The translations under genes were made by a program, and so were the position numbers. DNA of 64,000 bases, taken from positions 11,200,001-11,264,000 of the forward strand of contig CP086569.2 of the NCBI GenBank assembly GCA_009914755.4. The letters are read 5' to 3'. This DNA is from the human T2T-CHM13v2.0 reference genome, Homo sapiens. The notes under the pieces are model-generated. The model worked only from the letters and a program-made list of their open reading frames with translations, was not told the DNA's origin and made no database searches. Positions 1 to 64,000 of the stretch are shown here, one piece after another. Within the stretch, counting starts at the first letter, position 1. The number at the start of each line of letters is the position of its first letter.

Positions 1-76
1 TTCTTTTGAGAGTATTTCACTCTGTTACCAAGACTAGAGTGCAGTGGCACAATCTCAGCTCCCATTTCATTTCACC
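1..76 (-). repeat. Alu 3'-end-derived HOR module type A2
   Basis: gagagtatttcactctgttaccaagactagagtgcagtggcacaatctcagctcccatttcatttcacc; matches reverse complement of Alu 3' terminal ~60 bp with CpG decay; A2 key ttaccaag.ctagag. Confidence 0.8.
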
Positions 77-387
77 ATTCCAATCCATTCCATTCCATTA
101 TATTCCACTCTGTTCAATGCCACTCCACTACATTCCATTACATCCGATTCCACTCCATTCCATTCCTCTCCTCTCTACTCCACTACACTCCACTACATTC
201 CATTCCACTCCATCACCTTCCATTCGGCTCCATTCCACTGCAGTCCACTCCACCCTAATCCAATCCACTTCATTCCATCCCATTCCATCCCATTCCATTC
301 CTCTTCATTCCACTCCAATCCACTTAACTCCACCCACTCCGTTCCAGTCCACTCCATTTCATTGCATTCCATTCCATTCCACTCCAT

Positions 388-467
388 TCCTTTCTTTTGA
401 GATTATCTCACTCTGATACCAATCCTATAGCACAGTGGCAAATTCTCAGCTCACATTTCATTTCACC
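388..467 (-). repeat. Alu-derived HOR module type A (A2-like, diverged)
   Basis: tttcttttgagattatctcactctgataccaatcctatagcacagtggcaaattctcagctcacatttcatttcacc. Confidence 0.7.
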
Positions 468-736
468 ATTCCTTTCCATTCCATTTTATTCCTTTGCATT
501 CCATTCCATTCCACTCCACTCTACTCCAATCATCTCCACTCCATTCCATTCCACTCTGTTCCAGTCCACTCCTCTCCATTCCATTCCATCCCATTTCATT
601 CCACTCATTTCCACTCCATTCCACTCCACTCCATTCTACTCCACTCAAATCCTCTGCTCTCCACTGCACTCCACTCCACAAAATTGCTCTCCAATCCATT
701 CCATTCCATTCCATTTCACTCCATTGCATTCCATTC

Positions 737-829
737 CTTTCTTTCCACAGGATATCACTGTGTTACCCAGGCTTGAGTACAGTGGCACAATCTCAGCTCA
801 CACTTCATATCCAGTTTCCATTGCATTCC
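737..829 (-). repeat. Alu-derived HOR module type E
   Basis: E keys: caggatatcactgtgttacccagg...cagtggcacaatctcagctcaca + 3' extension ttccattgcattcc. Confidence 0.75.
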
Positions 830-1162
830 ATTCTATTCCATTCCATTCCATTCCGTTAAATTCCTTTCCATTCCCTTCCACTCCACTCCACTACGTTTCA
901 TTACATCCAATTCCATTCTACTCTATTCCACTTCTCTCCACTTCACTGCACACTACTTCACTTCATTCCACTCCATCCCATTACATTCCGCTCCATTACT
1001 CTGCACTCCACTCCACCCCACTCCACTCCTGTTGATTCCATTCTATTCAATCCCATTCTATTCTTCTCCATTCCACTCTACTCCACTTCACTCAATTCCA
1101 CTCCACTGCAGTCCAATCCTTTCCATTCCATTCCATTCCATTCCACTGCGTTTCATTCCATT

Positions 1163-1239
1163 CCTTTCTTTCGAGACTATCTCACTCTGTCACCCAGCCT
1201 TTAAGCAGAGTGCACAAACTAAGTTCACATTTCATTACC
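1163..1239 (-). repeat. Alu-derived HOR module type A
   Basis: tttcgagactatctcactctgtcacccagcc...catttcattacc. Confidence 0.7.
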
Positions 1240-1325
1240 ATTCCATTCCATTTCTTTCCTCTACACTCCAGTACTCCTCTCCACTCCATTCCATTCCATT
1301 CCATTTTACTCCATTGCATTGCATT

Positions 1326-1404
1326 CCTTTCTTTTGACAGGTTCTTCCTCTGTCACCCAGGCTGGTGTGTTGTAGCACAATCTCGGCTCACATTTCATTT
1401 CACC
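1326..1404 (-). repeat. Alu-derived HOR module type B
   Basis: B keys: ttttgacagg...ctgtcacccaggctggtgtg...catttcatttcacc. Confidence 0.75.
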
Positions 1405-1503
1405 AATCCATTCCACTACACGCCACTCCACTCCACTGAATTCCACTCCACTCCACTGCAATCCATTCCTTTCCATTACATTCCATTCCATTCCTACTAT
1501 TTC

Positions 1504-1584
1504 ATTTCTTTCTTTTGACAGGATCTCCCTCTGTCACACAGGCTGTAGCATAGTGGTAAAATCTCAGCACACGTTCCTTTTCAC
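1504..1584 (-). repeat. Alu-derived HOR module type C
   Basis: C keys: ttgacaggatctccctctgtcacacaggctgtagcatagtgg...cagcacacgttccttttcacc. Confidence 0.8.
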
Positions 1585-1671
1585 CATTCCATTCCATTCC
1601 ATTCCACTGCATTCCACTCCACCCCACTCCACTCCTCCCCATTCCATTCCATTCCACTCCTTTCAATCCCA

Positions 1672-1751
1672 TTCCTTTCTTTCCACAGGATCTCACCCTG
1701 CCACAAATGCTGGAGTTCTGTGGCACAATCTCAGCTCACTTTTCTTTTCAC
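1672..1751 (-). repeat. Alu-derived HOR module type D
   Basis: D keys: ttccacaggatctcaccctgccacaaatgctggag...cacttttcttttcac. Confidence 0.75.
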
Positions 1752-1934
1752 TATTCCATTGCATTCTATTCCATCCCATTACATTCCACTTTATTTCACT
1801 CCACTCCACTCTAATCCACTCCACTCCACTCCATTCCACTTCACTTCATCCCATTCCATTCGACTCCATTACACTCACCTCCACTCCATTCAATTCCTTT
1901 CCGTTCCATTTCTTTTCACACCATTGCATTCCAT

Positions 1935-2049
1935 TCCTTTCTCTCAACAGGATGTCACTGTGTCCCCCAGGCTGGAGTGCAGTGGAACAATCTCAGCTCA
2001 CATTACATGTCAGCTTTCCATTTCATTGCATTCTATTCCATTGCATTCC
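1935..2049 (-). repeat. Alu-derived HOR module type E
   Basis: caacaggatgtcactgtgtcccccaggctggagtgcagtgg...cacattacatgtcagctttccatttcattgcattctattccattgcattcc. Confidence 0.8.
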
Positions 2050-2387
2050 ATTCCATTCCATTGCATTCCATTACATTCCACTCCACTCCACTCCACATCA
2101 TTACATTAAATCTGATTCCACTCCACTGCACTCCACTACATTTCATTACTTCTGATTCCATTCCACTCCTCTCCACTCCACTGTACACCACTACACTCAA
2201 TTCCACTCCATCCCCTTCCATTCCGCTCCATTCCACTGCACTCCACTCCACCCCACTCCACTCCACTTCATTCCATTCCACTTCATGCCATTCCATTCCT
2301 CTCCATTCCACTCTACTCCACTTAACTCCATTTCACTCCACTGCAGGCCACTCCATTCCATTCAGTTCCACTGCATTCCATTCCATT

Positions 2388-2465
2388 CCTTTCTTTTGAG
2401 AGTACCTCGCTCTGTCACCCAGCCTGGAGTGCAGTGGCAGAAATTCAGTTCACATTTCGTTACTA
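2388..2465 (-). repeat. Alu-derived HOR module type A
   Basis: ttttgagagtacctcgctctgtcacccagcctggagtgcagtggcag...cacatttcgttact. Confidence 0.75.
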
Positions 2466-2572
2466 TTCGATTCCACTCCATTCCATTCCACTGTACTCCA
2501 CTCCACTCAATTCCTCTCCATTCCACTCCAACTGATTCCATTCCATTCCATTCCAATCTCTTCCATTCAACT

Positions 2573-2650
2573 CCTTTCTTTCAACAGGATCTCCCGCTGT
2601 CACACAGGCTGTTGCCTAGTGGCACAGTCTCAGCACACATTTCTTTTTGC
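2573..2650 (-). repeat. Alu-derived HOR module type C
   Basis: caacaggatctcccgctgtcacacaggctgttgcctagtggcacagtctcagcacacatttctttttgc. Confidence 0.75.
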
Positions 2651-3057
2651 AATTCCATTCCATTCCATTCCATTCCATTCCATTCCACGCCCCTCCATTC
2701 CACTCCACTTCGTTACATTCCACTTTACTCCACTCCACTCCATTCCACTCCACTCCACTCCATTCCATTCCAGTTTATTCTATTCCACTCCATTGCACTG
2801 CACTCCATTCCACCCCACTCCTCTCCATTCCACTCCATTCCATTCCTCTCCATTGCACTGTAATCCACTCCATCCCTCTCCACTCCACTCTACTCCACCA
2901 CATTCCACTCCACTCCACTCCATTCCAATCCACTCCATTCCACTCCCCTCCATTCCACTCCTCTCCATTCCTCTCCACTACACTCCACTTCACTCCACTC
3001 CACTCCATTACACTACACTCCAATCCATTCCATTCCATTACTCTCCATTCAATTCCA

Positions 3058-3138
3058 TTACTTTCCTTCCACAGGATCTCACTCTGTTACAAAGTTTGGA
3101 GTGCAATGGCACAATCTCAACTCACATTTCTTTTCATC
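3058..3138 (-). repeat. Alu-derived HOR module type D
   Basis: ttccacaggatctcactctgttacaaagtttggagtgcaatggcacaatctcaactcacatttcttttcatc. Confidence 0.75.
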
Positions 3139-3307
3139 ATTCCATTGCATTCCATTCCATTACACTCAGTTTCACTCCACTCCATGCCACTCCATTCCAT
3201 TCTCCTCCATCCCATTCTATTCGACTCCATTCCACTCAACTCCACTCCACTCCACTTCAGTCCTCTCCATTCCATTCCACTAAATTCCAGTGCCTTCCAT
3301 TCCATTA

Positions 3308-3384
3308 GTTTCTTTCGAGAGTATCTCACTCTGTCACCCAGGCTGGAGCGCAGTGGCACAATTTCAGCTCACATTTCATTTCAC
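3308..3384 (-). repeat. Alu-derived HOR module type A
   Basis: tttcgagagtatctcactctgtcacccaggctggagcgcagtggcacaatttcagctcacatttcatttcacc. Confidence 0.85.
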
Positions 3385-3562
3385 CATTCCATTCCATTCC
3401 ATTCCATTCCATTCCATTCCATTCCATTCCATTCCACTCTAATCCATTAAACTCCACTCCACTACACTCCATTCAATTCCACTCCATCCCATTCCATGCC
3501 ACTCCTTTCCACTCCAGTCCACTACACTCTGTACCATTCATTTCCACTCCATTCCATTCCCT

Positions 3563-3641
3563 TGCTTTCTTTTGACAGTATCTCACTCTGTCACCCAGGC
3601 TGGTGTGCAGTGACACAGTCTCAGGTCACATTTCATTTCAC
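3563..3641 (-). repeat. Alu-derived HOR module type B
   Basis: ttttgacagtatctcactctgtcacccaggctggtgtgcagtgacacagtctcaggtcacatttcatttcacc. Confidence 0.8.
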
Positions 3642-3788
3642 CATTCCATTGCATTTCATTCCGTTCCATTATATTCCATTCCACTCCATTCGACTGCACT
3701 CCACTCCGATCCACTCAATTCCACTGCACTCCACTGGAATCCATTCCATTATATTCTATTCCATTCCAATCCTTTAAATTCCGCTCCA

Positions 3789-3863
3789 TTCTTTCAAAAT
3801 GATCTCCCTCTGACACACAGGCTGTAACATAGTGGCACAATCTCAGCACACATTCCTTTTCAC
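3789..3863 (-). repeat. Alu-derived HOR module type C
   Basis: gatctccctctgacacacaggctgtaacatagtggcacaatctcagcacacattccttttcacc. Confidence 0.8.
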
Positions 3864-4199
3864 CATTCCATTCCGTTCTGTTCCGTTCCACTCCATTGCA
3901 TTCTGTTCCATTCCATTCCATTCTGTTCCACTCCTTTCCACTCCAATCCACTCCACTCCATTCCATTTCACTCCATGTCATTTCAATCCACTCCACTCCA
4001 GTCCATTACACTCCAATTCACTCCACCCCACTCCATGCCATTCCACTACGTTCCATTCCGTTCCATTGCACTGCACTCCACTCCACCACACTCCACTCTA
4101 CTCCAGTCCACGCTATTGCACTGCACTCCACTCCACTTCACTCCACTCCACTCCAATCCATTCAAATCCATTGGATTCCATTTCAATCATTGTATTCCA

Positions 4200-4320
4200 T
4201 TCCTTTCTTTCAACAGGATATCACTGTGTCACCCAGGCTGGAGTGCAGTGGCACAATCGCAGCTCACATTACATGTCAACTTTCCTTTGCATTGCATTCT
4301 ATAACATTGCATTGCATTCC
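4200..4320 (-). repeat. Alu-derived HOR module type E
   Basis: caacaggatatcactgtgtcacccaggctggagtgcagtggcacaatcgcagctcacattacatgtcaactttcctttgcattgcattctataacattgcattgcattcc. Confidence 0.85.
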
Positions 4321-4621
4321 ATTCCATTCCATTTCACTCCGTTCCACTCCAATCTATTCCAATCCACAACATTCCATTACATCCGATTCCATTCCACGCC
4401 ATTCCACTCCCCTCACCTCCACTGCACTCCATGCCACTGCATTCCACTGCATCCTTTTCCATTCCACTCCGTTAGTCAGCACTCCCTTCTTCCTGACTCC
4501 ACTCCACTTCATTCCATTCCATTCCTTCCCATTCCATTACACTCCTTTCTCCTCCACTACACTTTACTCCACTCCACTCCAGTCCACTGCATTCCATTCC
4601 ATTCCACTGCATTCCATTCCA

Positions 4622-4701
4622 TTCCTTTCTTTCAATAGTATCCCACTCTGTCACCCAGCCTGCAGTGTAGTGGCACAATCTCAGCTCGAATTTCATTCAC
4701 C
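4622..4701 (-). repeat. Alu-derived HOR module type A
   Basis: tttcaatagtatcccactctgtcacccagcctgcagtgtagtggcacaatctcagctcgaatttcattcacc. Confidence 0.75.
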
Positions 4702-4867
4702 TATCCATTCCATTCCATTCCATTCCATTCCATTCAATTCCACTAAATCCACTCCACTCCAATCCATTCCAGTTCACTTCACTCCTTTCCAGTCCACGCA
4801 ACTCCTTTCCATTCCATACCATTCCATTCTTCTCCTTTCCACTCCACTCCAGTCTACTCCAATCACC

Positions 4868-4925
4868 TCCATTCCATTCCATTCCATTCCATTCCATTCC
4901 ATTCCATTCCATTCCATTCCATTCC
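4868..4925. repeat. Perfect (ATTCC)~11 run
   Basis: Uninterrupted attcc units immediately upstream of a B module. Confidence 0.85.
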
Positions 4926-5001
4926 TTTCTTTTGATAGGATCTCACTCTGTCACCCTGGCTGGTGTGCAGTGGCACAATCTCAGCTCACATTTCATTTCA
5001 A
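4922..5001 (-). repeat. Alu-derived HOR module type B
   Basis: ttttgataggatctcactctgtcaccctggctggtgtgcagtggcacaatctcagctcacatttcatttcaac. Confidence 0.8.
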
Positions 5002-6225
5002 CATTCCACTCCATTCCATTCCACTGCACTCTACTCCACTTAATTCCACTCCACTCCACTCCAATCAATTCCATTCCACTCCTTTCCACTCCATTCCATT
5101 CCATTCCACTCCAATCCACTTCACTCCACTAAACTCCACTCCACTCTACTGCATTCCATTCCGTTCCATTACAATCCACTCTATTCCACTCCATTCCACT
5201 CCACTCCACTCCAGTCCATTCCATTTCATTCCACTCCAATTCATTCCATTCCATTCTACTTCACTCCACTCCATTCCATTTCATTTCATTCCATTCCATT
5301 CCACTCCACTCCACTCCATTCCATTCCATTCCACACCCCTCCAATCCACTTAATTCCACTCCACTTCACTTCCTTCAATTCCACTCCTCTCCAATCCATT
5401 CCTCTCCACTCCATTCTATTCCACTCCAATCGATTCCATTCCACTCCTCTCCATTCCATTCCGTTTCACTCCACTCCCCTCCACTCCATTCCACTAAACT
5501 GCACTCCACACCACTCCATTCCATTCCACTCCACTCCATTCCATTCCACTTCACTCCATTCCACTCTATTGAACTCCACTCCAGTCCATTCCATTCCATT
5601 CTATTCCACTCCATTCCATTCCTCGCTATTCCACTCCACTCCATTCCACTCAACTCCACTTCATTCCACTCCATTCCAGTCCACTCGACTCTACTCGAGT
5701 CCAGTCCACTCCACTACCCTCCATTCCATTCCATTCCATTCCATTACATTACATTGCACTCCGATCCACTCCACTCCACTCCACTCCAGTCCTTTCCATT
5801 CCCTTCCATTCCCTTCCATTCCTTTCCACTCCGATCCACTCCACTCCACTCCAGTCCTTTCCATTCCCTTCCATTCCCTTCCATTCCTTTCCACTCCGTT
5901 CCGTTCCACTCCACTCCACTCCAATGCATTCCATTACATACGAATCCATTCCACTCCAATCCACTCCTCTCCACTCCACTGCACTCCACTCCATTCCACT
6001 CTATCCCATTCCATTCCACTCCATTCCACTGCACTTCACTCTACCCCTTATCACTACACTGCATTATCTTCCATTCCATCCCATTCTGCTCCACTTCACT
6101 ACATTCCACTACACTTCACTCCACTCCATTCCACTCCAGTACACTGCATTCCATTCCATTCCATTCCATTCCATTCCATTCCATTCCATTCCATGGCACT
6201 GCATTCCATTCCATTGCTTTCTTTC

Positions 6226-6294
6226 GAGAGTATCTCACTCTGTCACCCATCCTGGAGTGCAGTGGCACAATCTCAGCTCACATTTCATTTCACC
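6226..6294 (-). repeat. Alu-derived HOR module type A
   Basis: tttcgagagtatctcactctgtcacccatcctggagtgcagtggcacaatctcagctcacatttcatttcacc. Confidence 0.85.
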
Positions 6295-6470
6295 ATTCCA
6301 TTTCATACCATTCCATTCCACTCCACTCCACTAGACTCCACTCCAATCCATTCCACTCCACTTCACTTCACTCCATTGCAGTCCACTCCACTCCTTTCCA
6401 GTCCATCCCATTTCTTTCCACTCCGCTCCACTCCACTCCATTCCATTCCATTCCACTGCTCTCCAGTCCA

Positions 6471-6551
6471 TTCCTTTCTTTTGACAGAATATAACTCTGT
6501 CACCCAGGCCCGTCTGCAGCGGCACAATCTCAGTGCATATTTCATTCCACC
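6471..6551 (-). repeat. Alu-derived HOR module type B (diverged)
   Basis: ttttgacagaatataactctgtcacccaggcccgtctgcagcggcacaatctcagtgcatatttcattccacc. Confidence 0.7.
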
Positions 6552-6683
6552 ATTCCATTCCATTCCATTTAATTCCGTTCCACTGCACTCCACTCCACTG
6601 CACTCTATTCCACTCCACTCCACTCCATTCCATTCCATTCCATTCCATTCCATTCCATTCCATTCCATTCCATTCCATTCCAC

Positions 6684-6762
6684 TTCTTTCTTTCAACATA
6701 TTCTCCCTCTGTCACACAGGCAGCAGCGCAGTGGCAAAATCTCAGCACACGTTTCTTTTTGC
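6684..6762 (-). repeat. Alu-derived HOR module type C
   Basis: caacatattctccctctgtcacacaggcagcagcgcagtggcaaaatctcagcacacgtttctttttgc. Confidence 0.75.
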
Positions 6763-6936
6763 ATTCCATTTCATTCCATTCTATTCCATTCCAATCCCCT
6801 CCACTGCTTTCCACGCCACTCCACTTCACCCCATTCCATTCCACTCTACTCTACGCCATTCCACTCCTTTTCATTCCATTCCACTCCTTTCCTCTCCACT
6901 GCACTTCATTCTATTCCACTCCTTTCCATTTCAATA

Positions 6937-7014
6937 TTTTCTTTTGACAGGATCTCACTCTGTCACGCAGGATGGAGTGCAGTGGCACACTCTCAGCTCA
7001 TATTTCATTTCACC
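6937..7014 (-). repeat. Alu-derived HOR module type B-like (B')
   Basis: ttttgacaggatctcactctgtcacgcaggatggagtgcagtggcacactctcagctcatatttcatttcacc. Confidence 0.7.
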
Positions 7015-7127
7015 ATTCCATTTTATTCCACTCGCCTCCATTCCATTCCATTCCACTCCACTCCAATCCTCTCCATTTTACTTCCCTCCACTCCATTCCA
7101 TTCCATTCTACTCCATTCCGTTACATT

Positions 7128-7207
7128 CATTTATTTTGACTGGATCTCACTCTGTCACCCAGACTGAAGTGCAGTGGCAAAATCTTAGCTCACATTTCAT
7201 TTCACCA
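7128..7207 (-). repeat. Alu-derived HOR module type B-like (B')
   Basis: ttttgactggatctcactctgtcacccagactgaagtgcagtggcaaaatcttagctcacatttcatttcacc. Confidence 0.7.
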
Positions 7208-9059
7208 TTCCATTCCATGCAATTACAGTCCATTCCAATACATTCCATTCCTTTCCATTCCATCACACTCCACTCCACGCCACTCCATTTCAGTCCACTA
7301 TGATACATTGGACTCCAAACATTCCATTCCACTCCATGCCCTTCCATTCCATTTCATTCCACTTCACTCCACAGCACTCCACTCCACTCAATTCAAGTCC
7401 ACTCTACTTCACTCCACTCCACTCCGTTCCAATCCATTCCACACCACTCCTTTGCATTCCACTCTACTCCATACCATTCCACTCCATTCCACTGCACTCC
7501 ACTACATTCCTTTCGACTCCATTTTATTCCATTCCATTCCATTCATTTCCATTCCATTCCATTCCACTCTGTTCCATTCCATTCCATTCCGTTCCAATCC
7601 ATTCCATTCCATACCATCCCATTGCACTCCATTCCACTCCATTCCATTCCATTCAACTACATTCCACGCCACTCTATTCCCTCCCATAGCATTCCATTCC
7701 ATTCCACTCCACCTCACTCCATTCCACTCCACTCCACTCCATTCTACTCCATTCCACTCCACTCCACTCCACTCCATACTATTCCTCTCCACTCCACTCC
7801 ATTCCACTCGATTCCGCTCCATTCCTCTCCACTCCACTCCATTACACTCCATTCTACTCCACTCCACTCCATTCCATTCCATTCCATTCCATTCCACTAC
7901 TCTCCATTCCATTACACTCCACTCTATTCCATTCCATTCCACTCCGTTCAACTCCATTCTATTCCATTCCTTTCCATTCCACTCCACTCCAATCCACTCG
8001 ATACCACTCCACTCCATTCCATACCATTCCACTTCATTCAACTCCATTACACTCAACTCCATTCGACTCCACTGCAATCCATTCCATTCCATTCCCTTCC
8101 AATCCACTCTATTCCATTCCACTCCACTCCATTCCACTCCACTCCTCTCCATTCCACTCCACTCCTCTCCATTCCACTCCACTCCAGTCAACTCCATTCC
8201 ACTCCACTCAAATCCATTCCACTCCCCTCAACTCCATTCCACTCCACTCTCTTCCATTTCACTCCAATCCATTCCATTATGTTCTACTCCAACCTACTCT
8301 ATTCCATTCCATTTCATTCCATTCCACTCCCCGCCACTGCACTCATTTCCATTTCATTCCATTCCACTCCATTCCACTCCACGCCTCTCCACTTCTCTCC
8401 ACTCCATTCAATTCCATTCCATTGCATTCCACTCCTTTCCACTCCACTCCATTCCACTTTACTCCATTGCATTCTGTTCCACTCCACTCCATTCCATTCC
8501 ATTCCACTGCAACCCATTCCATTCCTCTCCATTCTTTTCCACTCCAGTCCATTCCACTCACCTACATTTAACTCCATTCCACTCCATTCCACTCCACTAC
8601 ACTCCTCTTCACTCCTCTCCATTCCATTTTTCTCCTTTCCTTTCCAATCCACCCCATTCCATTCCATTCCACTCCACTCCATTCCAGTCCACTTTTTTCC
8701 ACTCCACTCCACTACATTCCGTTCCACTCCAGTCTACTCCAGTACACTCCACTCCACTCCATGTCACTCAACTACACTATTTTATATCCAATTCCATTTC
8801 ACTCTATTCCACTCCTCTCCCTTCCACTGCCCTTCACTCCACTCCATTAAACTACATCCTGTTCCATTCCCCTCCATTCCAATGCACTCCACTTCTCCCC
8901 ACTCCACTCCACTTCATTCCTTTTCATTCCACCCCATTACATTCCTCTCCATTGCATTACAATCCACTTCAGTCCTCTCCACTCCACTCCAGTCCACTCC
9001 TTTCATTCCATTCCGTTCCATTCCATTCCATCCCATACATTCCACTCTATTCCATTCCA

Positions 9060-9140
9060 TTCCTTTCTTTAGAAAGTATCTCACCCTGTCACACAGCCTG
9101 GATTTCAGTGGCACAATCTCAGATCCCATTTCATTTCACC
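9060..9140 (-). repeat. Alu-derived HOR module type A
   Basis: tttagaaagtatctcaccctgtcacacagcctggatttcagtggcacaatctcagatcccatttcatttcacc. Confidence 0.75.
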
Positions 9141-9324
9141 ATTCCATTCCATTCCATTCCATATCATTCCATTCCACTCCACTGCACTCCACTCCACTCC
9201 ACTCCACTCCATTCCATTCCAATCCACACCTTTCCATTCCATCTCATTCCATTCCTCTCCTTTCCACTCCACTCCACTCCACACCACTCCTGTCCATTCA
9301 ATTCCACTCCATTCCGTTCCGTAC

Positions 9325-9402
9325 ATTTATTTTGACAGGATCTCACTCTGTCTCCCAGGCTGGTGTGCAGTGGCACAATCTCAGCTCACATTTTATTTTG
9401 CC
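9325..9402 (-). repeat. Alu-derived HOR module type B
   Basis: ttttgacaggatctcactctgtctcccaggctggtgtgcagtggcacaatctcagctcacattttattttgcc. Confidence 0.8.
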
Positions 9403-9514
9403 ATTCCATTCCATTCCATTCAGTTTCACTGCACTCCACTCCTGTCCACTCAATTCCACTCCACTCCACTCCAATCCTTTCCATTCAATTCCATTCCAAT
9501 CCCTTGCATTCCAC

Positions 9515-9593
9515 TCCTTTCTTTCGAAAGGATCTCCCTCTGTCACACAGGCTGTAGCACAGTGACACAATCTCAGCACACATTAATTTCACC
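9515..9593 (-). repeat. Alu-derived HOR module type C
   Basis: tttcgaaaggatctccctctgtcacacaggctgtagcacagtgacacaatctcagcacacattaatttcacc. Confidence 0.8.
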
Positions 9594-9790
9594 ATTCCAT
9601 TCCATTCCATTCCATTCCGCTCCATTCCATTCCATTCCACTCCACTCCACTCCTTTCCACTCCACTCCACTCCATTCCATTCCACTCTACTCCACTCCAC
9701 TACACTCTATTTCATTCCATCCCTTTCCATTCCACTCCTATCCAATCCACTCCTCTCCATTCCATTCCATGCCACTGCATTCCATTCTAA

Positions 9791-9867
9791 TATTTTCTTT
9801 TGACAGGATATCTCTGTCACCCAGGCTGGAGTGCAGTGGCACAATCTCAGCTCACATTTCATTTCAT
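9791..9867 (-). repeat. Alu-derived HOR module, E/B hybrid
   Basis: E-type head (gacaggatatctctgtcacccaggctggagtgcag) but B-type tail (catttcatttcatc) lacking the E 3' extension. Confidence 0.65.
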
Positions 9868-9951
9868 CATTCTATTCCATTCCATTCCATTCCATTTCCC
9901 TAAATTCCATTCCTTTCCACTCCACTCCACTCGACTACTCTCCTCTCCACT

Positions 9952-10017
9952 CCATTCCATTCCATTCCATTCCATTCCATTCCATTCCATTCCATTCCAT
10001 TCCATTCCACTCCATTC
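9952..10017. repeat. Perfect (ATTCC)~13 run
   Basis: Uninterrupted attcc units. Confidence 0.85.
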
Positions 10018-10028
10018 CATTCCACTCC

Positions 10029-10104
10029 TTTTTTTCGACTGGATCTCACTCTGTCACCCAGACTGGAGTGCAGTAGCTCTATCTTAGCTCATATTTCATT
10101 TAAC
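10029..10104 (-). repeat. Alu-derived HOR module type B-like (B')
   Basis: tttcgactggatctcactctgtcacccagactggagtgcagtagctctatcttagctcatatttcatttaac. Confidence 0.7.
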
Positions 10105-10960
10105 TATTCCGTTCCATTCCATTCCATTCCGTTCTAGTCAATTTCATTCCAGTACACTCCACACCACTCCACTCCATTCCATTCCACTCCATTCCACTCC
10201 ACTCCACTCCATTCCCTTCTACTCCATTCCATTCAATTCCCTACCATTCCATTCCATTCCACTCCACTCCAGTCTACTCCACTTCACTACATTCCATTCT
10301 ATTCCATTCCATTCCATTCCACTCCACTCCACTCCTCTCCACTCCATTCCACTAAATTCCACTCTGCTGCATTCCATTCTACTCTACTATAATACACTCT
10401 ACTCCATGCCACGCCACTCCACTCCACTCAAATGCATTCCACTCCATTGTACTCAATTCCTCTCCACTCCCCTCAACTCCAATCCATTGCACTCCATTCT
10501 ACTTCATTTCATTCCATTCCATTCCACTTCACTCCATTACATTCCATTCCACTCTACTCCATTCCATTCCATTCCATTCCCCTCCACTCCGTTCCATTCC
10601 ATTCCATTCCATTCCATTCCATTCCATTCCATTCCACTCCACTCCTCACCACTCCACTCCACTCCATTCCATTCCATTCCTTTCTCTTCCAATCCATTCC
10701 ACTCTGCTCCACCCCACTCCACTCCATTCCACTCAAATCAATTCCATTCCACTCCATTCCACTCCATTCCACTCCACTCCATTCCAGTCCACTCCATTCC
10801 TCTTCACTCTACTCCATTCCACTCCACTTAATTCCACTCCAGTCCACTCTAGTCCAATCCCTTCCACTCCAATCCACTCCTCTCAATTTCATACCCCTGC
10901 ACTCCATTCCATTCCACTGCACTCCAATCCACTACACTCAACTCTACTCCACTCCACTCC

Positions 10961-11014
10961 TCTAGGCTCTGTTTGGTTCCATTTGTTTTCTTCTGTTCCT
11001 TTCAACTTCAATCC
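10961..11014 (-). repeat. Non-pentamer insert resembling a module T-tract without Alu core
   Basis: tctaggctctgtttggttccatttgttttcttctgttcctttcaacttcaatcc; ttcctttcaac matches the E/C-type T-tract but is followed directly by satellite. Confidence 0.5.
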
Positions 11015-11140
11015 ACTCCATTCCTTCCCCCTCAACTACATTCCATTACATCAGATTCCATTTCACACCATTCCACTCCTCTCCACTCCACTCCACTCCA
11101 TTCCATTCCATACCACTGCATTCCATTCCAATATTTTCTT

Positions 11141-11211
11141 TCGACAGAATCTCACTCTGCCACCCAAGTTGAAGCGCAGTGGCACAATCTCAGCTCACAT
11201 TTCATTTCACC
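11141..11211 (-). repeat. Alu-derived HOR module type B-like (B')
   Basis: tttcgacagaatctcactctgccacccaagttgaagcgcagtggcacaatctcagctcacatttcatttcacc. Confidence 0.7.
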
Positions 11212-11639
11212 ATTCCATTCTCCTCCATTCCATTTCATTCCACTCCACTCCACTCCTCTCCATTACACTCCACTCCACTCCATTTTATTCCACTCCACTT
11301 CATTCCATTCCACTCCATTCCATTCCACTCTATTCCATTTCATTCCACTCCACTCCACTCCACTCCATTCCACTCCACTCCACTCCATTCCATTCTACTC
11401 CATGCCATTCCATTCCACTCAATTGAATTCGACTTCGTTCCATTCCAGTCCACTCCACTCCACTCGACTCCATTTCAGTCTGCTCCATTCCATTCCATTC
11501 CACTCCATCCCATTCCATTTGACTCCATTCCACTCCACTTCACTACATTCTACTCCACTCCACTCCACTCCACTCCACTCCACTCCACTCTACTCCACTC
11601 TATTCCATTCCATTCCATTCCATTCCATTGCATTCCATT

Positions 11640-11743
11640 ACTTTCTTTTGGCAGGATATCACTGTGTCACCCAGGCTGAATTGCAGGTTTACAATCTCAG
11701 CTGACATTACATGTCTTCTTTCCATTGCATTGCATTGCATTCC
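11640..11743 (-). repeat. Alu-derived HOR module type E
   Basis: ggcaggatatcactgtgtcacccaggctgaattgcaggtttacaatctcagctgacattacatgtcttctttccattgcattgcattgcattcc. Confidence 0.8.
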
Positions 11744-12434
11744 ATTCCATTCCATTTTATTTCATTCCATTCCATTGCATACCATTCCATTCCATTCCAC
11801 TCCATTCAGTTCCACTCCACTGCACTCCAATCCACTCCACTCCACTCCACTCCACACCACTGAACTCCACTCCACTCCACTCCATTCCATTCCACTCCAT
11901 TCAACTCCACACCATTCCACTCCATTCCTCTCAACTCCATTTCACTCCACTCCACTCCATTCCACTCCTCTCCATTCCATGCCATTCTACTGCAGTCCAC
12001 TCCACTCCATTCCACTCCACTCTCCACCATTCCATTTTATTCCTCTCCTTTCCACTTTTCTCCACTCCATTCAATTCGACTCCACTGCAGTCCACTCAAC
12101 TCCACTACATTCCACTCCACTCCACTCATTTCCAATCATACCATTCCATTCCAGTCCACTCCACTCCATTCCATTACACTCCATTCGACTCCATTCCATT
12201 CCATTCCACTTCATCCACTCCATTCCATTCCACTCCACTCCATTCCACTCCTCTCCACTCCATTCCACTCCCCTCCGCTCCATTCCTTTCCACTCCACTC
12301 CTCTCCATTCCACTCCACTCCACTCCATTCCACTCCTCTCCACCCCATTCTACTCCACACCACTCCATTCCGATACACTCCGTTCCACTCCATTCCTTTA
12401 TATTCCATTCCTTTTCACTCCATTGCATTCCATT

Positions 12435-12538
12435 CCTTTCTTTTGACAGGATATCGCTGTGTCACCCTTGCAGGAGTGCAGTGACACAATCTCAACTCTG
12501 ATTACATGTCAACTTTCCATTTCATTGCATTATATTCC
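12435..12538 (-). repeat. Alu-derived HOR module type E
   Basis: gacaggatatcgctgtgtcaccc...cacaatctcaactctgattacatgtcaactttccatttcattgcattatattcc. Confidence 0.75.
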
Positions 12539-12961
12539 ATTCCATTCCATACCATTCCACTCAATTCGTTTCCACTCCACTCCACTGCAATCTACTCCAC
12601 ACCACTCCACTCCATGCTGCTCCATTCCACTCCACTCCTCTCCACTCCATTCCATTCCACTCCATTCCACTCCACACCATTCCATTCCATTCCACTCCAC
12701 TCTCTTACACTCCACTCCACTCCATTGCACTCCACTGCATGCCATTCAACCCCACTCCAATCCAATCCACTCCACCTCTTTCCACTCCTCTCCATTCCAC
12801 TCCACTACACTCCAGTCCTTTCCATTCCACTCCGTTCCTCTCTATTCCACTCCATTCCACAACACTCTACTCCACTCCACTCCACTCCACTCCACTCCAC
12901 TCCACTCCACTACATTCCATTCCTTTCCATTCCATTCCATTTCACTCCATTGCATTCAATT

Positions 12962-13063
12962 ATTTCTTTGGACAGGATATCACTGTGTCACTTAGGCTGG
13001 ATTCAAGTGGCACAATCTCAGCTCACATTACGTGTCAGCTTTCATTGCATTGCAGTCTATTCC
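12962..13063 (-). repeat. Alu-derived HOR module type E
   Basis: gacaggatatcactgtgtcacttaggctggattcaagtggcacaatctcagctcacattacgtgtcagctttcattgcattgcagtctattcc. Confidence 0.8.
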
Positions 13064-13380
13064 ATTTCATTCTCTTCCATTCCATTCCTTTCCATTCCAC
13101 TCTCTTCCACTCCACTCCACTCCACTACATTCCATTACATCCGAGTGCATTCCACTCCATTCCATTCCTCTCCAATGCACACCACTCCACTCCATTCCAC
13201 TCGATCCCATTCAATTATGCTCCATTCCACCTCATTCCCCTACACCCCACTCCACTCCACTTCGGTCCATTCCATTGCATCCCATTCAATTCCTCTCCAT
13301 TTCACTCCACTCCACTTCTCTCCACTTCACTGCACTCTTGTCCAATCCATTCTATTCCATTCCACTGCATTCCATTAAAT

Positions 13381-13460
13381 TCCTTTCCCTCAAGAGTATC
13401 TCACTTTGAAACCCTGCCTGGAGTGCAGTGGCACAATCTCCGTTCCCATTTCATTTCACG
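13381..13460 (-). repeat. Alu-derived HOR module type A
   Basis: caagagtatctcactttgaaaccctgcctggagtgcagtggcacaatctccgttcccatttcatttcacg. Confidence 0.75.
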
Positions 13461-13621
13461 ATTCCATTCCATTCCATTCCACTCCACTCCAATCCATTCC
13501 ATTCCACTGCACTCCCTTCCATTCCAGTCCACTCCACTTCTTTCCATTCCGTCACACACCAATCCACTCCTTTCCACTCCACTCCCCTCCATTCCATTCG
13601 ATTGCACTCCATTCCATTCCA

Positions 13622-13701
13622 TTCCTTTATTTTGATTGGATCTCACTCTGTCACGCAGGCTGGTGTGCAGTGGCACAATCTCAGCTAAGATTTCATTTCA
13701 C
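13622..13701 (-). repeat. Alu-derived HOR module type B
   Basis: ttttgattggatctcactctgtcacgcaggctggtgtgcagtggcacaatctcagctaagatttcatttcacc. Confidence 0.8.
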
Positions 13702-14075
13702 CATTCGTTTCCATTCCATTCCATGGCACTTCACTCCACTAGAATCAATTTTACTCCATTCCTCTCCACTCCAAACCATTCCCTTCCATTCCATTCTAAT
13801 CCATTCCACTCCACTACCCTCCACTCCACTCCACTCCATTCAACTACACTACATTCCACCTCACTCCATCCCATTCCACTCCACTCCATTCCACTCCACT
13901 CCGCTATAGTCCCCTCTAATCCACTCCACTCCACTCCATTCCGTTCTACTCCACTCCATTCCATTCCCCTCTGATCCCCTCCACTCCACTCCATTCCATT
14001 CCATTCCATTTCGTTCCGTTCCATTCCATTCCATTCCATTCCATTCCATTCCATTCCATTCCATTCCATTCCATT

Positions 14076-14154
14076 CCTTTCCTTTCCACGGGATCTCACT
14101 CTGTCTAAAATTCTGGAGTTCAGTGGTACAATCTCAGCTAACATTTATTTTCAC
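14076..14154 (-). repeat. Alu-derived HOR module type D
   Basis: ttccacgggatctcactctgtctaaaattctggagttcagtggtacaatctcagctaacatttattttcacc. Confidence 0.7.
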
Positions 14155-14318
14155 CATTCCATTTCTTTCAATTCCTTCCCAGTCCATTCCACTCTATTTC
14201 ACTCCACTCCTCTCCACTCCACTCCATTCCATTCCTCTTCATCCCATTCCATTCAACTCCACTCCAATCCACTCCACTCCATTCCATTCCATTCTATTTC
14301 CCTCCATTACATTGCATT

Positions 14319-14430
14319 CCTTTCTTTCGACGGGATATCACGGTGTCACTGAGGCTGGAGTGCAGTGGCACAATCTCAGCTCTCATTACATGTCAACTTT
14401 CAATTGCATTGCATTCTATTCCATTGCATT
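14319..14430 (-). repeat. Alu-derived HOR module type E
   Basis: cgacgggatatcacggtgtcactgaggctggagtgcagtggcacaatctcagctctcattacatgtcaactttcaattgcattgcattctattccattgcatt. Confidence 0.8.
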
Positions 14431-14724
14431 TCATTGCGTTCCATTCCATTCCATTCCAGTGCATTCCATTACATTCCATTACATTCCTGTTCATTCAATG
14501 CCATTCCTTTCCACTCCATTCTACTCCACTCCACTCTACTACATTACATTACATGCAATTCCATTCCTCTCCATTCCCCTCCTCTCCACTCCACAGCCCA
14601 CCACCCCACTCCATTGCACTGCCTCCCATTCCTTTCCACTCCATTCTACTGCAATCCACTCCACCCCACTCCACTCCACTTCATTCCATTTCATCCCATT
14701 CCATTCCAATCCCTTCCATTCCAC

Positions 14725-14804
14725 TCCTATCTTTCGACAGGATCTCTTTCTGTCACACAGTCTGTAGCGTAGTGACACAATCTCAACACACATTTCTTTT
14801 AACC
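14725..14804 (-). repeat. Alu-derived HOR module type C
   Basis: tttcgacaggatctctttctgtcacacagtctgtagcgtagtgacacaatctcaacacacatttcttttaacc. Confidence 0.8.
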
Positions 14805-15215
14805 ATTCCATTCCATTCCTTTCTATTCCATTCCATTCCATTAGATTACATTACATTACATTACACTCCACACCACTCCAGTCCACTCCACTCCACTCCA
14901 CTCCACTCCTGTCCATTCCATTTCACTTCACTCCACTCTAAACATTGCACTGCACTCCACTCCTCTCCAATACATTCCACTCCATTCTATCCCACTCCAC
15001 TCCACTCCACTCTGTTTCACTCCACTCCATTCCAATCCACTCCACTCCATTCCATTCCACTCCACTCCACTCCATCCATTCCACTCCACTCCATTCCATT
15101 AAATTCCATTCCATTCCATTTCACTCCACTCCACTCCACTCCACTCCATTCCATTCCACTCCACTCATCTCCACTCCTTTCCTTTCCATTCTATTCCATT
15201 ACATTGCACTTCATT

Positions 15216-15339
15216 ACTTTCTTTTGACAGGATATCACTGTGTCACTCAGGTTGGAGTGCAGTGGCACAATCTCAGCTCACATTACATGTCAACTTTTCT
15301 TTTTATTGCATTCTATTCAATTACATTCCATTGCATTCC
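15216..15339 (-). repeat. Alu-derived HOR module type E
   Basis: ttttgacaggatatcactgtgtcactcaggttggagtgcagtggcacaatctcagctcacattacatgtcaacttttctttttattgcattctattcaattacattccattgcattcc. Confidence 0.8.
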
Positions 15340-15671
15340 ATTCCATTCCATTCCATTCCATTCTATTCCATTCCACACCATTCCACTCCACTCCACTCCC
15401 CTCAGCTACATTCCATTGCATCCGATTCCATTCCATTCCATTCCACTCCTCTCCCCTCCACTGCACTTCACTACACTCCATTCCACTCCATCCCATTCCA
15501 TTCGGCTCCATTCCACTGCACTCCCCTCCACCCCAATCCACTCCACTTAAATCCATTCCATCCCATTCCATTCCTCTCGATTCCACTCCAATCCACTTCA
15601 CTCCACTCCACTCCAATCCAGTCCACTCCATTTCATTGCATTCCATTCCATTCCACTCCATTTCATTCCAT

Positions 15672-15751
15672 TCCTTTCTTTCAAGAGTATCTCACTCTGT
15701 CACCCATACTGGAGCACAGTGGCAGAATCTCACCTCACATTTCATTTCACC
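15672..15751 (-). repeat. Alu-derived HOR module type A
   Basis: tttcaagagtatctcactctgtcacccatactggagcacagtggcagaatctcacctcacatttcatttcacc. Confidence 0.8.
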
Positions 15752-16190
15752 ATTCCATTCCATTCCATTCCATTCCATTCCATTCCATTCCATTCCACTG
15801 CACTCCACTCCAATCCACTCCAGTCCACTCCGCTCCACTCCACTCCACTCCTTTCCATTCCATTTCACTTCACTCCATTCTACTCATTCCACTCCACACC
15901 ACTCCACTCCCATCCATTCCACACCATTTCATCCCACTCCACTCCACTGCACTTCACTCCATTCCACTCCAATCCACTTCACAGCATTCCACTCCACTCC
16001 ACTCTATTTCACTCCACTCCATTCCATTCCACTCTACTCCACTTCACTCCATTCCAAACCCTTCCACTCCACTGCACTCCACTCCATCCATTCCACTTCA
16101 CTCCATTCCACTCCATTCCATTCCACTGCATTTCATTCCACTCCACGCACCTTCACTCCACTCCATTCCATTCCACTCCATTCCGTTCCA

Positions 16191-16269
16191 TTTTTTTTCT
16201 TTCCACAGCATCTCTCTCTGTCACAAAGGCTGCAGTGCAGTGGCACAGTCAGCTTCATTTCTTTTCACC
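16191..16269 (-). repeat. Alu-derived HOR module type D
   Basis: ttccacagcatctctctctgtcacaaaggctgcagtgcagtggcacagtcagcttcatttcttttcacc. Confidence 0.75.
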
Positions 16270-16380
16270 ATTCCATTGCATTCCATTCCATCCCTTTCCA
16301 TTCCACTCTATTTCACTCTACTCCACTCCACTCCATTCCATTCCATTCTATTACATTCCATTTCACTCCATTGAATTTCA

Positions 16381-16490
16381 TTCCTTTCTTTCAACAAGAT
16401 ATTACTGTGTCACCCAGGCTGGAATGCTGTGGCACAATCTCAGCTCACATTGCATGTCAACTTTCCGTTGCATTGCATTCTTTCCATTCC
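16381..16490 (-). repeat. Alu-derived HOR module type E
   Basis: caacaagatattactgtgtcacccaggctggaatgctgtggcacaatctcagctcacattgcatgtcaactttccgttgcattgcattctttcc. Confidence 0.8.
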
Positions 16491-16786
16491 ATTCCATTCC
16501 ACTCCGTTCCAGTCCACTCAACTCCACTCCACTACATTCCATTATATATGATTCCATTATACTCTATTCCACTACTCTCCACTCCGCTGCACTTCACTCC
16601 ACTCCACTGTACTCCATCCCATTCCATTGCGCTCCACTCCCCTGCACTCCAATCCACCCCACTCCACTTCATTACATTCCATTTCACCTCATTCCATTCC
16701 GCTCCATTCCACCCTACTCCACATCACTCCTCTCCCCTCCAACCCACTCCATTTCATTCCATTGCATTCAACTACATTCCATTCCA

Positions 16787-16867
16787 TTCCTTTCTTTCGA
16801 GAGTATCTCACTCTGTCACCCAGTCTGGAGCACAATGGCAGAAACTTAGCTCACATTTTATTTCACC
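16787..16867 (-). repeat. Alu-derived HOR module type A
   Basis: tttcgagagtatctcactctgtcacccagtctggagcacaatggcagaaacttagctcacattttatttcacc. Confidence 0.8.
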
Positions 16868-17063
16868 ATTCCATTCCATTCAATTCCATTCCGTTCCACT
16901 CCACTCCACTCCACTCCATTCCAATCCATTCCACTCCACTCCACTCCACTCCATTCCAGTCTACTCCACTTCATTCTATACCATCCCATTCCATTCCCCT
17001 CCTTTCCACTCCACTCCACTCCAGTCCATTGCATTCCATTACACTCCATTCCATTCCATTCCA

Positions 17064-17144
17064 TTCCTTTCTTTTGACAGGATCTCACTCTGTAACCCAG
17101 GCTGGTGTGCAGTGACACAATCTCAGCTCACATTTCATTTCATC
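17064..17144 (-). repeat. Alu-derived HOR module type B
   Basis: ttttgacaggatctcactctgtaacccaggctggtgtgcagtgacacaatctcagctcacatttcatttcatc. Confidence 0.85.
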
Positions 17145-17263
17145 ATTCCATTCCACTGCGTTCCATTCCACTGCACTCCACTCCACTCCACTCCACTCAA
17201 TTTCACTCCACTCCACTCCCATCCATTCCATTCCATTACATTCTAATCCCTTCTATTCCATTC

Positions 17264-17340
17264 CCCTCTTTTGACAGGGTCTCCCTCTGTCACGCAGGCT
17301 GTAGCATAGTGGCGAAATCTCAGTAAATATTTCTTTTCAA
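17264..17340 (-). repeat. Alu-derived HOR module type C
   Basis: ttttgacagggtctccctctgtcacgcaggctgtagcatagtggcgaaatctcagtaaatatttcttttcaac. Confidence 0.8.
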
Positions 17341-17681
17341 CATTGCATTCCACTCCTTTCCATTCCATTCTGTTCTATTCCATTCTGTTCCATTCCATTC
17401 TGTTCCATTCCATTCCGTTCCGTTCCATTCCACTCCACTCAACTCCATTCCACTCAACTCCACTGCACTCCACTCCACTCCACTCCATTCCATTCCAATC
17501 CATTCAAATCCACTCCACACCACTCCATTCTACTCCCCTCCACTCTACTCCACTCCACTCAATTCCACTGCACTCCACTCCTCTCCATTCCACTCCCCTC
17601 CATTTTCCACAACTCCACTCCACTTCATTCTACTCCACTCCACTCCATTCCATTCCATTCCAATTAATTCCATTCCATTCA

Positions 17682-17758
17682 TTTATTTTCGCAAGATCTC
17701 ACTCGGACACAGAGCCTGCAGTGTAGTTGCACAATCTCGGCTCATATTTCTTTTGACC
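17682..17758 (-). repeat. Alu-derived HOR module type D-like (D')
   Basis: ttttcgcaagatctcactcggacacagagcctgcagtgtagttgcacaatctcggctcatatttcttttgacc. Confidence 0.65.
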
Positions 17759-17931
17759 ATTCCATTGCATTCCATTCCATCTCATTCCATTACACTCCGT
17801 TTCACTCCTCTCCACTCCATTCCATTCCACTCCATCCCATTCCATTCGAATTCATTCCACTCCACTCCAATCCACTACTATCCAATCCACTACATTCCAT
17901 TAAATTCGCTTCCATTTCTCTCTATCGATTC

Positions 17932-18050
17932 CATTCCTTTCTTTCCACAAAATATCACTGTGTCACCCAGGCTGGAAGTGCAGTGGCACAATCTCAGCTC
18001 ACATAACGTGTCAACTTTCCATTGCATAGCATTCTATTCAATTGCATTCC
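17932..18050 (-). repeat. Alu-derived HOR module type E
   Basis: ccacaaaatatcactgtgtcacccaggctggaagtgcagtggcacaatctcagctcacataacgtgtcaactttccattgcatagcattctattcaattgcattcc. Confidence 0.8.
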
Positions 18051-18659
18051 ATGGAATTCCATGGCATTCCATTCCATTGCATTCCATTCCATTCCATTTC
18101 ATCCCATTCCAATCCATTAGATTCCACTCCATTCCACTCAACTCCACTCCACTACACTACATTCCATTACATCTGATTCCATTCCACTCCATTGTAATCC
18201 TCTCCAATCCACTGCACTCCACTCCAATCCATTCCACTCTATCCCATTCCATTATGCTCCAATCCACTGCCCTCCACTCCACACCACTCCAATCCACTTC
18301 ATCCCATTCCATTCCATCCCATTCCATTCTTCTCCATTCCACTCCCCTCCACTCCACTCTGTTCCACTATATTCCTTTCCACTCCACTCCATTCCACGCC
18401 ACTCCATTTCACTCCACTGCACTCCACTGCATTCCACTCCACTGCACTCCACTCTACTCCTTTCCACTGCACTCCATTCTATCCCACCTCCACTCCACTC
18501 CATTCCACTTCACTTCAATCCACTCTGTTTGAATCCATTCTATTCCACTCCAATCGACTCCACTCCAATCCACTCCACTCCATTCCACTCCACTCCACTC
18601 CCTTCCACTCCACTCCACTCCACTCCACTCCACTTCCTTCCATTCCATTCCACTCCATT

Positions 18660-18744
18660 CCTTTCCTTTCTTTCCACAGGATCTCACTCTGTCACAAAGG
18701 CTGGAGTGCACTGGAACAATCTCAGCTCACATTTCTTTTCACAG
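18660..18744 (-). repeat. Alu-derived HOR module type D
   Basis: ttccacaggatctcactctgtcacaaaggctggagtgcactggaacaatctcagctcacatttcttttcac. Confidence 0.85.
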
Positions 18745-18959
18745 TTGTATCGCTTTCTATTCCATTCCATTCTATTTCACTTCATTCCACTCCACTCCAC
18801 TCCTCTTTACTCCAATCCACTACATTCCATTACACTCGATAAGATTCCATTCGACTCCATTCCACTCCACTCCTGTCCAGTCCACTCCACTGCACTCCAC
18901 TCCACTCCAATCCACTCCATACCACTCCATTCCATTTCATTTCACTCCATTGCATTCCA

Positions 18960-19078
18960 TTCCTTTCTTTCAACAGGATATCACCGTGTCACACAGGATG
19001 GAGTGCAGTGTCACAATCTCAGCTCACTTTACATGTCAACTTTCCATTACATTGTATTCTATTCCATTGCATTCCATT
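18960..19078 (-). repeat. Alu-derived HOR module type E
   Basis: caacaggatatcaccgtgtcacacaggatggagtgcagtgtcacaatctcagctcactttacatgtcaactttccattacattgtattctattccattgcattcc. Confidence 0.8.
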
Positions 19079-19691
19079 GCATTCCATGGCATTCCTTTCC
19101 ATTCCATTCCATTCAATTCCATTCCATTCTACTCCGTTCCACTCCATTCCACTCCACTACACTACATTCTGTTACATCCGATTCCATTCCACTCCATTCC
19201 ACACCTCTCCACTCCACTGAACTCCAAGCCTACCCATTCCACTGCATCCCATTCCATTCTGCTATATTCCACTGTACTTCTGTCCACCCCACTCCACTCA
19301 ACTTCATTCCATTCAATTCCATCCTATTCCATTCTTCACCATTCTACTCCACTCCACTCCTTTCCATTCCACTCCAGTCCTTTCCACTCCACTCCATTCC
19401 ACTCGACTCAATTCCACTCCACACCACTCCACTCTAATCCATTCCAATCCACTCCATTCAAATCCACTCCGCTCCACTCCATTCCACCCTCCTGCATTCC
19501 AATCCAACCCACTCCACTCCATTCCCCTCTGCTCCACTCCCTTCCACTCCTCTCCACTCCACTCCCTTGCAGTCCTCTACACTCTGTTGCACTCTACTCC
19601 AATCCACTACCCTTCTGTCCACTCCACTCCACTCCATTATATTCCACCCCACTCCACTCCATTCCATTCCATTAAACTCCATTCCCTTCCA

Positions 19692-19772
19692 TTCCTTTCT
19701 TTCCACCGGATCTCTCTCTGTCACAAAGGCTGTAGTGCAGTGGCACAATCTCAGCTCATATTTCTTTATACC
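19692..19772 (-). repeat. Alu-derived HOR module type D
   Basis: ttccaccggatctctctctgtcacaaaggctgtagtgcagtggcacaatctcagctcatatttctttatacc. Confidence 0.8.
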
Positions 19773-19969
19773 ATTCCATTGCATTCCATTCCATCCCATT
19801 CCATTCCACTCTCTTTCACTCCACTCCACTGTACTCTATCCCATTTAACTCCATCCCATTCCATTCGAATCCATTCCACTACAATCCACTCCACTCCATT
19901 CCATTCCATTCCATTCCATTCCATTCCATTCCATTCCATTCCATTCCATTCCATTGCACTTTATTGCAT

Positions 19970-20089
19970 TCCTTTCCTTTCTTTCGACAGGATATCACTG
20001 TTTCACTCAGGTTGGAGTACAGTGGCACATTCTCAGTTCACATTAGATGTGAACTTTCCATTTCATTGCATTCTGTTCAATTGCATTCC
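19970..20089 (-). repeat. Alu-derived HOR module type E
   Basis: tttcgacaggatatcactgtttcactcaggttggagtacagtggcacattctcagttcacattagatgtgaactttccatttcattgcattctgttcaattgcattcc. Confidence 0.8.
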
Positions 20090-20400
20090 AATGCATTCCA
20101 TTCCATTCCATTCCATTCCACTCCTTTCCACTCCACTCCACTGAGGTACGTTCCATTGCATCCGAGTCCATTTCACTCCATTCCAATCCTCTCCACTCCA
20201 CTACACTCCATTCCACTCCATCCCATTCCATTCAGCTCCATTCTACTGCACTCCAATCCAACCCATTCCACTCCATTTCATTCCATTCCATTCCATCCCA
20301 TTCCATTCCTCGCCATTCCTCGCCATTCCACTCCAGTCCACTCCACTCCACTCCAGTTCACTCCATTTCATTGCATTCCATTCCATTCCATTCCATTGCA

Positions 20401-20481
20401 TTCCTTTCTTTCGAGAGTATCTCACTCTGTTACCAAGCCTAGAGCACAGTGGCACAATCTCAGCTCGCATTTCATTTCACC
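20401..20481 (-). repeat. Alu-derived HOR module type A2
   Basis: tttcgagagtatctcactctgttaccaagcctagagcacagtggcacaatctcagctcgcatttcatttcacc. Confidence 0.85.
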
Positions 20482-20898
20482 ATTCCTTTCTGTTCCATTC
20501 CATTCCATTCCATTCCATTCCATTCCATTCCATTCCAATACATTCCATTCCATTCCACCCCATTCCATTCCATTCCATTCTATTTCATTCAATTCCATTA
20601 CATTTGACTCCTTTCCATTCCACTCCACTCCACTCAACTACATTCCATTTCAATCCATTCCACTCCTCTCCAATCCACTCCACTCCACTTTACTCCATTA
20701 CACTCCATCCCATTCCATTCGTCTCCATTCAACTGCACTCCACTCCACCCCAATCCACTCCACTTCATTCCATTCCATCCCCTTCCATTCCTCTCTATTC
20801 CAATCCAATACACTTCACTCCACTCCACTCCACTCCAGTCCACTCCATTTCATTGTTTTCCATTCCATTCCATTCCATTCCACTCCATTCCATTCCAT

Positions 20899-20978
20899 TC
20901 CTTTCTTTCTAGAGTATCTCACTCTTTTACCAAGCCTAGAGCCCAATGGCACAATCTCAGCTCACATTCCATTTCTCC
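20899..20978 (-). repeat. Alu-derived HOR module type A2
   Basis: ttctagagtatctcactcttttaccaagcctagagcccaatggcacaatctcagctcacattccatttctcc. Confidence 0.8.
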
Positions 20979-21245
20979 ATTCCATTCCATTCCATTCCAC
21001 GCCATTCCAGTTCACTCCTTTCCATTCCCTTCCATCCCTTTCCATTCCACTACTTTCCACTTCTTTCCAGTCCACTCCACTCCACTCTACTCCACTCCAC
21101 TCCATTCTACTCCACTCAATTCCACTTCGCTCAACTCCACTCCACTAAATTCCACTCCACTCCATTCCATTCCATTCCATTCCTTTCCATTCGATTCCAT
21201 TCCATTCCATTCCTTTCCATTCCATCCTTTTCACTCCATTGCATT

Positions 21246-21364
21246 CCTTTCCTTTCTTTTGACAGGATATCACTGTGTCACTCAGGCTTGAGTGCAGTGG
21301 CACAAACTCGGCTCCCACTACATATCATCTTTCCATAGCATTGCATTCTATTCAAATGCATTCC
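21246..21364 (-). repeat. Alu-derived HOR module type E
   Basis: ttttgacaggatatcactgtgtcactcaggcttgagtgcagtggcacaaactcggctcccactacatatcatctttccatagcattgcattctattcaaatgcattcc. Confidence 0.8.
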
Positions 21365-21726
21365 ATTCCATTCCATTGCATGCCATTCCATTCCATTCCA
21401 TTTAATTAAATTCCATTCCATTCCTTTCCCCTCCACTCCACTCCACTCCACTACATTTCATTACATCGGATTCCGTTCGATTCCATTCCACTCCTCTCCA
21501 CTCCACTTCTCGCCACTCCACTCCATTCCACTCCATCCCATTCCATTCTGCTCCATTCCTCTGCACTCCACTCCACCCCACTACACTCCAATTCATTCCA
21601 TTCCATTCTATCACATTCCTTTCCTCTCCATTCCACTGTACTCCGCTTCACTCCATTCCACTCCACTGCATTCCACTCCATTCCATTCCATTCCATCCCA
21701 TTCCATTTCACTCCATTGCACTCCAT

Positions 21727-21803
21727 TCCTTTCTTTCATCAGGATATCACTGTTACCCAGGCTTGAGTGAAGTGGCACTATCTCAGCTCACATTTCTTTT
21801 CAC
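21727..21803 (-). repeat. Alu-derived HOR module, E/D hybrid
   Basis: E-type head (caggatatcactgttacccaggcttgagtgaagtggcac) with D-type tail (catttcttttcacc), no E extension. Confidence 0.65.
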
Positions 21804-22045
21804 CATTCCATTCCATTCCTTTCCATTCTGTTCCATTCAATTCCATTCCATTCCACTCCTTTCCACTCCACTCCACTACATTCCATTACACTCCATTCCA
21901 CTCCTCTCCACTCCACTCTACTCCACTCCACTTCATTCCACTCCATCCCACTCCATTCGGCTCCATTTCACTGCACTCCTCTCCACTCCAATCCATGCCA
22001 TTTCATTCCATTCCATCCCATTCCATTTCACTACCTTACAATCCA

Positions 22046-22161
22046 TTCCTTTCTTTCAAAAGGATATCATTGTGTCAGCCAGGCTTAAGTGCAGTGGCAC
22101 AATCTCAGCTCACACTATATATCAACTTTACATTGCCTTGCATTCTATTCCATTGCATTCC
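22046..22161 (-). repeat. Alu-derived HOR module type E
   Basis: aaaaggatatcattgtgtcagccaggcttaagtgcagtggcacaatctcagctcacactatatatcaactttacattgccttgcattctattccattgcattcc. Confidence 0.8.
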
Positions 22162-22529
22162 ATTCCAATCAATTGTATTCCATTCCATTCCATTTCATTC
22201 CATTGCATTCCATTCCATTCCATTCCATTCCATTAAATTCAATTAAGTTCCATTCCATTCCGTTCCACTCCACTCCTCTCCACTACATGTCATTTCTTCT
22301 GATTCCATTCCACTCCTCTCCACTCCACTGCACACCACTCCACTCCATTCCACTCCATCTCATTCCATTCCACTCCATTCCATTGCACTCCACACCACCC
22401 CACTCCACTCCAATTCATTCCATTCCATTCCATCCCATTCCAATCCTCTCCATTCCTCTCTACTCCACTTCATTCTATTCCACTCCACTGCAGTCCACTC
22501 CATTCCATTCCATTGCATTGCATTCCATT

Positions 22530-22607
22530 CCCTTCTTTCGAGGGTATCTCATTCTGTCACCCAGCCTGGAGTGTAGTGGCACAAACTCAGTTTACATTTC
22601 ATTACCA
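22530..22607 (-). repeat. Alu-derived HOR module type A
   Basis: tttcgagggtatctcattctgtcacccagcctggagtgtagtggcacaaactcagtttacatttcattacc. Confidence 0.8.
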
Positions 22608-22840
22608 TTCCATTTTACTTCTTTCCATTCCATTCCATTCGATTCCATTCCATTCCATTCCATTCCATTCCATTCCATTCCATTCCATTCCTTTCCGTTC
22701 CATTCCATTCCTTTCCATTCCGTTCCACTGCACTCCAATCCACTCCACTCAATTCCACTACACTCCACCACAATCCATTCCATTCCATTCCATTCCATTC
22801 CATTCCATTCCATTCCATTTGAATCCCTTCCATTCCACTC

Positions 22841-22917
22841 CTGTCTTTCGACAGAATCTTCCTCTGTCACACAGGCTGTTGTGTAAAGGCACAATCTCAG
22901 CACACATTTCTTTTCAC
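22841..22917 (-). repeat. Alu-derived HOR module type C
   Basis: tttcgacagaatcttcctctgtcacacaggctgttgtgtaaaggcacaatctcagcacacatttcttttcacc. Confidence 0.8.
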
Positions 22918-23044
22918 CATTCAATTTCGTTTCATTCTGTTCCATTCCGTTCCGTTCCATTCCGTTCCACTCCACTCCACTCAACTCCATTCCACTCCAC
23001 TCCACTCCACTCCAGCCCATTCAGTTTCACTCCATTGCATTCCA

Positions 23045-23170
23045 TTCCTTTCTTTGGACAGGATATCACTGTGTCCCCCAGGCTGGAGTGCAGTGGCACA
23101 ATCTGAGCTCACATTAAATGCCAACTTTCCATTGCATTGCGTTCTATTCCATTGCATTGCATTGCATTCC
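23045..23170 (-). repeat. Alu-derived HOR module type E
   Basis: ggacaggatatcactgtgtcccccaggctggagtgcagtggcacaatctgagctcacattaaatgccaactttccattgcattgcgttctattccattgcattgcattgcattcc. Confidence 0.8.
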
Positions 23171-23965
23171 ATTCCATTCCATTCCATTCCATTCCATTCC
23201 ATTCCATTCCATTCCATTCCATTCCACTCCATTCCATTCCAATCCCTTCCATTCCACTCTCCTCCACTCTAATCCACTAAATTCCATTTCATCCGCCTCC
23301 CTTCCACTCCTTTCCAGTCCTCTCCACTCCACTGCACTCCTCTCCAATATATTCCACTCCATCCTATTTAATTCTGCTCCATTCCACTGCACTCCACTCC
23401 ACCCCACTCCACTCCACCTCATTCCATTCCATTCTTTCCAATCCCATTCCTCTCCATTCCACTCCACTCCACTTCATTTCACTCCATTCCCCTCCAGTCC
23501 ACTTCATTCCATTCCATTCCATCCTATTCCACTCCACCCCACTCCACTCCATTTCATTGCATTCCCTTCAATCCCATTCCTTTCGTCTCCATTCCACTCC
23601 ACTTCACTCCCCTCTAGTCCAATCCACTCCACTCCACTCCATTCCGTTACATTTCATTCCATTCCATTCCATTCCTCTCCGTTCCACTACACTAAACTCC
23701 GCTGCACAACATTCCATTACATTCGATTTCATTCCACTACATTCCACTCCTCTCACCTCCTCTGCACTCCATGCCACTGCATTCCACTTCATCCTTTCCC
23801 ATTCCGCTCCATTTCACGGCACTCCCCTCCACCCGACTCCACTCCACTTCATTCCATTCCATTCCTTCCCATTCCATTCCACTCCTTTCTACTCCACAAC
23901 TTTACTCCAGTCCACACTAGTCCACTCCATTCGATTCCGTTCCGATGCACTGCATTCTGTTACAT

Positions 23966-24045
23966 TCCTTTCTTTCAAGAATATCTCACTTTGTCACCCA
24001 GCCAGGAGTGCAGTAGCACAATCTCAGCTAGCATTTCATTTCACC
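23966..24045 (-). repeat. Alu-derived HOR module type A
   Basis: tttcaagaatatctcactttgtcacccagccaggagtgcagtagcacaatctcagctagcatttcatttcacc. Confidence 0.8.
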
Positions 24046-24226
24046 ATTCCATTCCTTTCCATTCCACTCCATCAACTCCACTCCACTCCACTCCAATTAA
24101 TTCCACTCCACTCCATTCCAGTCCACTACACTTCTTTCCATTCCATCCCATTCCATTGCATTCCTTTCCACTCCACTCCAGTCCACTCCATTCCACTCCA
24201 TTCCATTATACTCCATTCAATTCCAT

Positions 24227-24307
24227 TCCTTTCTTTTGACAGGATCTCACTCTGTCACCCAGGCTCGTGTGCAGTGGCACAATCTCAGCTCACATTACAT
24301 TTCACCA
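24227..24307 (-). repeat. Alu-derived HOR module type B
   Basis: ttttgacaggatctcactctgtcacccaggctcgtgtgcagtggcacaatctcagctcacattacatttcacc. Confidence 0.85.
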
Positions 24308-24411
24308 TTCCATTCCATTACATTCCACTGCACTCCACTCCACTCAATTCCACTCCACTACACTCCAATCCATTCCATTCCATTCTGTTCCATTCCATTA
24401 CTTTCCATTTC

Positions 24412-24492
24412 ATTTCTTTCTTTTCACAGTATGTCCCTCTGTCACACAGGCTGTAGCATAGTGGCAGAGTCTCAGCACACATTTCTTTTCAC
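24412..24492 (-). repeat. Alu-derived HOR module type C
   Basis: tttcacagtatgtccctctgtcacacaggctgtagcatagtggcagagtctcagcacacatttcttttcacc. Confidence 0.85.
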
Positions 24493-24591
24493 CATTCCAT
24501 TCCATTTCATTCTGCTCTATTCCACTGCACTCCACTGCACCCCACTCCACTCCACCCCATTCCCTTCCATTCCACGCCATTCAATTCCATT

Positions 24592-24670
24592 CCTTTTTTT
24601 CCACAGGATCTCACTCTGTCACAAAGCCTGGAGTGCATTGGCACAATCTCAGCTCACATTTCTTTTCACC
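24592..24670 (-). repeat. Alu-derived HOR module type D
   Basis: ttccacaggatctcactctgtcacaaagcctggagtgcattggcacaatctcagctcacatttcttttcacc. Confidence 0.85.
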
Positions 24671-24882
24671 ATTCCACTCCATTCCATTCCATTCCATTCC
24701 ATTCCATTCCATTATATTCGCCTCTATTTCACTCCACTCCACTCCACTCCACTCCATTCCATTTCACTCCGTTCCATTCCATTCGACTCCATTCCACTGC
24801 ACTCCACTGCACTGCACTCCATTCCACTCCACTCCACTCCATTCCATTCCTTTCCATTACATTTCATTTCACTCCATTGCAT

Positions 24883-25022
24883 TTCATTCTTTTCTTTTGA
24901 CAGGATATCACTGTGTCCCCCAGGCTGGAGTACAGTGGCACAATCTCAGCTAACATTACATATCAGCTTTCCATTGCCTTGCATTCTATTACACTGCATT
25001 GCATTGCATTGCATTGCATTCC
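24883..25022 (-). repeat. Alu-derived HOR module type E
   Basis: ttttgacaggatatcactgtgtcccccaggctggagtacagtggcacaatctcagctaacattacatatcagctttccattgccttgcattctattacactgcattgcattgcattgcattgcattcc. Confidence 0.8.
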
Positions 25023-25070
25023 ATTCCATTCCATTCCATTCCATTCCATTCCACTGCATTCCATTCCATT

Positions 25071-25149
25071 CCTTTCTTTCGAGATTATCTCACTCTGTCA
25101 CCCAGCCTGGAGCGCAGAGGCCCAATCTCTGCTCACATTTCATTTCACC
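25071..25149 (-). repeat. Alu-derived HOR module type A
   Basis: tttcgagattatctcactctgtcacccagcctggagcgcagaggcccaatctctgctcacatttcatttcacc. Confidence 0.85.
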
Positions 25150-25343
25150 ATTCAATTCCATACCATTCCATTCCATTCCTCTCCACTCCACTCCACTCCA
25201 CTCCAGTCCATTCTACTCCACTCCACTCCATTCCAGGCCACTCCCCTCCTTTCCATTCAATCCCAATCCATTCCACTCCTTTCCACTCCACTACACTGCA
25301 CTGCACTGCATTCAATTCCATTCCACTCCATTCCATTCTATTC

Positions 25344-25421
25344 CTTTCTTTTGACAGGATCTCACTCTGTCACTCAGGCTGTTGTGGAGTGGCATCATCT
25401 CAGCTCACATTTCATTTTACC
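25344..25421 (-). repeat. Alu-derived HOR module type B
   Basis: ttttgacaggatctcactctgtcactcaggctgttgtggagtggcatcatctcagctcacatttcattttacc. Confidence 0.8.
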
Positions 25422-25540
25422 ATTCCATTCCATTCCATTGCGTTCCATTCCACTGCACTCCAATCCACTCCACTGAATTCCACTCCATTCCACCAAAATT
25501 AATTCCATTTCATGGAATTCCAATCCCTTCCATTCCACTC

Positions 25541-25617
25541 CTTTCTTTCGACAGGATCTTCCTCTGTCACACAGGCTGTAGCATAGAGGCACCATCTCAG
25601 CACACATTTCTTTTCTC
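25541..25617 (-). repeat. Alu-derived HOR module type C
   Basis: tttcgacaggatcttcctctgtcacacaggctgtagcatagaggcaccatctcagcacacatttcttttctcc. Confidence 0.85.
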
Positions 25618-25688
25618 CATTCCATTCCGTTTCATTCTGTTCCATTCTGTTCCATTCCATTCCGTTCCACTCCACTCAACTCCATTCC

Positions 25689-25735
25689 ACTCCACTCCAC
25701 TCCACTCCACTCCACTCCACTCCACTCCACTCCAT
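25689..25735. repeat. (ACTCC)~9 variant pentamer run
   Basis: ccactccactccactcc... uninterrupted. Confidence 0.8.
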
Positions 25736-25781
25736 TCCACTCCACTCCTTTGCATTCCGTTTCACTCCATTGCATTCCATT

Positions 25782-25885
25782 CCTTTCTTAGGACAGGATA
25801 TCACTGTGTCACCCAGGCTGGAGTGCAGTGGCACAACCTCAACTCACATGAAATGTCAACTTTTCATTGCATTGCATTATATTCC
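25782..25885 (-). repeat. Alu-derived HOR module type E
   Basis: ggacaggatatcactgtgtcacccaggctggagtgcagtggcacaacctcaactcacatgaaatgtcaacttttcattgcattgcattatattcc. Confidence 0.8.
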
Positions 25886-26355
25886 ATTCCATTCCATTCC
25901 ATTCCATTCAACTCCATTCCATTCCACTCCATTCCTTTCCACTCCACTCCACTCCAATCTACTACATTCCATTTCATCCAACTCCCTTCCACTCCATTCC
26001 ACTCCTCTCCATTCCACTGCACTCCCCTCGAATATATTACACTCAATCCTATTTAATTCCACTCCATTCCACTGCACTCCACTCCACTACACTTCATTCC
26101 ATTCCATTCTTTCCCATTCCATTCCTCTCCATTTCTCTCCACTCAACTTCACTCCACACCACTCCAGTCCACTTCATTCCATTCCATTCCATCCTATTCC
26201 AATCTACCCCACTCCACTTCATTTCATTGCATTCCCTTCGATCCCATTCCTTTCCTCTCCATTCCACTCCACTTCACTCCCCTATACTCCACTCCACTAC
26301 ATTCTACCCTAATCCCCTCCACTCCACTCCAAGCCACTCCACTCCATTCCATGCC

Positions 26356-26420
26356 ATTCCATTCCATTCCATTCCATTCCATTCCATTCCATTCCATTCC
26401 ATTCCATTCCATTCCATTCC
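26356..26420. repeat. Perfect (ATTCC)~13 run
   Basis: Uninterrupted attcc units directly abutting a D module. Confidence 0.85.
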
Positions 26421-26497
26421 TTTCTTTCCACCGGATCTCACTCTGTCAAAAAGGCTGGAGTTCAGTGGTATAATCTCAGCTCACATTTCTTTTCACC
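26420..26497 (-). repeat. Alu-derived HOR module type D
   Basis: ttccaccggatctcactctgtcaaaaaggctggagttcagtggtataatctcagctcacatttcttttcacc. Confidence 0.8.
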
Positions 26498-26611
26498 ATT
26501 CCATTGCTTTCCATTCCATCACGTTCCATTTTACTCTATTTCACTCCACTCCACTCCATTCCACCCTATTCCATTCCTTTCCATTCGATTTCACACCATT
26601 GCATTCCATTC

Positions 26612-26724
26612 CTTTGTTTCAAAGGGATATCACGGTGTCACCCAGACTGGAGTGCAGTGGCAGAATCTCAGGTCAAATTACATGTGAACTTTCCATTGAA
26701 TTGAATTCTATTACATTGCATTCC
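26612..26724 (-). repeat. Alu-derived HOR module type E
   Basis: caaagggatatcacggtgtcacccagactggagtgcagtggcagaatctcaggtcaaattacatgtgaactttccattgaattgaattctattacattgcattcc. Confidence 0.8.
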
Positions 26725-27017
26725 ATTCCATTCCATTCCATTCCAGTGCATTCCATTCCATTCCATTCCATTCCTTTTAATTCAATTCCATTCCTTTCCA
26801 ATCCGTTCCACTCCACTCCAATCCACCCCACTACATTCTATTACATGTGATTCCATTCCACTCCATTCCACTCCTCTCCACTCCACAGCATTCCACTCCA
26901 CTCCATTCCACTACATTCCATTCCATTCCACTCCATTCCACAGCAATCCTCTCCACCCCACTCCACTCCACTTCATTCCATTTCATCCCATTACATTCCA
27001 ATCCCTTCCATTCCACT

Positions 27018-27099
27018 CCTTTCTTTCAACAGGAACTCTCTCTGTCACACAGGCTGTAGCATAGTGGTACAATCTCAACACACATTTCTTTTCACCATT
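27018..27099 (-). repeat. Alu-derived HOR module type C
   Basis: caacaggaactctctctgtcacacaggctgtagcatagtggtacaatctcaacacacatttcttttcacc. Confidence 0.8.
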
Positions 27100-27526
27100 C
27101 CATTCCATTCCATTTCATTCCACTCCATTCCATTCCATTCCATTCTATATCGTTCCATTCCATCCACTCTACTCCACTACACCCCAGTCCATTCTGCTCC
27201 ACTCCACTCCGTTCCCCTCCATTCCGTTCCATTTCATCCACGCTACTCCACTCATTCCACTCCACTCCACTCCAATGCATTCCACTCAACTCCATCCCAC
27301 TTTGCTACACTCCACTTCATTTCATTCCATTCCATTCTGTCCCATGCCATTCCTCTCCTTTCCACTCCACTCCGCTCCTCTCCATTCCATTCCACTCCAC
27401 TCCACTCCATTCCATTCCACTGCATTCCACTCCACGCCACTCCATTCCACTCCACTCCATTCCACTCCCCTCCACTCCACTCCACTTCACTCCACTCCAT
27501 TCCATTCCACTCCACTCCATTCAATT

Positions 27527-27607
27527 CCTTTTTTTTCCACAGGATCTCACTCTGTCACAAATACTGGAGTGCAGTGGCAGAATCTCAGTGCACATTTCTT
27601 TTCACCA
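27527..27607 (-). repeat. Alu-derived HOR module type D
   Basis: ttccacaggatctcactctgtcacaaatactggagtgcagtggcagaatctcagtgcacatttcttttcacc. Confidence 0.85.
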
Positions 27608-27789
27608 TTCTATTGCATTCCTTTAAAACCCATTCCATTCCACTCTATTTCAGTCCATTCCACTCCAGTACACTCCATTACATTCCACTCCATCCCTTTC
27701 CATTAGAATCCATTCCACTCCCCTCCACTCCACTCCACTCCATTGCTTTCCGTTCCATTCCATTTCATTTCACTCCATTGCATTCCAAT

Positions 27790-27903
27790 CCTTTCTTTCA
27801 ACATGCTGTCACTGTTTCACCCAGTCTGGAGTGCAGTGGCACAATCTCAGCTCACATTACATGTCAACTTACCTTTGCATTACATTCTATTCCATTGCAT
27901 TCC
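27790..27903 (-). repeat. Alu-derived HOR module type E
   Basis: caacatgctgtcactgtttcacccagtctggagtgcagtggcacaatctcagctcacattacatgtcaacttacctttgcattacattctattccattgcattcc. Confidence 0.8.
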
Positions 27904-28215
27904 ACTGCATTCCTTTCCATTCCATTCCATTTCACTCCATTCAACTCCACTCCACTCCAGTCCATTACATTCCATTACATCAGATTCCGTTGCACTCCGT
28001 TCCACTCCTCTCCACTCCACTGCACTCCACTCCATTCCATTCCATTCCATTCCATTTCCTTCCACTCCATTCAACTTCACTCCACCCCACCCCACTCCAA
28101 TTGATTCCATTCCATTCTGTCCCGTTCCAATCCTCTCCATTCCACTCCACTCCACTTCACTCCACTCCTCTCCAGTCCACTCCATTTAATTCCATCCCCT
28201 GGGATTCCATCAGAT

Positions 28216-28297
28216 TCCTTTCTTTCGAGGGTATCTCACTCTTTCAACCACCCTGGAGCGATGTGGCACAATCTCAGCTCACATTTCATTTCACCAT
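28216..28297 (-). repeat. Alu-derived HOR module type A
   Basis: tttcgagggtatctcactctttcaaccaccctggagcgatgtggcacaatctcagctcacatttcatttcacc. Confidence 0.8.
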
Positions 28298-28462
28298 TCT
28301 ATTCCATTACATTACATTCTATTCTGTTCCACTCCACTCCACTCCATTTCACTCCACTCAACTCAACTCCACTCCACTCCATTACACTACACTACACTCC
28401 ATTCCACTCCACTGCACTGCACTCCACTCCATTCCATTCCATTTCACTCCATTGCATTCCAT

Positions 28463-28577
28463 TCCTTTCTTTAGACAGGATATCACTGTGTCACCGAGGC
28501 TGGAGTGCAGTGGCACAATCTCAGCTCACATTACATGTCAACTTTCCTTTCCATTGCGTTCTAGTCCAATGCATTCC
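28463..28577 (-). repeat. Alu-derived HOR module type E
   Basis: tagacaggatatcactgtgtcaccgaggctggagtgcagtggcacaatctcagctcacattacatgtcaactttcctttccattgcgttctagtccaatgcattcc. Confidence 0.8.
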
Positions 28578-29003
28578 ATTCCATTCCATTCCATTCCACT
28601 CCGTTCCATTCCACTCCACTCCACTCCAATCCACTACATTCCATTTCATCCAACTCTCTTCCACTCCATTCCACTCCTCTCCACTCCAGTGCGCTCCACT
28701 CCAATATATTCAACTCCATCCTATTTAATTCTGCTCCATTCCACTTCACTCCATTCCACCCCACTCCACTCTACTTCATTCCATTCCATTCCTCTCCATT
28801 CCACTCCACTCCACTTCACTCCACTCCACATCAGTCCACTTCATTCCATTCCATTCCATCCCATTGCACTCCAACCCACTCTACTCCTCTTCAATGCATC
28901 ACCTTCCATCCCATTTCTTTCCTCTCCATTCCACTCCAGTTCAATCCACTCTACTCCACTCCACTCTACTTCCCTCCTCTCCACTCCACTCCATTCCATT
29001 CCA

Positions 29004-29084
29004 TTCCTTTTTTTTCACATGACCCCGCTCTGTCAAAAAGGCTGTAGTTCAGTAGTACAATCCCATCTCACATTTCTTTTCACC
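29004..29084 (-). repeat. Alu-derived HOR module type D (diverged)
   Basis: tttcacatgaccccgctctgtcaaaaaggctgtagttcagtagtacaatcccatctcacatttcttttcacc. Confidence 0.7.
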
Positions 29085-29502
29085 ATTCCATTGCTTTCCA
29101 TTCCATCCCATTCCATTCCACTCTATTTCACTACATTCCAATCCATTTCATTCCACTCCATCCCACATCTTTCAACTCCACTCCACTTAATTCCATTCCA
29201 TTCCATCACATTCCATTCCACTACACTCCCTTCCACTCCCCTCCACTCCCCTCCACTCCCCTCCACTCCACTCTATTCCACTCCGATCCACTCCACTCCA
29301 GTCCACTCCATTCAATTCCATTTCAGTCCACTCCTCTCTACTCCATTCCACTCCACTCCATTCCACTCCACTGAATTCCCCTCCACTCCACTCCATTCTA
29401 CTCCATTCCACTTCATTCTATTCCACTCCACTCCACTCCAATCCACTCCTTTCCACTCCATTCCACTCCACTCCATTCCATGCCACTCCACTCCATTCCA
29501 TT

Positions 29503-29578
29503 CCTTTCTTTCCACAGGATCTCACTCTGTCACAAATGCTGGAGTGCAGTGGCACCATCTCAGCACATTTCTTTTCAC
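29503..29578 (-). repeat. Alu-derived HOR module type D
   Basis: ttccacaggatctcactctgtcacaaatgctggagtgcagtggcaccatctcagcacatttcttttcacc. Confidence 0.85.
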
Positions 29579-29756
29579 CATTCTGTTGTATTCCTTTCCA
29601 TCCCATTCCATTCCACTCTGTTTCACTCCATTCCACTCCACTCCACTCCATTCGGTTCCACCCCATACCTTTCCTTTCGACTCCATTCCACTCCACTCCA
29701 CTCCACTCCATTGCATTCCATTCGTTTCCATTCCATTTCACTCCATTGCATTCCAT

Positions 29757-29886
29757 TCCTTTCTTTCGACTAGCTATCACTGTGTCACCCAGGCTGGAGT
29801 GCAGTGGCACAATCTCAGCTCACATTACATGTCAACTTTCCATTGCATTGCATTCTCTTCCGTTGCCTTCCACTACATTGCATTCC
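29757..29886 (-). repeat. Alu-derived HOR module type E
   Basis: tttcgactagctatcactgtgtcacccaggctggagtgcagtggcacaatctcagctcacattacatgtcaactttccattgcattgcattctcttccgttgccttccactacattgcattcc. Confidence 0.8.
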
Positions 29887-30258
29887 ATTCCAGTCAATTC
29901 CATTCTATTCCACTCCATTCCACTCCACTGCACTACACTGCAGTACATTCCATTCCATTCATTCCATTCTACTCCATTCCACTCCACTGCACTCCACTCC
30001 ACTACATTCCATTACATCTGATTGCGTTCCACTCCATTCCACTCCTGTCCACTCCACTGCACACCACTCCCCTTTGTTCCATTCCATTCCGCACCATTCA
30101 AGTGCAGTCCACTCCACCCCACTCCATTCCACTTCATTCCATTCCAATCCATTCAGTCCCATTCCATTCCTCTCCATTCCACTCCACTCCATTTCACTCT
30201 CCTCCACTATTCTTCAGTCCACTCCATTCCATTTCATTCCACGGCATTCCATTCCATT

Positions 30259-30338
30259 CCTTTCTTTCTAGGGTATCTCACTCTATCAACCAGCCTGGAG
30301 CACTGTGGCACAATCTCAGCTCACATTTCGTTTCACCA
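30259..30338 (-). repeat. Alu-derived HOR module type A
   Basis: ttctagggtatctcactctatcaaccagcctggagcactgtggcacaatctcagctcacatttcgtttcacc. Confidence 0.8.
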
Positions 30339-30584
30339 TTCCATTCCATTCCACTCCTCTCCACTCTATTCCACACTTCTCCACTTCATTCCATTTCATC
30401 CCATTCCATTCCTCTCCATTCCACTATAGTCCACTTCACTCCACTCCACTAAAATCCACTCCAATCCATTCCATACCATTCCATTCCACTGCACTCCATT
30501 CTACTCCACTCAATTCCTCTCCGCTCCACTCCAATCTATTTCATTCCATTCCATTTCAATCCCTTCTATTCCACTCCTTCCTTT

Positions 30585-30654
30585 TGACAGGATCTCCGTC
30601 TGTCACACAGGCTGTAGCGTACTGGCACAATCTCAGCACACATTTATTTTCACC
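30585..30654 (-). repeat. Alu-derived HOR module type C
   Basis: ttttgacaggatctccgtctgtcacacaggctgtagcgtactggcacaatctcagcacacatttattttcacc. Confidence 0.85.
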
Positions 30655-31092
30655 ATTCTCTCCCATTCTCTTCCATTCCATTGCATTCCATTCCGTTCCA
30701 TTCCATTCCATTCAATTTCGTTCCACTCCACTCCACTCCACTCAACTCCATTCCACTTCACTGCACTTAACTCCACTCCATTCCATTCCACTTCACTCTA
30801 TTCCAATGCACTCTAATCCTCTCCACTCTATTGCACTCAACTCCATTCCACTCCACTGCCCTCCCCTCCACTCCATTCCACTCCACTCAATTCCAATCCA
30901 TTCCACTACAATCCACTTCCACTCCACTACAATCCACTCCATTCCACTCCACTCCATTCCACTCTACTCCACTACAATCCACTCCATTCCACTCCAGTCC
31001 ATTCCACTCTACTCCACTACAATCCACTCCATTCCACTCCACTCCATTCCATTCCACTGCATTCCATTCCATTCCTCAGCATTCCATTCCAA

Positions 31093-31173
31093 TCCTTTCT
31101 CTCGACAGTATCTCACTCTGTCACCCAGCCAGGAGTTCAGTAGCACAATCACAGCTCACATTTCATTTCATCA
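31093..31173 (-). repeat. Alu-derived HOR module type A
   Basis: tctcgacagtatctcactctgtcacccagccaggagttcagtagcacaatcacagctcacatttcatttcatc. Confidence 0.75.
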
Positions 31174-31329
31174 TTCCATTCCTTTTCATTCCATTCGTTC
31201 AATTCCATTCCATTCCACTTCACTGCACTCCACTCCATTCCACTCCACTCCACTCCACTTCCCTCCGTTCCACTCCAATCCATCCCACTCCACTCCACTA
31301 TATTCCATTCTGTTCCACTCCATTCCATT

Positions 31330-31407
31330 CCTTTCTTTCCACAGGATCTCACTCTGTCACAAAGGCTGATGTGCAGTGGCTCAATCTCAGCTCAGATTTC
31401 TTTTCAC
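31330..31407 (-). repeat. Alu-derived HOR module type D
   Basis: ttccacaggatctcactctgtcacaaaggctgatgtgcagtggctcaatctcagctcagatttcttttcacc. Confidence 0.85.
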
Positions 31408-31570
31408 CATTCCATTCCATCTTATTCCTTTCCACTCCATATCACTCCACTCCCATCCTCTCCACTCCGTTCCATTCCACTACTTCCCATTCCATCTGAC
31501 TCCATTCCACTTCACTCCACTCCATTCCATTACTTTCCATTCCGTTCTATTTCACTCCATTGCATTCCAT

Positions 31571-31675
31571 TCCTTTCCTTTGACAGGATATCACTGTGTC
31601 AGCCAGGCTGGATTCAAGTGACACAATCTCAGCTCACAGTACACGTCAGCTTTCCATTATATTGCACTCTCTTCC
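31571..31675 (-). repeat. Alu-derived HOR module type E
   Basis: tttgacaggatatcactgtgtcagccaggctggattcaagtgacacaatctcagctcacagtacacgtcagctttccattatattgcactctcttcc. Confidence 0.8.
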
Positions 31676-31739
31676 ATTTCATTCAATTCCATTCCATTCT
31701 AGTCCATTCCATTCCATTCCACTCCATTCCATTCCATTC

Positions 31740-31830
31740 CACTCCATTCATTCCATTCCATTCCATGCCATGCCATGCCATTCCATGCCATGCCATGCCA
31801 TTCCATGCCATTCCACTCTGTTCCACTCTA
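31740..31830. repeat. (CCATG)/(CCATT) mixed micro-array
   Basis: ccattccatgccatgccatgccattccatgccatgccatgccattccatgccattcc; ORF track shows MPFHAMPCHSMPCHAIPCH. Confidence 0.8.
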
Positions 31831-32089
31831 TTCCACTACACCACACCACATTCCGTTACATCAGATTCCATTCCACTCCATTCCACTCCTCTCCACTCTA
31901 CTGAACTCCACTCCACTCCATTCCACTCGATCCCATTCAATTCCACTCCATTCCCCTCTACTCCCCTCCACCCCACTCCACTCCACTTCAATCCGTTTCA
32001 TTTCATCCCATTCTATTCCTCTCCATTTCACTCCACTCCACTGCACTCCTGTCCACTGCATTCCATTCCATTTCACTGCTTTCCATTCC

Positions 32090-32170
32090 ATTCCTTTCCC
32101 TCGAGATTATCTCACTCTGTCACCCAGCCTGGAGCACAGTGGCACAATCTCAGTCCCATTTCATTTCAAC
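32090..32170 (-). repeat. Alu-derived HOR module type A
   Basis: cctcgagattatctcactctgtcacccagcctggagcacagtggcacaatctcagtcccatttcatttcaac. Confidence 0.85.
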
Positions 32171-32342
32171 ATTCCATTCCATTCCACTCCAATCCACTCC
32201 ACTCCAATCCATTCCACTCCACTCCACTCCTCTCCATTCTAGTCCACTCCACTTCTTTCCATTCCATCTAATTCCAATCCACTCCTTTCCACTCCACTCC
32301 ACTCCCCTCCATCCCGTTCCATTCCACTCCATTCCATTCCAT

Positions 32343-32421
32343 TTCTTTATTTTGACAGTATCTCACTCTGTCACCCAGGCTTGTGTGCAGTGGCACAATC
32401 TTAGCTCACATTTCGTTTCAT
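32343..32421 (-). repeat. Alu-derived HOR module type B
   Basis: ttttgacagtatctcactctgtcacccaggcttgtgtgcagtggcacaatcttagctcacatttcgtttcatc. Confidence 0.85.
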
Positions 32422-32733
32422 CATTCCATTCACTCCACTCCAATCAATTTTACTCCACTCCACTTCAAACCATTTCATTCCATTCCATTCAAATCCACTC
32501 CACTCCAGTCCGCTCCATTCAACTACACTCCACTCCACTTCACTCCATCCCATTCCACTCCACTCCATTGTACTCCACTCCACTCCAGTCCCCTCTAATC
32601 CACTCCATTCCACTCCATTCCATTCCACTCCACTCCACTTCATTGACTCCACACAACAGCACTCCATTCCACTCTACTCCCCTCTACTCCACTCCACTCC
32701 ACTCCATTCCATTTCATTCCGTTCCATTCCATT

Positions 32734-32811
32734 CCTTTCTTTCCACAGGATCTCACTATGTCAAAAAGGATGGAGTTCAGTGGTACAATCTCAGCTCACA
32801 TTTTTTTCACC
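32734..32811 (-). repeat. Alu-derived HOR module type D
   Basis: ttccacaggatctcactatgtcaaaaaggatggagttcagtggtacaatctcagctcacatttttttcacc. Confidence 0.8.
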
Positions 32812-32931
32812 ATTCCATTGCTTTCCATTTCATCCCATTCCATTCCACTCTATTTCACTCCACTCCACTCCACTCCTTTCCATTCCACTCCATTGCATTC
32901 CATTCTATTGGATTTCACACCATTGCATTCC

Positions 32932-33058
32932 ATTCCTTTCCTTAGACTGGATATCATGGTGTCACCCAGGCTGGAGTGTAGTGGCACAATCTCAGCTCGC
33001 ATTACATGTCAACTTTTCATTGCATTGCATTCTATTCCATTGCATATCATTGCAATCC
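32932..33058 (-). repeat. Alu-derived HOR module type E
   Basis: ttagactggatatcatggtgtcacccaggctggagtgtagtggcacaatctcagctcgcattacatgtcaacttttcattgcattgcattctattccattgcatatcattgcaatcc. Confidence 0.8.
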
Positions 33059-33331
33059 ATTCCAATGCATTCCATTCCATTCCATTCCTTTTCATTCAAT
33101 TCCATTCGTTTCCACTCCATTCCACTCCACTCCACTCCATTCCACTACTTTCCATTACATGTGATTCCATTGCACTCCATTCCACTCCTCTCTACTCCAC
33201 AGCACTCCACTCCACTCCATTCCACTACATCCCATTCCATTCCACTCCATTCCACTGCAATCCACAGCAACGCACTCCACTCCACTTCATTCCATTTCAT
33301 CCCATTCCATTCCATTCCCTTCCATTCAACT

Positions 33332-33411
33332 CCTTTCTTTCGACAGGATCTCTCTCTGTCACACAGGCTGTAGCGTAGTGGCACAATATCAACACACATT
33401 TCTTTTCAACA
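33332..33411 (-). repeat. Alu-derived HOR module type C
   Basis: tttcgacaggatctctctctgtcacacaggctgtagcgtagtggcacaatatcaacacacatttcttttcaac. Confidence 0.85.
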
Positions 33412-33930
33412 TTCCATTCCATTCCATTCCATTCCATTCCATTACATTCCATTCCATTGCATTCCATTACATTACATTACATTACACTCAACTCCACTCC
33501 AATCCAGTCCACTCGCCTCCAATCCAATCCATTCCACTCGCCTCCAATCCAATCCATTCCACTCCACTCCATTCCATTTCACTCCACTCAACTCTATTCA
33601 TTCCACTCCACTCCACTCCAATCCAATCCATTCCACTCCACTCCATCCCACTCCACTCCACTCCACTCTGTTCCAATCCATTCCACTCCATTCCACTCTA
33701 TTCCAGTCCACTCCACTGTTTCACTCCACTGCATTCCAATCCACTCCACTCCAGTCCACTTCACTCCATTCCATTCCACTCCACTCCATTCCACTTCGCT
33801 CCACTCCACTCCACTCCTTTCCAATCCATTCCATTGCATTCCATTACACTCAACTGCATTCCATTCCTTTCCATTCCTCTCCACAAACCTCCACTCCACT
33901 CCATTCCATTCCATTCCACTCCATTCCATT

Positions 33931-34008
33931 CCTTTCTTTCCACAGGATCTCTCTCTGTCACAAAGGCTGGAATGCAGTGACACAATCTCAGCTCACATTT
34001 CTTTACAC
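33931..34008 (-). repeat. Alu-derived HOR module type D
   Basis: ttccacaggatctctctctgtcacaaaggctggaatgcagtgacacaatctcagctcacatttctttacacc. Confidence 0.85.
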
Positions 34009-34113
34009 CATAACATTGCATTCCTTCCCATCCCTTTCCATTCCACTCTATTTCACGCCACTCCACTCCACTCCATTCTATTACATTCCATTTCACTCCA
34101 TTTAATTTCATTC

Positions 34114-34235
34114 CCTTCTTTTGACAGGATATCACTGTGTCCCCCAGGCTGGAATGCAGTGGCAAAATCTCAGCTGACATTACATGTCAACTTTCGATTG
34201 CATTTCATTGCTTCCGTTGCATTCCATTGCATTCC
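34114..34235 (-). repeat. Alu-derived HOR module type E
   Basis: ttttgacaggatatcactgtgtcccccaggctggaatgcagtggcaaaatctcagctgacattacatgtcaactttcgattgcatttcattgcttccgttgcattccattgcattcc. Confidence 0.8.
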
Positions 34236-34618
34236 TTTCCATTCCATTCCCTTCCATTCCATTCCATTGCATTCCATTCCATTCCATTCCATTCCATTCC
34301 ATTCCATTCCTTTGCACTCCATTCCACTTCACTCAACTCCACTCCACTACATTCCATTATATATTATTCCATTACACTCCATTCCACTCCTCTCTACTCC
34401 ACTGCACTTCACTCCACTCCAATCCACTCCATCCCATTTCACTCCTCTCCATTGCCCTACACTCCAGTCCACCCCACTCCTCTCCACTTCATTCCGTTCA
34501 ATTCAATCCCATTCCATTCCACTACATTCCACTCCACTCCCCATCACTCCACTCCACTCCACTCCAATCCACTCCATTACATTCCATTACATTCCATTCA
34601 ACTACATTCCATTCCATT

Positions 34619-34699
34619 CCTTTCTTTTGAGAGTATCTCACTTTGTCATCCAGGCTGGAACTTAATGGCACAATCACAGCTCACATTTTATTTCACTAT
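34619..34699 (-). repeat. Alu-derived HOR module type A
   Basis: ttttgagagtatctcactttgtcatccaggctggaacttaatggcacaatcacagctcacattttatttcac. Confidence 0.8.
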
Positions 34700-34758
34700 T
34701 CCATTCCATTCCATTCCATTCCATTCCATTCCATTCCATTCCATTCCATTCCATTCCA
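34700..34758. repeat. Perfect (ATTCC)~12 run
   Basis: Uninterrupted attcc units between two A modules. Confidence 0.85.
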
Positions 34759-34780
34759 TTCCATTCCCTTCCACTAAATT

Positions 34781-34867
34781 CCCTTCCATTTCTTTCCCTT
34801 TAGAGTACCTCACTCTGTCAACCATCCTGGAGCACAGTAGCAAATCTCAGGTCCCCTTTCATTTCAC
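34781..34867 (-). repeat. Alu-derived HOR module type A
   Basis: ctttagagtacctcactctgtcaaccatcctggagcacagtagcaaatctcaggtcccctttcatttcacc. Confidence 0.75.
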
Positions 34868-35049
34868 CATTCTATTGCATTCCATTCCACTCCACTCCTC
34901 CACTCCACTCCAATCCATTCCACTCCACTCCATTCCTCTCCATTCTAGTCCACTCCACTTCTTTCTATTCCAACTCATTCCAATCCACTCCTTTCCACTC
35001 CACTCCACTCCCCTCCATCCCATTCCATTCCCCTCCATTCCATTACATT

Positions 35050-35127
35050 CCTTTATTTTGACAGGATCTCACTCTGTCACACAGGCTTGTGTGCAGTGGC
35101 ACAATCTTAGCTCACATTTCATTTCAC
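35050..35127 (-). repeat. Alu-derived HOR module type B
   Basis: ttttgacaggatctcactctgtcacacaggcttgtgtgcagtggcacaatcttagctcacatttcatttcacc. Confidence 0.85.
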
Positions 35128-35464
35128 CATTCCATTCCATTCCATTCAATGGCATTTCGCTTCACTCCAGTCAATTTTATTCCACTCCACTCCACTCCAA
35201 ACAATTCCAGTCCATTCAATTCCAATCCACTCCACTCAACTCCAGTCTGCTCCATTCAACTCCACTCCACTCCACTTCACTCCATCCCATTCCTCTCCAC
35301 TCCATTCTCTCCACTCCACTCCAGTCCCCTCTACTCCACTCCACTCCATTCCGTTCCACTCCACTCCACTCCACTTCATTCAACTCCACTCCACTGCACT
35401 CCATTCCACTCTACTCCCCTCTACTCCACTCCACTCCATTCCATTCCATTCCATTCCATTCCAT

Positions 35465-35544
35465 TCCTTTCTTTCCACAAGATCTCACTCTGTCATAAAG
35501 GATGGATTTCCATGGTACAATCTCAGCTCACATTTCTATTCACT
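35465..35544 (-). repeat. Alu-derived HOR module type D
   Basis: ttccacaagatctcactctgtcataaaggatggatttccatggtacaatctcagctcacatttctattcac. Confidence 0.8.
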
Positions 35545-35716
35545 ATTCCATTGTGTTCAATTCCATTCTATTCCATTCCATTCCACTCTATTTCCCCTCA
35601 CTCCACTCCACTCCATTCCATTCCACTCCATCCAATTACATTAGACTCCAATCCACTCCACTCCATTCCACTCCGTTACATTACATTCCATTCGACTTCA
35701 CACCATTGCATTTCAT

Positions 35717-35831
35717 TCCTTTCTTTCGACGGGATATCACAGTGTCAACCAGGCTGGAGTGCAGTGGCACAATCTCAGCTCGCATTACATGTCATCTTTC
35801 TATTGCATTCCATTCTGTTCCGTTGCATTCC
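35717..35831 (-). repeat. Alu-derived HOR module type E
   Basis: tttcgacgggatatcacagtgtcaaccaggctggagtgcagtggcacaatctcagctcgcattacatgtcatctttctattgcattccattctgttccgttgcattcc. Confidence 0.8.
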
Positions 35832-35999
35832 ATTCCATTCCATTCCATTCCATTCCATTCCATTCCACTCCACTCCATTCCACTCCACTCCACTCCACTC
35901 CACTCCACTCCACTCCACTCCACTCCACTCCATTCAATTCCATTCCATTCCATTCCATTCCATTCCATTCCATTCCATTCCATTCCATTCCATTCCACT
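35829..35999. repeat. Clean tripartite block (ATTCC)~8 - (ACTCC)~11 - (ATTCC)~11
   Basis: cattccattcc... then cactccactcc x~11 (35876-35930) then cattccattcc x~11 (35941-35995); - strand track reads MEWNG.../VEWSG... Confidence 0.85.
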
Positions 36000-36039
36000 C
36001 TATTCCATTCCATTCCATTCCACTCTATTCCATTCCATT

Positions 36040-36117
36040 CCTTTCTTTCGAGAGTATTTCAGTCTGTTACAAAGCCTAGAGTGCAGTGGCACAATCTCAG
36101 CTCACATTTCATTTCAC
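36040..36117 (-). repeat. Alu-derived HOR module type A2
   Basis: tttcgagagtatttcagtctgttacaaagcctagagtgcagtggcacaatctcagctcacatttcatttcacc. Confidence 0.85.
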
Positions 36118-36384
36118 CATTCCATTCCATTCCTTTCCATTCTATTCCATTCAATTCCATTCCATTTTACTCCATTCCCTCCACTCCACTCCACTCCACT
36201 CCACTACATTCCATTCCACTCCATTGCACTCCTCTCCACTCCACTGCACTCCAGTCCTCTCCATTCCACTCCATCCCATTCCACTCGGCTCCATTACACT
36301 GCACTCAAGTCCACCCCAATCCCCTCCACTTCATTCCATTCCATTCCATTCCATCCCATTCAATTTCACTCCATTGCATTCCAT

Positions 36385-36499
36385 TCCTTCCTTTTGACAG
36401 GATATCACTGTGTCTCCCAGGCTGCTGCGCAGTGTCACAATCTCAGCTCACATTACATGTCAACTTTCCATTGTGTTGTGTTCTGTTCCATTGCATTCC
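36385..36499 (-). repeat. Alu-derived HOR module type E
   Basis: ttttgacaggatatcactgtgtctcccaggctgctgcgcagtgtcacaatctcagctcacattacatgtcaactttccattgtgttgtgttctgttccattgcattcc. Confidence 0.8.
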
Positions 36500-36840
36500 A
36501 TTCTATTCCATTCCATTCCATTCCACTCCATTCTGTTCCATTCAATTCCATTCCATTCCACTTCGTTCCACTCCACTCCACTCTACTACATTCGATTACA
36601 TCCGATTCCATTCCACTTCATTCCACTCCTGTCCACTCCACTGCACTCCACTCCACTCCATTCCATTATATCCCATTCCATTCCACTCCATTCCACTCCA
36701 CTCCACTTCACTGCACTCCACTCCATTCCATTTCACTCCATCCCATTCCATTCGACTCCATTCCACTCCACTTCACTCCATTTCAATCCATTCCACTCCC
36801 TTCCATTCCTTTCCATTCCATTTCACTCCTTTGCATTCCA

Positions 36841-36966
36841 TTTCTTTCTTTCGACAGGATAACACTCTTTCCCCCAGGCTGGAATGCAGTGGCACAATCT
36901 CATCTCACATTACATGCCAACTTTCAATTACATGGCATTATATTCCATTGCATTCCATTGCATTCC
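36841..36966 (-). repeat. Alu-derived HOR module type E
   Basis: tttcgacaggataacactctttcccccaggctggaatgcagtggcacaatctcatctcacattacatgccaactttcaattacatggcattatattccattgcattccattgcattcc. Confidence 0.8.
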
Positions 36967-37000
36967 ATTCCATTCCATTCCATAGCATTCCATTCCATTC

Positions 37001-37077
37001 CTTTTTTCGAGAGTATCTCACTGTGTCACCCAGCCTGGAGCGCAGTGGCATAATCTCAGCTCACATTTCATTTCACC
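37001..37077 (-). repeat. Alu-derived HOR module type A
   Basis: tttcgagagtatctcactgtgtcacccagcctggagcgcagtggcataatctcagctcacatttcatttcacc. Confidence 0.9.
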
Positions 37078-37290
37078 ATTCCATTCTACTCCATTCCTTT
37101 CCATTCCATTGGATTCCACTACACTACACTCCTCTCTTCTCCACTCCAATTGATTCTACTCCAATCCACTCCACTCGATTCCAGTCCACTCCACTCATTT
37201 CCATTCCATCCCATTCCATTCCACTCCTTTCCACTCCACTCCACGCTACTCCAGTCCTCTCCATTCCATTCCACTCCATTCCATCCCATT

Positions 37291-37367
37291 CCTTTCTTTT
37301 GACAGGATCTCCCTCTGTCACCCAAGCTGGTGTGCAGTGGCTCAATCTCAACTCAATTTCATTTCAC
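37291..37367 (-). repeat. Alu-derived HOR module type B
   Basis: ttttgacaggatctccctctgtcacccaagctggtgtgcagtggctcaatctcaactcaatttcatttcacc. Confidence 0.85.
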
Positions 37368-37516
37368 CATTCCATTCCATTCCATTCCATTCCATTCCAT
37401 TCCATTCCATTCCATTCCATTCCATTCCACTGCACTCCACTCCATGCCATTCAATTCCACTCCACTCCACTTCAGTACATTCCATTCCATTACATTCCAA
37501 TCCCTTCTATTCCACT

Positions 37517-37598
37517 CCTTTCTTTTGACAGGATCTTCTTCTGTCACGTGGGCTGTAGCTTAGTGGCACAATCTCAGCACACATTTTTTTTTTCGCCA
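37517..37598 (-). repeat. Alu-derived HOR module type C
   Basis: ttttgacaggatcttcttctgtcacgtgggctgtagcttagtggcacaatctcagcacacatttttttttt. Confidence 0.8.
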
Positions 37599-37990
37599 TT
37601 CGATTGTGTTCTGTTCGTTTCCGTTCCATTCCGTTCCATTATATTCTGCTCCGTTCCACTTCACTCCCTTAAACTTCATTCCAATCAATTCCATTCCACT
37701 CCACTCCACTCCACTCCATTCCAGTCTACTCCATTCCACTCCACTCCAATCCAATCCACTCCTCTCCACTCCATTCAATTCCACACGATTCCACTGCACT
37801 CCTCTCCACACCACTCCACTCCACTGCACTCCATTCCACTGCACTCCATTCCACTCCACTCCAGTCCACTCCACTCCACTGCCTTCCATTCCACTCCACT
37901 CCACTCCATTCCACTGCACTCCATTTCACTCCACTCCCTTCCACTCTACTCCACTCCACTTCATTCCATTCCAAGTCATTCCATTCCATT

Positions 37991-38068
37991 CCTTTCTTTC
38001 CACCGGATCTCTCTCTGTCACAAAGGCTGTAGTGCAGTTGCACAATCTAACCTCTCCTATCTTTACAC
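37991..38068 (-). repeat. Alu-derived HOR module type D
   Basis: ttccaccggatctctctctgtcacaaaggctgtagtgcagttgcacaatctaacctctcctatctttacacc. Confidence 0.8.
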
Positions 38069-38240
38069 CATTCCATTGCATTCCATTCCATCCCTTTCCA
38101 TTCCACTCTATTTCACTCCACTCCACTGCACTCTATCCCATTTCTCTCCATTCCATGCCATTCGACTCCAATCCACTCCACTCCACTCAACTCCATTCCA
38201 TTCCATTCTATTCCATTCCATTTCACTCCATTGCATTCCC

Positions 38241-38365
38241 TTCCTTTCTTTTGACAAGATATCACTGTGTCACACAGGTTGGAGTGCAGTGGCACAATCT
38301 CAGCTTACATTATGTGTCAACTTACATTTCATTGCATTCTATTCAATTGCATTCCATTGCATTCC
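38241..38365 (-). repeat. Alu-derived HOR module type E
   Basis: ttttgacaagatatcactgtgtcacacaggttggagtgcagtggcacaatctcagcttacattatgtgtcaacttacatttcattgcattctattcaattgcattccattgcattcc. Confidence 0.8.
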
Positions 38366-38712
38366 ATTCCATTCCATTCCATTTTGTTCCATTCCATTTC
38401 ATTCAATTCCATTCCATTCCACTCCGTTCCACTCCACTCCACTAAACTCAACTACATTCCATTACATCTGATTCCATTCCACTCCATTCTAATCCTCTCC
38501 ACTCCACTGCACTCCATTCCACTCCATCCCACTCCATTCGGCTCCATTCCACTGCACTCCTCTCAACTCCAATCCACTCCACTTCATACCACTCCATTCC
38601 ATCCCATTCCATTCCTCTCCATTCCTCTCCAATCCACTTCACTCCTCTCAACTCCACTCCAGTCCACTCCATTTCATTGCATTCCATTCAATTCCATTCC
38701 ACTCCCTTCCAT

Positions 38713-38797
38713 TCCTTTCCTTTCTTTCGACAGTATCTCACTCTGTTACCAAGCCTAGAGCCCAGTGGCACAATCTCAGCTCACATTTAATTTCACC
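38713..38797 (-). repeat. Alu-derived HOR module type A2
   Basis: tttcgacagtatctcactctgttaccaagcctagagcccagtggcacaatctcagctcacatttaatttcacc. Confidence 0.85.
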
Positions 38798-39095
38798 ATT
38801 CCATTCCATTCCATTTCATTAAATTCCATTCCATTCCACTCCGTTCCACTCCACTCCACTACATTCCATTCCAATCCATTCCACTCCTCTCCACTCCACT
38901 CCATTACCCTCCATCCCATTCCGTTCAGTTCCATTCCACTGCACTCCACTCCTCCCCAATCCACTCCACTTCTTTCCATTCCATTACATCCCATTCCTTT
39001 CCTCTCCATTCCACTCCAATCCACTTCTCTCCACTCCACTGCACTCCAGTCCACTCCATTTCATTGAATTCCATTCCATTCCCTTCCATTCCATT

Positions 39096-39174
39096 CCTTT
39101 CTTTCTAGAGTACCTCACTCTGTTACCAAGCCTAGAGCTCAGCGGCACAATCTCAGCTCACATTTCATTTCACC
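39096..39174 (-). repeat. Alu-derived HOR module type A2
   Basis: ttctagagtacctcactctgttaccaagcctagagctcagcggcacaatctcagctcacatttcatttcacc. Confidence 0.85.
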
Positions 39175-39505
39175 ATTCCATTCCATTACGTTCCATTCTA
39201 TTCCATTAAACTCCATTCCATTCCACTCCGTTCCACTCCACTCCACTCCACTCAACTACATTCCATTACATCCGATTCCATTCCACTCCATTTCATTCCT
39301 CTCCACTCCCCTACACTCCATTTCACTCCATCCCATTCCATTCGGTTCCATTCCACTGCACTCCACTCCAGCCCAATCCACTCCATTTCATTCTATTCCA
39401 TTCCATTCCATCCCATTCCATTCCTCTCCATTCCACTCCAATCCACATCACTCCACTCCACTCCACTCCATTCGATTCCATTCCAATCCATTCCATTCCA
39501 TTCCG

Positions 39506-39581
39506 TTCTTTTGACAGGATCTCACTCTGTCATCCAGGCTGGTGTGCAGTGGCTCAATCCCAGCTCACATTTCCTTTCAGC
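39506..39581 (-). repeat. Alu-derived HOR module type B
   Basis: ttttgacaggatctcactctgtcatccaggctggtgtgcagtggctcaatcccagctcacatttcctttcag. Confidence 0.85.
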
Positions 39582-39689
39582 ATTCCATTCCATTCCATTG
39601 CACTGCACTCCACTCCATGCCACTCAATTCCACTCCACTCCACTTCAGTCCATTCCATTCCATTACATTCCAATCCCTTCTATTCCCCT

Positions 39690-39767
39690 CCTTTCTTTTG
39701 ACAGAATCTCCCTCTGTCACATGGGCTGTAGCTTAGTGGTACAATCTCAGCACACATCTCTTTTCAC
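39690..39767 (-). repeat. Alu-derived HOR module type C
   Basis: ttttgacagaatctccctctgtcacatgggctgtagcttagtggtacaatctcagcacacatctcttttcacc. Confidence 0.85.
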
Positions 39768-40154
39768 CATTCCATTGTGTTCCATTCCGTTTTGTTCTAT
39801 TCCGTTCCATTCCGTTCTGCTTCGTTCCACTCCACTCCCCTACAGTCCATTCCACTCCATGCCACTCCACTCCACTCCATTCCAATCTACTCTATTCCAC
39901 TCCACTCCACTCCAATCCACTCCTCTCCACTCGATTCCATTCCACGCAATTCCACTGCACTCCACCCCATCCCACTCCACTCCACTCCACTGCACTTCTT
40001 TCCACTCCATTTCTGTCCACTCCACTCCACTCCATTGCATTCTATTCCACCCCACTCGAATCCATTCCACTCCACTCCATTTCACTCCACTCCATTCCAC
40101 TCCACTCCACTCCATTCCACTCCACTCCATTCCATTCAACACCATTCCATTCCA

Positions 40155-40235
40155 TTTCTTTCTTTCCACTGGATCTCTCTCTTTCACAAAGGCTGTAGTA
40201 CAGGGGCAAAATCTAAGCTTACCTATCTTTACACC
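40155..40235 (-). repeat. Alu-derived HOR module type D
   Basis: ttccactggatctctctctttcacaaaggctgtagtacaggggcaaaatctaagcttacctatctttacacc. Confidence 0.75.
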
Positions 40236-40393
40236 ATTCCGTTGTATTCCATTCCATCCCATTCCATTCCACTCTCTTTCACTCCACCCCACTCCACTCC
40301 ACTCTATCCCATTTCAATCCATTCCATGCCATTCTACTCCAATCCACTCCATTCCACTCAATTCCATTCCATTGCTCTCCATTGCATTCCATT

Positions 40394-40507
40394 CCTTTCT
40401 TTCAACAAGATATCACTGTGTCACCCCAGTTGGAGTGCAGTGGCACAATCTCAGCTCACATTACCTGTTAACATTCCATTACATTGCCTTCTATTTAATT
40501 GCATTCC
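40394..40507 (-). repeat. Alu-derived HOR module type E
   Basis: caacaagatatcactgtgtcaccccagttggagtgcagtggcacaatctcagctcacattacctgttaacattccattacattgccttctatttaattgcattcc. Confidence 0.8.
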
Positions 40508-40845
40508 TTTGCTTTCCATTCTATTCCATTCCATTCCATTCTAGTCCATTAAATCCCATTCCATTCCACTCCGTTCCACTCCATTCCACTCCACTACATT
40601 CCATTGCAATCCATTCCACTCCTCTCCACTCCACTCCACTCCACTCCATTACCCTCCATCCCATTCCTTTCGGTTCCATTCCTCTGCACTCCACTCCACC
40701 CCAATCCACTCCACTTCATTACATTCCATTACATCCCATTCCATTCCTCTCCATTCCCCTCCAATCCACTTCACTCCACTCCACTGCTGTCCACTCTATT
40801 TCATTGCATTCCATTGCATTCCATTCTAATCCATTCCATTCCATT

Positions 40846-40924
40846 CCTTTCTTTTGAAAGTATCTCACTCTGTTCCCAAGCCTAGAATGCAGTGGCACAA
40901 TCGCAGCTTACATTTCATTTCACC
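40846..40924 (-). repeat. Alu-derived HOR module type A2
   Basis: ttttgaaagtatctcactctgttcccaagcctagaatgcagtggcacaatcgcagcttacatttcatttcacc. Confidence 0.85.
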
Positions 40925-41366
40925 ATTCCATTCCATTCTATTCCATTAAATTCCATTCCATTCTACTCCTTTCCAGTCCACTCCACTCCACTACATTCCA
41001 TTCCAATCCATTCCACTCCTCTCCACTCCACTTCACTCAACTCCACTCCATTACCCTCCATCCCATTCCATTCGGTTCCATTCCACTGCACACCATTCCA
41101 CCCCAATCCACTCCACTTCATTCCATTCCATTACATCCCATTCCATTCCATTCTATTCCATTCATCTCCACTCCATACCAATCCATTCCACTCCATTCCA
41201 GTCCACTCCTCTCCATTCCGTTCCATTCCATCCCATTCCATTCCACTCCGTTCCAGTACACTCCATTCCACTCCACTCCACTCCACTCCATTCCACTCCA
41301 CTCCACTCCACTAAATTCCACTCCACTCCATTCCATTCTATTCCATTTCACTCCATTGCATTCCAT

Positions 41367-41486
41367 TCCTTACTTTAGACAGGATATCATTGTGTCACCC
41401 ATGCTTGAGTGCAGTGGCACAATCTCAGCTCACACTACATGTCAACATTCCATTGCATTGCATTCTATTGCATTGCATTGAATTCC
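41367..41486 (-). repeat. Alu-derived HOR module type E
   Basis: tagacaggatatcattgtgtcacccatgcttgagtgcagtggcacaatctcagctcacactacatgtcaacattccattgcattgcattctattgcattgcattgaattcc. Confidence 0.8.
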
Positions 41487-41795
41487 ATTCCATTCCATTC
41501 AATTGTATTAAATTCCATTCCGTTCTACTCCACTCCACAATTTTTCATTACTTCTGATTCCATTCCACTCCATTCCACTCCTCTCCACCCCACTGCACAC
41601 CACTCCACTCCATTCCAGTCAATCCCTTTCCATTCCGCTCCATTCCACTTCACTCCACTCCACCCAACTCCACTCCAATTCATTTCATTCCTTTCCATCC
41701 CTTTCCAGTCCTCTCCATTCCACTCTACTCCACTGCACTCCATTCCACTCTACGGCAGTCCACTCCATTAAATTCCATTCCCTTGCATTCCCTTC

Positions 41796-41877
41796 CTTTC
41801 CTTTCTTTTGAGAGTATCTCATTCTGTCACCCAACCTGGAGCGCAATGGCACAAACTCCATTCACATTTCATTACCA
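41796..41877 (-). repeat. Alu-derived HOR module type A
   Basis: ttttgagagtatctcattctgtcacccaacctggagcgcaatggcacaaactccattcacatttcattacc. Confidence 0.85.
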
Positions 41878-42014
41878 TGCCGTTCCACTCCATTCCATTC
41901 CATTCCATTCCATTTCATACCATTTCATTCCATTCCACTCCTTACCTCTCCACTCCAGTCTACTCCACTCCACTCCATTCCATTCCATTCCATTCTACTC
42001 CTTTCCATTCCATT

Positions 42015-42093
42015 CCTTTCTTTTGACAGGATCTCACTCTGTCATTCATGCTGGTGTGCATTGGCACAATCTCAACTCGTATTTCATTTCACC
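42015..42093 (-). repeat. Alu-derived HOR module type B
   Basis: ttttgacaggatctcactctgtcattcatgctggtgtgcattggcacaatctcaactcgtatttcatttcacc. Confidence 0.85.
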
Positions 42094-42315
42094 ATTCCAT
42101 TCCATTCCACTGCACTCCACTCCAACCCACTGAATTCCACTCCACTCCCCTCCACTCCACTCCACTCCATTCCACTCCACTACACTCCCCTACACTCCAA
42201 TCCACTCCATTCCACTTTACTCCACCCCACTCCTTTACACTACACTCCACTCTACCCCACTTCACTCCAATCCACTCCTCTCCATTCCATTCCATTACAC
42301 TCCATTCCATTCCAT

Positions 42316-42393
42316 TCTTTCTTTCTACAGGATCTCACTCTGTCACAAATTCTGGAGTGCAATGGCACAATCGCAGCTCACATTTCTTTTCAC
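42316..42393 (-). repeat. Alu-derived HOR module type D
   Basis: ttctacaggatctcactctgtcacaaattctggagtgcaatggcacaatcgcagctcacatttcttttcacc. Confidence 0.85.
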
Positions 42394-42420
42394 CATTCCG
42401 TTGCAATAAATTCCATTCCA

Positions 42421-42501
42421 TTCCTTTCTTTCTACAAGATCTCACTCTGTCACAAAGGCTGGAATGCACTCTCACAATCTCAGCTCACATTACTTTTCAC
42501 C
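42421..42501 (-). repeat. Alu-derived HOR module type D (immediately adjacent second copy)
   Basis: ttctacaagatctcactctgtcacaaaggctggaatgcactctcacaatctcagctcacattacttttcacc; only ~30 bp after previous D. Confidence 0.85.
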
Positions 42502-42899
42502 ATTCCATTCCATTGCATTCCATTCCATCCATTGCATTCCACTCTATTTCACTCCACTCCACTCTGTTCCACTCCATTCCATTCCATGCCACTCCACTCC
42601 ACTCCAATCTTCTTCTCTCCCTACCTCTGGATTCCTTTCCACTCTATTCCATTCCATTCCACTCCACTCCACTACATTCCACTCCAATAAACTCCATTCC
42701 ATGCCACTCCACTCCATTCCATTCCACTTCACTCCATTCCATTCATTTCCGTTCCATTCCTCTCCATTCCATTCCACTCTACTCCATTCCATTATATTCC
42801 ACTCCACTCCATTCCCGTCCACTCCACTCAACTCCACTCCATTCCATTCCTTTCGATTCCATTCCAATCCACTCCTCCCCACTCCATTCCTTTCCATTC

Positions 42900-42965
42900 C
42901 ATTCCATTACATTCCATTACATTACATTATATTACATTACATTATATTACATTACATTACACTCT
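42900..42965. repeat. (ACATT)/(ATATT) AT-rich pentamer block
   Basis: attacattccattacattacattatattacattacattatattacattacattacac; similar shorter blocks at ~43520-43545, 14815-14860, 33445-33485. Confidence 0.8.
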
Positions 42966-43052
42966 ACTCCACTCCACTCTACTCCATTCCACTCCACTCT
43001 ACTCCACTTTACTCCACTCCACTTCATGTCATTCCACTCCATTCTATTCCAT

Positions 43053-43132
43053 TCCTTTCTTTCCACAGGAACTCCCTCTTTAACAAAGGCCGGAGTGCAG
43101 TTGAACAATCTCAGCTCACATTTCTTTCCAAC
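43053..43132 (-). repeat. Alu-derived HOR module type D
   Basis: ttccacaggaactccctctttaacaaaggccggagtgcagttgaacaatctcagctcacatttctttccaac. Confidence 0.8.
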
Positions 43133-43660
43133 TTTCCACTGTATTCCATTCCATCCCTTTCCATTCCACTCTATTTCACTCCACTCCACTCCACTCCTCT
43201 CTACTGCATTCCATTCCACTCCATCCCATTCCATTCGACTCCTTTCCACTCCACTGCACTCCACTCCACTCCATTCCACCCCACTCAATTCCCCTCCACT
43301 CCACTCTATTCCATTCCACTCTACTCCAGTGCATTCCACTCCACCCCACTCCATTCCATTCCATTCTACTCCACTCCATTCCACTCCACTCCACTCCGTT
43401 CCCTTATACTCCACTCCACTCCATTCCCGTCGACTCCACACAACTCCACTCCATTCAATTCCTTTCAATTCCATTCCACTCCACTCCTCCCTACTCCATT
43501 CCATTCCATTCCATTTCATTCTATTACATTACATTACATTCCACTCTACTCCACTCCACTCTACTCCATTCCACTCCATTCCAGTCCACTCCACTCCACT
43601 CGACTCCACTGCACTCTACTCCACTCCACTCCATTCCATTCCACACCATTCCATTCCATT

Positions 43661-43740
43661 CCTTTCTTTCCGCAGGAACTCTCTCTTTCACAAAAAGTCA
43701 GGGGTGCAGGGGCGCAATCTCAGCTCACATTTCTTTCCAA
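43661..43740 (-). repeat. Alu-derived HOR module type D (diverged)
   Basis: ttccgcaggaactctctctttcacaaaaagtcaggggtgcaggggcgcaatctcagctcacatttctttccaac. Confidence 0.75.
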
Positions 43741-43920
43741 CATTCCATTGCATTCCATTCCATCCCTTTTCATTCCACTCTATTTCTTTCCACTCTACTC
43801 TTTTGCACTCCATTTTATTCCACTCCACCCCATTCAATTCGACTTCATTCCCGTCTATTCTACTCCACTCCACTCCATTCCACCCCACTCAATTAACCTC
43901 CGCTCCACTCCATTTCATTC

Positions 43921-43960
43921 CACTCCAATCCAGAGCGTTCCACTCCAATCCAGAGCGTTC
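43921..43960. repeat. 20-bp tandem duplication
   Basis: cactccaatccagagcgttc x2, G-containing non-canonical unit. Confidence 0.85.
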
Positions 43961-44272
43961 CACTCCACCCCACTCCCTTCCATTCCATTCTACTCCATTC
44001 CATTCCACTCCACTCCACTCCATTCCACTCCTCTCCACTCCATTCCACTCTATCTCACTCCTTTCCACTCCACTCCACTCCATTCCATTCCACTTTACTC
44101 CATTCCATTCCATTCCATTCCATTCCATTCCATTCCATTCCAATGCACTCCACTCCTCTTCATTCCCTTCCATGCCATCCCATTCCCTTCCTTTCCGTTC
44201 CACTCCACTCTACTTCACTCCACTCGCCTCAACTCCAGTTCACTCCATTCCATTCCATTCCACTGCATTCCA

Positions 44273-44359
44273 TTCCTTTTCTTTCTTTGGAGAGTATCTC
44301 ACTCTGTAATCCACCCTGGAGTGCAGTGGCACAATCTCAGCTCACATTTCATTTCACCA
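44273..44359 (-). repeat. Alu-derived HOR module type A
   Basis: ctttggagagtatctcactctgtaatccaccctggagtgcagtggcacaatctcagctcacatttcatttcacc. Confidence 0.85.
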
Positions 44360-44542
44360 CTCCGTTCCCTTCCATTCAATTCCAATCCACTCCTCTCCAC
44401 TCCACTCCAATCCATTCCACTCCACTCCACACCACTCCATTCCAGTCCACTCTACTTTTTTGCATTCCATCCCTTTCCATTCCAGTCCTTTCCACCCCTC
44501 TCCACTCCATTTCATTTCATTCCATTCCATTCCATTCCATTC

Positions 44543-44620
44543 CTTTCTTTTGACAAGATCTCACACTGACACCCAGACTGGCGTGCAGCTGCACAATCTC
44601 AGCTCACATTTCCTTTCACC
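44543..44620 (-). repeat. Alu-derived HOR module type B
   Basis: ttttgacaagatctcacactgacacccagactggcgtgcagctgcacaatctcagctcacatttcctttcacc. Confidence 0.8.
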
Positions 44621-44753
44621 ATTCCATTCCATTCCATTCCATTCTCTTCCATTCTATTCCATTCCACGGCACTCCACCCCAGTCCACTCAATTCCACTAC
44701 ACTACACTCCAATCCATGCCGTTCCATTTCATTCCAATCCCTTCAATTACACT

Positions 44754-44832
44754 CCTTTCTTTTGACAGGATCTCCCTCTGTCCCACAGGCTGTAGCATAG
44801 TGGCACAATTTCAGCACACATTTCTTTTCACC
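44754..44832 (-). repeat. Alu-derived HOR module type C
   Basis: ttttgacaggatctccctctgtcccacaggctgtagcatagtggcacaatttcagcacacatttcttttcacc. Confidence 0.9.
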
Positions 44833-45327
44833 ATTCTATTCCATTCCATTCTTTTCCATTCCATTCCATTCCATTCCTCTCCACTCCATTCCACTCCACT
44901 CCACTCCATTCCACTCCACTCCATTCCTCTCCACTCCACTCAATTCCATTCCAATCCACTCCACTCCACTCCAATCCACTACACTCCATTCCACTGCACT
45001 CCTCTCCATTCCACTCAATTCTACTCCACTCCATTCCACTCCACTCAACTCCACTCCATGCCATTTCACTCCACTCCACTCCAGTCCACTCCACTCCATT
45101 CCATTCTACTCCTCTCCACTCCAATCCATTCCACTCCATTCCACTCCTCTCAACTCCACTCCATGCCATTTCACTCCACTCCACTCCAGTCCACTCCACT
45201 CCATTCCATTCTACTCCTCTCCACTCCAATCCATTCCACTCCAGTCCACTCCATTCCATTCCACTCCACTCCACTGCACTCCATCCACTCGATTTCATTC
45301 CATTCCACTCCATTCCATTCCATTATG

Positions 45328-45402
45328 TTCTTTCCACAGGATCTCACTCTGCCATAAAGGCTGGAGTGCAGTGGCACAATCTCATCTCACATTTCTTTTC
45401 AC
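45328..45402 (-). repeat. Alu-derived HOR module type D
   Basis: ttccacaggatctcactctgccataaaggctggagtgcagtggcacaatctcatctcacatttcttttcacc. Confidence 0.85.
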
Positions 45403-45594
45403 CATTCCATTTCATTTCATTCCATTCCATCCCTTTCTATTCTGCTCTATTTCACTCCACTCCACTCCACTCTACTCGACTCCATTCCATTCCACTCCAT
45501 CCCATTCCATTCGACTCCATTCCACTTCACTCCACTCCACTCCACTCCAGGCCATTGCATACACTCCATTCCATTTCAATCCATTGCCTTCCAT

Positions 45595-45715
45595 TGCTTT
45601 AATTCGACAGGATATCACTGTGTCAGGAAGGAGTGCAGTGGCACAATCACAGCTCACATTACATGTCAACTTTCCATTGCATTGCTTTCTATTCCATTGC
45701 ATTAAATTGCATTCC
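45595..45715 (-). repeat. Alu-derived HOR module type E (internal deletion in Alu core)
   Basis: ttcgacaggatatcactgtgtcaggaaggagtgcagtggcacaatcacagctcacattacatgtcaactttccattgcattgctttctattccattgcattaaattgcattcc; lacks cccaggctg. Confidence 0.8.
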
Positions 45716-46038
45716 ATTCCACTTCATTCCATTCCTTTCAATTCCATTCCTTTCCACTCCATTCCGCTCCACTCCCCTCCACTCCACTACATTCCATTAC
45801 AACCATTTCCATTACATTCCATTCCACTCCTCTCCACTCCACTGCTCTCCACTCCACTCCATTCCACTCCATCTCATTGCATTCCGCTCCATTCCAGTGC
45901 ACTCCACTCCATCCCACTCCACTCCACCTCATTCCATTCCATCCCATAACATTCCTCTCCATTCCACTCCACTCCACTTCACTCCACTCCACTCCATTCC
46001 ACTCCATTCCATTCCCTTCCTCTGCATTCCCTTCAATT

Positions 46039-46118
46039 CCTTTCTTTCAAGAGTATCTCACTCTTTCAATCAGGCTGGAGGCCAGTTGCACAATCTCAGC
46101 TTACATTTCATTGCACCA
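46039..46118 (-). repeat. Alu-derived HOR module type A
   Basis: tttcaagagtatctcactctttcaatcaggctggaggccagttgcacaatctcagcttacatttcattgcacc. Confidence 0.8.
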
Positions 46119-46441
46119 TTCCATTTCATTTCATTCCATTCCATTCCATTCCATTCCACTCCACTCCACTCCATTCCACTCCAATCCTCTCCACTCCACT
46201 CCATTCCATTCCTCTCCACTCCAGTCCAGTGCACTACACTCCATTCCCCTCCACTCCACTCAATAGCACTACACTGCATTGCTCTCCACTACACTTCGCC
46301 CCATTCCATTCCACTCCACTCCACTATTGTCCACTCGATTCCATTCCACTCCACTCCATTCCACTCCATTCCACTCTACTCCATTCCACCCTACTCCACT
46401 CCATTCCATTCCATTCCATTCCACTCCATTGCATTGCATTA

Positions 46442-46520
46442 CTTTCTTTCCACGGGATCTCACTCTGTCATAAAGTCTGGATTGCAGTGGCACAATATCA
46501 GCTCACATTTCTTTTCACCA
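46442..46520 (-). repeat. Alu-derived HOR module type D
   Basis: ttccacgggatctcactctgtcataaagtctggattgcagtggcacaatatcagctcacatttcttttcacc. Confidence 0.85.
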
Positions 46521-46702
46521 TTCCATTCCATTACATTCTATCCCATTCCATTCCACTCTATTTCACTCCACACCACTCGACTCCATTCCATTCCACTCCA
46601 TCCCATTCCTTTCGACTCCATTCTACTTCACTCCACTCCACTCCACTCCACTCCATTCCATTCTATACATTCCATTCCATTTCAGTCCATTGCATTTCAT
46701 TG

Positions 46703-46825
46703 CTTTCTTTCGACAGGATGTCACTCTGTCACTTAGGAATGAGTGCTGTAGTACAATCGCAGCTCACATTACATGTCAACTTTCCATTGCATTGCCTTCC
46801 ATTCCATTGTTTTCCATTGCATTCC
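46703..46825 (-). repeat. Alu-derived HOR module type E
   Basis: tttcgacaggatgtcactctgtcacttaggaatgagtgctgtagtacaatcgcagctcacattacatgtcaactttccattgcattgccttccattccattgttttccattgcattcc. Confidence 0.8.
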
Positions 46826-47247
46826 ATTCCATTCCTTTCCACTTCATTCCTTTCCATTCCATTCAATTCCATTCTTTCCAATCCGCTGCACTCTACTTCA
46901 CTGCACTCCACTACATTCCATTACACCCTTTTCCGTTACACTCCATTCCAATCCTCTCCACTCCACTTCTCTCCACTCCACTCCATTCCACTCCATTCCA
47001 TTCCATTCCTCTCCATTCCACTGCAGTCCACTCAACCCCACTCCACTCCACCTCATTCCATTCCATCCCATAACATTCCTCTCCATTCCACTCCACTCCA
47101 CTCCAGTCCACCCCACTCCACTCCATCTCATTCCATTCCATCACATAACGTTCCTCTCCATTCCCCTCAACTCCACTCCACTCCACTCCAGTCCACTCCA
47201 TTCCATTCCATTGCATTCCATTCCATTCCACTGCATTCCATTCCATT

Positions 47248-47325
47248 CCTTTCTTTTGAGAGTGTCTCACTCTTTCAAGCAGCCTGGAGGGCAGTGGCAC
47301 AATCTCAGCTCACATTTCATTGGAC
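47248..47325 (-). repeat. Alu-derived HOR module type A
   Basis: ttttgagagtgtctcactctttcaagcagcctggagggcagtggcacaatctcagctcacatttcattggac. Confidence 0.8.
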
Positions 47326-47516
47326 AATACCATCCATTTCATTCCATTCCATTCTATTCCACTCCACTCCACTCCAATCAATTCCACTCCACTCTACTCC
47401 ACTCCATTCCAGTCCACTCCACTCCTTTCCATTCCATCCCGTTCCATTCCACTCCTTTCCACTCCACTCCACTGCACTCCATTTCATTTCATTCCATTCC
47501 TCTCCATTCCATTCCA

Positions 47517-47597
47517 TTCCTTTCTTTTGACAGGATCTCTCTTTGTCACCAAGACTGGTGTACAGTTGAACAATCTCAGCTCACATCTCAATTCACC
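47517..47597 (-). repeat. Alu-derived HOR module type B
   Basis: ttttgacaggatctctctttgtcaccaagactggtgtacagttgaacaatctcagctcacatctcaattcacc. Confidence 0.8.
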
Positions 47598-47699
47598 ATT
47601 CCCTTCCATTCCATTATACTGCACTCCACGCCACTCCACTCAATTTCACTCCACGGCACTCCAATCCATTCCATTCCATTCCAATCCCTTTCTTTCCAC

Positions 47700-47780
47700 T
47701 TTTTTCTTTTGACAGTATCTCCCTCTGTCACACTGGCTGCAGCATAGTGGCACTATCTCAGCACACATTTCTTTTCACCA
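47700..47780 (-). repeat. Alu-derived HOR module type C
   Basis: ttttgacagtatctccctctgtcacactggctgcagcatagtggcactatctcagcacacatttcttttcacc. Confidence 0.9.
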
Positions 47781-48060
47781 TTCCATTCCGTCCAATTTCA
47801 TCCCACTCTTTTCCACTCCACTCTACTCCACTACATTCCACTCCACTCCCTTCTACTCCACTCCACTCCATTCCACTCCACTCCATTCCATTCCACTGCA
47901 TTCCCCTCCACTCCCCTCCATTTCACTCCTTTCCAATCCACTCCACTCCACTCCAGGCCATTCCACTCCACTCCACTCCACTCCACTCCATTCCACTCCA
48001 CTCCATTCCACTGCACACCACTCCACTCCACTCCATTCTATTCCACTCCACTCCATTCCA

Positions 48061-48140
48061 TTCCTTTCTTTCCACAGGATCTCACTCTGTCACAAACGCT
48101 GGAGTACAATGGCACAATCTCAGCTCACATTTCTTTTCAC
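48061..48140 (-). repeat. Alu-derived HOR module type D
   Basis: ttccacaggatctcactctgtcacaaacgctggagtacaatggcacaatctcagctcacatttcttttcacc. Confidence 0.9.
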
Positions 48141-48308
48141 CATTCTATTGCATTCCTTTCCATCCCATTCCATTCCACTCTATTTCACTCCATTCCACTC
48201 CATTGCATTCCGCTCCATCCCTTTCCATTCGACTCCCTTCCTCTACCCTCCACTCCACTCCATTGCATTCCATTCGATTCCATTCCATTTCACTTCATTG
48301 CATTCCAT

Positions 48309-48423
48309 TCCTTTCTTTCAACAGGCTATCACTGTGTCACCCAGGCTGGAGTGCACTGGTGCAATCTCAGCTCACATTACATGTCATCTTTCTAATGCAT
48401 TGCATTCTATTCCATTGCATTCC
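48309..48423 (-). repeat. Alu-derived HOR module type E
   Basis: caacaggctatcactgtgtcacccaggctggagtgcactggtgcaatctcagctcacattacatgtcatctttctaatgcattgcattctattccattgcattcc. Confidence 0.85.
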
Positions 48424-48751
48424 ACCGCATTCATTTCCATTCCATTCAAATCCATTCCATTCCAGTCCATTCCACTCAACTCAAATCCACTCCGCTACAT
48501 TCCATTACATCTGATTCCTTTCCTCTCCATTACACTCCTCTCCACTTCCCTGCACTCCACTCCACACCATTCCATTCCATTCCATTCCACTCTATTCAAT
48601 GGCAATCCACTTCACCCCACTCCACTCTACTTTATTCTATTCCATTCCGTCCCATTCTATTCCTCTCCATTCCACTCCTCTGCACTTCACCCCTCTCCAC
48701 TCTTCTCCAGCACATTCCATTCCATTCCATCCCATGACATTCCATTCTATT

Positions 48752-48830
48752 CCTTTCTTTCCAGAGTATCTCACTCTGTCAACCAGCCTGGAGCGCTGCC
48801 GCACAATCTCAGCTCACATTTCATTTCAAC
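48752..48830 (-). repeat. Alu-derived HOR module type A
   Basis: tttccagagtatctcactctgtcaaccagcctggagcgctgccgcacaatctcagctcacatttcatttcaac. Confidence 0.85.
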
Positions 48831-49072
48831 ATTCCATTCTATTCCATTCCACTCCTCTCCAATCCACTCCACTCCACTTCACTCCATTCGATCCCATTCC
48901 ATTCCTCTCCATTCCACTCCAGTCCACTTCACTCCACTCCAATAAAGTCCACTCCATTTCATTCCATACCATTCCATTCCACTGCACTCCATTCCACTCC
49001 ACTCAATTCCTCTCCACTCCACTCCACTCCACTCCAGTCCATTCCAATCCATTCCAATCCCTTCCATTCCAC

Positions 49073-49152
49073 TCCTTTCTTTCGACAGAATCTCCGTCTG
49101 TCACACAGGCTGTAGCATAGTGGCACAATCTCAGCACAAATTTATTTACACC
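49073..49152 (-). repeat. Alu-derived HOR module type C
   Basis: tttcgacagaatctccgtctgtcacacaggctgtagcatagtggcacaatctcagcacaaatttatttacacc. Confidence 0.9.
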
Positions 49153-49624
49153 ATTCCTTTGCATTCCATTGCACTCCATTCTGTTCTGTTCCATTCCGTT
49201 CAATTTCGTTCCACTCCACGCCACTCCACTCCACTCCATTCCACTCCACTACATTCCACTCCACTCCATTCCACTCCACTCCACTCAACTCCATTCCACT
49301 CAACTCCACTTAACTCCACTCCATTCCATTCCACTTCACTCCATTCCAACCCACTCCACTCCACTTTACTCTACTCCTTTCCTCTCCACTGCATTCCACT
49401 CCACTGCACTCCACTCCACTGCATTCCAATCCACTCCACTCCAATCCATTCCACTACAATCCACTCCACTCCACTCTAATGCACTCCATTCCACTCCACT
49501 TCACTTCACTCCATTCCAGTCCACTCCACTTCTTTCCCTTCCATTGCAATCCATTCCACACCTTTCCACTCCATACCACTCCACTTCACTCCATTCCATT
49601 CCATTACACTCCATTCCATTCCAT

Positions 49625-49704
49625 TCCTTTCTTCTCACAGGACCTCACTCTGTCACCCAAGCGGGTGTGCAGTGACACAATCTCAGCTCACATTTCATTT
49701 CACC
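49625..49704 (-). repeat. Alu-derived HOR module type B
   Basis: ttctcacaggacctcactctgtcacccaagcgggtgtgcagtgacacaatctcagctcacatttcatttcacc. Confidence 0.8.
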
Positions 49705-49802
49705 ATTACATTCAATTCCATTCCACTGCACTCCACTCCATTCCATTCATTTCCACTCCATTCCACTCCCATCCATTCCATTCCTATCCCTTCCATTCCA
49801 CT

Positions 49803-49881
49803 CCTTTCTTTTGACAGCATCTCCCACTGTCCCACAGGCTGTTGAGTAGTGGTACAATCTCTGCACACATTTCTTTTCACC
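49803..49881 (-). repeat. Alu-derived HOR module type C
   Basis: ttttgacagcatctcccactgtcccacaggctgttgagtagtggtacaatctctgcacacatttcttttcacc. Confidence 0.8.
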
Positions 49882-50212
49882 ATTCCATTCCATTCCATTC
49901 CATTCTGTTCCCTTCTGTTCCATTTTGTTCCACTCGGTTCCACTCTACTCCACTCCACTCCACTCCATTCCATTCCACGCCATTCCACTCCACTCTACTT
50001 CACTCCATTTCACTCTACTCTATTTCACTCCACTCCACTCCAGTCCGTTCCACTCCACTCTATTACGCTCCATTCCACTCCACTCCAGTCCACTCCACAC
50101 CATTCCACTCCACTCCACTCCATTCCATGCCATTCCACTCCACTCCATTCCACTCCACTCCACTGAACTCCACTTCACTCCATTCCATTCCATTCCACTC
50201 CATTCCATTCCA

Positions 50213-50291
50213 TTACTTTCTTTCCACAGCATCTCACTCTGTCATAAATGCTGGAGTGCAGTGGTACAATCTCATCTCATTTCTTTTCACC
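50213..50291 (-). repeat. Alu-derived HOR module type D
   Basis: ttccacagcatctcactctgtcataaatgctggagtgcagtggtacaatctcatctcatttcttttcacc. Confidence 0.85.
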
Positions 50292-50642
50292 ATTCCATTG
50301 CATTCCATTCCATCCAATTCTATTCCACTCTATTTCACTCCACTCCACTCCATTAGACTCCATTCCATTCCACTCCATCCCATTCCATTCAACTCCATTC
50401 CACTCCTCTCCACTCTGCTGCTCTTGACTCCACGCCGTTCCACTCCATCCCATTCCATTCCGTTCCATTCCACTGCACTCCACTCCACCCCACTCCACTC
50501 CACCTCTTTGCATTCCATCCCATAACATTCCTCTCCATTCCACTCCACTCCACTTAACTCCTCTCCACTCCAGTCCACTCCATTCCATTCCATTCCATTC
50601 TATTCCATTCCATTCCATTCCACTCCATTGCATTCCATTCCA

Positions 50643-50722
50643 TTTTTTTCTTCCGAGAGTATCTCACTCTTTCATCCAGACTGGAGGGCAGTGGCACAAT
50701 CTCAGCTCACATTTCATTGCAT
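50643..50722 (-). repeat. Alu-derived HOR module type A
   Basis: cttccgagagtatctcactctttcatccagactggagggcagtggcacaatctcagctcacatttcattgcatc. Confidence 0.85.
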
Positions 50723-51080
50723 CATTCCTTTCCATTTCATTCCATTCCATTCTATTCCATTTCATTCCACTCCACTGCACTCCATTTCATTCCACTCCAC
50801 TCCACTCCACTCCACTACACTGCATTCCCCTCCACTCCACTCAACTGCGCTCCATTCCACTCCATTCCACTCCATTCCACTCCACTCCATTCCACTCCAC
50901 TCCATTCCACTCCACTCCATTCCATTCCACTCCATTCCACTCCAGTCCACTCCACTCCATTCCACTCCACTCCAATCCAGTCTATTCCTCTCTATTCCAT
51001 TCCACTCCACTCCACAGCACTCCACTCCACTCCGCTGCACTCCACTCCACTCCATTCCATTCCATTCCACTCCATTCCAT

Positions 51081-51160
51081 TACTTTCTTTCCACAGGATC
51101 TCACTCTGTCATAAAAGCTGTATTGCAGTGGCACAATATCAGCTCACGTTTCTTTTCACC
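51081..51160 (-). repeat. Alu-derived HOR module type D
   Basis: ttccacaggatctcactctgtcataaaagctgtattgcagtggcacaatatcagctcacgtttcttttcacc. Confidence 0.85.
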
Positions 51161-51329
51161 ATTCCTTTCCATTCCATTCCATCCCTTTACATTCCACTCT
51201 ATTTCACTCCACTCCACTCGACTCCATTCCATTCCACTTCATCACATTCCATTCGACTGCATTACACTTCACTCCACTGCACTCCACTCCACTCCATTCC
51301 ATTCCATTTCAATCCATTGCATTCCATTG

Positions 51330-51442
51330 CTTTCTTTCAACAGAATATCACTCTGTCACTCAGGAAGGAGTGCAGTGGCACAATCGTAGCTCACATTACA
51401 TTTCAACTTTCCATTTCATTGCTTTCTATTCCATTGCATTCC
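51330..51442 (-). repeat. Alu-derived HOR module type E
   Basis: caacagaatatcactctgtcactcaggaaggagtgcagtggcacaatcgtagctcacattacatttcaactttccatttcattgctttctattccattgcattcc. Confidence 0.8.
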
Positions 51443-51801
51443 ATTCCGTTCCATTCCACTCCATTCCATTTCATTCAATTCCATTCCTTTCCCCTCCGTT
51501 CCACTCCACTCCAATCCACTGGACCACTTCCGATTACATCTTTTTCCATTACACTCAATTCCACTCCTCTCCACTCCACTGCTCTCCACTCCACTCCATT
51601 CCACTCCATTCCATTCCATTCCTCTCCATTCCACTACACTCCACTCTACCCCACTCCACTCCATCTCATTCCATTCCATCCAATAACATTCCTCTCCATT
51701 CCACTCCACTCCACTTCACTTCACTCCACTCCACTCCAGTCCACTCTGTTCCATTCCATTGTATTCCTTTCCATTCCTTTCTACTGCATTCCATTCTATT
51801 A

Positions 51802-51880
51802 CTTTCTTTCGAGAGTGTCTCACTCTTTCAACCAACCTGGATGGCAGTAACACAATCTCAACTCACATTTCGTTGCACCA
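51802..51880 (-). repeat. Alu-derived HOR module type A
   Basis: tttcgagagtgtctcactctttcaaccaacctggatggcagtaacacaatctcaactcacatttcgttgcacc. Confidence 0.85.
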
Positions 51881-52100
51881 TTCCATCCAGTCGATTCCAT
51901 TCCATTCCATTTCACTCCACTCCACTCCGCTCCACTCCAAATAATTCCACTCCACTCCACTCCACTCCATTCCAGTCAACTCCACTCCTTTCCATTCCAT
52001 CCCATTACATTCCACTCCTTTCCACTCAACTCCACTCCATCCAATCCATTCCATTCCATTCCACTCCATTCCATTCCATTCCACTCCATTCCATTCCATT

Positions 52101-52180
52101 CCTTTCTTTTGACAGGATCTCCCTCTGTCACCCAGGCTGTTGTACAGTGGAACAATCTCAGCTCACATTTCATTTCACCA
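52101..52180 (-). repeat. Alu-derived HOR module type B (with C-like ctccctctg / gctgttgtac features)
   Basis: ttttgacaggatctccctctgtcacccaggctgttgtacagtggaacaatctcagctcacatttcatttcacc. Confidence 0.8.
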
Positions 52181-52283
52181 TTCCATTCCATGCTATTACA
52201 CGGCACTCCACTCCACTCAATTCCACTCAACCCCACTACAATCCATTCCATTCCACTCCATTCCAATCCCTTCCATTCCACTC

Positions 52284-52362
52284 CTTTCTTTCGACAGTAT
52301 CTCCCTCTGTCACACAGGCTGTAGCATAGTGGCACTATCTTAGCACACATTTCTTTTCACCA
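52284..52362 (-). repeat. Alu-derived HOR module type C
   Basis: tttcgacagtatctccctctgtcacacaggctgtagcatagtggcactatcttagcacacatttcttttcacc. Confidence 0.9.
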
Positions 52363-52732
52363 TTCCATTCCATTCAATTCCGTTCTGTTCCATTCCGTCC
52401 CTTTCTGTTCCACTCTTTTCCACTACACTGGACTCCACTCCTTTGCACTCCACTCCATGCCACTGCACTCCACTCCATGCCACTGCACTCCACTGCATTC
52501 ATTTCCACTGCTTTCCACTCCAATCCACTCCATTACACTCCACTCCATTCCACTCCACTACCCTCCATTCCACTCCATTCCATTCCACTCCACTCTGCTC
52601 CACTTCAGTCCACTCCACTCCTCTCCACTGCATTCCATTCCACTCCACTCCACTCCACTCCATTCCACTCAACTCTATTCCACTCAACTCCACTCCACTC
52701 TACTCCATTGCATTCCACTCCATTCCATTCCA

Positions 52733-52814
52733 TTCTTTCCTTTCCACAGGATCTCACTCTGTCACAAATGCTGGAATGTGGTGGCACAATCTCAGCTCAA
52801 ATTTCTTTTCACTC
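52733..52814 (-). repeat. Alu-derived HOR module type D
   Basis: ttccacaggatctcactctgtcacaaatgctggaatgtggtggcacaatctcagctcaaatttcttttcac. Confidence 0.9.
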
Positions 52815-52951
52815 TTCTATTACATTCCTTTCCATCCCATTCCATTCCACTCTATTTCACTCCATTCCACTCCCCTCCACTCCACTCTACTCCTCTCCAT
52901 TCCATTGCACTCCATTCGATTCCATTCCATCTCACTCAGTTGCATTCCATT

Positions 52952-53075
52952 CCTTTCTTTCAAAAGGCTATCACTGCGTCACCCAGGCTGGAATGCAGTG
53001 GCACAATCTCAGCTCACATTACATGTCAACTTCCCATTGTATTGTATTCTATTCCATTTTATTCCACTGCATTCC
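52952..53075 (-). repeat. Alu-derived HOR module type E
   Basis: caaaaggctatcactgcgtcacccaggctggaatgcagtggcacaatctcagctcacattacatgtcaacttcccattgtattgtattctattccattttattccactgcattcc. Confidence 0.85.
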
Positions 53076-53373
53076 ATTCCATTCCATTCCACTCCACTCC
53101 ATTCTACTCCACTCCACTCCAGTACATTCCATTACATCCAATTCCGTTCCACTCCTCTACACTCCACTGCACTCCACTCCACTCCATTCCATTCCATCCC
53201 ATTCCATTCTGCTCCATTCAACTACACTCCACTCCACCCCACTCCACTCCTCTTCATTCCATTCCATTCAGTCCCATTCCATTCCTCTCCATTCCACTCC
53301 ACTCCACTTCACCCCACTCCACTCCTCTCCAGTCCATTCCATTCCATTCCATTCCACAGCATTCCATTCCATT

Positions 53374-53450
53374 CCTTTCTTTTGAGTTTCTAACTCTGTC
53401 AACCATCCTGGAGCACTGTTGCACAATCTCAGCTCACATTTCATTTCACC
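53374..53450 (-). repeat. Alu-derived HOR module type A
   Basis: ttttgagtttctaactctgtcaaccatcctggagcactgttgcacaatctcagctcacatttcatttcacc. Confidence 0.85.
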
Positions 53451-53811
53451 ATTCCATTCCATTCCATTCCATTCCATTCCATTCCATTCCATTCCATTCC
53501 ATTCCGTTCCGTTCCGTTCCACTCTGTTCCAATCCACTCCCCTCCACTCCACTACATTCCATTACACACGATTCCATTCCACTCCATTCCACTCCTTTTC
53601 ACTCCACTGCACTCCACTCCACTCCATTCCCTTCGATCCCATTCAATTCCACTCCATTCCACTGCACTCCCTTCCACCCCACTCCACTCCACTTCAATCC
53701 AATCCATTTCAACCCATTCCATTCCTCTCCATTTCACTCCACTTCACTTCATGAATTCCACTGCACTTATGTACACTCCATTCCATTCCATTCCACTGCA
53801 TTCCATTCTAT

Positions 53812-53891
53812 TCCTTTTCCTCGATTTTATCTCACTCTGTCACCCAGACTGGAGTGCAGTGGCACAATCTCACGTCCCATTTCATTTCACA
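53812..53891 (-). repeat. Alu-derived HOR module type A
   Basis: cctcgattttatctcactctgtcacccagactggagtgcagtggcacaatctcacgtcccatttcatttcac. Confidence 0.8.
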
Positions 53892-54088
53892 ATTCCATTC
53901 CATTGCATTGCATTCCATTCCATTCCATTTTACTCCAATACACTCCAATCCACTCCACTCCACTCCATTCCACTGCATTCCAGTCCACTCCATTTCTTTC
54001 CATTCCATCTCATTCCAATCCAATCCTTTCCACTCCACTCCACTCCATTCCACTCCATTCCATTCGATTACACTCCATTCCATTCCAT

Positions 54089-54162
54089 TCTTTTGACAGG
54101 ATCTCACTCTGTCACCCAGGCTGGTGTGCAGTGGCAGAATCTCTGCTCACATTTCTTTTCAC
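54089..54162 (-). repeat. Alu-derived HOR module type B
   Basis: ttttgacaggatctcactctgtcacccaggctggtgtgcagtggcagaatctctgctcacatttcttttcac. Confidence 0.9.
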
Positions 54163-54169
54163 TATTCCA

Positions 54170-54610
54170 TTCCATTCCACTCCATTCCATTCCACGGCAC
54201 TTCAGTCCACTATAATCAATTTTTCTCCACTCCACTCCAGTCCAAACCATTCCATTCCATTTCAATCCATTCCAATCCATTCCGCTCCACTCCGCCCCAC
54301 TCCACTCCACTCCACTCCATTCAACTAAGCTCCTCTCCACTTCCACAGCACAATCTCCAATCTCAGCTCTCATTTCATTTCACTATTCCATTCCATTCCA
54401 TTCCATGGCATTTCACTCCACTATAATCAGTTTTACTCCACTCCACTCCAAAACATTCCATTCCAATCCATTCCATTCCACTCCACTCCACTCCATTCAA
54501 CTATGCTCCTCTCCATTCCACGGCACTTCACTCCACTATAATCAATTTTACTCCACTCCACTCCAAACCATTCCACTCCACTCCACTCCACTTCATTCGT
54601 CTCCACTCCA
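54170..54610. repeat. Local tandem triplication of a ~115-210 bp satellite sub-unit
   Basis: cactataatca(a/g)tttt(t/a)ctccactccactcca(g/a)... recurs at ~54208, ~54420, ~54535; ORF track shows HYNQF peptide three times; one copy carries the truncated module. Confidence 0.7.
54338..54385 (-). repeat. Truncated Alu-derived module (internal ~35-bp deletion)
   Basis: cttccacagcacaatctccaatctcagctctcatttcatttcac: D-like ttccacag joined directly to cacaatctcagc, ctctgtcac...gcagtgg part missing. Confidence 0.7.
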
Positions 54611-54666
54611 CTCCACTCCATTTCACTCTATTCCCCTCCACTCCACTGCTCTCCACTCCATTCCAT

Positions 54667-54747
54667 TCCTTTCTTTCCACAGTATCCCATTCTATCAAAA
54701 AGGCTGGAGTTCAGTGGTACAATCTCAGCTCACATTTATTTTCACCA
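54667..54747 (-). repeat. Alu-derived HOR module type D
   Basis: ttccacagtatcccattctatcaaaaaggctggagttcagtggtacaatctcagctcacatttattttcacc. Confidence 0.85.
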
Positions 54748-54910
54748 TTCAATTTCTTTCCATTCCATCCCATTCCATTCCACTCTATTTCACTCCACTC
54801 CACTAAACTCCATTCCATTCCTCTCCATCCCTTTCCATTCGACTCCACTCCACTCCATTCCACTCAATTCCATTACCTTCAATTCGAATTCACACCATTG
54901 CATTCCATTG

Positions 54911-55023
54911 CTTTCTTTCGACGGGATATCACGGTGTCACCCAGGCTTGTGTGCAGTGGTACAATCTCAGCTCACAATACATGTCAGCTTTCCATTGTAT
55001 TGCATTCTATTCCATTGCATTCC
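54911..55023 (-). repeat. Alu-derived HOR module type E
   Basis: tttcgacgggatatcacggtgtcacccaggcttgtgtgcagtggtacaatctcagctcacaatacatgtcagctttccattgtattgcattctattccattgcattcc. Confidence 0.85.
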
Positions 55024-55346
55024 ATTCCATTCCATTCCATTCCATTCCATTCCATTCCATTCCATTCCATTCCTGTGCATTCCATTCCTGTGCATTCCAT
55101 TCCATTCCTTCTCATTCAGTTCCATTCCTTTCCACTCTGTTCCACTCCACTCCACTCCACTACATTCCATTACATGCAATTTCATTCCACTCCATTCCAC
55201 TCCTCTCCACTCCAAAGCACTCCACTCCACTCTATTCCACTACATCCATTCCATTCCACTCCATTCCACTGCAATCTACTCCACCCCACTCCACTCCACT
55301 TCATTCCATTTCATCCCCTTCCATTGAATTCCCTTTCGTTCCACTG

Positions 55347-55423
55347 CTTTCTTTCGACAGGATCTCTCTGTCACACAGGCTGTAGCATAGTGCCACGATC
55401 TCAACACACATTTCTTTTCACCA
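55347..55423 (-). repeat. Alu-derived HOR module type C
   Basis: tttcgacaggatctctctgtcacacaggctgtagcatagtgccacgatctcaacacacatttcttttcacc. Confidence 0.9.
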
Positions 55424-55874
55424 TTCCATTCCATTCCATTCCATGCCATTCCATTAAATTCCACTCCACTACACTCAACTCCACTACACTCCACTCCACT
55501 CCTCTCCACTCAATACCTTTCCCCTCCATTCAACTCTACTCATTCCACTCCAATCCACTCCATTCCATTCCACTCCACTCCATGCCACTCCACTCCACTC
55601 AACTACACTCCATTGCATTCCACTCCACTCAACTCCATTCCACTCCACTCAACTCCATTTCACTGCACTCCATTGCTATCCACTCCACTCCACTCCAATC
55701 TACTCCATTCCATTCCACTCTGCTCCATTCCACTCCATTCCAATCCATTCCACTCCACTCCATTCCAATCCATTCCATTCCATTCCACTCCACTCCATTC
55801 CACTCCATTCCATTCTGCTCCACTCACCTCCACTAAACTCCTCTCCATTCCATTCCACTCGATTCCATTCCATT

Positions 55875-55954
55875 CCTTTCTTTCCAGAGGATCTCTCTCT
55901 GTCACAATGGCTCGAGTGCAGTGGCACAATCTCAGCTCACATTTATTTTCACCA
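55875..55954 (-). repeat. Alu-derived HOR module type D
   Basis: ttccagaggatctctctctgtcacaatggctcgagtgcagtggcacaatctcagctcacatttattttcacc. Confidence 0.85.
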
Positions 55955-56045
55955 TTCCATTGCATTCCATTCCATCCCATTCCATTACACTCCACTCCAC
56001 TCCATTCCATTCCATTCTATTACATTCCATTTCACTACATTGAAT

Positions 56046-56174
56046 TTCTTTTCTTTCTTTCAACGTGATATAACTGTGTCACCCAGGCTGCTGTGCGGTG
56101 GCACAATCTCCACTCACATTACATGTCAACTTTCCATTACATTGCATTCTTTCCATTGCATTCCATTGCATTCC
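56046..56174 (-). repeat. Alu-derived HOR module type E
   Basis: caacgtgatataactgtgtcacccaggctgctgtgcggtggcacaatctccactcacattacatgtcaactttccattacattgcattctttccattgcattccattgcattcc. Confidence 0.85.
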
Positions 56175-56460
56175 TTTCCATTCCATTCCACTCTGTTCCA
56201 CTCCACTCAACTCCACTCCACTGCTTTCCATTATATATGATTGCATTACACTCTACTCCACTCCTCTCTACTCCACTGCACTTCACTCCAATCCATTAAT
56301 TCCAACCCAATCCCTTCCTCTGCAGTCTCCTCACTCCACTCCACTTAATTCCTTTCCATTCCATCCTATTCCATTCTGCTCAATTCCACTCCACTCCACA
56401 TCACTCCACTCCACTCCATTCCAATCCACTCCATTCCATCCAACTACATTCCAATCCATT

Positions 56461-56540
56461 CCTTTCTTTCGAGAGTATCTCACTCTGTCACACAGCCTGG
56501 AGCGCAATGGCACAATCTCAGCTCACATTTCATTTCACCA
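56461..56540 (-). repeat. Alu-derived HOR module type A
   Basis: tttcgagagtatctcactctgtcacacagcctggagcgcaatggcacaatctcagctcacatttcatttcacc. Confidence 0.9.
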
Positions 56541-56743
56541 TTCCATTCTATTCAAATCGATTTCATTCCATTCCATTCCGCTCCACTCCACTCCACTCCA
56601 TTCCAATCCATTCCATTCAACTCCACTCCATTCCATTCCAGTCCACTCCTCTCCTTTCTATTCCATCCCATTCCATTCCACTCCTTTCCACTCCACTCCA
56701 CTCCAGTCCATTGCATTCCATTCCACTCCATTCCATTCCATGA

Positions 56744-56821
56744 CTTTCTTTTGACAGGATCTCACTCTGTAACCCAGGCTGGTGTGCAGTGGCACAATCT
56801 CAGCTCACATTTCATTTCACC
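56744..56821 (-). repeat. Alu-derived HOR module type B
   Basis: ttttgacaggatctcactctgtaacccaggctggtgtgcagtggcacaatctcagctcacatttcatttcacc. Confidence 0.9.
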
Positions 56822-56934
56822 ATTCCATTGCACTTCATTCCATACCACTGAAATCCACTGCAATCCGCCAATTTCACTCCACTCCACTCCAATCCATTCC
56901 ATTCCATTATACTCTAATCCCTTCTATTACATTC

Positions 56935-57012
56935 CCCTCTTTTGACAGGGTCTCCCTCTGTCACACAGGCTGTAGCGTATTCGCCAAATCTCAGTAAATA
57001 TTTCTTTTCAGC
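56935..57012 (-). repeat. Alu-derived HOR module type C
   Basis: ttttgacagggtctccctctgtcacacaggctgtagcgtattcgccaaatctcagtaaatatttcttttcagc. Confidence 0.85.
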
Positions 57013-57333
57013 ATTGCATTCCAGTCTTTTCTTTTGCATTCTGTTCCATTCCATTCCATTCCGTTCCACAACACTTCACTGCACTCCACTCCTTTCCTTT
57101 CCACTCCACGCCATCCCACTGAACTCCACTCCACTCCACTTCACTCCACTCCATTCCATTCCAATCCATTCCAATCCACTCCACACCACTTCATTCCACT
57201 CCACTCAACTCCACTCAATTCCACTCCACTGCATTCTGCTCCATTCCACTCCACTCCATTCCACTCCACTCCAGTCTACTTCATTCCACTCCACTCCACT
57301 CCATTCCACTCCGTTCCACTCCATTCCATTCCA

Positions 57334-57414
57334 TTTCTTTCTTTTTGTAGGATCTCACTCTGTCGCAAAGCCTGCAGTGTAGTTGCACAAATTCAGCTCA
57401 TATTTCTTTTGACC
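57334..57414 (-). repeat. Alu-derived HOR module type D-like (D')
   Basis: ttttgtaggatctcactctgtcgcaaagcctgcagtgtagttgcacaaattcagctcatatttcttttgacc; same variant as module at 17682. Confidence 0.8.
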
Positions 57415-57615
57415 ATTCCATTGCATTCCATTCCATCCCATTCCATTACACTCTATTTCACTCTACTCGACTCCACTCCACTCCACTCCATTCCATTCCA
57501 CTCCATCCCATTCCTTTAGACTCCATTCCACTCCACTCCATTCCACTCTTCTCCAGTACACTCCAATCCCCTCTATTAAATTCCATTTCAGTCCATTTCA
57601 ATCCATTGATTCCAT

Positions 57616-57730
57616 TCCTTTCTTTTGACAAGATATCACTGTGTCACCCAGGCTGGAGTGCAGTGGCACAATCTCAGCTCACATTACATGTCAACTTTCC
57701 ATTGCATTGCATTCTATTCAATTGCATTCC
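57616..57730 (-). repeat. Alu-derived HOR module type E
   Basis: ttttgacaagatatcactgtgtcacccaggctggagtgcagtggcacaatctcagctcacattacatgtcaactttccattgcattgcattctattcaattgcattcc. Confidence 0.9.
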
Positions 57731-58183
57731 ATGGCATTCCATTCGATTCCATTCCATTCTGTTTCATTCCTTTCTGTTCCATTCCATTCTGTTCCATTCC
57801 ATTCCATTAGATTCCACTCCATTCCACTCCATCCCACTCCACTCCACTTCATTCCATTCCATTCCAACCAATTCCATTCTTCTTCATTCCACTCCACTCC
57901 ACTCCATTCCACTATATTCCTTTCCACTCCACTCCATTCCACTCCACTCCTTTCCACTCCACTACACTCCACTCCATTCCACTCCATTCCACTCCACTCT
58001 TCTCCATTCCACTCCACTCCATTCACCTCCACTCCACTCCATTCCACTCCACTCAAATCCACTCCTCTCCACTCCACTCCACTTCACTCCACTCCACTCC
58101 ATTCCACTCCACTTCTCTCCATTCCACTCCAATCCACTCCACTCCACCCCACTCCATTCCATTCCATTCCACTCCATTCCATT

Positions 58184-58262
58184 CCTTTCTTTCCACAGGA
58201 TCTCACTCTGTGACAAAGGCTGGAGTGCAGTGGCACTATTTCAGCTCACTTTTATTTTTGCC
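58184..58262 (-). repeat. Alu-derived HOR module type D
   Basis: ttccacaggatctcactctgtgacaaaggctggagtgcagtggcactatttcagctcacttttatttttgcc. Confidence 0.85.
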
Positions 58263-58483
58263 ATTGTATTGCATTCCACTGCATCCCATTCCATTCCATT
58301 CTATTTCACTCCACTCCACTCCCCTCCACTCCACTCCACTCCACACCCTTCCATTCCAACGCATAACATTCCATTCGACTCCATTTCACTCTACTCCACT
58401 CCGCTCCTATCATCTCCACTCCATTCCACTCTATTGCTTTCCATTCCATTCCATTTTATTTCACTCCACTGCATTCCATTCGT

Positions 58484-58604
58484 TTCTTTTGACAGGATAT
58501 CAGTGTGTCACCCAGTCTGGAGAGCAGTGGCACAATCTCAGCTCACATTACATGTCAACTTTCCTTTTTATTGCATTCTATTCAATTACATTCCATTGCG
58601 TTCC
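58484..58604 (-). repeat. Alu-derived HOR module type E
   Basis: ttttgacaggatatcagtgtgtcacccagtctggagagcagtggcacaatctcagctcacattacatgtcaactttcctttttattgcattctattcaattacattccattgcgttcc. Confidence 0.85.
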
Positions 58605-59198
58605 ATGCCATTCAATTTTTATTCCATTCCATTAAATTCCATTCCATTCCACTCCGTTCCACACTACTCCACTACATTACATTACATCCGATTCCATTCC
58701 ACTCCATTCCACACCTATCCACTCCACTGCACTCCACGCCAATCCATTCGGCTCTATCCCATTCCATTCCGCTACATTCCACTGCACTCCACTCCACCCA
58801 ACTACATTCAACTTCATTCCATTCAATTCCATCCAATTCCAGTCTTCTCCATTACACTCCACCTCATTCCACACCTCTCCATTCCACTCCACTCGTTTCT
58901 ACTACACTCCATTCCAGTCCACACCATTCCACTCCACTCCACTCCACTCCATTCCACTCCACTCCACTACAATCTACTCCATTCCACTCCCCTCCATTCC
59001 ACTCCACTCCACTAAATTCCCCATTCCACTCCACTCCACTAAATTCCACCCTACTCCATGCCACTCCATTCCACTCCACTCCACTCCCTTCCACTCCACT
59101 CCACTCAATTGCACTCCACTACACTCCATTCCACTCTACTCCACTCCACTCCTCTCCATTACACTCCACTCCACTCCAATCCACTCCATTCCATTCCA

Positions 59199-59279
59199 TT
59201 CCTTTCTTTCCACAGGATCTCCCTCTGTCACAAAGTCTGGAGTGCAAAGGCACAATCTGAGATCACATTTCTTTTCACT
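59199..59279 (-). repeat. Alu-derived HOR module type D
   Basis: ttccacaggatctccctctgtcacaaagtctggagtgcaaaggcacaatctgagatcacatttcttttcac. Confidence 0.85.
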
Positions 59280-59464
59280 ATTCTATTGCTTTCCATTCCA
59301 TCCCATTCCATTCCAGTCTATTTCACTCCACTCCACTGCACTTCACTCCATTCCATTCCACTCCATCACATTCCATTCTACTCCATTCAACTCCACTCCA
59401 CTCCACTCCATTCCACAACACTCCACTCTACTCCATTGCATTCCATTTCACTCCATTGCATTCC

Positions 59465-59580
59465 ATTCCTTTCTTTCGACAGTATATCTCTGTGTCACCC
59501 AGGCTGCTGTGCAGTGGCACAATTCCAGCTCATATTACATGTCAACTTTCCATTACATTGCATTCTATTCCATTGCATTC
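59465..59580 (-). repeat. Alu-derived HOR module type E
   Basis: tttcgacagtatatctctgtgtcacccaggctgctgtgcagtggcacaattccagctcatattacatgtcaactttccattacattgcattctattccattgcattcgattgc. Confidence 0.85.
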
Positions 59581-59900
59581 GATTGCTTTCCTTTCCATTC
59601 CATTCCATTCCATTCCATTCCATTCCATTCCATTCCACTCCGTTCCACTGCACTCCACTCCACTAGATTTAATTACATCTGTCTCCATTCCACTGCATTC
59701 CACTCCTGTCTACTCCACCGCATTCCACTCCACTCCATTCCACTCCATCCCATTCCATTACGCTCCAATCCACTGCACTCCACCCTACCCCACTCCACTC
59801 CACTTCATTCCATTCCATTCCATCCCATTTCATTCCTCTCCATTCCAATCCACTCCACTCCACTCCACTCCTCTCGAGTCCATGCCATTCCATTCCATTC

Positions 59901-59940
59901 CACAGCATTCCCTTCCATTCCACAGCATTCCCTTCCATTC
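59901..59940. repeat. 20-bp tandem duplication
   Basis: cacagcattcccttccattc x2 immediately upstream of an A module. Confidence 0.85.
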
Positions 59941-60017
59941 CTTTTTTTAGAGTATCTCACTCTGTCACCCAGCCTGAAGCGCAGTGGCATAATCTCAGCT
60001 CACATTTCATTTCACCA
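59940..60017 (-). repeat. Alu-derived HOR module type A
   Basis: ttttagagtatctcactctgtcacccagcctgaagcgcagtggcataatctcagctcacatttcatttcacc. Confidence 0.9.
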
Positions 60018-60199
60018 TTCCATTCCATTCCATTCCTTTCTATTTCACTCCACTATACTCCACTCTTGTCCTCTCCAATTGATACCACTCCACTCCATTC
60101 CAGTCCACTCCACTCCTTTCCATTCCATCCCATTCCATTCCAATCCACTCCACTCAACTCCACTCCATTCCATTCCATTCCACTTCATTCCATTCCATT

Positions 60200-60277
60200 C
60201 CTTTCTTTTGACAGGATCTCACTCTTTTACCCAGAATGGTGTGCAGTGACTCAATCTCAGCTCACATTTCTTTTCAC
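60200..60277 (-). repeat. Alu-derived HOR module type B
   Basis: ttttgacaggatctcactcttttacccagaatggtgtgcagtgactcaatctcagctcacatttcttttcacc. Confidence 0.85.
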
Positions 60278-60406
60278 CATTCCATTCCACTCCATTGCAT
60301 TCCATTCCATTCCATTCCACTGCACTCCACTCCACACCACTCAATTCCACTCCACTCTACTCCAGTCCATTTCTTTCCATTACATTCCAATCCCTTCTAT
60401 TCCACT

Positions 60407-60486
60407 CATTTCTTTCGACAGGATCTCCCTCTGTCACACGGGCTGTAGCTTAGTGGTACAAACTCAGCACACATTCCTTTTCAACA
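60407..60486 (-). repeat. Alu-derived HOR module type C
   Basis: tttcgacaggatctccctctgtcacacgggctgtagcttagtggtacaaactcagcacacattccttttcaac. Confidence 0.9.
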
Positions 60487-60889
60487 TTCTATTTCATTCC
60501 TTTCCATTCCTTTCCATTCCATTCCATTCCATTCCACTCCACTACACTACACGCCATTCCATTCCACTCCATTCCACTGCACTCCACTCAAGTCCGCTCC
60601 ACTCCACTCCAATCCATTTCATTCCAATCTATTCCATTCTACTCCACTCCACTCCACACCAATCCACTCCTCTCCACTCCATTCCATTCCATTCCACACC
60701 ATTCCACTGCCCTCCACTTCACCCCACTCCAGTACATTCCACTGCCTTCCATTCCACTCCACTCCAGTTCACTCCACTCCACTCCACTCCACTGCATTCC
60801 ACTTCACTCCACTCCACTCCATTCCCCTCCACTCCATTCCACTCCACTCCACTGAACTCCATTTCATTCTATTCCAATCCCTTTCATTC

Positions 60890-60973
60890 CATTTCTTTCT
60901 TTCCACCGAATCTCTCTCTGTCACGAAGTCTGTAGTGCAGTAGCTCAATCTCAGCTCACATTTATTTACACCA
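60890..60973 (-). repeat. Alu-derived HOR module type D
   Basis: ttccaccgaatctctctctgtcacgaagtctgtagtgcagtagctcaatctcagctcacatttatttacacc. Confidence 0.85.
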
Positions 60974-61159
60974 TTCCATTGCATTCCATTCCATCCCATT
61001 CCATTCCACTCTTTTTCACTCCACTCCACTCCACTCTACTCAATCCCATTTCACTCAATCCCATTCCATTCGACTCCATTCCACTCCACTCAACTCCACT
61101 CCTATCCACTCCTTTCCATTCCATTCTATTCCATTACATTGCATTCCATTGCATTCCAT

Positions 61160-61284
61160 TCCTTTCTTTCAACAGGGTGTCACTGTGTCATCCAGGTTGG
61201 AGTGCAGTGGCACAATCTCAGCTCACATTACATGTCAACTTTCCATTTCATTACATTCTATTCAACTGCGTTCCTTTGCATTCC
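61160..61284 (-). repeat. Alu-derived HOR module type E
   Basis: caacagggtgtcactgtgtcatccaggttggagtgcagtggcacaatctcagctcacattacatgtcaactttccatttcattacattctattcaactgcgttcctttgcattcc. Confidence 0.85.
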
Positions 61285-61632
61285 ATTCCATTCCATTCTG
61301 TTCCATTCCGTTTCAGTCGATTCCATTCCATTCCACTCCGTTCCCCTCCACTCCACTAAGCTCAACTACATTCCATTACATCTGATTCCGTTACACTCCA
61401 TTCCACTCCTCTCCACTCCACTCCATTCCACTGCATCCCATTACATTCGGCTCCATTCCACTGCACTCTACTCCACCCCAATCCACTCCACTTAAATCCA
61501 TTCCATTCCATCCCATTCCATTCCTCTCCATTCCACTCCAATCCACTTCACTCCACTCCACTCCACTCCACTCCAGTCCAACTTCATTTCATTGTGTTCC
61601 ATTCCATTCCATTCCACTCCATTCCATTCCAT

Positions 61633-61710
61633 TCTTTCTTTCGAGAGTATCTCACTCTGTTACCAAGCCTAGAGCACAGTGGCACAATCTCAGCTCACAT
61701 TTCGTTTCAC
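61633..61710 (-). repeat. Alu-derived HOR module type A2 (last module before array end)
   Basis: tttcgagagtatctcactctgttaccaagcctagagcacagtggcacaatctcagctcacatttcgtttcacc. Confidence 0.9.
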
Positions 61711-61868
61711 CATTCCATTCCATTCCATTCCATTCCCCTCCATTCCACTCCACTCCACTCCACCACATTCAATTACATCCGATTCCATTCCACTCCATTC
61801 CACTGCTGTCCATTCCACTGCATTCCACTCCACTTTCTGTATAGCCTGCAGAACGGTGGGCCAATTAA

Positions 61869-62211
<343 letters not shown>

Positions 62212-63179
62212 AGATATTTCTTTATAGCAATGAAAGAACAGACTATTGTGAGGAATACGATGCAATTTAAAAATTTCTTCTTTGTGCCTGACTCCTGGCA
62301 GATTTCCTAAAACTCTTGGAATGTCCTCAGTGATAAGAGTATCTCTGGAACACTAATGAGATTACTCTCAACTCCCAGGTAGCTTCCAGGATGGGGGCTG
62401 GTGGCCAGAAGGATCAGACTATGGCTCGAGGGTCAGGACTCCCAGTCGCCCTGCTGACTGGCAGGATGGAGTCCATTCACCGTGGTCAGTGACTTCATCC
62501 TATGTAATGCCTATGTAATGAAACTTCCATAAAAATCCCTCAACAATGGGGCCTGGGGGCTTCTGAGCCAGCAAACACATCCACGTGCTGGGAGGGTGGT
62601 GCATCCCCAACTCCACAAGGTTGGAAGGTCCTGCACATTGGGCCCTCCTGATGTCGCCTAGTGCACCTCTTCATCAGCTGTGTGTTTGCACACTTTGTAA
62701 TAAGCCAGGGGTAGTAGTTAAAATGCCTTCTTAGGTTCTCTGAGCTGCTCCAGCAAGTGGCGGAACCCGAAAAGTGGGTGTTGGGAACCCCTAATTCACA
62801 GCCAAATTGGACACAAATGTGGGTGGCCTGGGTACTTGACGTTTATGGAGGGCAGTCTTGTGGGACTCAGCCCTTAAACTTGTAGTTAGTGTCAGAATTG
62901 AAATAATTCTTGACATCCAGCTGGTGTCTGAAGAGGTGGAGAAGGAAAATACACCACCCATTAGGCGCTGGGAGGGAAAAATTTAAAACCCCTCAGAGAA
63001 GCTTGGGGAGTCCCGTTCTCCATGCCCAGGGCCCACGGTCCTGGCTATGAAAGCCTGAATCAGACCCATGGTTTATTATTCACAGCAAGATTTCTCTCCA
63101 GGGATTCTTTAATCTGTAGTGAAAAAAATGTATAAATGTTGTAAAACAGTGAGATTCATGGCAAAATCAGAAGCAACAT
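62212..63179. other. Unclassified non-satellite flank (possibly old repeat-derived)
   Basis: No pentamer periodicity and no ORF support; I do not recognise a specific repeat family. Confidence 0.4.
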
Positions 63180-63565
63180 TTTATTAGTCTATTTTCACAC
63201 TGCTATAAAGAAATACCTGAGACTGGGTAATTTATAAAGGAAAGAGGTTTAATTGACTCACAGTTCCATATGGCTGCGGAGGCCTCAGGAACATTACAGT
63301 CATGGTGGAAGGCGAAGGGAAAGCAAGCACCTTCTTCATAAGGCAGCAGGAGAGAGAAGAGCAAAGAAGGAACTTCCAGACACTTATAATAAAACCATCG
63401 GATCTCGTTAGAACTCACTTACTATCATGAGAACAGCATGGGAAACCGCTATGGTCTAATCATCTCCCTCCCTCAATACATGGGGATTACAGGTCCCTCC
63501 TTCAACATATGGGGATTACAATTAGAGGTGAGATTTCAGTGGGGACACAGAGCCAAACCATATCA
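63180..63565 (-). mobile_element. MaLR LTR (THE1/MST family), apparently solo
   Basis: Reverse complement of the THE1-type LTR from TGATATGGTTTGGCTCTGTGTCCCCAC...GGGATTA through ...CCATATGGAACTGTGAGTCAATTAAACCTCTTTCCTTTATAAATTACCCAGTCTCAGGTATTTCTTTATAGCAGTGTGAAAATAGACTAATAAA; internal short duplication (catggggattacagg / catatggggattacaatt); possible degenerate TSD aacat/aacct. Confidence 0.8.
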
Positions 63566-63739
63566 AACCTTAAGACCCCAGATTGATTTTTAAATGTGGG
63601 GATAATTTCCCAATGCAAATGGAATTGTTCTCGCCCCACCACCATGTCTCCCCCACCCACCACGGCATCCAGGCTGTGACACAACTACAGTCCATGCACC
63701 GTGGGCAGAAATATACCTCCAGGGAATGAAGGCCCTCAC

Positions 63740-63920
63740 CCACAAGCTGCGTGTACTCATGCAGGAGCCGCTCCTCATCCAGGAACTTGCCATCGCGCCC
63801 GTTGCTGGCTGGCTGGAACAGGCCATAGATCAGGACATCTTTCAAACTCTGGGTTAACGTACACAGGATACGCTGCTTTGCAAGCCACACCATGGCGTCC
63901 AGGTTAAATCGAATGCATTT
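63740..63920 (-). CDS. Candidate internal coding exon (181 bp) of an unidentified gene or pseudogene
   Basis: On - strand: polypyrimidine tract plus CAG acceptor (ctgtctttgtccttcctggcag|AAATGC...) at 63920, open frame KCIRFNLDAMVWLAKQRILCTLTQSLKDVLIYGLFQPASNGRDGKFLDEERLLHEYTQLV (60 codons + 1 nt), then donor G|GTGAGG at 63739; overlaps track ORF 63570..63893 (-). Confidence 0.3.
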
Positions 63921-64000
63921 CTGCCAGGAAGGACAAAGACAGCTGACGAGTGAGAGAGGATGCTACCTGAGTCACCCACATGGGGCACGTGGCCAGAGAG

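What the first reader, a model, noticed from the sequence alone, without database searches (positions are those of the whole stretch)
1..61836. Pentamer satellite organised as an irregular 1.1-1.8 kb higher-order repeat defined by five cyclically ordered Alu-fragment module types
About 165 islands share the same anatomy: a T-tract, then the last ~60 bp of an Alu in antisense, with an identical truncation point at ...cagctcac joined to atttcatttcacc. They occur in the same orientation throughout the (ATTCC)n array. The islands sort into five sequence types (A/A2, B, C, D, E; E carries a ~45-bp 3' extension cattacatgtcaactttccattgcattgc). The order A>B>C>D>E>A is kept in almost every transition, even when members are skipped (e.g. 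A-C, A-B-C-E, D-E-D-E). Complete units occur at 23966-25071 (1.1 kb), 37001-38713, 39096-40846, 44273-46039, 47248-48752, 51802-53374 and 59940-61633 (1.5-1.77 kb). The simplest reading is one 5'-truncated Alu inserted into an ancestral satellite and co-amplified with it, then diversified into HOR positions and reshuffled by unequal crossing-over. I cannot tell from memory whether this exact HOR has been catalogued (e.g. as a named HSat3 subfamily), so it deserves a database comparison.
Basis: seen in the sequence. Interest (0 to 1): 0.6.

Follow-up and report, generated by a model that had tools for sequence, protein, structure and literature searches.

The report
Alu-tagged satellite 3 with five-part repeat
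This is a stretch of primate (almost certainly human) satellite 3 DNA. One old Alu tail fragment was copied along with the 5-bp repeat and now marks a decayed five-part unit of about 1.6 kb; the pattern is real, but it is an example of a kind of satellite already described.

Summary
A profile search finds 165 Alu-tail modules in window 1-61836, all on the + strand. 151 of them share the same truncation junction without a gap. Unsupervised clustering gives five types: A 41, B 26, C 23, D 34, E 41. The order A>B>C>D>E>A accounts for 104 of 164 transitions, against 33.5 +/- 5.1 in shuffles. Spacings are type-specific (262, 192, 467, 252, 443 bp), which gives a unit of about 1.6 kb. The 100 bp of satellite upstream, not used for typing, predicts the type in 100 of 131 cases.

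Copies are only 79-88 % identical, and identity does not depend on distance, so this is an old, non-homogenised repeat. The same five types, order and spacings recur in 120 unrelated metagenome contigs (156 of 184 transitions), which are paralogous arrays.

The literature already reports Alu fragments inside HSat3 repeat units and 1.5-1.75 kb satellite III units. I found no explicit description of the five-position scheme. I could not assign a chromosome or subfamily.

The parts
1..61836 (+). Satellite 3-type array, with the C-rich strand on +. It is made of roughly equal numbers of CATTC and CACTC pentamers and carries 165 Alu-tail modules. It runs off the left end of the window.
   Evidence: TRF finds period 5/15 over 2016-61634. 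GC skew is about -0.75 up to 62 kb. Apart from the modules there is only one 35-bp non-periodic island.
39093..40842 (+). One complete unit (A2-B-C-D-E), 1750 bp. Modules start at 39093 (A), 39500 (B), 39687 (C), 40154 (D) and 40391 (E). Each module is about 87 bp: T-tract, about 57 bp of antisense Alu 3' end, and a 17-bp conserved junction flank.
   Evidence: Module map; type assignment.
36997..38715 (+). Complete unit A-B-C-D-E, 1719 bp. Modules at 36997, 37288, 37514, 37988 and 38240.
59937..61629 (+). Last complete unit before the array edge, 1693 bp. Modules at 59937, 60197, 60404, 60891 and 61158. A final A2 module starts at 61630.
23964..25067 (+). Shortest complete unit, 1104 bp, with a short C-D spacer of 177 bp.
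6213..11216 (+). Variant sub-pattern A-B-C-f-g followed by 1.1-1.9 kb of module-free pentamers, present twice (period about 2.85 kb). In joint clustering with external modules, the extra modules fall into types f and g, not B.
   Evidence: The same ABCfg string occurs in external contigs L021, L035 and L075.
15202..20140 (+). Older copy 1 of a co-linear duplication of at least 5 kb. It carries the irregular string E-A-D-E-A-B-C-D-E-D-E-D-E.
   Evidence: Self-BLAST: 15202-18476 against 54896-58146 (80.9 %, 3363 columns) and 18273-20140 against 57823-59632 (80.8 %).
54896..59632 (+). Copy 2 of the same duplication.
   Evidence: module strings.
42313..43744 (+). Run of four D modules (42313, 42420, 43051, 43658), including a pair spaced 107 bp apart. 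This is a local out-of-register duplication.
   Evidence: TRF 42287-42528, period 107, 85 %.
61837..61884 (.). End of the array: about 50 bp of non-repeat sequence between the last pentamers and the flank Alu.
   Evidence: Read directly from the sequence; the composition changes here.
61885..62215 (-). Full-length, diverged Alu in the flank, not part of the array. It serves as an internal reference for the Alu homology of the modules.
   Evidence: Rfam gives two Metazoa_SRP half-matches at 61932-62076 and 62094-62210 on the minus strand. The module profile hits 61927-61988.
63717..63920 (-). Exon-like fragment of 68 codons, with a cag acceptor and a GAG|gt donor, homologous to the SHANK-family N-terminal domain. 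It belongs to the flank, not to the satellite.
   Evidence: Translation. Homology search: 76 hits, PF16511, best non-self hit 84 %. An ENA contig is 100 % identical over 598 bp.

Best explanation
Window 1-61836 is a satellite 3 (HSat3-type) array whose repeat is nested on three levels:
1. the CATTC/CACTC pentamer;
2. a sub-repeat of about 190-470 bp, marked by one fixed fragment, namely the last ~60 bp plus degenerate A-tail of an Alu, antisense on the + strand and cut at Alu position ~223;
3. a unit of about 1.6 kb made of five diverged sub-repeats in the order A-B-C-D-E.

The most likely history is as follows. One Alu landed in, or was trimmed within, a pentamer tract. Its CpGs decayed. The tagged sub-repeat was then multiplied in tandem, and five neighbouring copies diverged. 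That five-part block was amplified and spread to several arrays. Afterwards the copies drifted apart to 79-88 % identity with no further homogenisation. Out-of-register exchange and larger segmental duplications produced the partial and repeated patterns (A-D-E, DEDE, DDDD, ABCfg).

Nothing indicates a function for the Alu piece; I read it as a passive marker of descent.

Shown here: single origin, five types, cyclic order, type-specific spacers, lack of local homogenisation, and presence of the same unit in other arrays.

Inferred: the insertion and trimming event, unequal crossing-over as the mechanism, and the relative timing.
For: - 165 modules, all on the + strand.
- The junction is gap-free in 151 of 165 modules, and no module extends into the Alu body.
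- The module consensus aligns to Alu consensus positions ~223-282 plus the tail.
- The former CpG sites are uniformly CA in 87-95 % of modules.
- Five types are recovered. The nearest neighbour is of the same type in 99.4 % of cases, and there is no correlation between sequence distance and physical distance.
- 104 of 164 transitions are canonical, against 33.5 +/- 5.1 in shuffles.
- Median spacings are AB 262, BC 192, CD 467, DE 252 and EA 443 bp.
- The upstream 100 bp, not used for typing, predicts the type in 100 of 131 cases; the same-type score excess has z=14.6.
- All long self-alignments are 79-88 % identical and none is inverted.
- TRF finds local periods of 107-247 bp at 67-85 %, which is homology at the sub-repeat level.
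- Replication outside the window: 120 external contigs with 724 modules. Joint clustering recovers the same five types. 156 of 184 transitions are canonical, with medians of 267, 192, 397, 252 and 452 bp.
- Same-type divergence inside the window (0.145-0.176) equals that between window and external modules (0.137-0.161).
- Literature: HSat3 repeat units include TE fragments; HSat3-Alu fragments occur on Y and the acrocentrics without local homogenisation.
Against: - The silhouette for five clusters is modest (0.24), and A and B merge at k=4.
- 37 % of transitions are not canonical.
- There is no sharp k-mer periodicity at 1.6 kb, so a periodicity tool may not call a unit here.
- Target-site duplications cannot be read in a pentamer background, so retrotransposition followed by truncation, as opposed to later deletion, is untested.
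- The Alu subfamily cannot be called from 60 bp. My from-memory alignment slightly favours AluJ (score 93 against 90), while the T2T-Y paper calls such fragments AluY.
- A divergence of 8-12 % from the type consensus looks too old for AluY at ordinary rates.
- External contigs were selected with a junction pattern, which biases them towards conserved modules.
Confidence: 0.85

Rival explanations
1. The islands are independent Alu insertions into the satellite, with a strong insertion-site preference in (GGAAT)n.
For: Alu elements prefer TT/AAAA-like sites, and Alu is abundant near satellites (general knowledge). A separate full-length Alu in the same orientation sits 50 bp outside the array.
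Against: All 165 modules share one truncation point, one orientation, one 17-bp non-Alu junction flank and the same decayed CpG states. The modules sort into five positional types with fixed spacings. Independent 5'-truncated insertions would have scattered end points.
Confidence: 0.01
2. The five-part order was not generated in this array. The window would then be a patchwork of blocks imported from other HSat3 arrays by inter-array (for example inter-acrocentric) exchange and segmental duplication, and merely inherits a unit formed elsewhere.
For: Same-type modules are no closer within the window than to external arrays. An old duplication of at least 5 kb carries an identical irregular string. 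The segment 6.2-11.2 kb has a pattern (ABCfg) typical of other contigs.
Against: This is a refinement and not a contradiction: it still needs the single-founder, five-position unit. There are no inversions and no foreign sequence at block edges in 62 kb. Identity is uniformly 79-88 %, with no younger imported blocks.
Confidence: 0.3
3. The Alu-tail fragment was spread into an existing satellite by gene conversion or template switching, and is maintained because it does something (a protein-binding or nucleosome-positioning site). On this view it is not a passenger of tandem duplication.
For: The module core is better conserved than the surrounding pentamers in some columns, about 90 % at CAATCTCAGCTCACA. 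HSat3 is a known platform for transcription-factor binding (paper PMC11526998).
Against: The spacers next to each type are homologous too, and the spacings are type-specific; both are expected from duplication of whole blocks. Modules have diverged 8-12 % from their type consensus with a drift-like spectrum. Some modules are further truncated (54303). No test of function was possible.
Confidence: 0.05
4. The pattern is an assembly artefact, with collapsed or chimeric satellite reads producing an irregular repeat.
For: Satellite arrays are hard to assemble, and the irregular order could in principle reflect chimeras.
Against: The same types, order and spacings are seen in 120 independently assembled short-read contigs. 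Units differ by 12-21 %, which gives an assembler plenty of unique markers. The flank is 100 % identical to an independent contig.
Confidence: 0.03

Closest known systems
HSat3 arrays interspersed with Alu fragments on chrY and the acrocentric short arms (Rhie et al., T2T-Y preprint 10.1101/2022.12.01.518724; Altemose et al. 10.1101/2021.07.12.452052)
   Same: A pentamer satellite with short Alu fragments as part of the repeating unit, and no local homogenisation of the fragments. External f-type contigs with the same module carry the exact HSat3A4 signature 24-mer.
   Different: Those papers, as far as I could read them, do not describe five positional module types or a cyclic order. [quoted passage not shown] The subfamily of this window is not established.
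Cloned acrocentric, chr10 and chr22 satellite III repeat units (pW-1 1524 bp, pE-1 1748 bp, pR-1 1529 bp, pR-2 1556 bp, pTRS-47 1366 bp), assigned to HSat3A1/A2/A4 in Altemose 2014 Table S1
   Same: Unit length: complete units in the window are 1104-1759 bp, with a cluster at 1.69-1.76 kb.
   Different: The length match alone is weak evidence.
HSat1B / DYZ2 (2.5 kb unit containing an AluY-derived part)
   Same: A satellite whose unit includes an Alu-derived segment inherited from a single founder.
   Different: DYZ2 has a much longer Alu part, an >85 % AT block, and units that are >98 % identical. Here there is only a ~60-bp Alu tail in a pentamer background, five per unit, and units are 79-88 % identical.
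Alpha-satellite higher-order repeats
   Same: Homologous sub-repeats that have diverged into positional types and recur in a fixed cyclic order. Variants arise by gain or loss of sub-repeats.
   Different: The sub-repeats here have unequal, type-specific lengths (192-467 bp). Units are old and not homogenised, whereas active alpha HORs are typically >95 % identical. There is no relation to centromere function. Altemose et al. would call this a nested tandem repeat.
DYZ1 (HSat3A6, 3.6 kb) and D15Z1 (HSat3A5, 1.8/3.6 kb)
   Same: HSat3 arrays with kilobase-scale nested units.
   Different: Their signature 24-mers are absent from the window, even with two mismatches allowed (0-1 hits). Those arrays are highly homogeneous.

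Membership tests
Human satellite 3 (HSat3) | Array derived from the (CATTC)n / (GGAAT)n pentamer | tested here: met
   ATTCC occurs 2908 times on one strand and GGAAT 15 times. TRF finds period 5 over 2652-61634. The CACTC variant is nearly as frequent as CATTC.
Human satellite 3 (HSat3) | [quoted passage not shown] | tested here: inconclusive
   There are no exact matches. The nearest are 3A2 (2 hits at 1 mismatch, 42 at 2), 3A4 (2 and 21) and 3B5 (0 and 26). The stored copy of the full 24-mer list covers only HSat2A1.
Human satellite 3 (HSat3) | Pericentromeric or acrocentric short-arm location in a hominoid genome | not testable with these tools
   No primate genome is available here. Indirect support: Alu is present, the flank is 100 % identical to a host-contamination contig, and external contigs of the same module family carry the HuRef-derived HSat3A4 24-mer.
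HSat3B group | Presence of the CAACCCGA(A/G)T-type 10-mer (ACTCGGGTTG on the other strand), as in the HSat3B1 signature 24-mer. The defining role of this motif is from my memory of Prosser 1986. | tested here: not met
   Neither the 10-mers nor TCGGGTTG occurs at all.
Human satellite 2 (HSat2) | HSat2 signature 24-mers and a diverged CATTC-derived repeat rich in TCGA and ATCGAT-type sites | tested here: not met
   There are no hits for the 2A1, 2A2 or 2B 24-mers, even with two mismatches.
Nested tandem repeat / higher-order repeat | Distinct sub-repeats recurring in a fixed cyclic order, more often than chance | tested here: met
   104 of 164 transitions against 33.5 +/- 5.1. Replicated as 156 of 184 against 37.4 +/- 5.4 in external contigs.
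Nested tandem repeat / higher-order repeat | Whole-unit homology, including the sequence between the markers | tested here: met
   The upstream spacer predicts the type in 100 of 131 cases. Co-linear self-alignments reach 3.4 kb. Spacings are type-specific.
Homogenised HOR of the alpha-satellite kind | Near-identity between units (about 95-100 %), with higher identity between neighbours | tested here: not met
   Units are 79-88 % identical, and Spearman is about 0 between physical and sequence distance.
Alu-derived sequence | Homology to the Alu right arm 3' end plus A-tail | tested here: met
   The module profile hits the flank Alu, which Rfam identifies as a dimeric SRP-related element. The alignment to from-memory Alu consensus covers positions ~223-282, and all CpG differences are transitions. 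No Dfam or RepeatMasker was available for a formal call.
HSat1B / DYZ2 | 2.5-kb unit with a long Alu part and an >85 % AT block | tested here: not met
   GC is 0.45-0.48 throughout. Only ~60 bp of Alu is present per module, and there is no AT-rich block.

The most novel reading that the evidence does not exclude
All Alu-tagged HSat3A-type arrays, including the HSat3A4 arrays of the acrocentric chromosomes and the array sampled here, would descend from one founder sub-repeat carrying a single truncated Alu tail. They would be organised as true higher-order repeats of that sub-repeat. The Alu fragments would then group by position in the unit (A-E, plus f-k elsewhere) and not by chromosome. That would explain why the T2T-Y analysis found no clustering by chromosome. 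It would also give a ready-made 'monomer alphabet' for decomposing HSat3A arrays, in the way alpha satellite is decomposed. As far as I could read, this has not been stated in the literature.
Probability: 0.35. Interest if true: 0.4.

Novelty: already known. Interest (0 to 1): 0.25.

Why it matters
It matters mainly as an annotation aid. The five module consensus sequences, plus the extra types seen in other contigs, could serve as markers. With them, StringDecomposer-style tools could break HSat3A arrays into units, trace exchange between acrocentric short arms, and date the spread of these arrays in apes. The analysis also shows that a satellite can keep a recognisable higher-order order long after homogenisation has stopped. 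It does not reveal a new kind of element or a function.

Tried and rejected
- Subfamily assignment. Only the single most common signature 24-mer of each of the 14 subfamilies was usable, and none matched exactly. The stored copy of the full 24-mer list holds only HSat2A1.
- Original clone papers. Choo 1990 and Choo 1992 are not held, and Bandyopadhyay 2001 was not found.
- Chromosome placement through the flank. The SHANK-like exon and a literature search for a pericentromeric SHANK2 pseudogene gave no location. The only contig encoding the flank ORF is 716 bp long.
- Genome-contig scan for the junction pattern: no hits.
- Finding the same locus among the metagenome contigs: no contig is more than 92 % identical to the window over more than 250 bp, so they are paralogues.
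- A sharp 1.6-kb periodicity in 14-mer spacing is not seen. There is only a weak ~2.7-kb bump from a few local duplicates.
- Alu subfamily call. The alignment to from-memory J, S and Y consensus sequences is indecisive.
- Absolute dating was rejected. The 8-12 % divergence and a ts/tv below 1 suggest atypical mutation dynamics.
- Reading the 'E extension' as an insertion was rejected.
- One BLAST run timed out and was repeated with megablast.

Full report
**What is in the window.**
- Positions 1-61836 are one uninterrupted, single-orientation pentamer satellite. The C-rich strand is on + (GC skew about -0.75).
- TRF reports period 5/15 across 2016-61634 at 63-64 % matches.
- CATTC-phase and CACTC-phase pentamers are almost equally frequent.
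- At 61837 the satellite ends. After about 50 bp comes a full-length, diverged Alu on the minus strand (61885-62215). Rfam recognises it as two SRP-related halves.
- The remaining flank is ordinary interspersed-repeat and unique DNA. It includes an exon-like SHANK-family fragment at 63717-63920 on the minus strand.

**Checking the observation: the modules.**
- I built a profile from the five islands of 23966-25071 and searched with nhmmer. It finds 166 hits, all on the + strand: 165 inside the array and one on the flank Alu.
- The modules share one anatomy: ...ATTCC TTTCTTT(C/T)GA(C/G)AG..., then about 57 bp of antisense Alu ending in CAATCTCAGCTCACA, then TTTCATTTCACCATTCC.
- In the multiple alignment, 151 of 165 modules have no gap in the 26 columns around the junction.
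- No module continues into the Alu body. Alu-internal 13-15-mers are found only in the flank Alu.
- Outside the modules, only one 35-bp stretch of the whole array lacks 5-bp periodicity. There are no other insertions.

**The Alu homology.**
- The reverse complement of the module consensus aligns to positions ~223-282 plus the A-tail of Alu consensus sequences.
- Every difference at a former CpG site is a C>T or G>A transition.
- On the + strand these sites are uniformly CA in 87-95 % of modules, not a TG/CA mixture. The CpGs therefore decayed in the common ancestor, before amplification.
- The 60 bp do not allow a subfamily call: the alignment scores are 93 for AluJ and 90 for AluS/Y.

**The five types.**
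- Ward clustering of pairwise distances gives five groups with distinct consensus sequences: A 41, B 26, C 23, D 34, E 41.
- Within-type divergence is 0.15-0.18 and between-type divergence 0.20-0.28. The closest sequence neighbour is of the same type for 99.4 % of modules and is physically adjacent for only 2 of 165.
It always follows E and often occurs as a doublet.
The E flank aligns without gaps to the flank of the other types and is simply a diverged version, followed by CATTG-type pentamers.

**Order and spacing.**
- In the order A>B>C>D>E>A, 104 of 164 transitions are canonical, against 33.5 +/- 5.1 in 20000 shuffles (z=13.8).
- The number of cycles needed to read the string is 63, against 98.8 +/- 3.6 in shuffles. 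ABCDE is the best of all 24 cyclic orders.
- The non-canonical transitions are 27 forward skips, 19 single backward steps and 14 same-type repeats. 'Almost every transition' is therefore too strong.
A-to-A lengths are 1104-1759 bp.
- Median spacings are characteristic of each step: AB 262, BC 192, CD 467, DE 252, EA 443 bp. They sum to about 1.6 kb.

**An independent test of whole-unit homology.**
- I took the 100 bp of plain satellite upstream of each module. This sequence was not used to define the types.
- It predicts the type of the following module in 100 of 131 usable cases by 5-nearest-neighbour voting. Same-type pairs score higher than different-type pairs with z=14.6.
- The pentamer spacers therefore belong to the repeat too. 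This is a nested unit and not a row of inserted markers.

**Age and homogenisation.**
- All long self-alignments are 79-88 % identical, whatever the distance between them, and none is inverted.
- Within each type, sequence distance does not correlate with physical distance (Spearman -0.09 to 0.05).
- 14-mer spacing shows no sharp 1.6-kb peak. TRF sees only local periods of 107-247 bp at 67-85 %, which is homology between neighbouring sub-repeats.
- The stretch 15202-20140 is co-linear with 54896-59632 at about 81 %, and both carry the same irregular string (EADEABCDEDEDE). Irregular patterns were therefore themselves duplicated long ago.
- Positions 6213-11216 show a different pattern: A-B-C-f-g plus a long module-free tract, present twice.

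**Related sequences elsewhere.**
- I scanned metagenome contigs for the junction pattern. They contain 724 modules, never on mixed strands.
- No contig is the same locus as the window.
- Joint clustering recovers the same five types, each with about 44-91 external members. It also gives further types (f-k), of which f is closest to the overall consensus.
- Among adjacent A-E modules in these contigs, 156 of 184 transitions are canonical (null 37.4 +/- 5.4). Median spacings are 267, 192, 397, 252 and 452 bp. Examples are L011 ABCDEABC, L059 ABCDEAB and L032 ABCEABCDEABCDgAB.
- Of the 533 external modules that the search pattern did not select, 472 have the same gap-free junction.
- Same-type divergence inside the window equals that between window and external modules. 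The five-part unit therefore predates the spread of these arrays, and nothing has homogenised them since.
- Seven f-type contigs contain the exact HSat3A4 signature 24-mer of Altemose 2014. This ties the module family to a named human subfamily. The window and the ABCDE-type contigs carry none of the 14 signature 24-mers, apart from one HSat2A2 match in L006, so their subfamily is open.

**What is already known.**
[quoted passage not shown] They propose the term nested tandem repeat for kilobase-scale HSat2/3 units.
[quoted passage not shown] It reports no local homogenisation and no clustering by chromosome.
- Altemose 2014 Table S1 lists cloned satellite III units of 1366-1748 bp for HSat3A1/A2/A4.
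- The kind of element, and very probably this family, are therefore described.
- I did not find an explicit statement that the Alu fragments fall into five positional types in a fixed cycle. My access to the older clone papers failed.

**Verdict.**
- The element is an old, decayed, Alu-tagged nested repeat of HSat3.
- It is ordinary for this class of DNA. The one modestly new point is that the Alu fragments group by position in the unit.
- Chromosome, subfamily and species could not be fixed with the tools available.

Noticed in passing
window 63717-63920 (minus strand): A 204-bp exon-like segment with a cag acceptor and a GAG|gt donor. It encodes 68 aa homologous to the SHANK-family N-terminal domain (PF16511); the best non-self hit is 84 % identical. 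It looks like a pseudogene fragment next to the satellite.
   Followed up: partly
window 63403-64000 and locus L121: An ENA metagenome contig (ERZ1645191 NODE_62769, 716 bp) is 100 % identical to the window flank over 598 bp. It continues 118 bp beyond the window end. This is evidence that the locus occurs as host contamination in public metagenomes.
   Followed up: yes
all modules, window 1-61836 and loci L001-L120: Substitutions measured against the type consensus have an unusually low transition/transversion ratio: 0.89 in the window and 0.78 in short-read contigs. They are biased from G/C towards A/T. I have no explanation for this.
   Followed up: partly
loci L015, L038, L041, L046, L074, L084, L109: Contigs made of the generic 'f' module type contain the exact HSat3A4 signature 24-mer AATTCCATTCCTTCCCATTCCATT. 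ABCDE-type contigs contain none of the 14 signature 24-mers, apart from the single HSat2A2 match in L006.
   Followed up: partly
loci L035, L073, L022, L098, L082, L050: Other arrays show longer recurring module strings that reuse D-E-A inside a larger pattern, for example iDEABCfgffffABDfjffff, jfffhiDEAff and gjffhfDEkk. This suggests bigger units built from at least 11 module types.
   Followed up: no
window 6213-11216: A variant pattern, A-B-C-f-g followed by 1.1-1.9 kb of module-free pentamers, occurs twice with a period of about 2.85 kb. It matches the ABCfg strings in external contigs L021, L035 and L075.
   Followed up: partly
window 15202-20140 and 54896-59632: An old co-linear duplication of about 5 kb at about 81 % identity. 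Both copies carry the same irregular module string.
   Followed up: yes
window 54303-54390: One module keeps only about 20 bp of the Alu part (CAATCTCAGCTCTCA) together with the usual junction flank. This is a secondary deletion.
   Followed up: no
window 42287-42528: Two D modules lie only 107 bp apart (TRF period 107, 85 % matches) within a D-D-D-D run.
   Followed up: no
locus L006: A 1650-bp external contig with modules A-E-A also contains the HSat2A2 signature 24-mer. It may be a junction between HSat2 and this HSat3 type.
   Followed up: no
window 63190-63560: The flank contains a sequence I recognise by eye as a common human interspersed repeat (tattagtctattttcacactgctataaagaaatacctgagactgggtaatttataaagg...). 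I did not identify it with any tool.
   Followed up: no
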